Assembly: GCA_963422205.2 (NCBI GenBank)
Contig: CAXMWX010000005.1
Span: 1-64,000, forward strand
Reading direction: 5' to 3'
DNA: 64,000 nucleotides
From: Gammaproteobacteria bacterium
Lineage (GTDB): Bacteria > Pseudomonadota > Gammaproteobacteria > Eutrophobiales > Eutrophobiaceae
How positions within the stretch are numbered: the first letter of the stretch is position 1; each line of letters begins with the position of its first letter. Under the pieces are notes generated by a model. That model worked only from the letters and a program-made list of their open reading frames with translations, did no database searches and had not been told where the DNA came from. Both the position numbers and the translations under genes were made by a program. Below are positions 1 to 64,000 of this stretch, in pieces.

Positions 1-753
1 GCCTGGAATTATAATAAAACCGCCTCACACTTACGCTTTGCAGGCTATGCCCAACGAGAGAAAGTCAACCCGACTGGCGCTGACTTATATGGGGTTGCTG
101 ATAGGAATTACACCCATTCAGGTATCTACTTGCGCGGCGGTGGTCTGCAATACCGGATAACGGCCAACTGGAATATCCGCCTTATCCGCCTGGCCGATGA
201 GAATGATGCCAACGCAAGACGGGAATTGTATGTGTATGAGAACACCCGCTGGTATGTCACACCCATCCCGTTCTCCGCACTGGACGAACCTGAAGAGACC
301 GAGCGCGGCCCACAAGGGCCAGCCGGGCCACGGGGGGCGACCGGCCCCAGAGGAGCAACCGGGCCGAGAGGCCCGGCAGGGGCAGCCGCCACCGGCGAAG
401 TGCTACAGGATGTGCGCTATACCCTAAGTAAAACCGCTGCCAATCTACAGAAAAAAGTCAATGGCCGATGGGTGACACTGGCCGTTTTCCAACCCCAAAC
501 ACCCCCGTTCAGGGGTATTAGTGGCAGCCATTTCTCAGACATCCGCCTGAAAAAACACATCCGCTTTATCGGTCGACATCAAGGGCTTGCCTGGTATCGG
601 TTTACCTACCTCTGGGATGAGACTACCACCCATATCGGCGTCATGGCACAGGAACTCTTGAAGATACGCCCCTCGGCAGTCAGCATCCATCCCAGCAGCT
701 ACCTGATGGTCGATTACTCACAACTAGCAGCACACCCGGCACAGGAGAGATAA
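1..753 (+). CDS. Phage tail fibre protein, C-terminal part (collagen-like Gly-X-Y repeats plus peptidase S74-type intramolecular chaperone domain); 5'-truncated by the window edge
   Basis: Frame 1 is open from base 1 to the stop at 753. GPQGPAGPRGATGPRGATGPRGPAG repeat; C-terminal SDIRLKKHI...YRFTY...IGVMAQEL...YLMVDYSQL is typical of the S74 chaperone. Confidence 0.8.
   Translation, partial: AWNYNKTASHLRFAGYAQREKVNPTGADLYGVADRNYTHSGIYLRGGGLQYRITANWNIRLIRLADENDANARRELYVYENTRWYVTPIPFSALDEPEETERGPQGPAGPRGATGPRGATGPRGPAGAAATGEVLQDVRYTLSKTAANLQKKVNGRWVTLAVFQPQTPPFRGISGSHFSDIRLKKHIRFIGRHQGLAWYRFTYLWDETTTHIGVMAQELLKIRPSAVSIHPSSYLMVDYSQLAAHPAQER
307..387 (+). repeat. Collagen-like (Gly-X-Y)n coding repeat
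   Basis: About nine consecutive Gly-X-Y triplets in the tail fibre ORF. Confidence 0.9.
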
Positions 754-755
754 CT

Positions 756-1418
756 ATGATTACCCACCTGGGGCACTTCCGGCGGTATGAGCCAGACAAT
801 GCCGAGATAACAAACGCCCTGTACTTTAGGGACGCCGAGGGCAATGACTTCTACGATGTACAGGACAACCTGGAGGGCGCCTGCTTCCTGTTGGCCGACC
901 CGCAGACGAATAGCATCACCAGCCACAGTACCGATGTCTCTACCCTGGCACCGTTTGACCATCTGCTGCTGGCCTCAGATGAGGTGCTGGAACTCGATGA
1001 GACAAAACGCTGGCAGTATACCGGCAAGGCCATCGAAGCGGTTCAGCCCACACTGGATGAGATCAAGACGGCCAAGGTCGCCGAACTCACCCACGCCTTC
1101 AATGCTGCGCTTAACGCTGGCTTTACCTCGGATGCCCTGGGAAGTACCCACCGCTATGACAGTGAAACCCACAACCGAGAAAACCTCATCGGGGCAGTCG
1201 CCACGGGTGTCCCGCAAATGTTCACCTGTAACGACAACCAGAACAGTGCCAACAGCAAACGACAACGCCTGCACACCGCCGAACAACTGAAACAGGTACT
1301 CATTGACGGGGCAGCCAGAAAACAAGCCCTGATTGCCCGTTTGAGAGAGAAACGGACAGCCGTGCTGGCGGCCACAACGATAGCGGCGGTGAATGCCATC
1401 ACCTGGGAGGACGAATGA
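756..1418 (+). CDS. Phage tail fibre assembly-like protein (DUF4376-type C-terminus)
   Basis: N-terminal YFRDAEGNDFYD and C-terminal GFTSDALG..HRYDS...NL.GAV...HTAEQLKQV...AATTIAAVNAITW motifs; directly follows the tail fibre gene. Confidence 0.75.
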   Translation: MITHLGHFRRYEPDNAEITNALYFRDAEGNDFYDVQDNLEGACFLLADPQTNSITSHSTDVSTLAPFDHLLLASDEVLELDETKRWQYTGKAIEAVQPTLDEIKTAKVAELTHAFNAALNAGFTSDALGSTHRYDSETHNRENLIGAVATGVPQMFTCNDNQNSANSKRQRLHTAEQLKQVLIDGAARKQALIARLREKRTAVLAATTIAAVNAITWEDE

Positions 1419-1434
1419 TGCCAGGATAACAGTA

Positions 1435-1535
1435 AAGAGGAGCGACCGGGCGGGTGTTGTAGCACCTATCCGGCCACCACACAGACGTGAGCTGTGCAGC
1501 CAAGGCTCCCCTGCCACACGCGCGGCAAGGGTGAG
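1435..1535 (+). ncRNA. Candidate structured cis-regulatory RNA upstream of the phage DNA methylase (D12-methyl-like motif)
   Basis: Closing stem GGAGC/GCTCC encloses hairpins CCGGGCGGGTGT..GCACCTATCCGG and CACAG-7nt-CTGTG, followed by a CCTGCC..GGCAAGG hairpin. Lies in the 5' UTR of a D12-class methylase. Confidence 0.45.
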
Positions 1536-1573
1536 CGTATCACAAAACATTATGATATGAGGACAAGCTCACC

Positions 1574-2365
1574 ATGAACACAACAACTGAAGCCGTCAAA
1601 CCCGTTGCCCCCTATGTCGGCGGCAAATCCCTGCTGGCCAAGACCATTATCGAGAGGATAACGGCCATCCCCCACACCTGCTATGCCGAACCCTTTATCG
1701 GCATGGGCGGGGTGTTCCTACGTAGGCCAGAGCGGGCAAAGTCTGAGGTGATTAACGACTACAATCGAGAGGTGGCCACCTTCTTCCGCATCCTGCAACG
1801 ACACTATGTCCCCTTCATGGAGATGATGCGATTCCAAATCACAACCCGTGCCGAGTTTGAACGCTTAACCAAGACCAACCCCGATACCCTGACCGACCTG
1901 GAACGGGCTGCCCGCTTCCTGTACTTGCAGCGCACCTGCTTCGGGGGTAAGCCCTCAGGACAGAACTTCGCTGTCTCCAAGGACCACCCCGCCCGCTTCG
2001 ACATCACCAAGCTCGCCCCCATGCTCGAAGACCTGCACAGCCGCTTGACACGGGTGGTCATCGAATGCCTGTCTTACCAGGACTTCATAAGACGCTACGA
2101 TACCCCACAAACGCTGTTCTACCTTGACCCACCCTATTATCGCTGTGAGCATTACTACGGCAGGCACTTATTCAATCGGGATGACTTCACCACCTTGAGT
2201 GAACTGCTGGGGGAGATAAAAGGCCGGTTCATCCTGTCCCTGAATGACGTGCCGGAAGTGCGGGAGCTATTCAAGGGCTTTGCCATCGAGGCCGTCAAGA
2301 CCCACTACTCAGTGCAGAAAGGCAAACAAAAGGAAGCAGGGGAAGTGCTGATTAGCAATGGCTGA
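1574..2365 (+). CDS. DNA adenine methyltransferase, D12 class (phage Dam-like)
   Basis: PYVGGKS, YAEPFIGMGGVF, EVINDYN and FYLDPPY motifs. Confidence 0.92.
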   Translation: MNTTTEAVKPVAPYVGGKSLLAKTIIERITAIPHTCYAEPFIGMGGVFLRRPERAKSEVINDYNREVATFFRILQRHYVPFMEMMRFQITTRAEFERLTKTNPDTLTDLERAARFLYLQRTCFGGKPSGQNFAVSKDHPARFDITKLAPMLEDLHSRLTRVVIECLSYQDFIRRYDTPQTLFYLDPPYYRCEHYYGRHLFNRDDFTTLSELLGEIKGRFILSLNDVPEVRELFKGFAIEAVKTHYSVQKGKQKEAGEVLISNG

Positions 2366-2544
2366 TTTGAATTGAAGCCGGACGTTCAGGGCTTTGTATT
2401 TCAGAATATCTAAAATTATTTTACAATATCTGAAAAATTACAGGCCCCTATTTATCACGTTCTAAGGCCGAATTTATAACGCTCCGTTACAACCTCCTGC
2501 CATATCGCCACGCCATCTTATAAACAGCATATCTGACTGATTGT

Positions 2545-3552
2545 ATGCCCCATCACATTGAATCTATCGCCATCTGCATCCCCACCTTCCGGCGACCGCA
2601 GCCGTTAGGCCAGTGCCTGGCCTCCATCGGGCAGTTGCAGTTGCCCGAACAGATCAAGGTAATCGTGATTGTGGTGGACAATGATGTCGAACAATCCGGG
2701 CGCGATGCCTTTGATGCGGCCGCTGCCCGGCTACCGGTCGCCGCCCATTATCATGTCCAACCAGAGCGCGGCCTGGCCGCCGTCAGAAATGCCCTGCTGG
2801 AACACGCCCTGGCACAGCAGGTGAGTCATATTGCCTTTATTGATGATGATGAACAGGTGCATCCAGCCTGGCTGCTGAAGATGATCGATGCCCTGCATCG
2901 TTATCAGACCGATATCATTACCGGGCCGGTCATCCAGATGTCAGCATATTCTCCTGCCCCCAATCCCCCCCTCCCGAATGCGTCCAGCAACAAAGTCACG
3001 CATCAATCAATAGGGATAACTCTCCTTAACTATTTGCTTATCTGCCCGAATGCGTCCAGCATCAACATCACGTATCAATCAGGCGATACCCCCAGACGCA
3101 TTGGCACGAACAACGTCTTGTTCAGCATGCGGCTGGTCTCTGAATTGGGATTGCGCTTTGATCCCCGCTTTAACTTTACTGGCGCTGAGGATATGGATTT
3201 CTTCGAGCGTACCAGAGCACAGGGCGCCACCGCGGCATGGCTGGCCGAACACCTGGTCTTTGAGAGAGCCGTGCCAGCCAGAGAAACGCACCGCTACCTG
3301 ATCTATAAAAGCTTCGCCATTGGCGTGGGTGGCGCGCGGTTCTACAGGCGGCATTATGGCATCGTGCGGGTCTTTCTGTATTTCACGCTGCTGGCCATGG
3401 TAAGATCCATTCAGGCGATGCGGCATCTCTTGCTGGCGATCATCACCTCCCCCGCCCGCCATGCGAATGAAGCTGCGTGTCAACTGGCGCGCATCGCCGG
3501 GCTTTTTTGCGGCCTGGCAGGTATCACCACCGAGCCTTACCGCTATGATTAA
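2545..3552 (+). CDS. Glycosyltransferase family 2 (ExoM-like)
   Basis: ICIPTFRRP, IVVDND, AFIDDDE (DxD), TNNVLF and GAEDMDFF motifs. Confidence 0.88.
   Translation: MPHHIESIAICIPTFRRPQPLGQCLASIGQLQLPEQIKVIVIVVDNDVEQSGRDAFDAAAARLPVAAHYHVQPERGLAAVRNALLEHALAQQVSHIAFIDDDEQVHPAWLLKMIDALHRYQTDIITGPVIQMSAYSPAPNPPLPNASSNKVTHQSIGITLLNYLLICPNASSINITYQSGDTPRRIGTNNVLFSMRLVSELGLRFDPRFNFTGAEDMDFFERTRAQGATAAWLAEHLVFERAVPARETHRYLIYKSFAIGVGGARFYRRHYGIVRVFLYFTLLAMVRSIQAMRHLLLAIITSPARHANEAACQLARIAGLFCGLAGITTEPYRYD
2973..3081 (+). repeat. Two 37-bp imperfect direct repeats separated by a 35-bp AT-rich segment, in frame inside the GT2 gene
   Basis: 2973-3009 cccgaatgcgtccagcaacaaagtcacgcatcaatca vs 3045-3081 cccgaatgcgtccagcatcaacatcacgtatcaatca (33/37 identical). 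Confidence 0.85.
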
Positions 3553-3580
3553 GCGCCGTTATGTACGATAAGAACACGCA

Positions 3581-4345
3581 TCACACGGGCATGTAGAGGC
3601 GGCGGCCATCGGCTTTGAACACGGTGACCGGATGATGATACAGGCGTTCAATACTCTCCTGATTGAGCACCTCAGCAATCGGCCCGTGCAACACCTCATC
3701 ACCCAACATCAGCAAGGCATGGGTGCAAAAACGGCTGATCAGATTCACATCATGCAACACCAGCACAGCGCTCTTCGCCGCATTTTGGATATGGGTTGTG
3801 ATCAATTCAAGGGTGTCGATCTGATGATGCAGATCCAGATGATTAGTCGGTTCATCCATAAACCAGATGCCGGGGTCCTGTAACATCAGGCTGGCGATTG
3901 CCAGCCGCCGCCGCTCGCCACCGGACAAGGTATCGACCGGCCGGTCAGCCATCGCCAGCAGATCCAATCGGGTCAACACCTCGGCAACCCGCTCATCATC
4001 ACGCCGATCATACACCGACCAAAAAGACTGATACGCATACCTGCCATTCATAGCCGCCTCCCATACCGACAGCGGAAAAATATCCTGGCTGTCCTGGAAC
4101 ATCACCCCTATCTTTCGGGCCCTGGCCTTCGGCCTGAGACTGGCGAGATTGACCTCATCCAGCAGGATATGGCCGGCCGCCGGTGGCCGAAGACCGGTCA
4201 AGGTGTGCAGCAGGGTGGTCTTGCCGATACCGTTGCAGCCCAACAGCCCCCAGCGCTCGCCGCCGGTAATTGAGAATGAGAGATCGCTGCAAACACACAG
4301 CCCGCCTATCTTCACGGTCAAATCCATGACTTTGAGTTGCCTCAT
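3581..4345 (-). CDS. btuD: ABC transporter ATP-binding subunit, cobalamin/Fe-siderophore type (BtuD-like)
   Basis: Walker A GCNGIGKTT, LSGGE signature, MDEPTNHLD. Start moved to ATG 4345 (MRQLKV), overlapping the permease stop. Confidence 0.75.
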   Translation of the reverse strand: MRQLKVMDLTVKIGGLCVCSDLSFSITGGERWGLLGCNGIGKTTLLHTLTGLRPPAAGHILLDEVNLASLRPKARARKIGVMFQDSQDIFPLSVWEAAMNGRYAYQSFWSVYDRRDDERVAEVLTRLDLLAMADRPVDTLSGGERRRLAIASLMLQDPGIWFMDEPTNHLDLHHQIDTLELITTHIQNAAKSAVLVLHDVNLISRFCTHALLMLGDEVLHGPIAEVLNQESIERLYHHPVTVFKADGRRLYMPV

Positions 4346-5322
4346 ATCCGCTGCCTCGCCGCCGTGCTGTGCAGCAGGCATAAGAACAGCGGCACGCCGA
4401 TGAACGCCATCAAGACCCCAACCGGCAGTTGCAGCGGGTGCAGGCATGTCCGGGCCAGGGTATCGGCGAGCAGCAACAAAATCCCGCCGGACAATACCAC
4501 CGCCGGCAGCAAACGCCGGTGATCGCTGCCCACCAGCATACGCACCGTGTGCGGCACGATCAGCCCGATAAAACCAATATTGCCGGCCTGCATGACCGCC
4601 AGCGCCGTCAGCACGGAGGCCAGGAAATACAGCGCAAGGCGCAGTGCTGGCACATGCACGCCAAGCGCTGCCGCTGACAGATCGCCCTGGCTTAACAGAT
4701 TCATGCCCCGTGCCATCAGCATGGCAAGCACGGCGATCACCCCCAGCAGCACCCCGTACCACGGGCTGTACTGGTTGAAACTGACATCACCCATCAACCA
4801 GAACAGCATGCTGTGAACCTGCGATGCCGAGCTCAGCACCAGCAGCAAACTGATCAATGCACTCCAGCCGGCCGAGATCACCACGCCGGTCAGCAACACC
4901 CGAAGCGGGTTCCAGCCCGGCCCGGCACGGGACAGCATAAACACCAGCAGCATCGTCACAAACGCACCGATACAGGCGCTGATGTTGATCATCATCCCGG
5001 ACAGGCCGATCGCTATGCTCAGCAGGGCAAACACGGCCGCACCGCCGGATATGCCCAGAATATAAGGCTCGGCCAGCGGGTTACGCAACAACACCTGCAT
5101 CATGCTGCCCGCCAGGGCCAGCATACCGCCAACGATCAAACCCGTGAGCACCCGTGGCAGACGGATATCCAGCACGATCTGCGCTGGTATACGCTCGCCC
5201 TCACCGGAGAGGATGCGAAGCAATTCTGCCGGTTGGATATAGATGCTGCCCACTGACAGGGAAATGACGCTGATCGCAACTGCAAGCGCACACAGCAACA
5301 CTATCAGGCAACGGTAAGACAT
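4342..5322 (-). CDS. btuC: FecCD/BtuC family ABC permease
   Basis: DIRLPRV, LRNPLAEPYILGISGGA, IGFIGLIVPH and LPVGVLMAFIGVP motifs; B12 genes nearby. Confidence 0.78.
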   Translation of the reverse strand: MSYRCLIVLLCALAVAISVISLSVGSIYIQPAELLRILSGEGERIPAQIVLDIRLPRVLTGLIVGGMLALAGSMMQVLLRNPLAEPYILGISGGAAVFALLSIAIGLSGMMINISACIGAFVTMLLVFMLSRAGPGWNPLRVLLTGVVISAGWSALISLLLVLSSASQVHSMLFWLMGDVSFNQYSPWYGVLLGVIAVLAMLMARGMNLLSQGDLSAAALGVHVPALRLALYFLASVLTALAVMQAGNIGFIGLIVPHTVRMLVGSDHRRLLPAVVLSGGILLLLADTLARTCLHPLQLPVGVLMAFIGVPLFLCLLHSTAARQRI

Positions 5323-5343
5323 GGGATAACCCGCCAGAGCATC

Positions 5344-5622
5344 TCAGGTCTTGCCAGCAGCTTTGGCACGCTCACGCCGGGCCTGTTTCGGGTCTACCGG
5401 CACCGGCTCATAGATCTCGATACGATCGCCCGCCTGTATTATCGTCTCGGGCGTAATCAGCCGACCATAGATGCCAATTTTGTTTCTTTGCAGATCAATG
5501 TCGGGAAACTGCTGCAACATGCCGCTGGCGGCAATCGCCTGCATCGCCTGACTGCCGGGGGCAACCTCATGCGCTGACAGGTATACGCCATGCCGAGCCG
5601 CATAAGCAATGTGAATCTTCAC
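5344..5622 (-). CDS. rnfH: RnfH/RatB (YfjF) family ubiquitin-like protein
   Basis: GIYG...GDRIEIYEP..VDPKQARRERA motif; downstream of ratA near smpB. Confidence 0.88.
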   Translation of the reverse strand: MKIHIAYAARHGVYLSAHEVAPGSQAMQAIAASGMLQQFPDIDLQRNKIGIYGRLITPETIIQAGDRIEIYEPVPVDPKQARRERAKAAGKT

Positions 5623-6145
5623 GCCGGTGGTCCTATGTCATGGCCTGGGTCATGGCCCGGATCATAGCTTGGTTCATGGCCCCGGTCATAACCACCCGGG
5701 CCATAAATTTCATGCGCCCGGCGGGCGAACACATCAATCAGCGCATGGTTGATCTTTTCATACGCCTTGTTCAAGGTCAGCGTCAACAGGTTATTTTTAA
5801 ACTCAAAACGCATATACAGGCTCACCCGACAGTGTGTATCTTCCATGCCATCAAACGACCAACGCCCTTGCAGAGAACTGAACGGCCCGTCAAGCAAACG
5901 GATCCGTCAAGCAAACGGATATCGATCCGCCGGCCCGGCTGCATGGTATTCTCCGTTGTCACCTGTTGCTTTATCTTACCCAGCCCCAAGGCCAGTGTGG
6001 CGATGAGTCGCTCGGCGGCCTGTTCATGCAAAACAACACGGCTGCACCAGGGCATAAAGGCCGGATAAGCGCCGACATCATTGACCAGCGTGTACATCTG
6101 CCCCGCCCGGTAAGGCACGATGGCCGTCTTGTGTATCACCCCCAC
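5619..6145 (-). pseudogene. ratA: RatA/PasT (Coq10/START-like) gene frameshifted by an exact 17-bp tandem duplication
   Basis: N-half (IVPYRAGQMYTLVNDVGAYPAFMPWC) and C-half (GPFSSLQGRWSF...FARRAHEIYG) lie in different frames; ccgtcaagcaaacggat is duplicated at 5887-5903 and 5904-5920. Confidence 0.85.
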
Positions 6146-6166
6146 CAGTTCACGCCCTTAAAAAAC

Positions 6167-7534
6167 TCAATCAAACAAGCCAAAGACTTCCTGCAGAAAG
6201 ATCAACAGCACGGCAATCGGGGCCACAAACCGAACGGCAAATCGCCAGGCAGCGTAAGCCGTTTGATTTAACCCCAGCTCCTCAAACGTGGAGGAACGCG
6301 ACATCATCCAGGCTGCGAAAACACAAACAAACAGGCCACCCACGGGCAACAGGATATTGACCGACAGAAATTCGACCAGATCAAAAAAAGTCATATCGAA
6401 TAACGTAATCTCAGACCACAGATTAAGTGACAACAGTGAACCCAGGCCCAGGAACCAGGCAAGCGTCCCGGCATACAGAGCCGCCCGCATTCTGGAATAG
6501 CCTTTTTTCTCAACCAGCCAGGCAGTCGGTGGCTCCAGCAGGGAGATGGCCGAGGTCCAGGCAGCAAACATCAGCAGGAGAAAAAAACCGGTACTGAAGA
6601 GCACCCCGAAAGGCATCTGGCCAAAGGCGATCGGCAAGGTCTGAAAGATGAGTCCGGGGCCGCTGCCAGCCGGTGTCAACCCATAGCTGAACATGATCGG
6701 AAAGATAGCAATGCCCGCCAGCAGAGCGACACTGGTATCCATGATGGCAATCGTCAGGCTGGTGCCGGCTATTGACGCCTTCTCTGGCAGGTAAGATCCA
6801 TACGTCATGATCGCCCCCATGCCTATGCTCAGGCTAAAAAAAGCCTGACCCAGCGCAACCAGCACCGTCTTGGCCGTGATGACACTGAAATCCGGCTCAA
6901 ACATGTAACTCATGGCGCTGGCAAAACCCGCCGTGTTCAGGGCATAACCACACATGACCAGCAGCATGATAAACAGGGCCGGCATCAGGCAGCGCACGGC
7001 ATATTCCAAACCGCTTTTCACACCACGCGAGACAACAAACACCGTCATCGCGATAAAAATCGTGTGCCAGGCGAGCAGCCGCTCCGGGTCGGAGATCAGC
7101 GCACCGAAGATAGCGGCGATATCATCCGCACTGGATTGTGCGAATACGCCGGATAAGGATTGAAAAACGTATGCCAGGGTCCAGCCGGCAACGATGCTGT
7201 AGAATGTCAGGATTAAAAACCCGGCGATGACACCGGACATCCCCAGCAACTGCCAGTGCCGACTCTGCCCCTCATCGGCTGCCAGCGAACGCATGGTGTT
7301 GATCGGGCTTTGCCGCCCGCGCCGCCCCAGCATGATCTCTGCCATCATGATCGGCAGACCAACGAACAGGATAAACAGCAGGTAGAGCATAATAAAAGCC
7401 CCGCCGCCATTCTCGGCAGTCACATAAGGAAAGCGCCAGATATTGCCAAGCCCAACGGCCGAGCCGGTGGCGGCAAGAATAAAGACCCAATGGGAAGACC
7501 ATTGACCATGTATGGAGGTGCGTTTGTTGATCAT
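6167..7534 (-). CDS. Sodium-dependent transporter, neurotransmitter:sodium symporter (NSS) family
   Basis: GSAVGLGNIWRFPY...ENGGGAF and ALGQAFFSLSIG motifs. Confidence 0.93.
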   Translation of the reverse strand: MINKRTSIHGQWSSHWVFILAATGSAVGLGNIWRFPYVTAENGGGAFIMLYLLFILFVGLPIMMAEIMLGRRGRQSPINTMRSLAADEGQSRHWQLLGMSGVIAGFLILTFYSIVAGWTLAYVFQSLSGVFAQSSADDIAAIFGALISDPERLLAWHTIFIAMTVFVVSRGVKSGLEYAVRCLMPALFIMLLVMCGYALNTAGFASAMSYMFEPDFSVITAKTVLVALGQAFFSLSIGMGAIMTYGSYLPEKASIAGTSLTIAIMDTSVALLAGIAIFPIMFSYGLTPAGSGPGLIFQTLPIAFGQMPFGVLFSTGFFLLLMFAAWTSAISLLEPPTAWLVEKKGYSRMRAALYAGTLAWFLGLGSLLSLNLWSEITLFDMTFFDLVEFLSVNILLPVGGLFVCVFAAWMMSRSSTFEELGLNQTAYAAWRFAVRFVAPIAVLLIFLQEVFGLFD

Positions 7535-7630
7535 AGCGCTATCGTTTTCCCGTCAATTCTATTTCATTCCCTATAAACTACAAGCGACAGCGTGATAAAT
7601 GTCACCGGATCATCCGTTCGGCGGCAGAAT

Positions 7631-7639
7631 TGCTATAAT
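7631..7639 (+). promoter_or_regulatory. Extended -10 sigma70 element (TGcTATAAT) upstream of smpB
   Basis: Consensus TGnTATAAT about 45 nt before the smpB ATG. Confidence 0.5.
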
Positions 7640-7684
7640 GCCGGGGCTTTCCCGAAAACCGCTGTGCTGGCACCCCCCCCACTT

Positions 7685-8152
7685 ATGAGCAAAGCTAAAA
7701 ACACGGGCAATACGATTGTGCTGAACAAAAAGGCACGGCATGATTATGTGCTGGAGGAGACGCTTGAGGCTGGCCTGGTATTGCTTGGCTGGGAGGTCAA
7801 AAGCCTGCGCGCCGGCAAGGTGCAGATTCGTGACAGCTACATCATGTTAAAAAGCGGCGAAGCCTTTTTGTTCGGCGCGCTCATCACCCCCCTGCCTGCC
7901 GCCTCAACCCATGTACAGGCCGACCCGCAGCGCAGCCGTAAACTGCTGTTACACAAGCAGCAGCTCGGTAAACTCACCGGCGCAAAAGAAAGAAAAGGGT
8001 ATGCCATCATACCCACGGCCATGTACTGGAAGCATGGCCGGGTGAAGCTGGCGATCAGCCTGGCCCGCGGCAAGAAGCAACACGATAAGCGACAGGCAGA
8101 AAAAAACCGCGACTGGCAACGGCAGCAACAGCGCCTGCTGAAACAAAAATAA
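7685..8152 (+). CDS. smpB: SsrA-binding protein SmpB
   Basis: [30 protein letters not shown] and GKKQHDKR motifs; start placed at ATG 7685. Confidence 0.97.
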
Positions 8153-8249
8153 ATGCCCGACCAGGCAGGCAACCGACAAGGGGGCATAAAAAATCCTGTT
8201 CAATGCGGCACGTTTCAGCTACACTAAGGGGTCATCTTATACCCAACAT

Positions 8250-8610
8250 GGGGGCGTACCTGGCTTCGACGGGGGTACTGAAACCTGAAGGGCATGCCGA
8301 GGCGCAGCATACCTCGTAAACACAACTGCAAACAATATAGTTGCCAACGACGACAACTACGCTCTGGCCGCTTAATATAGCCGGTTAGCCTTCGACTGAT
8401 ATGTGCTTGTGCGTTCAATTCGAGGGTCGATTACACAAGCTCGCGATGCAGCACGTCCGGTGCGGCAAGCGTTAAAATCCAGCCGGAATCGTTAGCCGCT
8501 GATCCCTGTTGACCGGGTGGCGGTTAATTAAACGCATAGGCCAACTACGCATGTAGAACCGAAGGTAAGACGGCTCACGGACGCGGGTTCGAATCCCGCC
8601 GCCTCCACCA
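8250..8610 (+). ncRNA. ssrA: tmRNA, tag peptide ANDDNYALAA
   Basis: 5' GGGGGCG pairs with 3' CGCCTCC-ACCA including a G3:U wobble; T-arm GGTTCGAATCCC; tag reading frame 8343-8375; downstream of smpB. Confidence 0.97.
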
Positions 8611-8617
8611 ATGATAA

Positions 8618-8792
8618 GACAATGACAAGAAATGCGCTGTCATCGCAGGGGAGCGCACCTCGCCTGCAGGCTTGGCCTCCCTTGAATTGTCCCGGTGAAT
8701 GATCCTGGTAAGCCGTCCGGCGGGATGATAAAACACCGCTGATGGTCAGATTGACACCCTCCCATGAGGGCTTGGGGAAGAGCCTTGTTGTC
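8618..8792 (+). ncRNA. 6S RNA-like structured RNA (atypical position and type)
   Basis: About 175-nt rod-like fold with a central bubble (CCCTTGAATTGTCCCGGTG opposite CACCCTCCCATGAGGG), apical hairpin CCGTCCGGCGG/CCGCTGATGG and terminal stem GACAA..GACAAG/CTTGTTGTC. The motif resembles, from memory, cyanobacterial 6S RNA. Confidence 0.5.
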
Positions 8793-8877
8793 CGTTGCCA
8801 TTGCCCGGCATCAATAACAAGCTGCACCCCGGAGACCGCTGCCGTGCAGATGCCTTACGCCTGTGCATCGCACAGCT

Positions 8878-9480
8878 TCAGAACTCAATCCCTTTTTGTG
8901 CGCTCACGCCCTGATTAAAGGCATGTTTAATCTCTTTGACCTCGCTGATCGTATCAGCAACCGCCAGAAGCTCAGGTATGGCGTCACGTCCGGTCAGGAT
9001 CACGTTCTGGCGTGCTGGCCGTGCCGTGAGGGCGGCCACCACCTGATGCACATCCAGGTAGTTGTACATGAACATATACGTGATCTCATCCAGCAGCAAC
9101 ATGGCGTATTCAGGCGAGCGCAGGATGATCTCAGCCTCTGCCCACACACTCTGCGCCGCCGCCGTGTCTTTCTCCTTATCCTGCGTATCCCAGGTAAACC
9201 CGGTACCCATGACATGGTAGGTCACGTGTTCCTGCTTGCTGAAAAATTTGTGCTCGCCCGTCTTCCACTTGCCCTTGATGAACTGCACAACAGCCACCCT
9301 CTTCCCATGCCCCAGGCTGCGCGCCAGCGTGCCAAAGGCCGAGCTGCTCTTACCCTTGCCCTGCCCGTAGAGATAGATGATGACGCCACGCCGAATCTTT
9401 GCCCGGGCGATGCGAGCGCGCACCTCCTGTTGCTGCTCCTGCATCCTGGCTTTGTGCGCCGCCGCCTCGTGATTTGTCAT
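8878..9480 (-). CDS. cobO: Cob(I)yrinic acid a,c-diamide adenosyltransferase (CobO/BtuR)
   Basis: GQGKGKSSSAFG, VVQFIKG, MGTGFTWDTQ, LLDEI and KHAF..G..AQKGIEF motifs. Confidence 0.95.
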   Translation of the reverse strand: MTNHEAAAHKARMQEQQQEVRARIARAKIRRGVIIYLYGQGKGKSSSAFGTLARSLGHGKRVAVVQFIKGKWKTGEHKFFSKQEHVTYHVMGTGFTWDTQDKEKDTAAAQSVWAEAEIILRSPEYAMLLLDEITYMFMYNYLDVHQVVAALTARPARQNVILTGRDAIPELLAVADTISEVKEIKHAFNQGVSAQKGIEF

Positions 9481-9510
9481 GGCGCGTATACTAACACAGA
9501 ACACGATGCA

Positions 9511-11367
9511 CTAACGGCTTCGATAGCGCAGGCCCACAAAAAAATTTCTGCCAAAGCTGTTATAGGTCGCCACGGTGTGATAGTCCTTGTCAAGCAGGTT
9601 AGCCACCTTCGCACTGAAGCTGAGCCGGTGATTTACCCGGTATTCAGCCAACACGTCCAGCGTCACAAAACCGCCCACCCGAATAGAATTAGCGGTATCA
9701 TCAAACCGATTACCCTCGGCCAGCACCCGGCCCGCCAATGAGAGCGCGCCGAACTCGCGTTTCAGATCCAGGGTAAGCTGCTGCTTCACCCGCCGCGGCA
9801 GACGCCGGCCGGTCTCCTCATCTTCCGGCTCAAGGTATTCCGCCGCCAGATGGACCTGCCAGCCCTGCCAGTTAGCCTCCAGCACCGCCTCGATCCCGCT
9901 GACACTGGCGGTGCCGACATTGTTCAGCAAGCAAGAGAAATCCACCGGGTTGAATGTGGTGACGATCAGATCTTCAAAGGTGGTACGGTAGGCCGATACG
10001 GCCCAGGCTATCATACCATCCTGCCGCCCGCCGGCCAGACCGGCCTCCCAGGAAGCGGCAGTTTCCGGTTGCAGCCCCGGATTACTGCACCCCGGGAAGA
10101 ACAACTCATTGAAGGTCGGCGTCTTGTAGGCCGTGCCATAGGAAGCATACAGGCGTAACCCGCCCTGCCAGCGATAACGCCAGCCTACTGAGCCGGTGAT
10201 CTTGCTGCCAAAAGCCTGATCATCATCTCGGCGCACGGAGGCGATGAGTTGATGCCCCTGATAATTGCCGCTGTATTGCCCGTAAAGGCCGAGGTTGTCT
10301 CTGGAGGTGGCGGTATAGGCGGTGTTGCTGTCGATCTCATCGTTGCGGTAGTCCACGCCAAAGCTGACATCGTGCTGTGCAACCAGTTGCACATCATGCC
10401 GCCAGGATAGCTGCCGTCTTTGCGTGTTAAAGCGTGAGCGGAATGCGCCATCGGCAGCAAAGTCATCGGACTTATCCTGACTCTGGCTCAGGCGTAGCTG
10501 CATCGCCCAGTTATCCAGGGGCCGTAACCGCAGATTCCCGCCAACGACCTGTTGCACAAACTCGGATTTATCCGTGAAGCTGCCGTCAAATTCGGTGTCC
10601 CCTTCCGCATGCAGCATGAAGGCATCCAGCTCGCCGCCATCGCCGAAGGCATAGCCGCCACGAAGGTGTACGGACAGATTGTCGTAACCATCTTTATCCG
10701 GCTGGTCAACGCCAAAGCGGCCCGGCGTCGGCTGCCGTGCATCGATGCCGGCTGAATCAAAATAGGACACGGCCGCGCTGTAGTTCATACTCTCCTCTGC
10801 ACCGCTGATGCCAGCAGAGACGGTTGCCGTATCGTATGAGCCAGCGCCCGCATCCAGGACATACAGAGGGGTATCGCCTTTGCCCCTTCGGGTAAAGATA
10901 TGAATGACGCCGCCAAGCGCCTCAGACCCCCAGATGCTGGAATGCGGGCCACGGACGATCTCAATGCGCTCAATCTGGCTGACGGGAATGTATTGAAAGG
11001 CGGCGATGCCTGCGGTCGCTGATTCTATCCGCACACCATCGAGCAACACCAGCACATGGTCTGTCTCTGATCCTCGTACCCGCACGCCTGTGACTTTGCC
11101 GTAGCCTCCGTTGGTGGTGACATCCACGCCGGCAACGCCGCTGAGTAATTGCGGCAGGGAAGCCACCTGCAAGGTCTCGATATCTTCACGGCGGATGATT
11201 GATACGGATGTGGGCAGTTTCTCTCTTGCCGTTGGTCGGCGTGTCGCTGTCACGACCACCTCTTCCGGGCTGGCCTGTTCAGCGCGGGCAGTCCAGCCGG
11301 CCGCACGGGTAACGGGGTTCGCCATACCGAAGCAGGCGAGTAATACAAATACAACGGGAGTTTTCAT
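9511..11367 (-). CDS. btuB: TonB-dependent vitamin B12 receptor
   Basis: Signal peptide, EEVVVTATR TonB box, IERIEIVRGPHSSIWG plug motif, C-terminal NLLDKDY..GRNFFVGLRY; downstream of a cobalamin riboswitch. Start placed at ATG 11367. Confidence 0.9.
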   Translation of the reverse strand: MKTPVVFVLLACFGMANPVTRAAGWTARAEQASPEEVVVTATRRPTAREKLPTSVSIIRREDIETLQVASLPQLLSGVAGVDVTTNGGYGKVTGVRVRGSETDHVLVLLDGVRIESATAGIAAFQYIPVSQIERIEIVRGPHSSIWGSEALGGVIHIFTRRGKGDTPLYVLDAGAGSYDTATVSAGISGAEESMNYSAAVSYFDSAGIDARQPTPGRFGVDQPDKDGYDNLSVHLRGGYAFGDGGELDAFMLHAEGDTEFDGSFTDKSEFVQQVVGGNLRLRPLDNWAMQLRLSQSQDKSDDFAADGAFRSRFNTQRRQLSWRHDVQLVAQHDVSFGVDYRNDEIDSNTAYTATSRDNLGLYGQYSGNYQGHQLIASVRRDDDQAFGSKITGSVGWRYRWQGGLRLYASYGTAYKTPTFNELFFPGCSNPGLQPETAASWEAGLAGGRQDGMIAWAVSAYRTTFEDLIVTTFNPVDFSCLLNNVGTASVSGIEAVLEANWQGWQVHLAAEYLEPEDEETGRRLPRRVKQQLTLDLKREFGALSLAGRVLAEGNRFDDTANSIRVGGFVTLDVLAEYRVNHRLSFSAKVANLLDKDYHTVATYNSFGRNFFVGLRYRSR

Positions 11368-11509
11368 AATCTTTACTCCTAATAGAATCCTCAAAACAGC
11401 AGGACGGATCCTGATCAGTAGCAAAGGGGAGATTGAGCGTGGTGCCGCCCTATGTCGCCCTCCGCAACATGTCGCTGTGCACCCCGGAAATACCGGAGCA
11501 TGAACGCAT

Positions 11510-11700
11510 CCAGGCCGGTATCCGGACTGACAGCCGTTAGCTTGTGTCAGGCTAACGCTCTGAACACCTTCCCATGTCATACACAGTGGTATACGTTCAG
11601 ATTTCGGCTGATCACCGTTGCGGGGGCAGTGTTGGATTTCTGCTTAACTCACCAAACTTCCCGTTAATCCAGACAGCCAAGTGGGCTGGCTGAAAACTCA
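11510..11700 (-). promoter_or_regulatory. Cobalamin (AdoCbl) riboswitch
   Basis: Minus strand reads AACGGGAAGTTTGGTG...AAATCCAACACTGCCCCCGCAACGGTG...CCACTG...GGGAAGG...AGTCCGGATACCGGCCTGG (B12 box). Confidence 0.92.
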
Positions 11701-11871
11701 AGATACGGTGGCGGATTGTAGAGAATACATAAACACAATGCAACGCTGACCTTAAAAACAGCAGGAAGGCATCGTATCAGTCCAGTCATTTGCCCAGTCA
11801 TTTGTGTCGGCACACAAAACAATCCGATGGCGATTTTTGCCGAAACCGGCATCAGTGATCAATAATACGGC

Positions 11872-12489
11872 ATGAGTAAGACACACCTGATAACGACTAT
11901 TGATTTTCTGCGCCACGGCGAGTGTCATGGGGGCGAGATATTTCGTGGTTCGACTGACGTTGAACTCACTGAAGCCGGCTGGAACAGCATGTTGCAGGTT
12001 ATCGAAAGCCGTAAACAGGCCGGGCTGTGGGAGCATATCGTCACCTCGCCGCTGCGACGGTGCCAGTGTTTCGCTGAACAATTACACGCTGAACATGCCA
12101 TACCCCTCAGCATTGAAGGCGATTTCCGGGAGATGGATTTTGGTGACTGGGAGGGCCAGGATGTGAATAAAATCAGGCGGCAGGAAACAGAAAAAGTCAA
12201 CAGCTTGTATCATGCGCCGGCGGAGTTCCAGGCACCGAATGGCGAGACCATGTCTGCCTTCGGCAAGCGCTTGTTTCATTGCAGTCATAGAGTGATACAG
12301 CAACACCGGGGCAAGCATCTGCTGTTTATCCAGCACGGCGGCACTATCCGTATGTTATTGACACAGTTACTGTCCATGCCGGTCTCAGCCATGGCGTGTT
12401 TTAAGGTGCCATATACCTGTTTCAGCCGGGTAAGCATCCACCATGATGGCGACACAGACACCGCTTATCTGGAATTTCATAACGTGTAG
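11872..12489 (+). CDS. cobC: Histidine phosphatase family protein (alpha-ribazole phosphatase, CobC-like)
   Basis: LRHGE, TSPLRRC, EMDFGDWEG and HGGTIR motifs; in the B12 cluster. Confidence 0.7.
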   Translation: MSKTHLITTIDFLRHGECHGGEIFRGSTDVELTEAGWNSMLQVIESRKQAGLWEHIVTSPLRRCQCFAEQLHAEHAIPLSIEGDFREMDFGDWEGQDVNKIRRQETEKVNSLYHAPAEFQAPNGETMSAFGKRLFHCSHRVIQQHRGKHLLFIQHGGTIRMLLTQLLSMPVSAMACFKVPYTCFSRVSIHHDGDTDTAYLEFHNV

Positions 12490-12562
12490 TGACTTAACAT
12501 GGATCGCCTGCGCCCTGTAATTTTTCAGGCGTAACCGCACACAACAGCACACAGACCATGCG

Positions 12563-13453
12563 ATGAGTTTACCGGACAGAAGACGTTTATTCCTGCTCGC
12601 CTTGCTGGCAGCAGTCACACAGCAGGCGAACGCCATTCAGGTGATTGATGACATCGGCAATCGTATCACCCTGGACAAACCGGCGGTACGCATTATCAGC
12701 CTGGCCCCGCACATCACCGAGAATTTATTCAGCGCCGGGGCCGGTCATCAGATCGTCGGTACTGTTAATTTCAGCGATTACCCGGAACAGGCAAAATCTA
12801 TTTCACAGGTGGGTGGTTATAATAATATTAACATTGAGGAGATCGTCGCATTGCAGCCGGATATGGTCATCGCCTGGAAAGAGGGCAATCAAAAAAATCA
12901 GGTAGAGAAATTGATCGCACTGAATATCCCGGTCTATGTGAATGAGTCTTTCCGGCTTGAGGACATCGCCAGCGATATCAGGCGTTTCGGCATCATGACC
13001 GGCAATGAAAGTGTGGCAAACTTCAACGCCAATAATTTTCTACAGCAACTTGAAAGACTAAAAACAACATATAAGATCAAAAATAAAATAGCCGTTTTTT
13101 ATCAGGTGTGGCACACTCCGCTGATTACTGTCAGCCCGAATCACATTATCGGTCATATTATTACGCTGTGCGGGGGTAACAACATCTTTTCCGACCTGCC
13201 TGCCCTCACGCCAAAGATAAGCATTGAAGCGGTTATCGCCAAAGACCCGGAGGTCATCATCGCCAGCGGCATGGATGAGTCCCGACCTGAATGGCTGGAG
13301 GGCTGGAGAGAATGGCAACATCTGACGGCCGTGAAACAGGATAACCTGTTTTTTATCCGGCCCGACATTATTCAACGTCACACCGTGCGTATCTTATCCG
13401 GGGCAAGGCAGATGTGTGTTGATCTGGATCGGGCAAGGCAAAGACGATATTGA
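12563..13453 (+). CDS. btuF: Periplasmic cobalamin-binding protein
   Basis: RIISLAPHITENLF, SDYPEQA, EEIVALQPD and EAVIAKDPEVII motifs. Confidence 0.88.
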   Translation: MSLPDRRRLFLLALLAAVTQQANAIQVIDDIGNRITLDKPAVRIISLAPHITENLFSAGAGHQIVGTVNFSDYPEQAKSISQVGGYNNINIEEIVALQPDMVIAWKEGNQKNQVEKLIALNIPVYVNESFRLEDIASDIRRFGIMTGNESVANFNANNFLQQLERLKTTYKIKNKIAVFYQVWHTPLITVSPNHIIGHIITLCGGNNIFSDLPALTPKISIEAVIAKDPEVIIASGMDESRPEWLEGWREWQHLTAVKQDNLFFIRPDIIQRHTVRILSGARQMCVDLDRARQRRY

Positions 13454-13487
13454 ACTCGCCTGATCTGCGGCAAAGAGAAACGTGTTG

Positions 13488-14741
13488 CTACAAACCGAAG
13501 GTTTCAAAAATCGTGAACTGCTGCCGGGCCAGTTCCGCCCTGGCGCGTACGGTAAACCTGCCCGAGGCCACGATCTGGACTGAGTGAAAACCCGCCTCCT
13601 CGGCACGTTGTGAAATCGCTGCCAGCATATCGGCGGTGTCCTGATCCCAGTGGAAAATATCCCCGCGGGAGAAGACGATTAAGGCATTGTCTGTGCTGAT
13701 CGCCTGTAGCTGCCCATCTGTCAGACTGAGCAGGCGTAGCTGTGCATGGTGATGATGATAATACGCTAACTGTCTGGCCTGTTCCAGCACCGCCCTGGCA
13801 TCGCTTAAATTATTCGCCTGCAAGGCAGCAAAAAAGAAGGCCGTGATATTATGCAGATCAGGGATCGCCTTGAGATAATAAATAATGCGAGTCTGGTAGC
13901 TGGGAGAGTAAAGCGGATGTTGTAGAAAACGATCACGGATAGCCGATGGCAGCCCCATAGCCGTCAGCTTGCTGTGGTTGGATAAATATAATTGATCCAT
14001 GTTCAGGTTTCGCAGAGATGATTTTATCTCCCGTTCGATTGCCTGATCTTCCAGCTTGCTTTTTTCTACCCGTGATAAACCCCCTGATGGCAGGCCAGCA
14101 GAAATCGCTCCGGCACTGCGTTGATGCGCTACTGCATTCAGAAACTCCTGCACCTCGGGGTTATGCGAATAGACATCCAGTCCCCATTGGCTGGCAATGT
14201 TACGTTTATGCCGGGTAAAGGCTGCATCAAGCGAGCCCTGCCCCCGCAAGCGGTAGGGGCTTTGCTCTGCATTGGGCGGGGCATTAAATGGGGCGGTGAA
14301 GGTTTGATCCAGATTCTCGGCAGCCTGCCCGACAAGGTGCGTTACGCTTTGTATCGGTCTTGCAATGATATCGATCACCGAATCTGCACGAAGCATCAGT
14401 TGACCATGCGCCTCATCTAAGGCATGTTGATTTTGCCGGGCAAACTGGGATAAGGCAGCGCCCACTATCGTGATCTCCTGGATGCGATCACGCAGCAGCG
14501 GCAGGGTGTGAATCGTGTGTCCGGCAAACGCGGTCTCTACATAAAACTCATAGTCCCGCCCTGTCAACTGAACCCCTTCCACCTTGTGATAAGCTGACTC
14601 CGCCTGCTGCGGGCTGATGATCTCCGTGATTGGGGTATCCTCCGTGATTGGGGTATCCGGTGCAGCTTCGAATGCAGAAACAGCAGACATGGCAAAAAGT
14701 GACAGCAGGGTGAAAAACGGTCTGCTGTAATGACTGTTCAT
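13488..14741 (-). CDS. Hypothetical exported protein
   Basis: 417-aa ORF with a signal peptide and a DTPITE x2 repeat; no domain recognised. Confidence 0.7.
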   Translation of the reverse strand: MNSHYSRPFFTLLSLFAMSAVSAFEAAPDTPITEDTPITEIISPQQAESAYHKVEGVQLTGRDYEFYVETAFAGHTIHTLPLLRDRIQEITIVGAALSQFARQNQHALDEAHGQLMLRADSVIDIIARPIQSVTHLVGQAAENLDQTFTAPFNAPPNAEQSPYRLRGQGSLDAAFTRHKRNIASQWGLDVYSHNPEVQEFLNAVAHQRSAGAISAGLPSGGLSRVEKSKLEDQAIEREIKSSLRNLNMDQLYLSNHSKLTAMGLPSAIRDRFLQHPLYSPSYQTRIIYYLKAIPDLHNITAFFFAALQANNLSDARAVLEQARQLAYYHHHHAQLRLLSLTDGQLQAISTDNALIVFSRGDIFHWDQDTADMLAAISQRAEEAGFHSVQIVASGRFTVRARAELARQQFTIFETFGL

Positions 14742-14991
14742 CAGATTCTCCCAGCAGTTACGGAATTATCATCAGTTTTCAGGAATTTTTTCCCCAGATT
14801 ATTTTCCCAAGACTGTTTTCTTAGAGTCATTTTTCCTGGGCTGTCCTCCAGCGCCCTTATTCTGCTGGCGCCGTGCAAGCCCGTGCCATGCTTTTATGTC
14901 TCTGCCTGCGTTTGCCTTTTCTGCTCCCCCGCCTGCCTTCGGCAGACCCGTACCGGCGCCGATTGTTGCAACCGCCTGAAGGTAACTCTTA

Positions 14992-16140
14992 CTATTTTTT
15001 CGCAGCGGCCGGGGCAGCAGGTGCTTTAGGGGTGATGGTCTTGTCAGCCGCTGGTGCCAATTCCGGGTGTTCGACCAAACCGCCTTTTAAGAAGTAGGCA
15101 TCAAAGCCTTTCTCAGTCATCAGAAATGCCGCCGTTGAACTGCGCCCGCCGGTGCCACAGAACAACACATAACGGGTATTGCGATCCAGCTTGTTCATTT
15201 CCATACGCAGAATATTCAGCGGGATATTGACTGCCCCATCAATCGTCGACTGTTTGTATTCTTTCGGGAATCTGATATCCACCCACTTACCACCTACCCC
15301 GACTATCTCCTGCGCCTGCTCTGTCGTCACGGATTGCAGGGTCGGTGCTTTGATCAGTTTATCAAACGACTCCTTGCTTAATTGCGCCACGATGCCCTGG
15401 CTTAACATTCTCACAGTAGCGTTTCGGACGGTCTCGGCAGTTAAGGCCTCCTCACCAAAACCATCGCCCGGCCCGAGCACCGCAAGTTTCAACTCTTTAT
15501 CACCCGTGGGCGGCTTACGTAACACCTCGCATTTGCCCTCCTGGATAACATAATAGTGCTCGCCCGGGTCGCCTTGCGTAATGACATTTTTGCCGGCGGG
15601 GTAGGTAACAGGTTCGAGTAAGACAAACAACTGATGCATGTTTGCCGCTGGCATACGGGTAAACAAGTCCGACTGCAACATCTTGGTCATCCAGTCAACA
15701 TCATCTTCTGCATCGATCTCGCTGACTTCAACCCCCGATACCATCTGCCCCTGCTTGCCAGCCTGCCCGTCAGCGGCCTCTCTTTCATGTAACACCATCA
15801 ACTTGTCCAGGGCATCACGGGGGATCCTAAAAACAACGGCCTTATCTTTCGTCCTGGCGGTAAACTGTCTTGGTTGTAACTGTGCCATCGCATAACGTGC
15901 CCGGTCGCTGTTGGCGCTGATCTCGCTATGCAGTTGCTTATTGGCCAGCAGTTCGATATCGCCTTGCAGCAGATAGTAGGAGAACTTGTCACGATCGCCC
16001 TGCTTGAATAAAATGCTTCCTTTTTTAAGCTGCTGAACATCCGCCTTTTTGATGATTTCATTGTGGATATGCTGCGGCAATTCGTTGATAGGAATGAGCT
16101 GATGTATCTTTGCCGCCAGAATGTTGCGTATTGCTGTCAT
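14992..16140 (-). CDS. Tandem cyclic nucleotide-binding domains plus C-terminal rhodanese domain
   Basis: LFKQGD..YYLLQG and ITQGDPGEHYYVIQEG...GFGEEAL...RNATVR (cNMP); VDIR...FCGTGGRS (rhodanese active-site Cys). Confidence 0.88.
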   Translation of the reverse strand: MTAIRNILAAKIHQLIPINELPQHIHNEIIKKADVQQLKKGSILFKQGDRDKFSYYLLQGDIELLANKQLHSEISANSDRARYAMAQLQPRQFTARTKDKAVVFRIPRDALDKLMVLHEREAADGQAGKQGQMVSGVEVSEIDAEDDVDWMTKMLQSDLFTRMPAANMHQLFVLLEPVTYPAGKNVITQGDPGEHYYVIQEGKCEVLRKPPTGDKELKLAVLGPGDGFGEEALTAETVRNATVRMLSQGIVAQLSKESFDKLIKAPTLQSVTTEQAQEIVGVGGKWVDIRFPKEYKQSTIDGAVNIPLNILRMEMNKLDRNTRYVLFCGTGGRSSTAAFLMTEKGFDAYFLKGGLVEHPELAPAADKTITPKAPAAPAAAKK

Positions 16141-16413
16141 GTTCTCTCACTTCAGTTGAAATATAAGTAAAGCATTGATGTATCTGGCCTGGCAGCTTGT
16201 GCTTGACAACGTGCCGACCGCCTTTACGCTGCATTATATACGCAACATGCCGGACATGCACCTTTGCGCTGCCCCCCTGCAACCCTGCCATAAAAGCCTA
16301 TAAAATAACAGTAATATCAATCGGTTACGGAAAAACCCTGACGGTAGCGCCGCGGGGGTTTGCATCACCGTCAGGAGCAAAGACGCACCGCCAGGGGGCT
16401 GGCGTGAGGGCAA

Positions 16414-16602
16414 TCAGTTGTTACTCATTACGATGAGAAAAAAGACGAACAACCCGACCAGGACAAGCGGGATCAGCGCGCTCATCCAGTCCGGGTTTTC
16501 AACCTCACGACTCTCCCGCATCGCCCGCTTTGCACCGGGCCAAAACAAAAACAGTACGACCACCGCCAGCAGACCGGCCATGATCGCCTCAAATAATTGC
16601 AT
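16414..16602 (-). CDS. Small two-TM membrane protein
   Basis: MQLFEAIMAGLLAVVVLFLFWPG...DWMSALIPLVLVGLFVFFLI, preceded by a GAGAGG RBS. Confidence 0.65.
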   Translation of the reverse strand: MQLFEAIMAGLLAVVVLFLFWPGAKRAMRESREVENPDWMSALIPLVLVGLFVFFLIVMSNN

Positions 16603-16704
16603 AACCCTCTCCCTCACGCACCATGAATAGGATCCTGGACAGGTTTTATTCTACCGCCCGAAGGAGAGTGCATATCGATTTAACCATCGCCGTGATACCC
16701 TCTA

Positions 16705-17937
16705 TCATGCCTTGTCAGGAAAGCAGCCGACTTGAGCGCTTGATGACATAAAATCGCTGATTATGCCGGCCGCCCGTCCCCAGATAAATTTTTCAGAAAA
16801 ATCCAAGCCTTTCTGAATGATATATTCTCTGTACTGGCCGTCAGATAATACTTTATCGCACTTGTTAAAAATATCTACCTCATCAGTTGGTTCAACGAGC
16901 AGGTCTTTATAAGGCACCAACTCACACATGGGAGAGCGATTTGAAGTAATGACCGGAGTCCCACAAGCCTGCGCCTCTATCACAGGCAGCCCATAGCCTT
17001 CTGCCAAACTCGGGAAAAGCACGAACTCGGCCTGCCCATAATACTGCTTTAATTTTGACTCATCGACAAAATCATGAATGATGACATCCTCCCCTGCAAT
17101 AAGGGAATTTTCTGCTATATAACGCAAAGTCAATTTTCTATCTCTTCTAAAATTAACATGACCAATTTTGATGAGTTTTATATGTGGGTATCTACTTTTT
17201 ATCAAGGCAAAGGCTTTCATAATATATTCCATGTTTTTTCTGGGAATTTCTGTTCCTATGCTCAATATATATTGATAATCAAACAGTTTGGGCTTTTTAC
17301 CATTGACATTAAATATGTTCTTATCAATACCCAGATTAATCAAAACCAGGTTTTTTTCTACGACTCCCATGCGCTTTAAATACTGATAAGAGTTCTGGTT
17401 GGTAAAAAATAGCTTATCGCACTTGAGCAGGGCGTTTTCTGTTATTGTCGTTTTTACCTTGCAAAATAAAGGCGAAGTGGATTCTTTATTTAAGTAAAAA
17501 TGATCATGAAATACGCCGTATAATTTAATATTCTTTCCATAAAGCACAGATAAAATATTAAATGGCCTAGAATAAGTATCTGTAAAAAATACAATATAGG
17601 GTTTTACTTTTCTTATTATACATATCAGCTTAACTAAAAATAACAAGTCATAAGAGAACGCAATAGACTTATTCCAGGAATCCTTATAAAGTGAATTATT
17701 ATTATATTCTATCGTATCAATTTGATCAGACGATAAATATTTATAAATATTTATCGATACGGTGGCACAGGATGAGATTTCGCTGATGTTATTTATGTAT
17801 AACACTTTTCTCGTTAATTGATTACCGGCCTGAGCAATCGGCCTCCCATCTCTGTTGGTTTTTACGTCCATGTAGAGGGTCGTTATTTCAATATTGAGGG
17901 ACGAGGCAATCGGCTGATTTGATATATTCCTAAACAC
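16705..17937 (-). CDS. Glycosyltransferase family 4
   Basis: PRKN and FPSLAEGYGLPVIEAQACGTPVITSN motifs; visibly AT-rich. Confidence 0.9.
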   Translation of the reverse strand: MFRNISNQPIASSLNIEITTLYMDVKTNRDGRPIAQAGNQLTRKVLYINNISEISSCATVSINIYKYLSSDQIDTIEYNNNSLYKDSWNKSIAFSYDLLFLVKLICIIRKVKPYIVFFTDTYSRPFNILSVLYGKNIKLYGVFHDHFYLNKESTSPLFCKVKTTITENALLKCDKLFFTNQNSYQYLKRMGVVEKNLVLINLGIDKNIFNVNGKKPKLFDYQYILSIGTEIPRKNMEYIMKAFALIKSRYPHIKLIKIGHVNFRRDRKLTLRYIAENSLIAGEDVIIHDFVDESKLKQYYGQAEFVLFPSLAEGYGLPVIEAQACGTPVITSNRSPMCELVPYKDLLVEPTDEVDIFNKCDKVLSDGQYREYIIQKGLDFSEKFIWGRAAGIISDFMSSSAQVGCFPDKA

Positions 17938-18950
17938 ACAGTAGATCTCATTTTAGCTACTTGTGAATAGACAAAAATACCCGCTCTTCCAAATAGCAGC
18001 AACATGGCTTTTATTAAGGCCCGGTGTTTTTTACTCTCAAGTCTTATTCTATCTGTTAGAATTAACCAGGGTAGCTGATTTAATTTCAAGTTATGCTTTT
18101 CCAATTTGCCCAGAAACAACAGGATATCCTCAACGGGAGAAGCACTATACAATGGGAAGGTTGAAATGTGGCCTAAAATAATAGACCAATGCCAATACCT
18201 GTAATAGGCTTCTTGTAATGTTTCGCAGTCCTGAGACTGTTTTAGTAACTGCTGAATATTAATAATTGAATTATTGATAAAATCATCCATCTGGTTATTA
18301 TTTACGGTTTTTGTCGTGCTGCCTTCTCTCATGAGATAGTTATACAAAGGTTTATCTGTATAAGGCACTTCTCCCACCTCATTTTCAATCAGCATGGCTA
18401 TCAAAAATGGCGTATCTTCATATTTTCCTGTCGGAAATTTTACGTTATCAAACAGTTCTTTTTTATACAATCTATTAACGACTACACCAAGCCCTTTTTC
18501 TTTAAATATATGTATGATGGCTTGATGAGAATTACTGGCTGATAGATGATTTTTGATCCATGTTATTTGCGTGTTTGATTCAGAGACAAAAACAATATTA
18601 CATATACTGATCTTGGCCTGATATTTTTTTATCAGATCATAGAGTATCTTTAAGAAATCCCTGTGTACATAGTCATCACTGTCAATAAAGCTGATATACG
18701 CCCCTTTTGCTTTTGCTATACCGGTATTTCTGGCGATCCCCTGTCCCCGGTTTTGTGTGTGCTGAAAAACCTTAAATCGATCATCCTCTCCGGTCATCGC
18801 TTTGACCAGAGCGATGGCGTTATCCGTAGAACCATCATCAACGATAATACATTCAAAGTCGGTAAAGGTCTGCTCCAGGATGCTCTTAATACATGTCTCA
18901 ATATGGGCTTCGGTATTGTAGACCGGGATAATAATGCTGATTTCAGGCAC
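17883..18950 (-). CDS. Glycosyltransferase family 2
   Basis: ISIIIPVYN, IVDDGSTD, ARNTG and FIDSDD motifs. Confidence 0.92.
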   Translation of the reverse strand: MPEISIIIPVYNTEAHIETCIKSILEQTFTDFECIIVDDGSTDNAIALVKAMTGEDDRFKVFQHTQNRGQGIARNTGIAKAKGAYISFIDSDDYVHRDFLKILYDLIKKYQAKISICNIVFVSESNTQITWIKNHLSASNSHQAIIHIFKEKGLGVVVNRLYKKELFDNVKFPTGKYEDTPFLIAMLIENEVGEVPYTDKPLYNYLMREGSTTKTVNNNQMDDFINNSIINIQQLLKQSQDCETLQEAYYRYWHWSIILGHISTFPLYSASPVEDILLFLGKLEKHNLKLNQLPWLILTDRIRLESKKHRALIKAMLLLFGRAGIFVYSQVAKMRSTVCLGIYQISRLPRPSILK

Positions 18951-18977
18951 GGATTTCTGTATCGGGTTTGGGTCTTC

Positions 18978-20030
18978 TTATCTGACTTTTCTCAAAAGCC
19001 GTCTTGTCTGCAATGCGGCTGCTATGAAAGGATGCAGCGCTATAGTCACATACTCACCCAGGGGCAGCATAAGCACAGCAAAGCGCAAGTAATGAAAGTA
19101 TAAACGATATGTTTTTGTCACTGCTTTACCTCTGCGCCTTATCGCGTTTATCATGTTTTTTATATCATCCTGTATGCGGGGTTCCTGTAGCATTTGCTTG
19201 TAGTATTTCAGATTGTCCAGCCGGTCTGGTTGGCTGTATTTGAGTATGTTATGTAACAGAAAAGCAGAATTTCTCAGGATATACAGGGCAAAATAATCTT
19301 TGTATTCATGATGCAGGTTATGCTCGCTTAAATGTTTTTTGAATCCTGCAAACAGAGTATAAACCAGACCATGACAATGCTGTTTGCTTATCGAACCTGT
19401 TATACTTCCCTCCCTCTTCACATAGTGGTGTAATGGTTTGTCGATATAGGGAATATAGCCCGGCCGGTTTTTAACCAATACATGTAACAGCGTGACTGTA
19501 TCCTCGTTTATACCTTTTGGAAATCGAATACCCTGAAATACTCTGGTGCGAAAAAAATAAGCACCAAATGCGCCTTCATCAATGATCAACAGCTTGTTTA
19601 TTTTCTCTTTCCAATCTGCGTCACCTTGATTTTTACCGATCCTTTGCTTTTGTGATCCTGTGTGCCAGTACACATCACAGACACACATAGCCGCCTGGTG
19701 CTTCATGGCGGTGCTGTACATCAGTTGCAGATAATCCGGCTCTACATAATCATCGCTGTCGATAAAACAGATATACTCACCTTTTGCTTGCTCTATCCCT
19801 GTATTCCGGGCCTGTCCCAGCCCCTGGTTTTGTTTGTGGTGAACAACCTGAAACCGCCCATCGTCACTGATCAGGGGCTGGATCCGGTTTATGGAATCAT
19901 CGGGCGAGGCGTCATCAATGATCAGGCATTCAAAATCCGTATGGGTTTGATCCATGATGCTCTGGATACATTTTTCAATATATGCCTCTACATTATATAC
20001 CGGCACGACAACGGTGACTTTTGGAGTCAT
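18978..20030 (-). CDS. Glycosyltransferase family 2 (paralogue of the neighbouring gene)
   Basis: VVVPVYNVE, IIDDASPD, ARNTG and FIDSDD motifs. Confidence 0.92.
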   Translation of the reverse strand: MTPKVTVVVPVYNVEAYIEKCIQSIMDQTHTDFECLIIDDASPDDSINRIQPLISDDGRFQVVHHKQNQGLGQARNTGIEQAKGEYICFIDSDDYVEPDYLQLMYSTAMKHQAAMCVCDVYWHTGSQKQRIGKNQGDADWKEKINKLLIIDEGAFGAYFFRTRVFQGIRFPKGINEDTVTLLHVLVKNRPGYIPYIDKPLHHYVKREGSITGSISKQHCHGLVYTLFAGFKKHLSEHNLHHEYKDYFALYILRNSAFLLHNILKYSQPDRLDNLKYYKQMLQEPRIQDDIKNMINAIRRRGKAVTKTYRLYFHYLRFAVLMLPLGEYVTIALHPFIAAALQTRRLLRKVR

Positions 20031-20176
20031 TAAGATGATTTTTTATCCGTATCAACCGTCTGCATTACCCACGCCAGCACGCATCAGTGATACCTTTTTC
20101 CTGATCAAGGCATTGGACTGCTACTGACTGCTACCAAAGGGGGCTACCCTGGCAGGGGCCTGCCCCGGTAAGCCTG

Positions 20177-20386
20177 TCAGCTGATCACTTCAACCTGGGT
20201 AGCGTGCAGACCTTTCGGCCCTCTCTCAGCAACATAGGTCACATGCTGCCCCTCATTAAGCGATTTGTATCCATTGAGATTGATTGATGAATAATGCACG
20301 AATATATCATCCCCTCCGTCACTCGGTGCGATAAAACCATAGCCTTTTGAACTATTAAACCACTTGACAATACCACTTGAACTCAT
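20177..20386 (-). CDS. cspD: Cold-shock domain protein, CspD-like
   Basis: VKWFN..KGYGFI, DIFVHYS and GPKGLHA motifs. The CSD call is firm; the cspD subtype is tentative. Confidence 0.7.
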   Translation of the reverse strand: MSSSGIVKWFNSSKGYGFIAPSDGGDDIFVHYSSINLNGYKSLNEGQHVTYVAERGPKGLHATQVEVIS

Positions 20387-20582
20387 ACGACTCTCCCCCT
20401 TGGGCGTTACGTTAATTTAATCAGCCACCACCTCTAGCCCGGCCCAGATCTGATCTGGGACGATTGGCAGCGATGGCAGCACGATGATGAGCATAAACAA
20501 TTTTAGTCAGGTTGCCAATTTTTATGCAGGTTTGCTGATCGCCGGGCGGCGGTGTATGGACACATCCGGGGGCGGCAGCAGT

Positions 20583-23500
20583 TCATGGGCGCAGAGACTG
20601 TGGTTCATTCCGACCGTACAGGCGGGAGAAAAAGGCTCTGATATCCTCCCAAATCAGCACATTGCACGGCACCATGATCAAGGTGATGGCGGTAGCGAAC
20701 AACACCCCGAAGCCCAGCGATATGCCCATCGGGATCAGAAACTGTGCCTGCACTGATTTCTCAAATGTGAGCGGTACCAGACCAAAAAAAGTCGTCAGGG
20801 AAGTCAGGATAACCGGCCTGAAACGTGCCTGCCCTGCTGCAATAACGGCGTTCAACAGCTTAACGCCCTTGGCTTTCTGCTGATTGATGAAGTCAACCAG
20901 CACCAGGCTGTCATTCACCACCACCCCGATCAGCGCCATTAACCCCATAATACTCATAAAGGAAATGGTACGCCCCATGATCCAATGGCCGAGGACAGCA
21001 CCGATTACCCCAAACGGGATGACCGACATCACAATCAGCGGCTCGCTATAGGATTTCAGCGGCAGCGCCAGTAAACAGTAGATGATAAACAGCAGGATAA
21101 AGATACCGAGTTGAATACTGCCAAAGGCCTTGCGCTGCTCTTTTGCCTCGCCCTGGAGTGTATACGTCACCCCCGGATAGTTCGCTAACAAGCCGTCCAC
21201 GAAGTTTGCCAGATCATCCTGTAACACCGTCATGTTGGTTTTTTCCTTATCCACATCGGCGCTTACTGTCATCACGCGGTAACGGTTGATGCGGGTGATG
21301 GTTGAGGGGCCTTTATCCGGCCTTAAAGTCGCCACATGTGACAAAGGCACACGGCGACCATCCGGTGTGCTGATGAGATAATCATTGAGTGTGGCCAGGG
21401 TACTGCGCTCATGTTCGGGCAATCTCACCAGCACACGGATATCATCCCGACCACGTTGTATGCGCTGTGCTTCAAAACCGCGAAACGCCTGGCTCACCTG
21501 CCCGACAATATCGCTTCGGGTCAAGCCAAGCACATGCCCTTCAGAAGTTAATTCAATCCGCAATTCTTCCTTGCCATCCGACAGGCTATCGGTGATATCA
21601 AACACCGTCGGATAGGTCATCAGGCGCTGTTTCACCTGCTCGCCTATGTCCTCCAGTTGCGCCAGTGAATGCCCGCTGAATTGCAGGGCAACAGGATCGC
21701 CAGTGCTGATGATCTCGGCACGAAAAGTCAAGGATTCAGCACCGGGTATGGTGCCGATACGTTGCCGCCAGTCAGTGATCAGATCACGCATCCTGATATC
21801 CGAGAGGCGATCATCGGCCGGTATGGTCTCAATAATCACCTGCCCGCGATGATCAGCAACCCCCGCGCCCTTGGCCGCACCGGTAGTTGAGAGAATATCC
21901 TGAATAACAGACCGACCACTGTCGCCATCCATATAGTCTTTTTGCAATGCGACCGCCGCATCCGTGATACGCTGCATGTAACGATCGGTGATCGCAAATG
22001 GTGTGCCCACAGGCATCGTCAGCGTCACCCTGGCAGTATCGGACTCTACCCGCGGCAGAAAGGTAAACTTGAGCCAGCCACTCATGAGGATAGCAATAAT
22101 CAGACAAAACACGCCGGTGAATGTGGCCAGCACGGTGTAGCGGTGGCCGATCGCCCTGTCCAGAACCGGTTTGTAATAACGGATGATCAGCGCTTCAAAA
22201 CCATTGGCAAACCGGCGCTGCATGGCGAACAGTCCGCCCGCCTGACCAGTGCCGTTATTCACGTTGATGTGTTTCATGTGGGCGGGCAACACCAGCTTGG
22301 ATTCGATCAGTGAAAATATCAGGCAGGGAATGACGACCGCAGGAATGGAAAGCAAAAAGTCGCCCATGCGTCCCTCGATAAAAGCCAGTGGCAAAAAAGC
22401 CGCTATGGTCGTGAGAATGCCAAAGGTGACCGGCACGGCAACCTGATGGGTGCCGGTTATCGCCGCCTCCAGACCATCCCCACCGGTACGCATTCGCGCA
22501 TAGATATTCTCGCCCGTGACGATGGCATCATCAACCACGATACCCAGCACCAGAATAAATCCAAAGGCGCTTATCATATTGATGCTGACCCCCATCAGGT
22601 TCATTAAAATAAACGCACCAAGAAAACTGACCGGTATGCCAATGAATACCCAAAAACTCACCGCCGGTTGCAGGAAAATTGCCAGCAGGAGAATGACCAG
22701 CACACCGCCTTGCAGGGCATTTTGTACCAGAGTACCCAAACGCGCCTTCAGATAACTGGTATTATCATCCCAATAGCTTAACGACAGCCCCACCGGTACG
22801 CTGGCCTGCTTCTCTTCAACATAGCGTTTGACCTGCTCGGCGATTTGCAAAGCACTCTGATCACCCACACGATCGACATTGATCAGTGCGGCCACCTGGC
22901 CGTTAAAATCGGCCTTCAGTGAGGCCTCTTCAAAGGCATCATACACCCTGGCTATATCACCGAGCCGAATGATGCTGCCGTCAGGATTGATCTTGACCAC
23001 AATATCTTCAAACTCATCCTGACGGTAGGCCTGGCCCTTGGAGCGAATCAACACATCGCCCCCCTCGGTACGCACATTACCGGCCGAGATATCCAGCGAG
23101 CTGTTACGAATGGCACTGGCGATATCCGCCAGGGTCAGCGCATAGTTGCGTAATCGGTCCTGTGAGACTTCAACATTGATCTCATATTTTCTCACCGCAC
23201 CGAGTTCAACCTGGGTGATCCCGGGCTGGCGCAGCAGATCATCACGAATCATCTCGGCATACAGCCGGATCTCTGTTTCACTCAGCGTGCCTGAAACAAC
23301 GAGGGAGATAACGCTGTGCTTACGTTGCCGTAAGCTGATCACCGGTCTTTCTGTCTCGGCAGGAAAGGTATTGATGGAGTCAATACGATTTTTCACATCA
23401 TCCAGCATGTCCCTGGGATCATAACCGGAAGCCACCTCAATCGTGACCGTGGTGTTGCCTTCAACTGAACGGCTGGTCAGCTCGCCTATGCCCTCCAAAT

Positions 23501-23714
23501 CCTGCACCGCCTCCTCAATCCTGATGGCCACACCCAGTTCGATATCTTCCGGTGTAGCACCACGTAAAGGCACAGATACCCGGATAACATCCGGTTCAAT
23601 TTCGGGAAAAACTTCAACCCGTAACAACTCCAGCAGCGAGTACAGGCCGCCGATGATGATGGTCAACAGCAACAGGTTGGCGGCGACATCATTTCTGGCA
23701 AACCAGGCGATCAT
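20583..23714 (-). CDS. RND efflux transporter permease subunit
   Basis: 1043 aa; NDVAANLL, GIVVDDAIV.GENI, GVVVNDSLV and RFRPVILTSLTT motifs. Confidence 0.95.
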   Translation of the reverse strand: MIAWFARNDVAANLLLLTIIIGGLYSLLELLRVEVFPEIEPDVIRVSVPLRGATPEDIELGVAIRIEEAVQDLEGIGELTSRSVEGNTTVTIEVASGYDPRDMLDDVKNRIDSINTFPAETERPVISLRQRKHSVISLVVSGTLSETEIRLYAEMIRDDLLRQPGITQVELGAVRKYEINVEVSQDRLRNYALTLADIASAIRNSSLDISAGNVRTEGGDVLIRSKGQAYRQDEFEDIVVKINPDGSIIRLGDIARVYDAFEEASLKADFNGQVAALINVDRVGDQSALQIAEQVKRYVEEKQASVPVGLSLSYWDDNTSYLKARLGTLVQNALQGGVLVILLLAIFLQPAVSFWVFIGIPVSFLGAFILMNLMGVSINMISAFGFILVLGIVVDDAIVTGENIYARMRTGGDGLEAAITGTHQVAVPVTFGILTTIAAFLPLAFIEGRMGDFLLSIPAVVIPCLIFSLIESKLVLPAHMKHINVNNGTGQAGGLFAMQRRFANGFEALIIRYYKPVLDRAIGHRYTVLATFTGVFCLIIAILMSGWLKFTFLPRVESDTARVTLTMPVGTPFAITDRYMQRITDAAVALQKDYMDGDSGRSVIQDILSTTGAAKGAGVADHRGQVIIETIPADDRLSDIRMRDLITDWRQRIGTIPGAESLTFRAEIISTGDPVALQFSGHSLAQLEDIGEQVKQRLMTYPTVFDITDSLSDGKEELRIELTSEGHVLGLTRSDIVGQVSQAFRGFEAQRIQRGRDDIRVLVRLPEHERSTLATLNDYLISTPDGRRVPLSHVATLRPDKGPSTITRINRYRVMTVSADVDKEKTNMTVLQDDLANFVDGLLANYPGVTYTLQGEAKEQRKAFGSIQLGIFILLFIIYCLLALPLKSYSEPLIVMSVIPFGVIGAVLGHWIMGRTISFMSIMGLMALIGVVVNDSLVLVDFINQQKAKGVKLLNAVIAAGQARFRPVILTSLTTFFGLVPLTFEKSVQAQFLIPMGISLGFGVLFATAITLIMVPCNVLIWEDIRAFFSRLYGRNEPQSLRP

Positions 23715-24901
23715 TGTGCATTCGCCTGTGTTGTGGACGCCGCTTCAGGCTGTATCTGCACACGAATACCGGAGGTCACCTGCCCTAACGGGGTTAATAC
23801 CAACGCATCATCTGCTTTCAGGCCGGACTTTATCACGGCCTCTTTATCATTCTGCCAGGCGATGATAATCGGACGGCGTTGCAGCAAATGATCTTCAACC
23901 ACATACACATAACTGCCCTGATAGATGGCCTGGTTGGGGATCACGAGCGCATCCGGCAGCAAGCGCCCGTTGATCTCGGCGGTCACGTATTGGCCTATCT
24001 TGACGGTAAACTGGCGGTTGTCATTCGCACTGAAAGGATCATTTATTTGCGCCACCACATGCAGCTGCCGGGCATTATCATCAATCGCACTCTCCGTCCT
24101 GACGATCCTGCCAGAACGTGCCTGTTGCAGATCAACATCCGGGTAGATCAAAACCGCCGGTCCCTGGCTGCTCTGAGTCTGATCGCGGTATGTTTCCGGC
24201 AGCTCAAGAAACGGCAGATCACGGTTGCGGATGGGCAGCCTCACCTCAACATAATCTGCGGCATACACCTCCGCCAGTTGACTCCCCGGATTCACCACCT
24301 GCCCGACATCCACCTGTTTTTGTCGCACCCTGCCGGCATAAGGGGCGATGATCTGCGTGCGCTCCAGACCCAGTCTGGCCTTGGCCAGCGCCGCCTCGGC
24401 AGATAATAGCCGCGACTCGGCCGCCAGCAGTTGGGGTTCGCGCAACACCAGGGCCGGTGCCGCCCCGCGATTACCCAGCCGCTCCCAGTCGCGCCTGGCC
24501 TGTTCCGAACGCGCCTGCTCCTCGGCCAGGGCGCGCCGGGCATCCGCCAGACTGGCCTCGGCAATGCTGACATCCGCCCGGTAATCCCGCGCATCGATCC
24601 GCAGCAGCACATCGCCCTGCTCAAAAAAACCGCCATCCCGCAGGCTGGCGTTGATGCCGGTGATCTGGCCTGAGACCTCTGCCATTAACATGCTTTGCGT
24701 TCTCGGCCGGATAGTGCCATAGCTCTGCACCTTCACCTGATAATCCTGCAAGGTCAATGGCATGGTCTCAACCGTCATCACCACGGCACTGGCCGGGGCA
24801 CGCCGCTCTGCCTCTGGCGGGTGATGGAACACCAGCGCGGCAAGGATAAGCAATACCACCAAAACCAGGGCCGGCAGCAGCAGCCTGAAGGCCCTGTTCA
24901 C
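23711..24901 (-). CDS. RND efflux periplasmic adaptor (membrane fusion protein)
   Basis: AEVSGQI, GDVLLRID and IIAPYAG motifs with a coiled-coil hairpin. Confidence 0.93.
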   Translation of the reverse strand: MNRAFRLLLPALVLVVLLILAALVFHHPPEAERRAPASAVVMTVETMPLTLQDYQVKVQSYGTIRPRTQSMLMAEVSGQITGINASLRDGGFFEQGDVLLRIDARDYRADVSIAEASLADARRALAEEQARSEQARRDWERLGNRGAAPALVLREPQLLAAESRLLSAEAALAKARLGLERTQIIAPYAGRVRQKQVDVGQVVNPGSQLAEVYAADYVEVRLPIRNRDLPFLELPETYRDQTQSSQGPAVLIYPDVDLQQARSGRIVRTESAIDDNARQLHVVAQINDPFSANDNRQFTVKIGQYVTAEINGRLLPDALVIPNQAIYQGSYVYVVEDHLLQRRPIIIAWQNDKEAVIKSGLKADDALVLTPLGQVTSGIRVQIQPEAASTTQANAQ

Positions 24902-24925
24902 AGCCGGGTGGCTCGCAGGATGGGT

Positions 24926-26314
24926 TTATGGCATCGCACTGAATTGGCCTCCTAATGCCTGATACAGGTTAATGCGAGTCTGTATCTGCTGGTTGCGTAG
25001 TTCTATCAGCCTGGACTGGGCATCAAACGCACGCCGCTGTGCCTCCAGCACTGTGGTATATGAGACCAGCCCGCGCTGATACTGTTCAAAGGAAAGCACC
25101 CGGGCATGTTCGGCGCTGCGCTCCTGTAACACAATCGCCTGATATTGCTGCCGCAGGGAGCGATCCCGGGCGATGGTCGATTCAGCCTCGGCAAATGCAC
25201 GATAGACGGCGTCCAGATACCGTTGTTCAGATTGCACCACCCGGCTGCCGGCCTGATCCTGCAGCGCTTTTAGCCGACCGGCATTGAACAAAGGCTGCGA
25301 TACATTGCCCGCAACCGACCAGGCCAGGCTGGAGCCATCAAATACATTACCCAGCGTGCTGGCAACATCGCGCCCATCAGCCAGCAGGGTAAGCCGGGGG
25401 AAACGCTGCTTGTGGGCAATCGCAAGCGCCTCATCCGCCGCCAGCAACTCCAGCCAGCGGCGTTGCAGATCAGGACGGCGGGTCAGTAACTCGGCGGGCA
25501 GACCGGCGGGAATAGCCGCATCGATCTCAGGCAGGGCGGTTCGGGCGGCAATGGCGGCCTCAGGGTAGGTCGCCAGCAGATTCTCCAGCGTGATTTTACT
25601 CTCCAGCAAGGTCTGCCGCTGCTCCAGTAAACGGGCACGTTCCTGCTCCAGGGTGGCCTGATTCTGATAGACATCCAGTGCGGCATTTATCCCCTGCTGA
25701 TAGCCGCTGTTGACGATCTCGGCATCGGTCTTGAGATTTTGCAGGCGCCGGTCAAACAGATTCAGCAACTGCTTTGCAGTGAGCACGTTAAACCAGGCAC
25801 GCGCCACATCGGTGGCCAGTCGCAGACGGCTGTCAAGGTAGGCTGCTTCCTGTGCCTTGAACAAGAGCAACGCCTGCTGCTCAACATCACTCAGCCGCCC
25901 CCAGAAATCCAGCTCAAAGGCCAGCTCAACCCCAAGATCAACACGACTCGTTGTCGCAGTGCCGCTATCGGTCAATACTGAACGCCGCCTTGATGCAGCA
26001 AGCTGCAAATTCAACTCGGGTAGCCGGGCCGCACGGCTGATGATGATGGCCGCACGGCTTTCCTGTAACCTGGCTTTTTGCTCTGCCAGTTGAAAATTGC
26101 TGGCCAGTGCCTGCACCACAAACGCCGTCAGTTCATCATCACCAAATTCCTGTAACCAGTTCGTGGTCAATGACTGATCAGGCGCTGCCCCGGCCTGCCA
26201 GGTATCAGGCACCGGAATATTTTTTACCGCCGGCGAGATGGCGCTGATGCCACAGCCGGTCACAAGCAACAGGCACAAGAGGGTCATGCTGTAGGGAAGG
26301 TATCGGTTATTCAC
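24926..26314 (-). CDS. Outer-membrane efflux lipoprotein (NodT/OprM family)
   Basis: Lipobox VTGC; ELDFWGR, ELLTRRPD and LYQALGG motifs. Confidence 0.93.
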   Translation of the reverse strand: MNNRYLPYSMTLLCLLLVTGCGISAISPAVKNIPVPDTWQAGAAPDQSLTTNWLQEFGDDELTAFVVQALASNFQLAEQKARLQESRAAIIISRAARLPELNLQLAASRRRSVLTDSGTATTSRVDLGVELAFELDFWGRLSDVEQQALLLFKAQEAAYLDSRLRLATDVARAWFNVLTAKQLLNLFDRRLQNLKTDAEIVNSGYQQGINAALDVYQNQATLEQERARLLEQRQTLLESKITLENLLATYPEAAIAARTALPEIDAAIPAGLPAELLTRRPDLQRRWLELLAADEALAIAHKQRFPRLTLLADGRDVASTLGNVFDGSSLAWSVAGNVSQPLFNAGRLKALQDQAGSRVVQSEQRYLDAVYRAFAEAESTIARDRSLRQQYQAIVLQERSAEHARVLSFEQYQRGLVSYTTVLEAQRRAFDAQSRLIELRNQQIQTRINLYQALGGQFSAMP

Positions 26315-26473
26315 GATTCAACAACTTCACAATTCAACAACGGGATAGATCAACATGGACAAGTTAGCCGGTTATTATAAAAGATAGCGCACAAAGCACC
26401 ACCTGTAATTCGCAGATTTCACTCGTGTGCTTATATGCTTCAATAAAAACTGTCAATCTTTAAGGAGATACGC

Positions 26474-27613
26474 ATGAAACAGACAGTGAGAAAAACCGGC
26501 AGGCCGGTGTGCGCTGAACCGCTGTTGCTGACCCCCGGCCCGCTGACAACCTCCAGCTCGGTCAAACAGGCCATGCTGCATGATTATGGTGCCCGGGATG
26601 ATAAATTTATTGAACTTAGCGCAAGGGTCTGTCGAACACTGCTCAAGATAGCGAACGCCGGCCCGGCGTATCAGTGCATCCCGCTGCAAGGCAGCGGCAC
26701 CTTCGCCGTTGAGGCCATGCTGGCCAGCCTGATCCCCGCAAAGGGTAAGTTGTTAAACCTGGTAAACGGGGCTTATGGCAGACGTATCAGTGAAATATGC
26801 ACCTATCTGCACCGTGAGGTGGTGGTGCTGGAATACCCGGAAGACACACCGATCACGCCAGGTGAGGTTGCCGATGTGCTGGCCTCTGATCCTGACATCA
26901 GCCATGTCAGCCTGGTTTACTGTGAGACGACCTCGGGCCTGCTCAACCCTGTCAGGGAGATCGCACATACAGTCCAGGCACATAACCGGCAATGCCTGCT
27001 GGATGCCATGAGTGCCTTTGGTGCGCTGCCCGTTGATGTGCAGGCAATGCCCTGTACCGCCATCGCTGCCTCAAGTAATAAATGCCTGCAAGGTGTGCCG
27101 GGGGCCGGTTTTGTGATCGCAACAGAACAGGCGCTCAAGCACAGTGCCGCCAACGCACATTCACTCAGCCTCGATCTGCACGCCCAATGGCAGAGGTTGA
27201 AGCAGACTGGTCAATGGCGTTTTACGCCGCCGGTGCAGTGTCTGCTGGCACTGCAACAGGCGCTGGCAGAATTGGATGCCGAAGGCGGCCCGGCTGTGCG
27301 CCTGCAACGCTATCAGAAAAATGCCGAGGTGTTGACTGATGGGATGCGTACCCTGGGTTTTACGCCGTACCTTGCCGATGCGGTGCAGGCGCCGATCATC
27401 ATCACGTTTCTCATGCCCGCATACAAACGATTTGTGTTTACGGATTTCCATGACCGGCTGCGACAATGCGGCTACCTCATCTATCCGGGCAAGCTGACGC
27501 AGACCGAGAGCTTTCGCATCGGCTGTATCGGCCATATCACCCAGAACGACATGCGGCAGTTTATCCATACCGTCTCGGCGGTGCTGGCCGAGTTGGACAT
27601 GACTCTGATCTGA
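26474..27613 (+). CDS. phnW: 2-aminoethylphosphonate--pyruvate transaminase
   Basis: LLTPGPLTTS, QGSGTFAVE, NGAYG, CETTSG, DAMS, SSNKC (PLP lysine), QWRFTPP and IYPGKLT motifs. Confidence 0.93.
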   Translation: MKQTVRKTGRPVCAEPLLLTPGPLTTSSSVKQAMLHDYGARDDKFIELSARVCRTLLKIANAGPAYQCIPLQGSGTFAVEAMLASLIPAKGKLLNLVNGAYGRRISEICTYLHREVVVLEYPEDTPITPGEVADVLASDPDISHVSLVYCETTSGLLNPVREIAHTVQAHNRQCLLDAMSAFGALPVDVQAMPCTAIAASSNKCLQGVPGAGFVIATEQALKHSAANAHSLSLDLHAQWQRLKQTGQWRFTPPVQCLLALQQALAELDAEGGPAVRLQRYQKNAEVLTDGMRTLGFTPYLADAVQAPIIITFLMPAYKRFVFTDFHDRLRQCGYLIYPGKLTQTESFRIGCIGHITQNDMRQFIHTVSAVLAELDMTLI

Positions 27614-27687
27614 TGGTGAAAACAGGCGAGCCCTCCATCTGCATCCAGGCGTATCCTGGCATACCCTGTATATTCATTTATCGAAGC

Positions 27688-30058
<2,371 letters not shown>

Positions 30059-30078
30059 TGATAGTCAAGGCGCCAGGC

Positions 30079-30663
30079 TTAATACATGATCACCTGTCGC
30101 ACCGCTTCCGTATGGCCTAATACTTCTGCTATCTCGGCGTGAATACTGGCGAGTGTCTGTTGCTGTAACTGTGGATCGTCGCGCAGCAGCAGCAAGACAG
30201 AGGCCGGATGTACCAGCAGATCCTTAACGTGGTAACAGGCAGATGATGCCTTTGGCAAGGCCCCATCATGATGATAATCACGCTCCATTGTTTCGTGTTC
30301 CATGTCATGCAGGCGGGCCTTCAGTGCCAGTGTCTGGTGTAAATACGCATCACATTGCGGCAGGCGAAGACGGGCCTGTGCAATAATTGACTCTGACAGC
30401 ATGATCAACTGATTGGCATGATGTGCGATACGTACAAGATCACGCTCGCCCAGCTTGTCCGTCAAATGCTGCGCCTGTCGTTCATAGTCGGCCAGCAAGG
30501 CGGCCACGTGTTGCAGCCTTGCCTGGTCTGCTGCACCGCTGCCATCGGTCTGGTTGATCTGGTGTGATTGATCTGCCCTCAGCGTCTCACTCGCCACAGC
30601 ACAAGAGATGAGTGACAGGAAAACAGCCGTGCTGCACCAGCGGTTACTGTGTGTTTGTAACAT
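30079..30663 (-). CDS. Hypothetical exported helical protein with Cys/His cluster
   Basis: Signal peptide; PQCDAYL and DYHHDGALP...CYHVKDLLVHP motifs. Confidence 0.65.
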   Translation of the reverse strand: MLQTHSNRWCSTAVFLSLISCAVASETLRADQSHQINQTDGSGAADQARLQHVAALLADYERQAQHLTDKLGERDLVRIAHHANQLIMLSESIIAQARLRLPQCDAYLHQTLALKARLHDMEHETMERDYHHDGALPKASSACYHVKDLLVHPASVLLLLRDDPQLQQQTLASIHAEIAEVLGHTEAVRQVIMY

Positions 30664-31003
30664 ACCCTAATCCCGGTGATAATGATGCTGGCTTGGTATC
30701 CTCATGCAGCACCTGCCCATCCAGCAAACACGGCCAGCCCGTATCGGCAATCTGCTGATCTTTATCCCTGCTGTTATCTTCGGCTTTGCACATCTTTCTA
30801 CTCTCCGATAAATGCACAACGGCTATGCTAACATACAATTTGGGTGTAAGCTGCGAAGCTGTATCTCGACCGGCAAGCCGCTTCGCCCATCTTGCTGAAT
30901 GCTAAAGAGACACCGTGTCAGAGATACGCCCTGCGGGGCCATGAACAATACGATCGATGCACAGGCAACAGAGCAGAAAAATACAGGGGCAACATCGGGG
31001 ATC

Positions 31004-31552
31004 ATGCTGATCATAAAAAATAACACCCGCCGATTTGGCCTGTTGACCCGGCTGCTGCACTGGAGTGTTGCCCTGCTGATCCTGGGCCTCACCTGGCTGG
31101 GCTGGTATATGGTTGATCTGACCTATTACGACAAGTGGTACAAGGACTCGCTGGATTATCATAAATCTCTGGGGATGCTGGTGCTGGGGCTGGCGATGGT
31201 CAAGCTCGGCTGGCAATGGTACTCCCCCTTGCCCAACACACTGACAGAGCTTAAACCGCTGGAGAGAATCGCCGCCCGGCTCATGCACACCGTGTTATTA
31301 ACCAGCATGATCCTGCTGCCGCTGACCGGCTATCTGATTTCCACCTCGGCAGGCCAGCCGGTTGCGGTGTTTAACTGGCTTCAGATCCCCGCCGTTATTG
31401 CTGTCGATAAGGGCCTGCGTGATCTGGTGATCGAACTGCATTATTACTTGGCGTATGCGACCCTGTTGCTGGTGGCAGGCCATGCGGGTGCGGCTATCAA
31501 ACACCAGTTTATCGACAAGCACGACACGCTGAAGCGTATGCTCTGGGGTTAG
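31004..31552 (+). CDS. Cytochrome b561 (YceJ-like)
   Basis: LHW, HKSLG, H..L and HAGAAIKHQF haem-ligand pattern across four TM segments. Confidence 0.9.
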   Translation: MLIIKNNTRRFGLLTRLLHWSVALLILGLTWLGWYMVDLTYYDKWYKDSLDYHKSLGMLVLGLAMVKLGWQWYSPLPNTLTELKPLERIAARLMHTVLLTSMILLPLTGYLISTSAGQPVAVFNWLQIPAVIAVDKGLRDLVIELHYYLAYATLLLVAGHAGAAIKHQFIDKHDTLKRMLWG

Positions 31553-32919
31553 ACAAGCACCAGGCAACACACAGCGGTCACGACCAGCGCCAGCAGAATA
31601 TTCAACACCATACCCTCGCGCATCATTTCCTCGATCGTGACCCTGCCCGTGCCAAATGCGATGGCGTTCGGCACCGTGGCGACCGGCAGCATAAAGGCAC
31701 AGGAGGCTGACATGGCCGCCGGTATCATCATCAACTCCAGCGGTACGCCAGCGGCAAGGGCAGAGGCGGCCAGTATCGGCATCAATAATGTGGTGGTTGC
31801 CGTATTCGATGTGATCTCGGTCAGAAAACCCACACTCAAGGCAATGCTTAAAATCAGCAACGGGGCGGGCAAGTCTGCCAGGATGGTCAACTGCTGGCCG
31901 ATCAACCCGGCCAGGCCGCTGCTCATAAATGCCCTGGCGATGGTAATGCCGCTGGCAAACAGCAGTAACATGCCCCAGGGTATGTCGGCGACGGTCTCCC
32001 AATCCAGCAGCCCACCACCTTTGCCCGATGGCACCAGAAACATCACCACCACAGCCGCCAGCGCCACCGTTGAATCGCCGACACCGGACAAGCCCAGCAA
32101 ACCAGACCAGCCGCCAAGCGGTTCTGAGCGCGTGATCCACAAGCCAACAGTGATGGCAAACACCCCCAGGACACGCACCTCATCCGTGCGCCAGGCACCA
32201 ATCGCCGGGAGGCTGGCCTGAACTGTGCCGGTCACGTTCCGAGTCAACCACAGGGCCATGAGGGGCAGGCCAATGACCACGACCGGCAAGCCGGTTTGCA
32301 TCCAGCGCAGAAAACCAAACTCCCGCTGGGTGAACTCCTGATAGATACCAGCAAAAATCACATTCGGGGGCGTGCCGATCAAGGTGGCAATGCCGCCATA
32401 AGAGGCACCATAAGCGATGCCCAGCACAACGGCGATTGCCAGCTTTTTATCAGTATTCATGCTAAGCACACCAAGCGCAATGGGGATCAGCATCAAGGTG
32501 GTCGCCGTATTACTGATCCACATTGACAAAAATGCCGCCGTTAGCATAAATGCCAGCACGATACGCCGCCCGCCCGTGCCAACCCGATGTAATATCATCA
32601 GGGAAAACCGCCGATGCAGATCGCATTTCTCCAGCGCCCTGGCCAGCATGAACCCACCCATCAGCAGCAAAATGACATGATTGCCCAACCCCAGTGCGGC
32701 CTGTTGATGCGTCAGCACACCGCACAGGGGAAAGGCAAAAAAAGGCAGCAGCGATGTCGCCGGGATGGGCAGGGCTTCGGTTACCCACCAGCCTGCCGTG
32801 AGCAGGGTAATGGCGAAGGTGGCGGCGATTTTATGCTCAATACCGTGGCTTTTAAGCAGGTAATAGCTGAACAATGCCACCAGAGGTGCCGTCAGCAATG
32901 CCAGTTTTTTAATCTGCAT
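31549..32919 (-). CDS. SLC13/DASS family anion:sodium symporter
   Basis: WWVTEALPIPATSL, SMWISNTAT, GTPPN, TEITSNTAT and AFMLPVATVPNA motifs. Confidence 0.92.
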   Translation of the reverse strand: MQIKKLALLTAPLVALFSYYLLKSHGIEHKIAATFAITLLTAGWWVTEALPIPATSLLPFFAFPLCGVLTHQQAALGLGNHVILLLMGGFMLARALEKCDLHRRFSLMILHRVGTGGRRIVLAFMLTAAFLSMWISNTATTLMLIPIALGVLSMNTDKKLAIAVVLGIAYGASYGGIATLIGTPPNVIFAGIYQEFTQREFGFLRWMQTGLPVVVIGLPLMALWLTRNVTGTVQASLPAIGAWRTDEVRVLGVFAITVGLWITRSEPLGGWSGLLGLSGVGDSTVALAAVVVMFLVPSGKGGGLLDWETVADIPWGMLLLFASGITIARAFMSSGLAGLIGQQLTILADLPAPLLILSIALSVGFLTEITSNTATTTLLMPILAASALAAGVPLELMMIPAAMSASCAFMLPVATVPNAIAFGTGRVTIEEMMREGMVLNILLALVVTAVCCLVLV

Positions 32920-33126
32920 CTTCGCATTGTACCCATGCCAGCCCGTTATGCTACAAGCGAGCAAAACTGAATGAGGAGGCAGTAAGGCACGGCGCAGTTG
33001 CAATGAGATGCTGTCGGGCGGTGATCGGGCAAGTCCCGGCATCACAGCGGTTGAGCAAATCCGCGGCAGAGATAAGGGGCCGCTTCCTCTTGGTATGGTT
33101 AGCCGGTTTACCCGCTTCAAGCGATC

Positions 33127-34554
33127 CTAAAAGACCTTGGGCATGTCTGGCGTGCGTCCGGCAAAAAAGTCTTCTATGGTGTAGATTTGCACAACAGGTG
33201 CATTCATAAAGTATCCTGTACTTGCCGCCGCATCGTACATCCTGGGCGTGACCTTATCCGCAAAACAGATAAATATCCCCATATCAGCCCCGATCTCCTG
33301 CCGTGCGCCGTTAAATGCCTGCACATCACCCGGCCCGGTGCCGCCAGCTTTGACCTGAGATACGATATCGACAAACTGCCCTTTGCGAATCGGCAACCGA
33401 CCGCGCCCATCAATCCCGCGATCGCCGCGCTGCCGCTTATTGGCCTCCATGCCATCGACCAGAGAGGCAGCCCAGCGTTCAAACCGGAAGGCATCCAATT
33501 CAGCGAGGGTCTTCGCATCATCGCTGGTCTTGGGCATGCCGATAAACTGCACATCATCCCACAGGCTGTCGAAGTGATTTTTCAGGCGCTTTTCGATGAC
33601 CCGGCAAGCATTCACGCACACATCGATGCCGATCCAGCGCCGTTTATGCAACTGCGCGGCGTGAACCGTGGTGCCACATCCACAGAAGGGATCAAGCACC
33701 ACATCGCCAGGATTGGAACTGGCCCTGATAATGCGATCCAGTAAGGCCAGCGGCTTTTGGGTGGGGTAGCCCAGGCGCTCTTTGGCTGCCTGATTGATGA
33801 TGTTGATATCTGACCACCAATCTTCAAATATCACACCTTTTTTCTCGTCAAGATAATCGCGCACCGTCAGCTCAGGTCTTTCCACTTCCCAGTTGACATC
33901 AACGTCTTTCGCTGATCTTATAGGGCTGCCCGTAATACCTCGTCCCTGTAAACGGTATCAACGTCCCTTCTCGTCGACCAACCGGTACTTTGCTATCGTA
34001 ACTGCCGATAGCTGGCGCATCACATCATCCCGGTTAAAGCGGTAATGCTCGCCCTTGGAGTAAAAGAATATCGTATCGTGTTTTTTGCCGAAATGGCGTT
34101 TCGGCTGCGGCCTTGTTTTGTAACACCATACAAGCTCATTGTGAAAGTTATCACGCCCGAATATTCCATCCATCACAATCTTAAGATAATGGCTCATGGT
34201 CGGATCAGAGTGCAGGTAAATACAACCGGTGTCCTTGAGTACGCGGCGGCATTCCCGCAGCCGGTTCGCCATGTAGGACAGATAGGCGAGATTAGCGCCC
34301 TCGCCCAGGATCTTACGCAGCCCTTCCATGGTGGCCGAGAGGCCAACATCGGCGGCCACCTGGTGAAAATCGGAGACGGCCTCAGCCCACCGCCAGGTAT
34401 CATCAAAGGCGACCCACTGTGCATCGCCGATAAAGGCGTTGTACAATCGCTTTGAATTAAACGGCGGATCCAGATAGATCAGATCAACACTGGCATCCTG
34501 AATGTCCTCGCGCATGACCTCAAGGCAATCACCAAAGTACAGCGTGTTGATCAT
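33127..34554 (-). pseudogene. N4/N6 site-specific DNA methyltransferase fused to an Mrr-like C-terminal domain, interrupted by a single in-frame TGA (33958-33960)
   Basis: DLIYLDPPFNS in the 5' part; GYPTQKP, VLDPFCGCGTT and DRGIDG...SQVK in the 3' part. Both ORFs share one frame and the intervening 72 bp are open: ...EKGR*YRLQGRG... Confidence 0.85.
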
Positions 34555-34576
34555 GGCCGCAGCACCCTGCCCGGTG

Positions 34577-35167
34577 CTACTGTCTGATCCCCTCGATAAA
34601 CAGATCAAGGTCCATCGATTCGGATCTGGGGCCAAGGTTGTAGGTCATGCCAAAATCCGCCCGTTTTATCCGGGTATGCCCCTTAAACCCCGCCCGATAC
34701 CCTCCCCAGGGATCATCGCCTTCGCCGATGTATTCCATATCAATGACGATGGGCCTGGTCACCCCGTGCAATGTCAGATCACCGTGCAGCTTGCCGCCGC
34801 TGGCATCGCCATCGTATCGCGTACTCTTGAATGTCGCCGTCGGGTATTTTTGTACATCCAGAAAATCCGCTTCCCGCAGGTGTTTGTCACGTTCGGCATG
34901 ATTGCTGTCGATACTGGCAGTCTGTACAGTGACCTCCACAGCAGAGGCCGAGGGATTATTTTTATCCCAGGTGAAGCTGCCATCGAATTCGTTAAAACGT
35001 CCCACCATAATGCTGTACCCCAGGTGGTAGATGCGAAACTGGATAAACGCGTGCATGCCGGGAATATCAATGCTGTATTGTGCCGCATGATTGGCTCTCG
35101 GCAGGCTTAACATCACGGGTAACAACAAGACAGCCAGGGCATAGGCCCTGCAAGATCGGGTAGACAT
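34577..35167 (-). CDS. yceI: YceI family protein
   Basis: HAFIQFRI.HLGYS..GRF, SIDSNHAERDKHLR, GDLTLHGVT and DPWGGYRAGF motifs. Confidence 0.9.
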   Translation of the reverse strand: MSTRSCRAYALAVLLLPVMLSLPRANHAAQYSIDIPGMHAFIQFRIYHLGYSIMVGRFNEFDGSFTWDKNNPSASAVEVTVQTASIDSNHAERDKHLREADFLDVQKYPTATFKSTRYDGDASGGKLHGDLTLHGVTRPIVIDMEYIGEGDDPWGGYRAGFKGHTRIKRADFGMTYNLGPRSESMDLDLFIEGIRQ

Positions 35168-35384
35168 GGTACTCCTCCTCAGATCATTCATCATGTAAAC
35201 GCTAATTGTGCATAACTATGACCCGGTGATCAATACGCATCGGGCAAACAACACGTCTTGTGTGCCAATTCAACGATATTTTTCGGGATATTTTGCGGCC
35301 AGGGAAAGTCCACCCGGAAGCTACGCTGTGGCTGATCGCAACCCGGATCACAGCAAAGCGGCAACATACAACGCTTGCAACGGC

Positions 35385-35732
35385 CTAGCCAGAGGCACTC
35401 AGAATCTCATCCAGCTCGGATTTCGCCGCTATCATGGTCTGGTTGATTTTTTCAATCTGCTCCGGGAGGCGGTCTAGCTCCCACCGGGCCTTGCTGTTTT
35501 TTTCAATCCGCAGCAGGTCTTGTTCAAGACAGGTCAATCCTGCATAAAAAATAATTGGCCTCAGCTTGTGAACCAGCCTGGATAACGCATCCCAATCCTT
35601 ATCTGCCACAGCCTCGCTCAACTCTGTGGTTGCCCTGTCAATGCGGCTGCTGCCCATACTGACCAACTCCACCAGCATCTCATCATCACCGCAGCTGTTT
35701 GCTTTGAGTTTCTCTCTATCAATTAATGCCAT
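35385..35732 (-). CDS. Stand-alone Hpt phosphotransfer domain protein
   Basis: GDDEML.ELV...LVHKLRP helical bundle with the conserved His. Confidence 0.7.
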   Translation of the reverse strand: MALIDREKLKANSCGDDEMLVELVSMGSSRIDRATTELSEAVADKDWDALSRLVHKLRPIIFYAGLTCLEQDLLRIEKNSKARWELDRLPEQIEKINQTMIAAKSELDEILSASG

Positions 35733-35740
35733 GGTATCCT

Positions 35741-36130
35741 CTACTGCAATACAGCATGCAGTTTTTTCAACAACGCATCTCGGGTAAACGGTTTCAACAA
35801 CACATCGTCAATACCTGCGGAAATTAATTCTGCCCGTTCCAGCGCATCGGCGGTCAAGGCGATGACCGGCATGTCGCGCTTCGGGCGGGTAAAATCCTGT
35901 CTCAGTCGGCTTACCAACTCATAACCATCCATGATCGGCATGTTCAGATCGGTGAGCAGCAGATGCACATCGTTTGCCTGTAGCACATCAAGCGCCTGCT
36001 GACCATTATTCGCGGTAAAGAGGGTAAATTCGGCGATCTTTTGCAGACATTTCCGGGCAATAAAAATGTGCATGTCCTCATCATCAACAATCAATAACGA
36101 TTTGTGAGCAAACTGAACCTGCTGTTGCAT
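35741..36130 (-). CDS. Single-domain response regulator
   Basis: LIVDD, LTDLNMPIMDG, IALTA and LLKP motifs. Confidence 0.92.
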   Translation of the reverse strand: MQQQVQFAHKSLLIVDDEDMHIFIARKCLQKIAEFTLFTANNGQQALDVLQANDVHLLLTDLNMPIMDGYELVSRLRQDFTRPKRDMPVIALTADALERAELISAGIDDVLLKPFTRDALLKKLHAVLQ

Positions 36131-36339
36131 AACTATCTGCCTGTACCGATCATAGCGACATGACGACCATGCCCTTTGTCTGTAAAGCTCTATGAACGCA
36201 ATTATACATCAAGCGCCCGTCAGGTTAAGCACGGCTTGCCGGTTACAGGCAACATGACAATGCCACAGAGCGACTTGCCCCGTGCGGTGTTCTCCTGAAC
36301 GTTGGGCGGGTTTATCGTAGCAGGGATGATACCGCTTGG

Positions 36340-37632
36340 CTAATTTTGTGACACGGCAGCAAGGGCGGCGATAAATTCCGGGATGTTCTGATAACGATCG
36401 GTGGGAGATTTCTCCAGCAGCTTCTCAACCAGCGGCTGAAATGTTGCCAGCTCGGTCGGTAAAGGCGGCGGCTTGTCATAGGCATGTTGACAGGCCACCT
36501 CAATAATTGAATCGCCGGAAAACGGCTTGCGACCCGTGAGCAACTCATAGAACAAAATGCCAAGGCTGTAGATATCGGTACGCCGATCAATCTGTGCCCC
36601 CTTTATCTGCTCCGGACTCATGTAAAACGGCGTACCCAGCACCTCGCCCCTGGCGGTCATCACTTCCTGGCAGGTCAAATCCTTGGCGATCCCCAGATCG
36701 GCAATCACCAGATCATCATCTTCTTTGAACAGAATATTATTCGGCTTGACATCCCGGTGTACCACATTCAACTCATGCAGAGCAGACAAGCCCCTGGCGA
36801 GGCTTAGGGTATAATTGACCGCAGATTCTGGCAGCAGATGATCGCGCTTGATTTTGCCGGCGAGATCGCCGTTGGACAAATATTCCATGGAGTAATAAGC
36901 GTACTCTTCAGTAAAACCATAATCCATGGTCTTGATGATATTCGGATGGTGCAGGTTTGACAGTATGGTAAATTCGCGCATAAAACGCTTCACCAGCACA
37001 GGCTGGGTGACATCCCGGACATCCAGCACCTTCAACACCACCTGCTGCTGATCTTTTTCCCGCTCGGCAAGCAAGGTGGTAGACCAACTGCCAGAGGCAA
37101 TCTCGCGGATGCAGAAATACCCGGGAATATGCCAGCGGTTGACATATTTTTTTACGCCATAGCCGGTGATGTCGATCAACTCGGTCTCATTCTCACCCAG
37201 CTGGAGCTCCTCTTCATCCTTCCGCTGTTGCTGCAAACTCTCCAGCATCGCCCGGTGAGTGAGTATATCGGTGACCCGCTCATACAATAGCTCACTCGCC
37301 AGATCATACTTGATGAGATAGCTGTCAGCACCGAGCTTGATCGCCTTCACGGCGACTTTCTCATCCCCCTCGCCGGTGACGATCACCACCGAGGCACTGG
37401 ACTGCCTGGCCTTTATCATCTTGAGCCAATCCAGGCCATTCTCGGTCTGAAAACCAAGATCATAATCCAGAAATATCATATCGTAATCTGACCAGGAAAA
37501 ATCATCGTCCGGCTTGCCACGTCTGTGCGGATCATAGGTTTCTATGTCAGCATGAGGCCATCTGTGTGCTATGGCTTTTTTGAAATAATTGCGGAAACTT
37601 CTCGAATCGTCTATGACCAGGAATTTTGGCAT
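36340..37632 (-). CDS. Receiver domain-Ser/Thr (Hanks-type) protein kinase hybrid
   Basis: N-terminal LVIDD...FLDYDLG; kinase VVLK, HRDVKPNN, ADLG, GTPFYMSPE and DIYSLG motifs. Confidence 0.92.
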   Translation of the reverse strand: MPKFLVIDDSRSFRNYFKKAIAHRWPHADIETYDPHRRGKPDDDFSWSDYDMIFLDYDLGFQTENGLDWLKMIKARQSSASVVIVTGEGDEKVAVKAIKLGADSYLIKYDLASELLYERVTDILTHRAMLESLQQQRKDEEELQLGENETELIDITGYGVKKYVNRWHIPGYFCIREIASGSWSTTLLAEREKDQQQVVLKVLDVRDVTQPVLVKRFMREFTILSNLHHPNIIKTMDYGFTEEYAYYSMEYLSNGDLAGKIKRDHLLPESAVNYTLSLARGLSALHELNVVHRDVKPNNILFKEDDDLVIADLGIAKDLTCQEVMTARGEVLGTPFYMSPEQIKGAQIDRRTDIYSLGILFYELLTGRKPFSGDSIIEVACQHAYDKPPPLPTELATFQPLVEKLLEKSPTDRYQNIPEFIAALAAVSQN

Positions 37633-37660
37633 GGTGCAGCTATCGCGCTATCTGATGAGT

Positions 37661-38140
37661 CTATTCTGTCAGCAATGAATTAAAAATTTTTTGTAAATCA
37701 ACAATCGGGGTTGGTCCGTGCTCGGGGTGCTGAAAACAGGATGCAGCAATCAGTGGCCAATCATCCCATCCAGCCGGGTAATCACAACATGAACCATCGG
37801 TGACAGTCGCCCGATAGGGCAATGCACTTAACACGAGCGCACCATAGCCCACCTTATCGGCATACGCTGCACTGTGATAAGCAACGATGCAGATAAAATA
37901 ACGCGGCAGGGATTGCACCTGGCGGGCAGACTCAGCTGAACAGATCACATTATAGATATCAAAAACCGGCACAACTCGGCCATGCCATAGCAAAATACGG
38001 TGACAGTAGGCCGGCGTGTGAGGTACTCGATGCAGCTTGATCCATTCGGTGATTATGTGCAGCATGTCGAACTCACCGATAGCAACATGCACTGATTCAG
38101 CTATCGGCAACACCCAAGCATTGGTCACTGTCTTACCCAT
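37661..38140 (-). CDS. CheW-like protein (divergent)
   Basis: VPHTPAYC..ILLWHGRVVPVFD; downstream of the CheA hybrid. Confidence 0.75.
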   Translation of the reverse strand: MGKTVTNAWVLPIAESVHVAIGEFDMLHIITEWIKLHRVPHTPAYCHRILLWHGRVVPVFDIYNVICSAESARQVQSLPRYFICIVAYHSAAYADKVGYGALVLSALPYRATVTDGSCCDYPAGWDDWPLIAASCFQHPEHGPTPIVDLQKIFNSLLTE

Positions 38141-38146
38141 ACATCA

Positions 38147-38632
38147 TCACCTGTGCGCTTCGGCCAAATTGCTGGACATGTAATCTCCCTTGCCACTGTG
38201 TGCAATCAGCCGATATAAGGCCCGAACACTGATCAGGCTGTAGATACGCTCCTTGTGTATGCCGATATGGCTGACTGGACAGGTGCCTGCCTGCATACAC
38301 ACCGGCAGTTCAACCAGTTCAACCTGATCTTTATCCAGGCGGTTTATGGCATCACAGGCCAGGGCAAAGACCACCTCATCAACACAGATACACAGACACA
38401 TTTTCCTTGAGACTGGCATGGCACGGATCAGTTGCAAATCAGCATCAAAATTAAACACGCTGAATGCGCGGCCAGCATGTACGACCGCCCCGACGGACAG
38501 GCTATTGGCATCATCTGCCATCATGTCCGTGATGGATTCTATGGCACTCACCTGTGCTTGCGGGATGAGCAATTTTGTTTTTTCTATCTCAAGCTGCAAG
38601 AGTTCGCTGGTATCGGCAACCGGAGCAGGCAT
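38147..38632 (-). CDS. CheW-like protein (ChpC-like, divergent)
   Basis: LLIPQAQVSAIE, VGAV..GRAFSVF and FALACD motifs. Confidence 0.65.
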   Translation of the reverse strand: MPAPVADTSELLQLEIEKTKLLIPQAQVSAIESITDMMADDANSLSVGAVVHAGRAFSVFNFDADLQLIRAMPVSRKMCLCICVDEVVFALACDAINRLDKDQVELVELPVCMQAGTCPVSHIGIHKERIYSLISVRALYRLIAHSGKGDYMSSNLAEAHR

Positions 38633-38641
38633 TATCGTTGA

Positions 38642-41566
38642 CTACGGCGAACAGATGGATTGAATTTTCTCCATCAGCTCATCTTCAGAATAAGGCTTGA
38701 TCAGATACGCATCAACACCCGCCGTCATGGCCTCCTGCTGATGCCGGGCGGCGGCCCTGGAAGTAATCATGATGCAGGGGATATCCGAGATACTGCCATC
38801 AGCACGTATATGTCCTATCAGCTCCAGCCCGGTCATCCTCGGCATTTCCAAATCAGACAGCACGATATCCGGCTTGCTGACTTTTATTATCTTGAACGCT
38901 TCCACCCCATCACGCGCCATACGCACAGTGTAACCGGCATCTTGCATAAACTGCGCCAGCGAACGTCTGGCACTGAGCGAGTCATCCACGATAAGCGCCG
39001 AGGGTAAATTCGAACGGGGTGCTTCGGTTCTTTGATATCTGCTTGCCGCCTTCCCCGCCGTGGTCGTAACCCGCACCAGTTCAGGTAAATCAACCACCGG
39101 GGTAACACTGCCATCCCCTAAAATCGTCACTCCTGACACACCGGTCAACCTCGGCACGTAATGGCCCAGATCCTTAACAACCAGGTCCTGACCGCCGATT
39201 ATCTTCTCCACCATGACGGCATGCCTGCCCTGCTCATTCTCTACCAGCAAAACCGAGCGCGATTCCCGGTCTTCGCTGCGGCGCTCAAAAACCATATTAA
39301 TCATATTTTCAAATTGATGTGCCGGGTAGCTATGCTCACCCAGCTGAAACACCTGCTTGCCGCCATAATCCAGCAGCCGCCCGGATTGATGATGGATGAT
39401 CTGCACGATACCGCGATTGGCAATGGCCACAAGCTGCGGCCCGGCCCTGATCAGCAACACATAGGAAGAGACCAGCGTCTGCGGCAGCTTGATCTCCACA
39501 GTACACCCCTTGCCGGTGTCTGATTCAACGATAAAACTCCCCGACATCTGCACGATGGCGGCATAAACCGCATCCATTCCGATACCCCGGCCGGATATCT
39601 GGGTTATTTTTGCACTGGTGGAAAAATCCGAACGTAAAATCAGTTGCTTCAATTCATCGTCTGAGATCTCATCCTGCGGCTGGTAGATCCCCTGTTCCAT
39701 CGCCTTGCGTTTGATTGCTGCATAATCCAGGCCCTTGCCGTCATCCTGACAACGCACCAGGATCTGATTGCCCTCGCGCATAAACGTCAGATAAATATCA
39801 CCTGTGGCCGGTTTGCCGGCGGCCAGGCGCACAGCACGCTCCTCAATGCCATGATCTATCGCATTGCGTAACAAGTGCATCAATGGATCAAGCAGATTAT
39901 TCAATGTGTTGGTATCTATCAGCGTATCGCCGCCATGCAGATGCAGCCTCACCGCTTTGCCTGTGATCCTGCTGGCCTGCCGGACACTGCGCTGCAAGCG
40001 GGCAAACTGTGAACTCACCGGCACCATCCTGGCGCGCATCACCCCTTCCTGGGTTTCATTATTCAAACGCGCCTGCTCCAGCAACATCTCATCCAGACGC
40101 AACAGATTCTCCGATACGGTTTTCGCCTCTTCATTCGCATCAACCGCGGCTTCAACCAGCCGTCGGCAACACGTATGTAATTCGCTGTACAGATCCATCT
40201 CCAGGCTGTCATAATCACTGTCCAGCGTACCCGCCCGTTGCAGGCCGGTTAAATCCTTGACATCAACAATCTCTTCCAACTGACTGCCTAACTGCCGGAT
40301 CAGCGCAAACTGCCCCTGCATGTTTTTAATCTGTGTTCGGGTGACGTGCACCCGGTCACGCACCTGCCCGGTCATGATGATGGTCTCGCCCACCAGTCTT
40401 AATAAATTATCAACAAACCCGGCCGGAACCCGCATCATGAAACTGCCGGATTCACGCATGTTAATCCCTGGCTTGCCGGTCTCAACAGCACCAGGCTCGC
40501 CCGATTGTCTTCCCTCGGCATCTGACAGTGCTGGCTCTTCTGCCCGGGCCGGCATGAGATCGGCCACCTGTATGCCCTCCTGTTCAATCAGGTTGACCAA
40601 ATCCAGCACCTCCTGCAAAGTCTCACGGGCATCTTGCGGCGGCCTGCCTGTCCCCAGCAGGGTTTCACTCATCGCTGCCAGACAATCAGCGGCATTCATC
40701 AAGGTCTCGGAGATGCGTACTGATGGCAGCCGCTTGTGCTTGCTTAATATAAGCAGCAGGTCTTCCAAGTGGTGGGTCAGGGTGGCGATACCACGCACTC
40801 CCACCGTATTGGCGGCACCCTTTAATGTGTGGGCAACACGCTTTGCGATCTGCACATCCTCAAGAGTACCGCCATCAGTCAGACGACTGATCGCCGCCGA
40901 AAACTCCTCGGTCTGCCCCGGCAACTCTGCTAACAAACCATCGAGTAAATCCTGACTGACATCATCTTGCAGTTGCAGGGAAACATCGGCAGCACGTGCA
41001 CTCCTCTGCCGCTCTGCCATGATCTTTTCAGGCACCGTAAAACCGGATTTAAGGAGCGTGTTTTTCAGCACCCTGGCCTGCTCTGCGGATAATGGCATCG
41101 GCCAGGCACTGTCCTGCATAAAGGACAACAAGCGATTCGTTGCCGCTTCATTCGCTGGATTGCTCAGGCAGGCCAGCAGGGTTTGTGGCCATCTGCCAAG
41201 CAGGGCGAGGGTATTTCCCAGTGCTTCTGGCTGATCCTCTGCCATTGCAAGATCGGCAAGGGTTGAGAGATTGGCCCGGGCAGTATCAACCACCTCGGCC
41301 AGGGCGGTAAAACCAAGGCTGCTCAAGGCATCGGAGTAACGCTGCATTTGTGTGGTTAGACCCGGCACCAGCAACAAGGCGGCATCAATCTCGGCAATGG
41401 CTAATTGCTGTATTGCCTCATGGATGACCCGCAATTCGGCTGCCATGATCTGCACGGCCTCCCGGATCGAGTCCGGCAATTCATCGCTGATCGCCACCTC
41501 AAGTGCAGGCGATGGGGGGGTGCCTTTATCCAGCAGATCATCGGCTTGCTCATCAGAAATCATCAC
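38642..41566 (-). CDS. Hybrid CheA/ChpA-like kinase (Hpt-HATPase-CheW-REC)
   Basis: AHTLKGAA, HLLRNAIDHGIE, DDGKG, SGRGIGMD, GVTILGDG and C-terminal IVDDS...SDLEMPRM motifs. Confidence 0.93.
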   Translation of the reverse strand: MMISDEQADDLLDKGTPPSPALEVAISDELPDSIREAVQIMAAELRVIHEAIQQLAIAEIDAALLLVPGLTTQMQRYSDALSSLGFTALAEVVDTARANLSTLADLAMAEDQPEALGNTLALLGRWPQTLLACLSNPANEAATNRLLSFMQDSAWPMPLSAEQARVLKNTLLKSGFTVPEKIMAERQRSARAADVSLQLQDDVSQDLLDGLLAELPGQTEEFSAAISRLTDGGTLEDVQIAKRVAHTLKGAANTVGVRGIATLTHHLEDLLLILSKHKRLPSVRISETLMNAADCLAAMSETLLGTGRPPQDARETLQEVLDLVNLIEQEGIQVADLMPARAEEPALSDAEGRQSGEPGAVETGKPGINMRESGSFMMRVPAGFVDNLLRLVGETIIMTGQVRDRVHVTRTQIKNMQGQFALIRQLGSQLEEIVDVKDLTGLQRAGTLDSDYDSLEMDLYSELHTCCRRLVEAAVDANEEAKTVSENLLRLDEMLLEQARLNNETQEGVMRARMVPVSSQFARLQRSVRQASRITGKAVRLHLHGGDTLIDTNTLNNLLDPLMHLLRNAIDHGIEERAVRLAAGKPATGDIYLTFMREGNQILVRCQDDGKGLDYAAIKRKAMEQGIYQPQDEISDDELKQLILRSDFSTSAKITQISGRGIGMDAVYAAIVQMSGSFIVESDTGKGCTVEIKLPQTLVSSYVLLIRAGPQLVAIANRGIVQIIHHQSGRLLDYGGKQVFQLGEHSYPAHQFENMINMVFERRSEDRESRSVLLVENEQGRHAVMVEKIIGGQDLVVKDLGHYVPRLTGVSGVTILGDGSVTPVVDLPELVRVTTTAGKAASRYQRTEAPRSNLPSALIVDDSLSARRSLAQFMQDAGYTVRMARDGVEAFKIIKVSKPDIVLSDLEMPRMTGLELIGHIRADGSISDIPCIMITSRAAARHQQEAMTAGVDAYLIKPYSEDELMEKIQSICSP

Positions 41567-41621
41567 GGCGGCACACGTCAGCCGTTGCAGTTATACGGCC
41601 TGGCGGGCAGCATGAGCCGTA

Positions 41622-43043
41622 TCACTTGACCTGTTCCGGCAGCTTGAACACCCGCACGGCCTCCACCAGCAAGGCGGAATAATTGACCAGCTTGTCTGCG
41701 TTGGCTGATTGCTCATGCAACTCGGTATTGGTCTTCTCCGTACTCTCCTTGATGACTTTTGCTCTTTCAGTAATCGCGGTCGTGGTTTTCGCCTGCTGCA
41801 TTGAACTGCCCGCTATTTGCTGCACCATCTCAACCAGGTTATTGGTCTGCTGCATGGTCTCCTGCATTTGTTCACCCGCCTTACCGGCCAGTTGCGTGCC
41901 AGCAACCACTTCGCTGATCGCACTGTTCATGGTGGTGACGGCATCGGAGGTTTCGGTCTGTATATTGTTCACCAGTGAGGCGATCTGTGCGGTTGCTTCA
42001 CGTGAGTTCTCCGCAAGACGCTGAACCTCATCCGCAACAACGGCAAAGCCACGCCCGGCCTCACCAGCAGAAGCCGCATGCATACTCGCATTCAAGGCGA
42101 GAATATGGGTACGTTCAGCAATGCTGTTAATCAGGCTGACCACGCTGCTGATCTCCTGTGAACGCTCACCCAGTCTTTTGATACGTTTTTCTGTCTCTCG
42201 AATGGTCTCGCGGATAGTATTAATCCCCTCTACTGTACCAAGCACCGTCTCTTTGGCCTTTGAGGTGGTGTTGGTTGCATCATCCGCTGCCTTGTTACAG
42301 GTCTGCGCCAGTTCGGCGATCTGCCGCATGGCTTCTGCTGCTGATAATAACTCGGCATTGGCGAGATCGACTTCAATACTTTCCTTATTGGCCAGTTCAA
42401 GTGCCTTGTCGGAGTGATTTTTTACTGACTGGCAGCTATGTGAAATGTCATCGGACATGGTGCGTACACCCTGCAATACCTGGGCGATCTCATCTGCCAG
42501 GATGTTTAATGAGTCGGCAATCGGTGCGGTGGCATCTTCATTCACATCCACTCGTGCGGTGAGGTCTTTCTGGCTTAGCTTGTAGACGCCGTGTAATAAC
42601 TTGACCACGGCATTATTCAGGGCTTCATTTTCCTGTTTTGAGCGTTGTTCAATATTGACTATCTCATCCAGGATGGCATCCAGCGTTGTGCCGACGGCCC
42701 CTATCGGATCGCCATCGCCCAGGCCAGTGCGGGTATCCTGCTGTCCATCCAGCACGTTTTTCAAGGTCGACATGAGGCAATCAAGCGATGTGCCAAGGCG
42801 GCGTCTCGTTTTTATACTGGCGATCAGCAAATAGATGATGATAAGGAAAGCTGCCAGCAGCATGGCCATATCCACAACCTGCAATTCACCTTGCAGCAGA
42901 TGGATATTGGCGATAAAACGCCAACTGACCATGACAGAGATGATCGCACAGAGCAGCAGACCTGTGGTTAGAAAATTCAATCTCCTGAGAATGGGAAATT
43001 CCCCCTCATGGTGAGTGTCTGCTTGTGATGGTAAAAACGTCAT
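41622..43043 (-). CDS. Methyl-accepting chemotaxis protein (PilJ-like signalling domain, minimal sensor loop)
   Basis: IKRLGERSQEI and ILALNA...AGEAGRGFAVVADEVQRLAE; two closely spaced N-terminal TM helices. Confidence 0.93.
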   Translation of the reverse strand: MTFLPSQADTHHEGEFPILRRLNFLTTGLLLCAIISVMVSWRFIANIHLLQGELQVVDMAMLLAAFLIIIYLLIASIKTRRRLGTSLDCLMSTLKNVLDGQQDTRTGLGDGDPIGAVGTTLDAILDEIVNIEQRSKQENEALNNAVVKLLHGVYKLSQKDLTARVDVNEDATAPIADSLNILADEIAQVLQGVRTMSDDISHSCQSVKNHSDKALELANKESIEVDLANAELLSAAEAMRQIAELAQTCNKAADDATNTTSKAKETVLGTVEGINTIRETIRETEKRIKRLGERSQEISSVVSLINSIAERTHILALNASMHAASAGEAGRGFAVVADEVQRLAENSREATAQIASLVNNIQTETSDAVTTMNSAISEVVAGTQLAGKAGEQMQETMQQTNNLVEMVQQIAGSSMQQAKTTTAITERAKVIKESTEKTNTELHEQSANADKLVNYSALLVEAVRVFKLPEQVK

Positions 43044-43058
43044 GGGCTTAACCCCCCG

Positions 43059-43595
43059 TTAGTCAGTGAAACTGCTGAATACTTCCTGAAACAGCCCGTC
43101 AAAATCCACATCCAGCCATATATCCTCTGCATGTAGAAAAGCGGTTTTTGTGTGGTTCTGCAAAATATCAGCCAATGGTGGCAGGGCATCGACTGGCCTG
43201 CTGGCATCCACGACAACCGGCAGATCATCAATGCTGATACCGACACTTTTGCTGCCCTCACCAATCATCAACACCCAGCGGCCAGGCTGATCAGCACCGG
43301 TATCGAGCAGCATATCCATGTTGATCACCGGTATGAGATTGCCGCGCACATTAATCATGCCCCGAAACCATAACGGCGTATTGGGTATCGGACAGGGGCC
43401 AGGGGCATCAATGACTTCAGATTTTTCACCGCCTGCCAGCAACAAGCCCATCGTCCCGACCATAAATCCATAGCGTGATGTTTCAACCTCTTCAGCCCGG
43501 TAGACATCCAGTTTATCCGGGCGGGCGGTGAAACGGGTCAACGCCTCGCTCGGTAACAGCAGACCATCGGGCAGGTTATCGTTACGCTGTGACAT
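43059..43595 (-). CDS. CheW/PilI-like adaptor
   Basis: IPNTPLWFRGMINVRGNLIPV motif. Confidence 0.88.
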   Translation of the reverse strand: MSQRNDNLPDGLLLPSEALTRFTARPDKLDVYRAEEVETSRYGFMVGTMGLLLAGGEKSEVIDAPGPCPIPNTPLWFRGMINVRGNLIPVINMDMLLDTGADQPGRWVLMIGEGSKSVGISIDDLPVVVDASRPVDALPPLADILQNHTKTAFLHAEDIWLDVDFDGLFQEVFSSFTD

Positions 43596-43678
43596 CGTTA
43601 TTGATGGCTATGGCAGGCAACACCGATCAGCAGTTAATACCGGTCTGTTGCCAGGAACAATGTGCCGGGGCACATGGA

Positions 43679-44485
43679 TTATTCAATATCAAGATACTCA
43701 CTGATGACCTCTTTGAAGATCCCCGGATTAACCGGCTTGATCATATAGGTATCACACCCTGCCAGTTTGCCTTTCACCTTATCGGCTGGCGATGAATTAC
43801 TGGTCAGCATAATCACCGGGGTCTCGGCCTTGTTTGGATCCTGCTTGATCATCTTGCAGATGTCATAGCCATCAACCCCCGGCAGCACCACGTCCAGAAA
43901 CACAATATCATAACGATTACCTTTTATAAGGGCTTCTGCCTCCTCACCGCTTTCCGCAAAATCTATTTTGCTGGCGATGCTCTGTAGTGCTTTTTTCATC
44001 TGAATGCGAACTGGCAGACTGTCATCAACGACCAGCGCGCTGATGGCATTGCCAGCCGCCTGGGTGCCATCGCCCTGCCCGTCTGTTGCACTGCCTGACT
44101 CACCCTCAAAGATCGAGGGCACAGCATAGCCATGCTCATCGATCACCGTCTCTTCCAGCAAGGACAGCAGGCGGGTGGCGACCAGGGGCTTGGCGGTATA
44201 ATGGTTGGTGTCATTCGGATTGGCCGGCGGGATCGACTCACATAGCATGATGGTGGAGATGACATTGCCCTCGCCATAGCGTTTAAGGTAAGCACCCCAG
44301 CGGCGCACGGCATCCGGGTTGTCTGCATCAACAATCAGGATGTCGGCATATTTCCTGCCCGACAGGGCTTCAAACAGATCAAAGGATGGCGTACGATTTT
44401 TAGCCAGTGCCATCGCCGTGGACAAGATGTTTTGATCATGTGTTTTAAACCCAATGGATGCAACGGCAAATATCGTCTCACTCAT
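43679..44485 (-). CDS. Response regulator (degenerate N-terminal REC-like domain plus PilG-like C-terminal REC)
   Basis: LVVDDS, FLDVVLPGVDGY, IMLTS and GKLAGCDTYMIKP motifs. Confidence 0.88.
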   Translation of the reverse strand: MSETIFAVASIGFKTHDQNILSTAMALAKNRTPSFDLFEALSGRKYADILIVDADNPDAVRRWGAYLKRYGEGNVISTIMLCESIPPANPNDTNHYTAKPLVATRLLSLLEETVIDEHGYAVPSIFEGESGSATDGQGDGTQAAGNAISALVVDDSLPVRIQMKKALQSIASKIDFAESGEEAEALIKGNRYDIVFLDVVLPGVDGYDICKMIKQDPNKAETPVIMLTSNSSPADKVKGKLAGCDTYMIKPVNPGIFKEVISEYLDIE

Positions 44486-44697
44486 TATCGCACCATTAAA
44501 ATATTCTTTATTCTGTTTAACACCTTATCGGGCGCAGGTCGTAATACAGCACTGACAGGCAATACCGGCTGCCGGCAGGCGCTTATCAGGCTTATGAAGT
44601 ATACACCAATACGACTGTTTTACAGCAGCACATTGAGGTAATCCGTGTATGCAGGCGATGCCTGAACAAGGAAGTCAATGAAAATTCAAGCGGGAAT

Positions 44698-46302
44698 TTA
44701 AGCCCATTCCTTCCAGTTCAATCCCATGAGTAAATCTTCGGTGCTTTGAAAACGCTCATCCGGGTCTTTACACAGTAAACCATCGAGCAGTGGTTGCAGG
44801 GATAAGAATTGTTCGGGGAGCTTGGGGATAGGTGCAGAGAGGTGGCGTTCAAACACGCTCATGGGCGTGCCGCCGGTATACGGATGCTTGTTGGTCAGCA
44901 TTTTATACATGATGATGCCAAGGCTGTAGATGTCGCTGCGCTGATCAGCTTTGCCACCTTCTATCTGTTCAGGGCTGATGTAGTATAAGGTGCCCATAAG
45001 CTGCCCATCCATGGTCAGCCCCTGCTTGATTTGATTTTCTGCCTCCAGGTCTTTTGCGATCCCAAAATCTGTCACCGCTAACTCATCTGCAGAACGAAAC
45101 AGGATATTCGCCGGCTTCATATCCCGATGCACGATGCCGAGGGCATGGGCGGCTCCCAGACCTTCAGCAATCTGATGTAAGTAGGAAATTGCCGTTTTCC
45201 CATCTATGCCGGCCTTTAATCGCTCGGCCAAATCGCCATGACTGAAATATTCCATGGCGATATATGCAAAATCGCTGGCAAATGCACGCTCGTGAATCTG
45301 CACGACATTGGGATGATCAATCTGCCCGATTATCTTGTATTCCCGCATGAAACGCCTTAACAGCCCGGAACCCCCCTGCTCTCCCAGCGACAGCACCTTC
45401 AACACCACTTTTAACTGATCTTCCTCTCGTTCTGCCAGATAGATAGAGGCCATGCCCCCTTCGCCAATTTTTTTCTCCAGACGATAGCCCGGCACCTCGA
45501 TGGGAATATCCTTCGCTGTGCATGGCCGGCGAGTCACAGAACCCGCCCCTGCCTTGCTGATGGGGCGTCTTTTCGATATCAGTCTGCTCGGCGTCGAACT
45601 TGCCAGCACCTTATCTGTTGCCTCTGCTCTCTGCTGTACCTTCCCTGCTTTGCGCTGGGTTTTCCTTACCCTCTGCCGTGCTTTTGCTGCTTTGTGTTGT
45701 GTTTTCTTTGCCTTCTGCTGTCCGCTGCTGTCCTGCTTGCTTTGCTGTCTCCTGCTGGTAATCTCTGACATCTCCTCGCTGCTCAACAAGACCGTGCGCT
45801 CATGCTCATCGGCTTTCGCTGTGCCTGCAAGCTGCATGGCGAGGTGTTTCTCCTGTGGGCTTAACACCCGTGTCCTCTCCGCCTCATCCTTGTCAGCCTC
45901 ATCGTCCGCTGCGCCTGCCCGGCTGCTCGCCAGCACTTTTTTTACCCGCTCGGAAAATAACTCTGGCGTGATGTGATCTTTACTCAGAAAATCATCGGCA
46001 CCCAGTTTATGCACCTTGGCCTCCAACTGCTTACTGTCATAGCCGGTAAAGAATATTATGGGTGGCGTATTGGGCTGTTGCTTCAGCTGCCTCAACCAGT
46101 GCAGGCCGTTTTGACCTTCCAGGCCAAGATCATAATCAAGCAAAATCAAACCGTATCTGGACCAGTTAAAATCATGCTCCGGCAGCCCGCATTCAGGATC
46201 ATAACTTTCAACGATGACATCGGGGAACTTCAAGTGCTTGCAAAAATGAATAAGACGCTCGGCATCTGTTGCATCATCTATGATTAATATCCTGTCTAAC
46301 AT
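44698..46302 (-). CDS. Receiver domain-Ser/Thr protein kinase hybrid with a long Lys/Arg-rich linker
   Basis: LIIDD...LLDYDLG; IGEGGMA, VVLK, HRDMKPAN, DFG and GTLYYISPE motifs. Confidence 0.93.
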   Translation of the reverse strand: MLDRILIIDDATDAERLIHFCKHLKFPDVIVESYDPECGLPEHDFNWSRYGLILLDYDLGLEGQNGLHWLRQLKQQPNTPPIIFFTGYDSKQLEAKVHKLGADDFLSKDHITPELFSERVKKVLASSRAGAADDEADKDEAERTRVLSPQEKHLAMQLAGTAKADEHERTVLLSSEEMSEITSRRQQSKQDSSGQQKAKKTQHKAAKARQRVRKTQRKAGKVQQRAEATDKVLASSTPSRLISKRRPISKAGAGSVTRRPCTAKDIPIEVPGYRLEKKIGEGGMASIYLAEREEDQLKVVLKVLSLGEQGGSGLLRRFMREYKIIGQIDHPNVVQIHERAFASDFAYIAMEYFSHGDLAERLKAGIDGKTAISYLHQIAEGLGAAHALGIVHRDMKPANILFRSADELAVTDFGIAKDLEAENQIKQGLTMDGQLMGTLYYISPEQIEGGKADQRSDIYSLGIIMYKMLTNKHPYTGGTPMSVFERHLSAPIPKLPEQFLSLQPLLDGLLCKDPDERFQSTEDLLMGLNWKEWA

Positions 46303-46397
46303 GGCAATACTCTGCTCATCTCACCGTCATGCAAGAGACAACATCCTCTGCATATAGCTGGCGACTGACCGGCACGCCCGGGCTGACAAGCCGCAAA

Positions 46398-46958
46398 TTA
46401 AAATAATTCCACATCGCCTTTATCCAGGGATTGTTGTTTTACCGGATTACTTAATTGCATGGCATGGCTGACTGCCGCTATATCGGCCCGACATTTTTTT
46501 AACACCGACATTATCTCGGCACTGTCCTGCCCTGTCGATTGATACAAGACCTCCACCTGCTCATGAATAGCGACAAACATTTTTTCTATTTCACCGACAC
46601 GTAAACAGGCATGGTTAATCAGTTGCTGCAAGATATCCTCAAACTGCAAGGCGCGCACGGCATTGCCGACAGATGAGCTGATCTCATTGGTGGTCAATAA
46701 CAGGTGTTCTATGTCACTCTCATCCTCATGCTGTTGCACCTGCACGGCGCACTTTCGCAACTCGGCGCTTTGTTGTGCCAACTGGTAACTCATGGTACCG
46801 AAACATGCACGCAGATCACCTGCCGCCTCCCGCAACATCTTGCTCATGCGTTCAAGATCACTCCCCATGACCTGCTGTTCACGAATGACAATATGGCAGA
46901 CATCATCAGACAGGGCATGCAGTGACTGCATTAATTGGTTATGTCCGTTTTCACTCAT
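46398..46958 (-). CDS. Short cytoplasmic chemotaxis protein (MCP-tail/CheZ-like helical bundle)
   Basis: AVRALQFEDI..Q...H motif and C-terminal NPVKQQSLDKGDVELF. Confidence 0.65.
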   Translation of the reverse strand: MSENGHNQLMQSLHALSDDVCHIVIREQQVMGSDLERMSKMLREAAGDLRACFGTMSYQLAQQSAELRKCAVQVQQHEDESDIEHLLLTTNEISSSVGNAVRALQFEDILQQLINHACLRVGEIEKMFVAIHEQVEVLYQSTGQDSAEIMSVLKKCRADIAAVSHAMQLSNPVKQQSLDKGDVELF

Positions 46959-47177
46959 CTTTATTCATACAGTGCAGCGATGCGGATGCGGCATGCCATA
47001 GCACGTCTACCGGTTTTTCCATCCAGCATCTTAAAGAAACTCTCACGTTAAAGACAGAAAACGACCCCACTTGGCTGGCAATAATAGCGGGTACTGGCTT
47101 GTCAAGCTATTAAAAATTGACCAATACGCCAGGACTGCCCGGCCGCCGCCGCTCAAACGAAGCCAGGGCACAGCCCC

Positions 47178-48299
47178 TCAGCTTAACTTGCCCAGCTCTA
47201 TCAGATGCGGTGCAATGGCCGGCAAGCCCAGCACCAGGCTGGCCGCTTCCAGCCTCACGGCCTCCCCCGGCATCCCCCAAACCACACTGGTAGCCTCATC
47301 CTGGGCAATGGTTGTTGCCCCGGATTCAAGCATCTCTTTCAGGCCGCGCGCGCCATCGGCTCCCATGCCGGTGAGGATAACGCCGATGGCATTGGTCGCT
47401 GCGCTTTCAGCGACCGAGCGAAACAAGACATCCACCGAGGGTTTATGCCGGTTCACCGGCGGGCCGTCATGTAATTGACAGCGATAACGGGTACCATCCC
47501 AAACTAACAGCAGGTGTTTATTCCCCGGGGCGAGATAGGCATGGCCGGGCATGACCGGCTCGCCATCCGTTGCCTCAGATACCGTGACCTGACACAGGCT
47601 GTTCAAACGTTCAGCGAATGAGGTGCTGAAGACCGGCGGGATATGCTGGCTGATCAAGATGCCCGGGCTGTCAAGTGGCATTTGCAGCAGAATCTCTCTA
47701 ATCGCCTCGGTGCCGCCGGTTGAGGCGCCCATGGCAATAATTCTCTCCGTGGTGTTAAATTTTCTGACATTGGCCGGTCGCTGTAACACCGCGGTGGCAG
47801 AATACTTGACATCTATCTCATCCGTGCCTGTGCCAGCACCTGGCTCTGGCGGCGCTGGCTTGTCCTCTGCCATGAGGTGCCTCGGCCTGACCTTCGCCTG
47901 TGCCGCATTCTTGACCTTGGCAATGATCTCCTCTGAATAATTGATCAGATCGTTGGCAACATCCACTTTGGGCTTGCCGATAAAATCGATCGCCCCCAAG
48001 GATAATGCCTCTAATGTCACTTCAGCGCCTTTTTCAGTCAGGGAAGAGACCATGACAACAGGCAGCGGGCGCAAACGCATCAGCTTACGCAGGAAACTCA
48101 TCCCATCCATCTTGGGCATTTCCACATCCAGGGTAACGACATCAGGATTAAGCTCTTTTATCTTGCGTCTGGCAATCAGGGGATTCATGGCCGAGCCCAC
48201 CACCTCAATCGCCGGGTCGGATGAGAGCACCCGGGTCAGGATACGTCTGACTAACGCTGAATCATCAATAATAAGTACACGAATCCTGTTCATGGGCAT
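47178..48299 (-). CDS. cheB: Chemotaxis response regulator protein-glutamate methylesterase
   Basis: REC domain plus [19 protein letters not shown] and LTGMGADG motifs. Confidence 0.96.
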
Positions 48300-48307
48300 G
48301 GCTGAGG

Positions 48308-48979
48308 TTATGGCGTGAATATATCGACTTCGCCACTGAGCTGCTGGTTTTCCAGCTTGCGAATATAGGCCCGCTCCCGTTCAATCAGTGTGTTGTTATG
48401 CACTTTGTAGAAATGCTTTACCCTGACCCTGCCGGAGCTGGGATAATAATTTATTTTTCTCGGCCAGATCCCGCCCACATCAGCGCTGATCACCTGATAC
48501 CCTTCCTTGGCGATAAAATCCCTGACGAAATCAATATTCATCTGGCCGATGTTGGTATTAATATCCAGCACTTTTGCCCCGCCAAACAGTTTGATTTCGA
48601 AATTTTTCCGGCTGCCGCCACAGGCCAGAATGGCGTTGATTAATCTCTCCATCGCCACATTGCCATAACGTGTGCCGAGACTGACAGGCGTATTGGTCCA
48701 CTCATCCTGCCTGTAATCACGCAACACGGGCAGCATAAAATGATTCATCCCGCCGATACGGCTGATCTTGTCACGGATACAGGCGGTCACACACGACCCC
48801 AGCACCGTGCTGATCATCTCTCCCTGGCTGGTGACATAATACTGGCCTGGTGTGATCTTGGCGGAATAAATATGATTTTTTGCATCCCAGAACCGATGGA
48901 TATGCTCAAAGCCCGGCAAAACAGACGGCAGGTTGCCATCGTCAATGCCATGGTCATGGATATCATCGCTGGCGCCCAT
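48308..48979 (-). CDS. cheD: Chemoreceptor glutamine deamidase
   Basis: [27 protein letters not shown] and KLFGG motifs. Confidence 0.95.
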
Positions 48980-49827
48980 CAGCTTATCTTCCGATGTATG
49001 GTGTTGCCAAGAGACCGGAAACGCTCAGAGACACCAAACAGGCTCTCGGAGTGGCCAATAAACAAATGCCCGTCTTTGATCAGCAGATCATGGAAACGGG
49101 CGATGAGATTCTGCCGCATCTCCCGTTCAAAATAGATCACCACATTACGACAGAAGATGATGTCGAACGGCCCGCGCATAGGCCAGGCAGTATCGGCAAG
49201 GTTCAGACGTTTGAAGTGAATCATCGCCTTGATCTCATCGGCCACAGTCACCAGCCCATCGTTCCTGCCACGGCCTTTGCGGAACCAGCGTCTGTGCTGG
49301 GACAGCGAAGAGTCATCGAGTTTTTCGGTGGTGTACACACCGGCCCTGGCCTGCTTGAGAATGCCGGAATCCAGATCAGTCGCCAGGATTTTTATATCCC
49401 AGTCCCCGGTAAACAGGCGGCTCTGCTTAATCGTCATGGCGATTGAATACGGCTCTTCACCGGAAGAACAACCGGCAGACCAGACCCGTATGCGCTTGTT
49501 GTTCTGCTCTGTTTTATGCTTGAGGATTTCGGGTAAGGCACTGTTTAACAAATACTCAAAATGATGATTTTCACGGAAAAACGCCGTGACGTTAGTCGTC
49601 AGGGCATTGATACACTGCACCAGCTCCTCATCATTGTCCTGCTGTAACAGGCGACAATATTGCTCGAATGAATCAAGCTCCAGATGCCGCAGCCGCTTGG
49701 CCAGCCGCCCATAGATCAACTCACGCTTGGAGACCGGCAGGTGGATACCCACGCGTTCAAGCATCAGATTGCTGATGAACCGGTAATTCTCATCAGTAAA
49801 CGTGAACCTCTGCATTGGCCCAACCAT
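48979..49827 (-). CDS. cheR: Chemotaxis protein methyltransferase
   Basis: TTNVTAFFRE, VWSAGCSSGEEPYS, IFCRNVVIYF and IGHSE motifs. Confidence 0.96.
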   Translation of the reverse strand: MVGPMQRFTFTDENYRFISNLMLERVGIHLPVSKRELIYGRLAKRLRHLELDSFEQYCRLLQQDNDEELVQCINALTTNVTAFFRENHHFEYLLNSALPEILKHKTEQNNKRIRVWSAGCSSGEEPYSIAMTIKQSRLFTGDWDIKILATDLDSGILKQARAGVYTTEKLDDSSLSQHRRWFRKGRGRNDGLVTVADEIKAMIHFKRLNLADTAWPMRGPFDIIFCRNVVIYFEREMRQNLIARFHDLLIKDGHLFIGHSESLFGVSERFRSLGNTIHRKIS

Positions 49828-49866
49828 GACCTTAGCCAGGGGCCAGGAACGATAATGTTGTCAGGC

Positions 49867-50331
49867 TCATACCGGCAGGCCCAGGGGCTCAGTCAGCCCC
49901 AGTAACGCCGCCGTATCGGTGAAGGCTTGTGAGGGTTGCAACAGCGTGCAATCCCGGTTTTGTGCCTGTCGCTGGCGGATGAAGGCCAGCAATAACTGCA
50001 AACCGGCGGTATCAATCATCTGCACACCGCCAGCATCAATGCAAACCGTCGCCTGTTGATCACCATGTACCATGAGCGTCTCTTTCAAAGCCGCCACATC
50101 AGCGATGGTGATGACTGTGGCCAGCGAGATGGTTATCGTCTCATCTGCCATCGTGCTGCCATCAGACGGGGCAGCCTGTGTCTTCTGCCCCTGTGTCTTC
50201 TGTTTTGAACTGGCGACTTTTTTGCCGGTTTTTTTCCTCGTTCGGGGGCGGGTTGCCGGCCTGGCCGCATCGGCGCTGCCAGCCGCCGCATTCGAGCGCT
50301 GGATGCGGCCGGTCTTTTTTTTCGCTGTCAT
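49867..50331 (-). CDS. STAS domain protein with a basic disordered N-terminus
   Basis: IDAGGVQMIDTAGLQLL...AALLGL motif. Confidence 0.85.
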   Translation of the reverse strand: MTAKKKTGRIQRSNAAAGSADAARPATRPRTRKKTGKKVASSKQKTQGQKTQAAPSDGSTMADETITISLATVITIADVAALKETLMVHGDQQATVCIDAGGVQMIDTAGLQLLLAFIRQRQAQNRDCTLLQPSQAFTDTAALLGLTEPLGLPV

Positions 50332-50367
50332 GTCGTGCTTATCTCAGCCTGTTGCGGCGGGCAGGAT

Positions 50368-50877
50368 CTAAGGACTGCTCGGCAACTCTGCCAGCAAACC
50401 GGCATTGACCAGGGCATCGATCTCCAGCAGGATGATCATCTTCTCATCGATGGTTGTCAGTCCCCGGATAAACTCCACATTGATGGCGCCTCCTATATCA
50501 GGCGTCTCGCTGATCGCATCCCCGACCACGTTGTATACCTCAGAGACCGCATCCGCCACCATGCCGACTGTACGCAGATGCCCTTCGTTTTCTATCTTGA
50601 CCACGATGATCACGGTCGTGGTATGAAATTCCGCCTGTTCCAGCTGAAACCGGCGGCGCAAGTCCATCACCGGCACGATCGTGCCGCGCAGATTGACAAC
50701 GCCCAGCACATAATCCGGCGTGTTCGGGATGGTGGTGACCGGCTCCCAGCTGCGTATTTCCTGCACCTTGAGGATGTCAATACCGTACTCTTCCGCCCCC
50801 AGCTTAAAGGTCAGGAACTGGCTGGTGCCGGCCTGCTGCTCGGCTGATAACATATCGGTTGGTGATATCTCGGTCAT
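50368..50877 (-). CDS. cheW: Chemotaxis adaptor CheW
   Basis: QFLTF.LG.EEYGIDILKVQEI and GVVNLRG.IVPVMDLR motifs. Confidence 0.96.
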   Translation of the reverse strand: MTEISPTDMLSAEQQAGTSQFLTFKLGAEEYGIDILKVQEIRSWEPVTTIPNTPDYVLGVVNLRGTIVPVMDLRRRFQLEQAEFHTTTVIIVVKIENEGHLRTVGMVADAVSEVYNVVGDAISETPDIGGAINVEFIRGLTTIDEKMIILLEIDALVNAGLLAELPSSP

Positions 50878-50889
50878 TGCCCCTCCTGA

Positions 50890-52905
50890 CTATGTGCTGA
50901 TCTCGGCCGCTGCGCTGGGGGTATTGGCCGATTCGTTTTCTGCTAACCAAAATTCAAGCAGGCCAGGCAAATCGATGATCATCGCCACGGTACCATCCCC
51001 CAGGATAGTCGCCCCGGCCAGGCTTTCAATCTGACGAAAATTCGTACGCAGGCTTTTAATCACAACCTGCTGCTGGCCTAATATGTCATCCACCAGCAGG
51101 CCGATGCGCCGCCCGGCATCCATGATGACCAGCAAGCCGTCGTCCAGTGCGGTATTGGCACCTTGAACACCGAAGACCTCATGCAGGCGAATGACCGGGA
51201 TATACCCATCCCGGTAGCGATATACCTCATATTTGCCCGCCACAGCGCTCACCAGGCTACTGTCAATCTGGGTGGATTCGATGATCGATAACAGCGAGAT
51301 GACAAAAATATCCTCACCCACCCGGATCAGCTGACCATCCATGATGGCCAGCGTCAGCGGCAAATATAGGCTGAACGTGGTGCCGATGCCTTTTTGCGAT
51401 GCCACTTTGACATTACCGCCCAGCTCCACGATGTTGCTTCTGACCACATCGGCGCCCACACCCCGCCCGGATACGCCACTGATCTCGTTCGCCGTGGAGA
51501 AGCCGGGCAGGAAGATCAGGTTGTGAATCTGGCTTTCCGTCAACTCATCGCTGACGTTAATCAGGTCTTTCTCAATCGCCTTTCTCCGGATCGCCTCCGG
51601 GTCAATACCGGCCCCATCATCACGGATCTGTACCACGATATTGCCGCCCTCATGATAGGACTCCAGCGCAATCACGCCGACCTTCTCCTTCCCCGCCGCT
51701 TCACGTTCAGCCGGGGTTTCAATGCCATGATCCAGCGCATTGCGAATCAAATGCACCAGCGGGTCGCCGATCTTCTCCAGTACGGTCTTGTCAATTTCGG
51801 TGGCGTTGCCCGACAGTTTGAGCTCGACCTGTTTGCCCAGCGAGCGGCTCAAATCATGCACCAGCCTCGGCAGGCGCTGAAAGACAAAGTCAATCGGCAA
51901 CATCCTGATGTTTAAGGTTTGCTCCTGCAAATCACGGGTATTACGCTCCAGCTGTTCCACGCTTTGCTTGAGTTTTTCCCGATCAACAGGGCGGCGATTC
52001 GTACTGGCAAACCGGCTCAGCATGGAGACCGTGATCACCAACTCACCCACCAGATTGACCAGATTATCGACTTTCTCCGTGTTCACCCGGATAGAGTTGC
52101 TTTCCTGGCCGGGGAGCTGTCCGCCCGAAGCCGCACTGGTCGGGAGCTGCATATCATCCGCCCGGCGGCCACCGGTACGACCCCCGGCACGACGATCAGC
52201 ATGCTGCCTGCGCTCGCCGCCCAGCTCGATATGCAGCTCACAATCCTCATCCACCCATTCAAACATCTCTTCGATATCGCCCCTCGCAACATCGGCAGAG
52301 AACTGGATATGCCAGCTAAGGTAACACAACTCCGGGTCCATGCCTTGCAGCGGCGGCAGCCGGTCAAGCTGTCCGCTGATCTGCATCTCGCCCAACTCGG
52401 CCAACTCACGAAACAAACGATAGGGATCGTTGCCCGTTTTTAGAAAATAATCATGGGGATGGAAATAAATATGCCAGCTGGGGGTTGGCTGTTGTGTGGC
52501 CTCGCTTTGGGTGGCTGCTGGCAGTGCAATCAGCTTCTGCCTGATCCCGGCCACCTTGTCTTTGTCAATGTCCTGGCCGGATTTCGACTGGGCAATCATG
52601 TAGCGAAGGCAATCCACAGACTCCAGCACGGCATCCACCATCAGCCGGGTCAGCGCCCGCTTTTGCTCCCGCACCTCATCAAAACAGGTCTCAACCACGT
52701 GGGTAAAATCGGCGATGTCGCTGAAACCAAAGGTGCCGGCACCGCCTTTGATCGAATGTGCCGCACGAAACACCGTATTGATCACCTCCGGTTCGGGACG
52801 GGCAATGTCGAGACTCAGCAGATTGGCCTCCATCACTTCCAGGTTTTCTATGCTCTCCTCAAAGAAAATGTCATGGAACTGCGACATATTCAGGTCTAGC
52901 GCCAT
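50890..52905 (-). CDS. cheA: Chemotaxis histidine kinase CheA
   Basis: FRAAHSIKGGA, SIRV..EKVD.LVNLVGELVI, HLIRNALDHG, SGRGVG and GATILGDG motifs. Confidence 0.97.
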   Translation of the reverse strand: MALDLNMSQFHDIFFEESIENLEVMEANLLSLDIARPEPEVINTVFRAAHSIKGGAGTFGFSDIADFTHVVETCFDEVREQKRALTRLMVDAVLESVDCLRYMIAQSKSGQDIDKDKVAGIRQKLIALPAATQSEATQQPTPSWHIYFHPHDYFLKTGNDPYRLFRELAELGEMQISGQLDRLPPLQGMDPELCYLSWHIQFSADVARGDIEEMFEWVDEDCELHIELGGERRQHADRRAGGRTGGRRADDMQLPTSAASGGQLPGQESNSIRVNTEKVDNLVNLVGELVITVSMLSRFASTNRRPVDREKLKQSVEQLERNTRDLQEQTLNIRMLPIDFVFQRLPRLVHDLSRSLGKQVELKLSGNATEIDKTVLEKIGDPLVHLIRNALDHGIETPAEREAAGKEKVGVIALESYHEGGNIVVQIRDDGAGIDPEAIRRKAIEKDLINVSDELTESQIHNLIFLPGFSTANEISGVSGRGVGADVVRSNIVELGGNVKVASQKGIGTTFSLYLPLTLAIMDGQLIRVGEDIFVISLLSIIESTQIDSSLVSAVAGKYEVYRYRDGYIPVIRLHEVFGVQGANTALDDGLLVIMDAGRRIGLLVDDILGQQQVVIKSLRTNFRQIESLAGATILGDGTVAMIIDLPGLLEFWLAENESANTPSAAAEIST

Positions 52906-52967
52906 GGCCTTAAATCCCCCGATTCCGCCGCATGCGTTATACCATCAACCGTGGCTGCCTGCTGACA

Positions 52968-53345
52968 TCACAAAACCCGTCGTATGGTCTTGAGCAAGGT
53001 ATCCGGATCGAAGGGTTTGACAATCCAGCCAGTCGCACCGGCCGCCTTACCCTGCTGCTTCTTGTCATCGGCAGATTCTGTGGTCAGAGTCAAGATAGGC
53101 GTGAACCGGTAGTTCGACAGCTGTCTGAGCTCTTTGATAAGCGTGATCCCGTCCATATTCGGCATGTTGATGTCTGTCACCACCAGGGCAACATCATTGT
53201 CCTGGGCAAATGCCAGGGCATCCACCCCATCCATACTTTCATGCACCTCATAATGGGCGGCTTTCAAGGTGAAACTGACCATCTCTCTCATGGAAGCCGA
53301 ATCATCGACCAGCAGGATCCGTGTCGGTTTGGGTGTCTCTGTCAT
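52968..53345 (-). CDS. cheY: Chemotaxis response regulator CheY
   Basis: VDDSASMR, TDINMPNMDG, LTTES and GATGWIVKPF motifs. Confidence 0.93.
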   Translation of the reverse strand: MTETPKPTRILLVDDSASMREMVSFTLKAAHYEVHESMDGVDALAFAQDNDVALVVTDINMPNMDGITLIKELRQLSNYRFTPILTLTTESADDKKQQGKAAGATGWIVKPFDPDTLLKTIRRVL

Positions 53346-53708
53346 TATTAATTTTTTATCTGAAAGGTTTCTTAACTTTAATCAATAACCTGGCTTTCGT
53401 CCACAGTAAAACGGCGGCATAAAATCACTGCCTGAAGTTGGTAAATGACTCAAAATATTGCCTTTAAGCCATGAAATACTAAAGTATTATCGACAAGCAT
53501 GTTGCCGCAGTATTACAATAACATCATAAGGTATGGTCGCAGATAACCCTGTGGGTAGTGATGAGCTGTCTGGCACAGCCCGTTATTGACAGTACAATAA
53601 ACGCAATAAATGCTATATTTTACAGATATTTATACGAATCCCAAAGAATGCAGTGCGCCCGCATCAGCGGCTTTGCGTTTCTTAACGGTAAATTAGAGAA
53701 GTCAATCA

Positions 53709-54086
53709 ATGCCAAAGACCGTGTTAGTGGTGGATGATTCGAAATCAGTCCGTGCTGTGATAGGCGCCACATTAAAAATGGCCGGCTATAATCTGATATT
53801 AGCCGAAGATGGCCTGCAAGCGATGGATTTGCTGTCCTCACCAGAGACCCCCCCGATCGATCTGATCATTACCGATGTCAACATGCCCAACATGGATGGC
53901 CTGACCTTAATCAAGGAGGTGAAAAAACTGGCCGGGTACTTCAAAACCCCGATTTGTGTGCTCACCACCGAAACCGAGCAAAGCAAACTGCAACAGGATA
54001 TTGGTCATCTGAACGATGCCTGGATCACCAAGCCGGTGCAACCTGCCCATGTGTTAAACGTGGTCGGCGAGTTGTTGTCGAGCTGA
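53709..54086 (+). CDS. CheY-like single-domain response regulator (divergently transcribed paralogue)
   Basis: VVDDSKSVR, TDVNMPNMDG, LTTE and WITKP motifs. Confidence 0.9.
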   Translation: MPKTVLVVDDSKSVRAVIGATLKMAGYNLILAEDGLQAMDLLSSPETPPIDLIITDVNMPNMDGLTLIKEVKKLAGYFKTPICVLTTETEQSKLQQDIGHLNDAWITKPVQPAHVLNVVGELLSS

Positions 54087-54135
54087 ACTGCTACGACAAG
54101 CCTGGCTGTAACATCCACCGAGCCGACATAGAAAA

Positions 54136-56106
54136 ATGGCAGCAGCAGAACAGCAAGCATCTGAGGTGAATTGCCAATCCATACTGGCTATAGATGATGA
54201 TCCTGACTTCATCACCCTGCTGAAAATTATCTTTCAGAAGCTCACCCCGGGCGCCAGATTCTACAGCTATGATCCAGAGAAAAAAGGACGGCCGGACAGC
54301 AATTTCAACTGGTCGAAATATGATCTGATCCTGCTCGATTATGACCTGGGCGATGGCGAGAAAGGGTTGGACTGGCTGCGGCGTTACAAAACCTCGGAAG
54401 AATTCCCCACCACCGTCATGCTGACCGCCCAGGGGGATGAGGAAATTGCCGTCCAGGCGATGCGTTTTGGGCTGGAAGATTACATCAACAAACAGAAGCT
54501 CTCGTTTGACCGGCTCTCCCAGGCGGTCAAAAACGCCATGGCGAGAAAACAAAAGCAAAAAAAGCTCGCCAATACGTTAAGCATGCAGGCCAGCCTGTTT
54601 GACAAGGCCAGCTTTTATAAAAAGCTGCGTGATGAGCTGAAGACCCTTGATGAGGATCAGGACAAGCATGCGTTTATTTTGCAGATCAGCATTGATGATT
54701 ATGACGGGCTGTATGAAAAACACGGCATCCTCGCCATAGACAACCTGTGTTCCAATATGGCCGGCAAGATTGCCAAGGCCCTCACCAGCAGCAAATTTGT
54801 CGTCAATATCACCCGTCTGGATGATTCTCTCATTGGCTGCCTCATCACCGAACATGCGGATGAGAATGGGGGGGAGAGAATTGGTCGGGCGATTTGCAAG
54901 CTGATAGATAACTACGCCTACACCATAAAAGATGCGAAGCTGACTTCAACGGTCAGCATCGGCATCATGAATATCAGCCGCTCGACAGCGAAACCGGATA
55001 CCCTGCTCAATCAGGTGAACAAAGCCTGTCAGAAGGCGGGCAAGAAGGCGGGAAACAGCATCGTGCTGATCAGGCAGGCCGGGAAGAAGGCCGAGACAGC
55101 ACAAGCCGCCGTCAAAACAGATCACGCTGCTGCCAGAACAAATATTGTGATACTGGATTTGGATGAGGGCGTATCCGCACAGGCGCTGGATACCGCACAG
55201 AAAAGTACGCCCCAGGAACAGCCGGCCGGGCAGGCAGCCGATAAACCGGCAAGCAAACGCAGGCCAGCGGCTAAAAAAACTGCCCGTAAAGAGACAACGA
55301 CAGCAAAGCCGCCGGCACCGGATGAGGCGGATGAGGCGATGGCAGCAGAAGCGCCAAAATATGATCTCCATGCCGCCGTTGGGCAGAATCGCATACAAAC
55401 CTACTACCAGCCATTTGTCGCCCTGTCAGAAAGTGCCAATATGTTTGATGCGGAATTTTTTCAATTAACGATCAATATTGTCGATCCTGACGGTGCACTC
55501 ATCAGCCAGCAAGCCATGATGGAGAGAGAGATTGAACCCGGTGGATTAGTCCTGCTTGATCGCTGGATGATCAGGCACGGTCTCGGCCAGTTAATGCTGA
55601 ATAAAAAAGAAAATGAGCAGGAATGCGGCCTGTTTATGCGGCTCTCGGCGGACTCCTTTACCAACAATGATTTGTTTGACTGGATGGTGAAGCTGATTGT
55701 CAGAACCAAAACCTCCAGCATCACGTCCAAGATGGTGTTTGAAATCAGCCCGCCTGAATTTCTGTCCAATAAAAAAATCATGCAGGACTTTATCAACAAG
55801 ATGCGCGATACCTGGGGCATTGCGTTTTCATTATATGATGTCGTCAATCCGGCGGTGCTGGAGACCTGCGTTAAGCAAGCGGGTTTTGAATTTGCAAAAG
55901 TCAACTTAAACAAGGCATCGGTGGATGATATCAGGCCGGTGGTGGAATCGGCCCGCAGACTCGGCACCTTGACCGTGATTGAAAACATCCAGGATGCCGA
56001 ACAATTAAACCAGTCGGTGGTCATCGGTTGCGACTATGCCCATGGCGATTTTATCCAGCCACGACAAGATGCCCTCATCTCCTCTAACGATGCCATAGAG
56101 CTTTAA
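54136..56106 (+). CDS. REC-GGDEF-EAL protein with degenerate catalytic motifs (FimX-like)
   Basis: REC LLDYDLG; the GGDEF position reads RLDDSLI; YYQP is followed by FFQLT instead of EAL; C-terminal DYAHGDFI. Confidence 0.82.
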   Translation: MAAAEQQASEVNCQSILAIDDDPDFITLLKIIFQKLTPGARFYSYDPEKKGRPDSNFNWSKYDLILLDYDLGDGEKGLDWLRRYKTSEEFPTTVMLTAQGDEEIAVQAMRFGLEDYINKQKLSFDRLSQAVKNAMARKQKQKKLANTLSMQASLFDKASFYKKLRDELKTLDEDQDKHAFILQISIDDYDGLYEKHGILAIDNLCSNMAGKIAKALTSSKFVVNITRLDDSLIGCLITEHADENGGERIGRAICKLIDNYAYTIKDAKLTSTVSIGIMNISRSTAKPDTLLNQVNKACQKAGKKAGNSIVLIRQAGKKAETAQAAVKTDHAAARTNIVILDLDEGVSAQALDTAQKSTPQEQPAGQAADKPASKRRPAAKKTARKETTTAKPPAPDEADEAMAAEAPKYDLHAAVGQNRIQTYYQPFVALSESANMFDAEFFQLTINIVDPDGALISQQAMMEREIEPGGLVLLDRWMIRHGLGQLMLNKKENEQECGLFMRLSADSFTNNDLFDWMVKLIVRTKTSSITSKMVFEISPPEFLSNKKIMQDFINKMRDTWGIAFSLYDVVNPAVLETCVKQAGFEFAKVNLNKASVDDIRPVVESARRLGTLTVIENIQDAEQLNQSVVIGCDYAHGDFIQPRQDALISSNDAIEL

Positions 56107-56174
56107 CAAACCGCACGGCAGCGGCTGGTTCAGCAGCAGAGCTAACCCCTGTCTGGTATATATTTTTAATCAGC

Positions 56175-57341
56175 ATGAATAAAATCCGCGTGCTTGCCAT
56201 CTGTCTGCTGGCAACCTTAATCATGTCCGGCCTGGTGACCACCATCGGTTTATTAACCGCCTCGGCGGCGGCCTATTATGGGGTTGAGGTAACGCAGATC
56301 GCCGCCCGGTTTTCCTGGTTCATCGGTGGCGTTTTTGCCGGTTATATCGGCTCGTTTTTCGTGTTTGATCATTTCCGAATGAAGACGATCATTATCAGTT
56401 GCTACGCGCTCACTGCGCTTGCCATTTTAAGTATACATTACGTTAAGCTGTATGCCCTGCTGCCTTGCCTGCTGCTGCTGATCGGCATCACTGCAAGCAT
56501 CTGTGCCTGTGCCGGCAGCACCTTAATCACACGGCTATGTCAGGGAAAACAAAGGCAGTCTGTGCTGGTTGCACAGGATGCGATGTTCAATGGTGGCGGG
56601 GTCGTGTTTGCTTACACCGCCACAATGTTTATCAGCGCAGAATATAAATGGAGTGCCAGCTATATGGTGGTGGCCGGAATATGTCTGTTCGTTTTATTGC
56701 TGGCATTATGCTCATCGTTCAGCATGCGAGCTGACAATCAACCGACCGCAGATCAACCCGAAGAAAAAACGGAATGGAATGCCAGCTTCATCGGCATGGG
56801 ATTAAGTTTAGCGCTTTTTTTGCTGGCAAAAATAGCCATCTTTGTCTGGCTACCACAATTTGTAGAACAGAAATTTGCCGTCAGTAACGCCAGCGCCGGG
56901 CAATTAATGTCCAACATTTTTATCTCGGCCTTTGTCGGCTCATTGCTGGGCACTTATCTCGTCTCCCAAATCAACGTCAAGTATCTGCTCTACAGCCTGG
57001 TCATACTCGCTGCAATCAGCATCTCGCTAATCAGCAACGCTGATAATTTCACGATTGTTTACGCATCAGGTTTTGCCTTTGGTCTATCCATATCAGCGAC
57101 CTACAACTCGTATGTCGCCTTCGCCCTGACCTTCATACAGTACCCGAATCACAGACATATCGCTTACCTGTTTCTGGCCGGGGGCTTGGGTTCAGCACTG
57201 GCCCCGGTGTTGAGCAGTCAGTTTGTTGAGATGACCGGCAAGGTGGATGGGGCAATGTATCTATGCGTTGCCGTGTTTGTGATCTGCTTTATTACCTTGA
57301 TCTTCAGCAATGCAGCAGGCAAGAGACAAATAGCCGCCTGA
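56175..57341 (+). CDS. tsgA: MFS transporter, TsgA-like
   Basis: 12-TM hydrophobic pattern; N-terminus NKIRVLAI..A..I.SGLV..GL....A.YY resembles TsgA. Confidence 0.6.
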   Translation: MNKIRVLAICLLATLIMSGLVTTIGLLTASAAAYYGVEVTQIAARFSWFIGGVFAGYIGSFFVFDHFRMKTIIISCYALTALAILSIHYVKLYALLPCLLLLIGITASICACAGSTLITRLCQGKQRQSVLVAQDAMFNGGGVVFAYTATMFISAEYKWSASYMVVAGICLFVLLLALCSSFSMRADNQPTADQPEEKTEWNASFIGMGLSLALFLLAKIAIFVWLPQFVEQKFAVSNASAGQLMSNIFISAFVGSLLGTYLVSQINVKYLLYSLVILAAISISLISNADNFTIVYASGFAFGLSISATYNSYVAFALTFIQYPNHRHIAYLFLAGGLGSALAPVLSSQFVEMTGKVDGAMYLCVAVFVICFITLIFSNAAGKRQIAA

Positions 57342-57475
57342 CTTATAAGATCGTGAGCAGGCGATAACATGGATACCGATCTCTGGGGACGCCGATCTCT
57401 TTACAACAGATCAAAAGCCGGGAGGCAGCATAAGGCCTGCCATCATCACGGCTTATCTGCGTTGATCAGCACATG

Positions 57476-58476
57476 TTACTTCAGCGGTATGTACAGTGCG
57501 GTGATAACATCATTGGTGGATGCCACCTGATTGGGATCATTTTCATACACTTCCAATGCGGCCTGCGATGAATCTACTTTGTATTTTCGTATGTGTATAT
57601 GGCTGTAGGCCACATGCCAGGCCAGTTCGAGAAACTCATAACTGCCCTGCAATACGACTTTTAGAAAACGTCCGGCGGCGGCCTCCTTAAATACATACTC
57701 ACCGGCCGGGATATCCGCCTCTGTCGGCACGGCCAGGTCACACTGAAACCGATCCGCTTTCAAATTCACCTTGTGATAGATGCTCATGGGATAGCCGCTG
57801 ATGCTGGCATCACGGCTCGCCAGGTAGGCCATTAATTCAGGGAAGCCCGCCCGCATGGCAGATACCATATCTCGGTCATGCTGCCGACAAATTCCTGACA
57901 AAGACAGCGTTGTGCTGCCAGCCGGGTCTCACCGCCAAAGGTTATCTGCGGATGTTCTGCTGTCGGGTCTATAACGCCGCCCAGCCGGGCGAGACCAAAG
58001 GCGTAATCCTTGCTTATCATGGCGATCACCCTCCTCGTCATGAAGCGAAGAAAAAACGGCATCTTCCCGCTGATGCTCCAGCTGATCCTGGTTTGACCAT
58101 CCTGTGCCTCGATCGCAAACACCACATCACCAGCCAACCTGAAAGGACGCATAAATTCGATCCGCTGTTGTATACGATGAGGACGTTCCAGGCGGACATG
58201 GCTGATTCGGCCCGCGCCCAGATAGTTGCCATCCCAGCTATAGTGACCGCCCTCCTCATCGCAGTTATCACTGTAGTTCAGCAGCGTACCCGGCTCATGC
58301 AGCAGCCACGGGCTCCAGTCCGACCAGCTCTTGAAATCACGGAGCTTGTCAAACGCCGTGTTGATATCAGTATTGATGCGCCGGGATTGCGTGACGCTGT
58401 AGCTGCCATCCAGCATCGACAGCCAGATAAGCACAGCCGCTATAACGGCCAATATCACAAGGCTAACAGTCAACAT
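57476..58476 (-). pseudogene. SRPBCC + GyrI-like domain protein split by a frameshift near 57870
   Basis: 5' ORF has W..WSPW..EP, YSWDG..GAG and MISKDY..GL; 3' ORF has GYPMSIYH...GSYEFL..AW...EVYENDP (GyrI-like). A one-base phase shift at ...accgagatatggta joins the two. Confidence 0.72.
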
Positions 58477-58560
58477 AAAACAACACCTCTTAACTCTTCA
58501 TGTTCAATCGGTTCAGCACAACGCCATGCGGTGTCTTCGCTCACCGGCCATGGCATACGA

Positions 58561-59751
58561 TTATATCAGCATCGCCCGAAGCCGGGCAAAATCCTGATGG
58601 CGACTGGCAATATCATCACGCACCGCGGCCAGGCGCAAATCACGCAGCCTCTCCAGCGAGTTCAGCAATACCGGTAATGGCGGGCCGCTAGCCGTGATAT
58701 GTATCAAGCCCTGTTCAGGCAATTCCTCGGCCATCCGGGTGATGAATTTATCCACCAGTTGATCATGATGCTGGGCGGCTGTTTTACCATAGGTATCACA
58801 CACGGCTAAAAAGGCACGCAGATTTTTTTGATACCAGCTTCGCTGTGTCTCCTGCTTCGGCACCTCCAGAAACAGATTCAAAAAACTTTTGCGCCGCATC
58901 GTATCTTTCAGCAGCGCTTGTTCCTCCGGCAGCATAAAGAGAAATTTATCAATGAGAATCTGCGAATAAGAAGAGTTATCTGCACTGCATACGCCCAATA
59001 GCAGATCGATAATATTGATACCGGCAAAATCACCTGCATTTGCCCCCCGGTAGACGTTCGGACCAACCCGGTACGGCTTGTAGTAAGGACGCACACAATA
59101 AAAAAAACGGCGAGGATCAAGCTCAGTAAACAACACCGTGTTAAACCGGATCACATCCTCCAGTGCGTGTCTGGCATCATGAAATAAATGATACGCCAGG
59201 GGATGCGATATGCCCAAGGGCAACACCCGGCGCAGCACATCGGCCGCCCGCTGATAGGCAAACACCCCCAGGGTATTGTAATCCAGAAAGAGCCGCTCAT
59301 CCGGCAAGGAGGTAAACGTGCGATATTCACCGGCAACCGCCGGATTATGCGTTGAAAGATGGCTGGTCGCAAAACGTGGCGAGACTCCCAAGGTGGTGGC
59401 CAGATGCAAGGCCAGGGCGGACGCCTCTACCAGGGGCGAGGTCGTCTCATGCGCCGGATCGGTGATCTCATGCCGACGGCAGGCCGCCATAAACAAGCCA
59501 ACACAGCCCAGCAGATTATACGCGTTTTCAGCGCCCTCATCGGTGTTGCCCTCATGCAGCAGGGCGGTGATCAGCCGGTTCCCCTCAGCAACTAATTGCT
59601 GTTTAATGTCATCGCCCTTCTCTGCCACCACGAACCGTTGCTCACTGGCAAAGTACAGCGCCTCCAACTCCGTATTGATATGCCGGAAGCGACCACGTAT
59701 CCAGGCATCAAAAGCCGCCACATTTTTTGTCGTACTCACAGCATAACCCAC
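58561..59751 (-). CDS. PrnB-like (DUF1864) haem-dependent protein, tryptophan dioxygenase superfamily
   Basis: FDAWIR.RF...N.ELE.LY, LGCVGLFMAACRRHE, FFYCVRPYYKPYRVG...YRGANAGD and ITASGPPL motifs. The start may be GTG 59739. Confidence 0.75.
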   Translation of the reverse strand: MGYAVSTTKNVAAFDAWIRGRFRHINTELEALYFASEQRFVVAEKGDDIKQQLVAEGNRLITALLHEGNTDEGAENAYNLLGCVGLFMAACRRHEITDPAHETTSPLVEASALALHLATTLGVSPRFATSHLSTHNPAVAGEYRTFTSLPDERLFLDYNTLGVFAYQRAADVLRRVLPLGISHPLAYHLFHDARHALEDVIRFNTVLFTELDPRRFFYCVRPYYKPYRVGPNVYRGANAGDFAGINIIDLLLGVCSADNSSYSQILIDKFLFMLPEEQALLKDTMRRKSFLNLFLEVPKQETQRSWYQKNLRAFLAVCDTYGKTAAQHHDQLVDKFITRMAEELPEQGLIHITASGPPLPVLLNSLERLRDLRLAAVRDDIASRHQDFARLRAMLI

Positions 59752-59888
59752 AGCATGAACGTGTGTCGCTCTCCCCTGGTATCAGCGATCACAGTATGAC
59801 AGAAACGTAAAATCGACGAGGAATTATTTGCTATCCCGCTGCTTTATGCACATAATGAACAGGTTATTATCACATAAGGTTTACCATT

Positions 59889-60761
59889 ATGAAGTTTATC
59901 ACTATGAAATACATCGGCATCATCTTGTTCCCTGCTCTGTTGATGTTCTGCTCGATCAGCAGCGCACAGGCGGCTGAACATACCGCCGACATGGACAAGG
60001 TGTTAGCGGCACAATCGGATAAAACAAAATCCCGCTATGACGACAGAAACCCGAAAGAAACCCTGACATTCTTCGGCATCAAGCCGGGCATGACCGTGGT
60101 GGAAGTGTTACCCGGCGGCGGCTGGTACAGCAAAATCCTCATCCCTTACCTTGGTCCTGAGGGCAGGTTGATAGGTGCTGATTACGCCTACGACATGCTG
60201 CCCAAATTCGGCTTCTACAGCGCCGAAGCACTGGATAAGAGAAAAATCTGGGCCAGCACCTGGCCGGCTGAAGCCAGAACCTGGTACGGTAAGGAGGGTG
60301 CCACAGTCGCCGCTTTTGTGCTGGGCTCCCTGCCAGCTGACATGAAAGGTCAGGCTGATGTGGTGTTGTTCATTCGTGCCTTGCATAACCTGAACCGGTT
60401 TGAGCCCGATGGGGCTTACCTAACAACCGCATTAAAAGAAGCCTATGCGGCCCTCAAGCCCGGCGGTATCCTGGGCGTGGTGCAACATGAGGCCAGAGAA
60501 GACATGCCGGACGACTGGGCACAAGGCAGCAAGGGCTACCTGAAAAAAAGCCAGGTTATAGATAAAGTGACAAAGGCCGGTTTTGAATTGGTTGGTGAAA
60601 GCGAGATCAACCAGAACCCTGAGGATCAACCGACGACAGATGACAAAGTATGGCGGTTGCCGCCGGCCTATGCTACCAGTCGTGAGGATGCCGCACTGCG
60701 TGAGCAGTTTGCCGCTATCGGTGAATCCAACCGCATGACCTTAAAGTTTCGTAAGCCGTAA
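59889..60761 (+). CDS. Exported class I SAM-dependent methyltransferase-like protein
   Basis: RNPKETLTFFGIKPGMTVVEVLPGGGWY, LKPGG.LGVV.H and IGESNRMTLKF motifs. Confidence 0.85.
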   Translation: MKFITMKYIGIILFPALLMFCSISSAQAAEHTADMDKVLAAQSDKTKSRYDDRNPKETLTFFGIKPGMTVVEVLPGGGWYSKILIPYLGPEGRLIGADYAYDMLPKFGFYSAEALDKRKIWASTWPAEARTWYGKEGATVAAFVLGSLPADMKGQADVVLFIRALHNLNRFEPDGAYLTTALKEAYAALKPGGILGVVQHEAREDMPDDWAQGSKGYLKKSQVIDKVTKAGFELVGESEINQNPEDQPTTDDKVWRLPPAYATSREDAALREQFAAIGESNRMTLKFRKP

Positions 60762-60920
60762 AAATAAGGATATCCCGCACACGGCTGATCTGCCCGATGA
60801 CGCGCTGCCAGTGATGTTGCTGGATTGGGCAGTATACTCAGTCATACGCACAGGATGACAAGGAAGTCATTGCGTGGATGGATATACAGATGGATGCAGG
60901 ATTATTGGCCGTCAATTCAA

Positions 60921-60997
60921 GCGCCTGTAGCTCAGTTGGATAGAGTGCTGCCCTCCGAAGGCAGAGGTCACAGGTTCGACTCCTGTCAGGCGCGCCA
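60921..60997 (+). tRNA. tRNA-Arg(CCG)
   Basis: Acceptor GCGCCTG/CAGGCGC-GCCA; anticodon arm CTGCC-CT CCG AA-GGCAG; T loop GGTTCGAC. Confidence 0.97.
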
Positions 60998-61222
60998 CAC
61001 CGACACCAGCCCGCCAGGCTGATCTTTTAAGGATAGCCGGTTCAACTCTACTGTATGCCGTTTCATTGTGCATGGTATAACTTGAGCAGAAAATGGCTTG
61101 CAGGCGTCTGATCATATCTGCCACGGGCATGGCTGTGTCACACAGGATGTAAGGGCTGGCCGATGTTCTGTAGTTGAGCCGGATCGGGTTACAGAGCAGC
61201 AAAACCGCATAGCCTGCCGTGC

Positions 61223-63394
61223 TTAATCACCGCCAGTGATCGGCGGCGTGGGCCTGTAATGTGCTGGCGTTGGCCCTCCCTCGGCCTTGCGGGCGAGCGC
61301 CTCTGCCACTGTTTCCACCTTCACTGCCGCCGCCAGCCCGTCTTTTCTATTGACCTTGACAGCAATCCCCGCACTGTCCGGCGGCGGCATCATGTCGGCA
61401 TGGTAGTAGGCAATCTTGTGCTTTTTCAGATCGATCTGGCGATGCAGATTAAGATCACGTTGATTCACCCCCCTGGTTGGATGCACACAGACACCATCAA
61501 CGATCTCCAAATCCAGCCACCATTTTTTTACCGGATTACGCACACCGTGGCCCAGCAGGTCATCCAGCTTCACCGCAAGCGGCACTAACAGCGGCTTTAG
61601 CCAGAACGCATTCACCCCGCACCAACTGGCAATCTGCGTGGTGATGGGGCCGTCCCAGCTGATCACCTTGTTTAGCGGACAGGTCTTCATGCAGCGACCG
61701 CAGGCCAGGCCGCGCTGATTGGTGATTCGATAACGAGTACAGCGCTCCACATCCGGCTTCCATATTTCATAGCCGTTAAACATCACTTTACCGCCAAACG
61801 GGATCGCATCACAGGGACATTCCCTGGCACACTTGAGACAATGCGAACAAAAATATTGCAGACCAAAATCCACCGGCTTATCAGGGATCAGGGGCAAATC
61901 CGTTGTCATGACGACCGTCTTAAACCTCGGCCCGATAAACGGGTTCAGCACCAACTCACCAATACGACTCAACTCGCCCAGACCAGCCCACAGCACCAGG
62001 GGAATATGCAGTACATGCGAATCGGCATTCGTTTGCGGGCGCGCCGCATGCCCCATCGAGCGGATATGCTCGGCCATGATGCCGGCAATCAATGCACCAC
62101 GCATATACGCACGCATGGACTGTGCGCCGGAGATAAAGTCATCACCGGAGGCGCCCTCCATCGTCTCATACCCCTGATCGATTAAACAGACAACGGCGTA
62201 TTTATGATAAGGGACGATCGCTGTGCCATCCGCATCATGCGAGTACCAGGCATACGGCGGAATCTCACAGATCCCGGTGATCTCTGCGCCCAGCGCATAA
62301 GACAAGGACTTGATCGCTCGGGTATTCGCTTCTGGATCAGCCAGCCCGGCGGCCTGTACCTCAGCCACCTGACCGTCCTGATAAGGCACCATAGCGCTGA
62401 TCTGTTTTACCATGGCACTGGCAAAAGGATGCTTGAATGCAAAGCGGCTTCTTTCTGTCTGCGCTTTTTTGTCGAGATCGCCATGTATTGCCCGCTCAAA
62501 AAATGCCGCACGCTTCGGCACACGCGGTACCTCATCATCCAGGATCAGTGTGGTTGGCCGGGGCTGACGCTGTACCTGCTCCATTGGATAGTTACCCAGA
62601 TCCGTGCGCCGCCGGGCGCAACGCCACCTTTCCAAACCGGAAGTCGCCCCGCCCCAGCCTAACCAATACGCCAGACCTTTTCCATGCAGCGCCGTTGCCG
62701 CTAATGGCGTATCTGTTGCCAGTGAATAATCCGTTGTGAGAACAGCAGCCGCATAATCCGTGCCCAGATACGGATTGACGACTTGCTCGCCGTGGCGCAC
62801 AGCCAAACCACATAACAGGGTGAGACGCACCACATCAACCCGGGTGTTTCTATCGTCATAAGCCGTGGCATCAAAACCCATCGCTCTGATATGGTTCGCC
62901 AGACTGACAACGATCTCAAACGCACGCATCTGTGCGGTGGCATGCACGGCGCCCTGCAACCAGTCATGCGCCGGATTATCGGCCTCCGGCAGACGAGGGT
63001 AGCGGGCAATCACGGCAATGCCGTGGCTGTGTCCGTTTGCTGCTGCCCCCTGATACCAGCAGGGACCCGATAACTCACAGATCCCAACCTGGCTGGCATC
63101 GAGAAAATAGGCCGCCCCTTTAATATCCACACTGCGTGTTTGCAGATCATCAGGTACCGGTGCTTTTGCAGGCGCCACCTCGCCCTCGCTGAACTGCTGG
63201 AAGAGCGCATGGTATTTCGCCAGCGCAGCGGCGTAGTGTGACCTGGCGTTATCTGTAAATGCCGGGGCAGATGCTGGCCTGGCCCGCCGCCCGGCCTGCT
63301 GCTCGGCCAGGCCCGCCTGCACATCACGCGGCAATCGCTCCAGGGGGTACGGCCCCAGATGGAATGGTCGATGCTTGTTGGAAAACAAAACCAT
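61223..63394 (-). CDS. rdhA: Catabolic (NpRdhA-type) cobalamin-dependent reductive dehalogenase
   Basis: RPFHLGPYPLERL, duplicated B12 fold (YFLDASQVGIC / YALGAEITGIC), IDQGYETMEGASGDD..S..QSMRAY, SRIGE, GPRFK, Fe-S motifs CSHCLKCARECP and C...CGRCMKTCP; no Tat signal. Confidence 0.9.
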   Translation of the reverse strand: MVLFSNKHRPFHLGPYPLERLPRDVQAGLAEQQAGRRARPASAPAFTDNARSHYAAALAKYHALFQQFSEGEVAPAKAPVPDDLQTRSVDIKGAAYFLDASQVGICELSGPCWYQGAAANGHSHGIAVIARYPRLPEADNPAHDWLQGAVHATAQMRAFEIVVSLANHIRAMGFDATAYDDRNTRVDVVRLTLLCGLAVRHGEQVVNPYLGTDYAAAVLTTDYSLATDTPLAATALHGKGLAYWLGWGGATSGLERWRCARRRTDLGNYPMEQVQRQPRPTTLILDDEVPRVPKRAAFFERAIHGDLDKKAQTERSRFAFKHPFASAMVKQISAMVPYQDGQVAEVQAAGLADPEANTRAIKSLSYALGAEITGICEIPPYAWYSHDADGTAIVPYHKYAVVCLIDQGYETMEGASGDDFISGAQSMRAYMRGALIAGIMAEHIRSMGHAARPQTNADSHVLHIPLVLWAGLGELSRIGELVLNPFIGPRFKTVVMTTDLPLIPDKPVDFGLQYFCSHCLKCARECPCDAIPFGGKVMFNGYEIWKPDVERCTRYRITNQRGLACGRCMKTCPLNKVISWDGPITTQIASWCGVNAFWLKPLLVPLAVKLDDLLGHGVRNPVKKWWLDLEIVDGVCVHPTRGVNQRDLNLHRQIDLKKHKIAYYHADMMPPPDSAGIAVKVNRKDGLAAAVKVETVAEALARKAEGGPTPAHYRPTPPITGGD

Positions 63395-64000
63395 GATGAC
63401 AGAAAAGCCCTCGGCGCTGCTGTGCTTGATCTTGATAGTAGAGTATGCCAAAAAACACGCCGCCGGTCTAAGAAAACCGGCCTGTGCTTTAGCATTGCGT
63501 AATCAGCGCATTATCGATACGCATATGTGCATAACAGGCCATAATCACCGGCTTGTTTGATGTTGCACAATGGGATGCACAAGATCGTCTGTTGGACTGA
63601 AGAGGTCACGAATTACCCGGAAGTCGCTGGCAAATATATGAGGTATTTTGAACAAAGCCGCCTTGATCAACGCCGTATCCTTGTCACGTCTGGAGAATTT
63701 TGCGCCGTATCATGAGGGCTTTAGCCGTTTGTTTGCCGGGGAAACCATGGACACCGTTGGAAGAAGATACACTGGAGTATATCCCGGTGACAACAGCGCC
63801 GGGTGCTGTATGCCACCTGCAATAAGCTGTCAGAGGGCGATCAGCGCCGTCAATATTATGAAGATAAACGTGCCCGACATAGAAAGAGAAGCACATAAGG
63901 AGTACCGATTTCGGGTGTCATTGTGCATCATCAGAAGCCATACAACCGGGCAACTCTGCCCGCACAGGCTGAGAAAGCGTGAGGGTAAAGCCTTTACCAA

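Follow-up and report, generated by a model that had tools for sequence, protein, structure and literature searches.

Receiver-bearing Hanks-type kinases as candidate outputs of two chemosensory operons in a gammaproteobacterium lacking flagellar markers

A chemosensory cluster with two receiver-kinases

The window analysed here is a stretch of 64,000 nucleotides (positions 1 to 64,000 of contig CAXMWX010000005.1, assembly GCA_963422205.2, Gammaproteobacteria bacterium; genome label G000), in which the cluster runs from 35,385 to 56,106 (Table 1). All 20 of its 20 ORFs are open, and the gene positions given in an earlier note on this DNA were borne out by Pfam throughout. That note described a Pil-Chp-like operon flanked by two kinases; whilst the positions hold, we find two systems with one kinase apiece, STK2 belonging to the F7-like operon.

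Table 1. Features of the chemosensory cluster, with coordinates in the window
Feature	Coordinates	Strand	Basis or remark
Probable stand-alone Hpt, small helical protein, 115 aa, invariant H55-K-x-R-P	35385..35732	-	Weak matches and context
Stand-alone receiver, 129 aa	35741..36130	-	Pfam REC E 2.6e-24
STK1: REC + Hanks-type Ser/Thr kinase, 430 aa	36340..37632	-	Pfam REC and Pkinase
CheW-like protein a, 159 aa	37661..38140	-	Pfam CheW E 2e-4 (weak); hhalign vs CheW alignment: probability 95%, E 2.3e-8
Divergent, possibly CheW-like protein b, 161 aa	38147..38632	-	hhalign probability 25%, colinear over 139 columns
Hybrid CheA, 974 aa: Hpt, dimerisation, HATPase_c, CheW, C-terminal REC	38642..41566	-	Pfam
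MCP, 473 aa	41622..43043	-	Pfam MCPsignal E 2.8e-35
CheW, 178 aa, PilI position	43059..43595	-	Pfam CheW E 1.1e-11
Tandem pseudo-receiver + receiver regulator, 268 aa, PilG position	43679..44485	-	Pfam REC at 151-258; 145-aa N-terminal extension
STK2: REC + ~130-aa basic low-complexity linker + Hanks-type kinase, 534 aa	44698..46302	-	Pfam REC and Pkinase
unk186, helical protein, ends in KGDVELF	46398..46958	-	C-terminal ~100 aa homologous to relatives' MCP
F7-like che operon overall	47178..53345	-	
CheB, F7-like operon	47178..48299	-	450 bits
CheD, F7-like operon	48308..48979	-	
CheR, F7-like operon	48979..49827	-	263 bits
STAS, 154 aa, Thr108 at SpoIIAA-type phospho-site	49867..50331	-	F7-like operon
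CheW, F7-like operon	50368..50877	-	
CheA (CheA2), 671 aa, F7-like operon	50890..52905	-	
CheY, F7-like operon	52968..53345	-	
REC2, single-domain receiver, 125 aa	53709..54086	+	Pfam REC E 4.6e-21
REC-GGDEF-EAL protein, 656 aa	54136..56106	+	Pfam

Gaps of just 6-83 bp separate the genes from 44485 to 36340. Their order is similar to that of Pil-Chp operons, and to this extent the Pil-Chp-like label stands; the hybrid CheA, however, is not a canonical ChpA. In the CheA tree it falls in a 'short ChpA-like' class that a single split separates from canonical ChpA, F7-like and flagellar CheAs (SH-aLRT 99), and we rejected a canonical identity, with 29 'short' CheAs and 6 canonical ChpAs on opposite sides of branches supported at 99 and 96. 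The window protein carries a C-terminal receiver and one Hpt domain by Pfam, with P2 not detected, and its counterparts in relatives (1137-1420 aa) have N-terminal regions without domain assignment. Pfam found no PilH-like CheY, PilK or ChpB in the window, and the canonical order pilG-pilH-pilI-pilJ-pilK-chpA-chpB-chpC does not describe the window operon; at relatives' loci of this CheA class a PilH-like gene is present, and PilK and ChpB are absent. Canonical operons with PilH-like CheY, PilK and ChpB genes exist separately, at five of six canonical loci, the sixth (G190) having its MCP, CheA and a small downstream ORF alone matched by the queries used.

The smaller proteins of this operon differ in how readily they are recognised. 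By eye, the N-terminal part of the MCP shows two hydrophobic segments separated by a short loop. The response regulator of the earlier note is more exactly a tandem pseudo-receiver and receiver: its AF2 model (pLDDT 86.7) has a beta-alpha N-domain, and Foldseek aligns it over ~275-285 columns to the tandem-receiver chains 3luf, 3mf4, 2v0n and 2ayx. Where two CheW genes had been read after the CheA, protein a is CheW-like, but protein b has no Pfam match and a weak profile match; it is kept beside protein a in G024, G247, G256 and G189. The proposed stand-alone Hpt is weakly matched in sequence (Pfam Hpt E 1.4e-3, below the cut-off; weak NCBIfam matches to LetS, BarA and TorS in their Hpt ends; no match to CheA P1 by hhalign), but its gene context makes it a probable one, with orthologues following a hybrid HK-REC in G024, G403 and G256. 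The adjacent small receiver is homologous to the C-terminal REC of relatives' 883-886-aa PAS-HisKA-HATPase-REC hybrid kinase (47-48% identity to the REC of L079:14031-16682 and L117:9539-12199), the catalytic part of which is absent from the window.

The second operon is provisionally labelled F7-like for its gene content (CheD, STAS) and its orthology to operons bearing CrsR and CrsA. CheA2 groups in the CheA tree with the CheAs of two such operons, in G002 and G015. The F7 class has an operon-encoded soluble receptor (Aer2/McpB-type; PMC9855816), and Pfam found none of the genes from 47178 to 53345 to be an MCP. In G002 and G015, which are flagellated, an MCP, a CrsA-like STAS and a CrsR-like REC-SpoIIE-HATPase_c_2 protein stand where the window operon has unk186 and STK2. 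unk186 has no family match of its own in Pfam or NCBIfam; over its C-terminal ~100 aa it is homologous to the C-terminal end of the MCP (429-434 aa) encoded after CheB in these two genomes (BLASTP E 3e-9 to 1e-5). A CrsR/CrsA-type switch (REC, PP2C (SpoIIE) and HATPase_c_2, with a small STAS partner) was not found in the window by Pfam; the sole SpoIIE match in G000 is a PP2C-FGE protein, and no REC-gated SpoIIE protein occurs among the SpoIIE matches examined in the genomes that share the cluster.

On the opposite strand, the receiver of the REC-GGDEF-EAL protein is of the same unusual subfamily as those of the kinases, and is the best match of STK1 residues 4-128 among the genome's non-kinase receivers (38% identity, E 3.4e-25); this shared subtype fits a common phosphate donor. 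The GGDEF domain matches weakly (41 bits), inspection by eye shows no GG[DE]EF where it is expected, and both the GGDEF and the EAL signature motifs look degenerate when judged by eye. A Wsp-type output, meaning CheY-GGDEF with an active GGDEF motif, was considered for this protein and set aside.

The window holds no flagellar genes, as had been reported, and FHIPEP and FliG_C were likewise not found in the whole 98%-complete genome. As FliG_C is also found in none (0/5) of the genomes sharing the cluster, there is no flagellar motor for either CheA to drive. PilB/PilT-type ATPases are encoded elsewhere in G000, outside the window. The same genome encodes an FHA-bearing Tad pilus ATPase and an FHA-adenylate cyclase.

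Intact kinases and their recurrence beside CheA

Hanks kinases rely on a catalytic set comprising the VAIK Lys, the alphaC Glu, HRDxKxxN, the DFG Asp and APE/SPE, and receivers on a phospho-switch set of an acidic pair, an acceptor Asp, a Thr/Ser and a Lys. STK1 and STK2 score 171.3 and 170.6 bits against Pkinase PF00069 (gathering cut-off 31.7) and 48.8 and 48.7 bits against the receiver family PF00072 (cut-off 30.2). In a 30-sequence alignment, the acceptor Asp D56 and Lys K108 of the receiver are invariant, as are Lys K201, the alphaC Glu E220, HRDxKPxN (292-299), DxG (312-314) and S-P-E (339-341) of the kinase, which upholds what had been read of these motifs from the two genes; D8, D9 and T86 are nearly invariant, and kept in both STK1 and STK2. 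A degenerate glycine-rich loop is restricted to the STK1 clade, in which the remaining catalytic residues are kept. The kinase domain matches Stk1-type PDB chains (145 bits, E 3e-41), and none of the best 60 PDB matches holds a receiver and a kinase in one solved chain.

Synteny of the receiver-kinases with che genes, on which the earlier note had staked its reading, is found in relatives. Of the 31 other loci read whose hybrid CheA is of this class, 16 hold a kinase gene of this family, usually as the last gene: 9 of 11 among family-level relatives, 8 of those 9 downstream of CheA, and 7 of 20 further loci in the class-wide sample. The remaining 15 of the 31 lack it, and the kinase is therefore an optional module; one subclade of nine in the CheA tree has it downstream in eight, and the canonical Pil-Chp loci have it in none (0/6). 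In the kinase tree, the ChpA-linked kinases form a single clade (99/96) whose branching partly matches the CheA tree, for example in placing G008 with G012. The STK1 clade is supported at 100/100, as is the STK2 clade, which is sister to the ChpA-downstream kinases (99/97).

Five genomes, drawn from two families, have the full supercluster, at 36-78% protein identity. REC2 orthologues (68-70% identity) lie within it in G024, G007, G403 and G256, and in these same four STK2 comes after the F7-like operon and unk186; in G024 it does so directly, on the same strand, across an 11-bp gap. Immediately upstream of STK2 lies unk186 in four of the five genomes, and in G007 a 547-aa MCP gene intervenes. 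At the STAS phospho-site, after a conserved Asp, the five genomes have Thr (four) or Ser (one), and both CrsR/CrsA genomes, G002 and G015, have Ala, a contrast of five genomes against two that covers few lineages. These five genomes are either kin or share the cluster by transfer, and its link to the loss of flagella may therefore reflect only one or two events.

Ser/Thr phosphorylation as a possible chemosensory output

We propose, with a probability of roughly 0.55, that STK1 and STK2 are phospho-Asp-gated outputs of the two CheAs. There appear to be two pathways, each with a receiver-gated Hanks-type kinase as its dedicated output or as one among its outputs. In pathway A (44485 to 35385, minus strand), a membrane-anchored MCP without a sizeable periplasmic domain would, together with CheW and the two CheW-like proteins, control the ChpA-like hybrid CheA. 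Phosphate would come from the Hpt of this CheA, or from the stand-alone Hpt through a relay from the CheA's own receiver, and could reach three receivers: those of the tandem-receiver regulator, the small receiver and STK1. In pathway B (the F7-like operon, 53345 to 44698), CheA2 would pass phosphate to CheY, CheB and the STK2 receiver. In both kinases we infer that phospho-Asp would release or dimerise the kinase domain, which would autophosphorylate its activation-loop threonines and then act on its targets. STK2 may act on the STAS protein of its own operon, with Thr108 as the leading candidate site, and would thereby take over the role that CrsR (a REC-PP2C-Ser-kinase) and its STAS partner CrsA play in related F7 loci.

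In one competing view, which we consider unlikely, the receiver-kinases answer as ordinary response regulators to classical or hybrid histidine kinases: a PAS hybrid kinase-Hpt relay would feed STK1, the CheAs would signal to CheY-like proteins only, and the kinases would lie near che genes because signalling genes cluster, nothing more. Indeed, in G024, G403 and G256 STK1 lies downstream of the hybrid CheA and is followed directly by the PAS-HisKA-HATPase-REC hybrid kinase, Hpt and REC2, and this hybrid kinase could be its real donor; yet the window, which lacks the catalytic part of that hybrid kinase, keeps STK1 intact. Similarly, a third paralogue of the kinase family (C9) adjoins a NarL-type regulator and a HisKA_3 kinase of the ordinary sort, an arrangement that recurs in G017, and the family is therefore not CheA-specific. 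This view could also draw on the 15 loci without a kinase, but has to contend with those of G008, G002, G004, G039 (two loci), G388, G233 and G082, where the gene following the hybrid CheA is the receiver-kinase and the stretches read showed no further histidine kinase, and with STK2, which lies within the F7-like direction of transcription at the position of CrsR.

Alternatively, the kinases could be modulators or feedback elements that act on the array itself (MCP, CheA, CheW-like proteins or the tandem regulator), with the receiver as a docking module or phosphate sink. We doubt this: wherever a receiver is present its phosphorylation residues are invariant, which is unexpected of a mere docking domain. 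Four loci (G021, G012, G174b, G189) do carry a receiver-less kinase, to which phospho-Asp gating is therefore inapplicable, and in the first three it occupies the same position after CheA, as feedback would allow. The genes downstream of CheA-linked kinases vary (S49 peptidase, TldD/PmbA, acyl-CoA synthetase, YceI), with no conserved substrate gene after the kinase in the loci read, and the candidate target STAS is itself encoded in the operon; these points would also suit feedback. Finally, a decaying remnant of motility control after the loss of flagella, with functionally unconnected kinases, is very improbable: FliG and FlhA matches are absent, a lone receiver is what is left of the hybrid kinase, unk186 resembles an MCP fragment and the GGDEF and EAL motifs look degenerate, but every ORF is open, CheB and CheR score strongly, and the same cluster is kept across the five genomes and two families.

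Returning to the two kinases as CheA outputs, the alternative-function chemosensory reading of the earlier note is supported in part: the synteny speaks for it, but there are two systems, some relatives' kinases are receiver-less, and in three relatives STK1 may be fed by a hybrid histidine kinase. Characterised chemosensory endpoints are motors, pili, transcription factors and c-di-GMP enzymes, and His-Asp and Ser/Thr systems are mostly known to meet through Ser/Thr kinases that phosphorylate response regulators. A conserved ending in a Hanks kinase, if true, would be a direct bridge from His-Asp to Ser/Thr phosphorylation; our literature search found no description of a chemosensory REC-Hanks kinase supercluster. 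Probably, chemotaxis-type sensing here drives protein phosphorylation instead of a motor, and the link to flagella loss bears on an old question, the role of "chemotaxis" genes in non-motile bacteria. The positional swap with CrsR yields a testable hypothesis, namely that STK2 phosphorylates STAS at Thr108. More tentatively, we could imagine that in these flagella-less bacteria both remaining arrays have been rewired to Ser/Thr phosphorylation, STK2 having displaced CrsR/CrsA to phosphorylate STAS, and the second REC-kinase reporting from the Pil-Chp-like array, where the FHA proteins of this genome (Tad pilus ATPase, adenylate cyclase) might serve as phospho-Thr readers; this would make an undescribed output class, from His to Asp to Ser/Thr.

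Comparison with known systems

STK1 and STK2 share their catalytic motifs with PknB/Stk1-type Hanks kinases (PDB 4eqm, 1mru); whereas those sit in the membrane as receptors whose sensor domains are of the PASTA or another type, STK1 and STK2 carry a receiver instead. In Wsp and other 'alternative cellular function' systems, which are among the classes named in PMC10542144, the chemosensory core acts on an enzymatic response regulator, not a motor. These systems end in a diguanylate cyclase (WspR) or a transcription factor, in contrast to the Ser/Thr kinase of the window, whose sole GGDEF-EAL protein is divergent and looks inactive from its sequence.

The Pil-Chp system of Pseudomonas aeruginosa comprises PilG, PilH, PilI, PilJ, PilK, ChpA, ChpB and ChpC. 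According to PMC10542144, its CheA has several Hpt domains, a C-terminal receiver and no P2; measured against that outline, the window operon is alike in its order of regulator, (CheY), CheW, MCP, hybrid CheA with C-terminal receiver and CheW-like genes, and in that P2 goes undetected, and differs in the one detectable Hpt against many, the missing PilK and ChpB, and the tandem pseudo-receiver/receiver regulator. The core of its CheA also branches separately from the canonical ChpAs of this class of bacteria, and a kinase gene is appended, as at no canonical locus. As regards the regulator, the summary in PMC13507683 presents DrdR of Xanthomonas campestris as a tandem pseudo-receiver with a functional C-terminal receiver and no output domain, which binds PilB and PilT; likened by description, the two have the same architecture, but DrdR is an orphan whereas the 268-aa regulator heads a che operon.

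The che1 (F7) locus of Shewanella oneidensis encodes CrsR and CrsA, which are tied to RpoS control, according to PMC9855816. On that account, it resembles the F7-like operon in joining che genes (CheA, CheY, CheW, CheR, CheD, CheB) to a STAS protein and, as presumed non-motor output, a protein Ser kinase gated by a receiver. The link to RpoS is a feature of che1, as is the separate CrsA-like STAS, which is absent from the window; and where CrsR, as described there, combines REC-PP2C with a GHKL-type anti-sigma Ser kinase, STK2 joins a receiver to a Hanks-type kinase, with no phosphatase domain.

Gene layout and the receiver-kinase hybrids

The two receiver-kinases of the window, STK1 and STK2, are most likely phospho-Asp-controlled outputs of its two CheAs, a reading drawn from sequence to which we would give a probability of roughly 0.55, and which rests jointly on conserved linkage, intact switch and catalytic residues, a swap at the position of CrsR (a REC-PP2C-Ser-kinase) and the lack of a flagellar target. 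ORF listing with Pfam/NCBIfam scans confirmed the gene list of an earlier note (see table), with seven tightly spaced genes (gaps of 6-83 bp) running from the regulator through STK1. That note had also placed two CheW genes after the hybrid CheA, which holds for the one next to STK1 but less surely for its neighbour, at best a very divergent CheW; its call of an Hpt is weak on sequence, with no hhalign match between the 115-aa protein and CheA P1 domains, but is supported by an invariant H-K-x-R-P motif and a position behind the hybrid kinase of relatives.

Features of the two che operons and their surroundings in the window
Feature	Coordinates	Strand	Remark
Regulator, 268 aa	43679-44485	-	first gene of Pil-Chp-like string
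CheW	43059-43595	-	
MCP, 473 aa	41622-43043	-	
Hybrid CheA, 974 aa	38642-41566	-	Hpt, HATPase_c, CheW, C-terminal receiver
Small gene, very divergent CheW at best	38147-38632	-	hhalign probability 25%
Small gene, CheW-like	37661-38140	-	hhalign probability 95%
STK1, receiver-Pkinase fusion, 430 aa	36340-37632	-	
Lone receiver, 129 aa	35741-36130	-	209-bp gap separates STK1
Helical protein, 115 aa, probable Hpt	35385-35732	-	
Complete F7-like che operon: CheY, CheA (671 aa), CheW, STAS, CheR, CheD, CheB	53345 down to 47178	-	upstream
unk186, unassigned, 186 aa	46398-46958	-	3' of che operon
STK2, receiver-linker-Pkinase fusion, 534 aa	44698-46302	-	after unk186
Single receiver	53709-54086		divergent from che operon
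REC-GGDEF-EAL protein	54136-56106		divergent from che operon

Across 30 aligned receiver-kinases (three from G000, the genome of the window, and 27 from a public protein collection), the receiver acceptor D56 and K108 are invariant, and the acidic pair and T86 nearly so. The same holds without exception for K201, E220, HRDxKPxN (292-299), D312xG, S-P-E and two threonines of the activation segment in the kinase, in line with the earlier claim that both hybrids keep the catalytic Lys, HRDxKPxN, SPE and acceptor Asp. The glycine-rich loop, GEGG, is canonical in STK2 and degenerate across the STK1 clade. The closest solved relatives are the kinase domains of Stk1, StkP, PknA and PknB; among the 60 top-ranking PDB sequences, none extends over receiver and kinase together. 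Both Pfam domains occur in all but one of the best 120 database hits, under names that are generic at most; the architecture is common among uncultured Gammaproteobacteria. A motif search with the alignment fixed on generic kinase motifs (77 loci, mostly unrelated kinases, with the receiver also covered in about six) and was replaced by genome searches.

A kinase tree of 43 rows resolved four clades: the STK2 type (100/100), sister (99/97) to kinases downstream of ChpA-like genes (99/96), the STK1 type (100/100), and a type adjoining HisKA_3 kinases and NarL regulators (100/99). A third G000 receiver-kinase, on another contig, adjoins a HisKA_3 kinase and a NarL-type regulator. Matches of ~480 aa in many relatives that seemed STK2-like have an N-terminal kinase and no receiver, and were left uncounted as a different family. 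A protein of ~470-520 aa (L092-L101, L104-L106), Pkinase at its N-terminus and unassigned in its C-terminal half, is conserved with similar neighbourhoods in 13 of the genomes examined and may be a housekeeping kinase of this family.

Within G000, the kinase receivers are closest to that of the REC-GGDEF-EAL protein (38% identity, E 3.4e-25), with which they share an unusual subtype, YDP...G.P...W..YD..LLDYDLG. In this protein, the signatures of GGDEF and EAL look degenerate by eye, with GG[DE]EF, EAL and DDFGTG apparently absent; it may therefore act without catalysis, as an adaptor or as a receptor for c-di-GMP. Elsewhere in the window, an N6_N4 DNA methylase domain is divided, one half each, between two adjoining minus-strand ORFs (33127-34635), of which the second has an Mrr-like nuclease domain too; together they look like a restriction-modification gene that has been split or frameshifted. 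The GC content at 16000-20000 is 0.40-0.41, against 0.50-0.60 in the rest, and this stretch may be a foreign island.

Linkage of receiver-kinases to a class of hybrid CheA

Searches with STK1 and the hybrid CheA began with 40 relatives and were extended to 400 genomes across the bacterial class; class-wide counts are lower bounds, since only the top 2-4 candidates were scored per genome, and the tallies take in G063 and G319 (both flagged unpublished), with no locus from either among those mapped. Another 31 loci with a CheA of the window's hybrid class were retrieved and mapped, a set outside which lie further matches in G338, G260, G046, G406, G184, G156, G123, G333, G125, G307 and G238, and that of G023, where the CheA match sits at the edge of a contig. 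Typically, the operon comprises the tandem regulator, a 121-aa CheY, CheW, an MCP and the hybrid CheA. A kinase of the STK1/STK2 family lies within the cluster at 16 of the 31 loci, so that the proposed synteny with che genes is kept in relatives; the remaining 15 have none. The receiver-kinase follows CheA directly in G008, G002, G004, G039 (two loci), G388, G233 and G082, and is separated from it by two CheW-like genes, as in the window, in G024, G403 and G256. The cluster kinase has no receiver in G021, G012, G174b and G189, and in G007 the only such kinase is STK2, upstream of the operon. Genes 3' of the kinase vary between genomes. In G397 (L128 3014-4881), an HTH-receiver and a REC-HD-GYP phosphodiesterase follow a same-class CheA, with no kinase, which shows the last operon position to be a swappable output slot.

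Perhaps the receiver-kinases answer to other histidine kinases instead, an alternative that we regard as unlikely. It concerns STK1 in particular, which a PAS hybrid kinase adjoins in three relatives; in the window, the remnant of that kinase is the lone receiver only.

In a CheA-core tree (48 rows, quick mode), a well-supported branch sets off each of four groups: 29 'short' CheAs (99), 6 canonical ChpAs (96), 7 F7-like (99) and 6 flagellar-cluster CheAs (100). Since short CheAs are split from canonical ChpAs, the earlier label of a Pil-Chp-like operon stands for gene order, but the operon belongs to a class of its own. Among the short CheAs, a subclade of nine includes eight that are followed by a kinase. 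Six genomes holding the Pil-Chp-like operon also carry a canonical ChpA locus, none with a kinase gene beside it; the canonical operon is recognisable in five of the six, always with PilI, a ~685-aa PilJ, a ChpA of 1650-2540 aa and a small gene resembling ChpC. Three of them (G274, G305, G132) have PilK and ChpB, and two (G189, G274) have both PilG and PilH, whilst only the MCP, CheA and a small downstream ORF were matched by these queries in G190.

STK2 and the end of the F7-like operon

By position, kinases lie on both sides of the Pil-Chp-like operon, as had been noted, but STK2 belongs to the F7-like operon. In G024, it starts 11 bp after unk186, on the che-operon strand and converging on the other operon, and the arrangement agrees in G007, G403 and G256. 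The orthologous operon of the flagellated G002 and G015, which groups with the window CheA2 in the CheA-core tree, ends in CheB, a soluble 429-434-aa MCP, a 97-98-aa STAS and a 571-580-aa REC-SpoIIE-HATPase_c_2. The last two correspond to the CrsA/CrsR pair described for the Shewanella oneidensis che1 (F7) locus (PMC9855816). In the five supercluster genomes, with the two che systems side by side (G000, G024, G007, G403, G256), unk186 and STK2 occupy the place of this MCP/CrsA/CrsR set.

Over its last ~100 residues, unk186 shares homology with the end of that MCP, and a CheZ-like identity suggested by the motif FEDILQQ was dropped on this ground; unk186 looks like a receptor remnant. All four unk186 orthologues aligned end in KGDVxLF, similar to the pentapeptide that forms a C-terminal tether in some chemoreceptors. 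A CrsR-like protein surviving elsewhere in the supercluster genomes was also considered. In G403, GAF-PP2C-HATPase_c_2 and dCache-HAMP-PP2C proteins account for the strong SpoIIE matches. No match is receiver-gated among those examined, which came from G000 and G403 and not from G256 (matches equal in size to those of G403), G024 or G007 (both weak).

After its conserved Asp, the operon STAS has Thr in G000, G024, G007 and G403, Ser in G256, and Ala in G002 and G015, the two in which the additional, CrsA-like STAS carries Ser; this position is the site phosphorylated in SpoIIAA and RsbV. Complex prediction pairing the STAS domain with the kinase domain of STK2 was uninformative (score 0.00). 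Similar KKTQ/QKTQ-like repeats occur in two Lys/Arg/Gln-rich low-complexity tracts, the N-terminal ~60 residues of the STAS protein (gene at 49867-50331) and the ~130-residue STK2 linker. A ParA/MinD-type ATPase adjoins the internal STAS in G002 and G015 (L132/L133); the window operon is without it.

Candidate targets and known systems

The G000 assembly (2.99 Mb, 98% complete) has only two CheA genes, both within the window, and four MCP genes. The absence of flagellar genes, reported for the window, extends to the whole genome for the markers FHIPEP and FliG_C, neither of which has a match. FliG_C is likewise missing from all five supercluster genomes (97-99% complete) and present in three of five others tested (G008, G002 and G039; not G388 or G233), a pattern rather than a statistic, as the genomes are kin and the cluster maybe moved between two families. 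PilB/PilT-type ATPases and a Tad locus are present in G000. On contig C3, a Tad/Flp locus (RcpC, secretin, TadB/C, TadE) includes an ATPase with an N-terminal FHA domain (L152:4021-5715), which, FHA being a phospho-threonine reader, is a candidate downstream partner of Ser/Thr kinases. The same contig carries in a row (L153:1189-7366) genes for a Pkinase-FGE-sulfatase (1483 aa), a phosphatase of the PP2C type and a fusion of adenylate/guanylate cyclase with FHA, possibly a second Ser/Thr module with cyclic-nucleotide control.

Could the receiver-kinases modulate the arrays themselves? We think this improbable, and favour their role as CheA outputs. A receiver-Hanks kinase as chemosensory output was not found described in full-text searches of the literature, response-regulator reviews possibly listing the architecture being outside the search; censuses of response-regulator outputs reportedly include receiver-kinase fusions as entries, uncharacterised.

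As for known systems, the predicted structure of the 268-aa regulator (pLDDT 86.7) has a receiver-like N-domain and a true receiver, and tandem-receiver structures, PleD among them, align with it over ~280 columns. Compared by layout, it matches DrdR of Xanthomonas, which binds PilB and PilT (PMC13507683). For the F7-like operon, the counterpart is the CrsA/CrsR pair of S. oneidensis, tied to RpoS control (PMC9855816).
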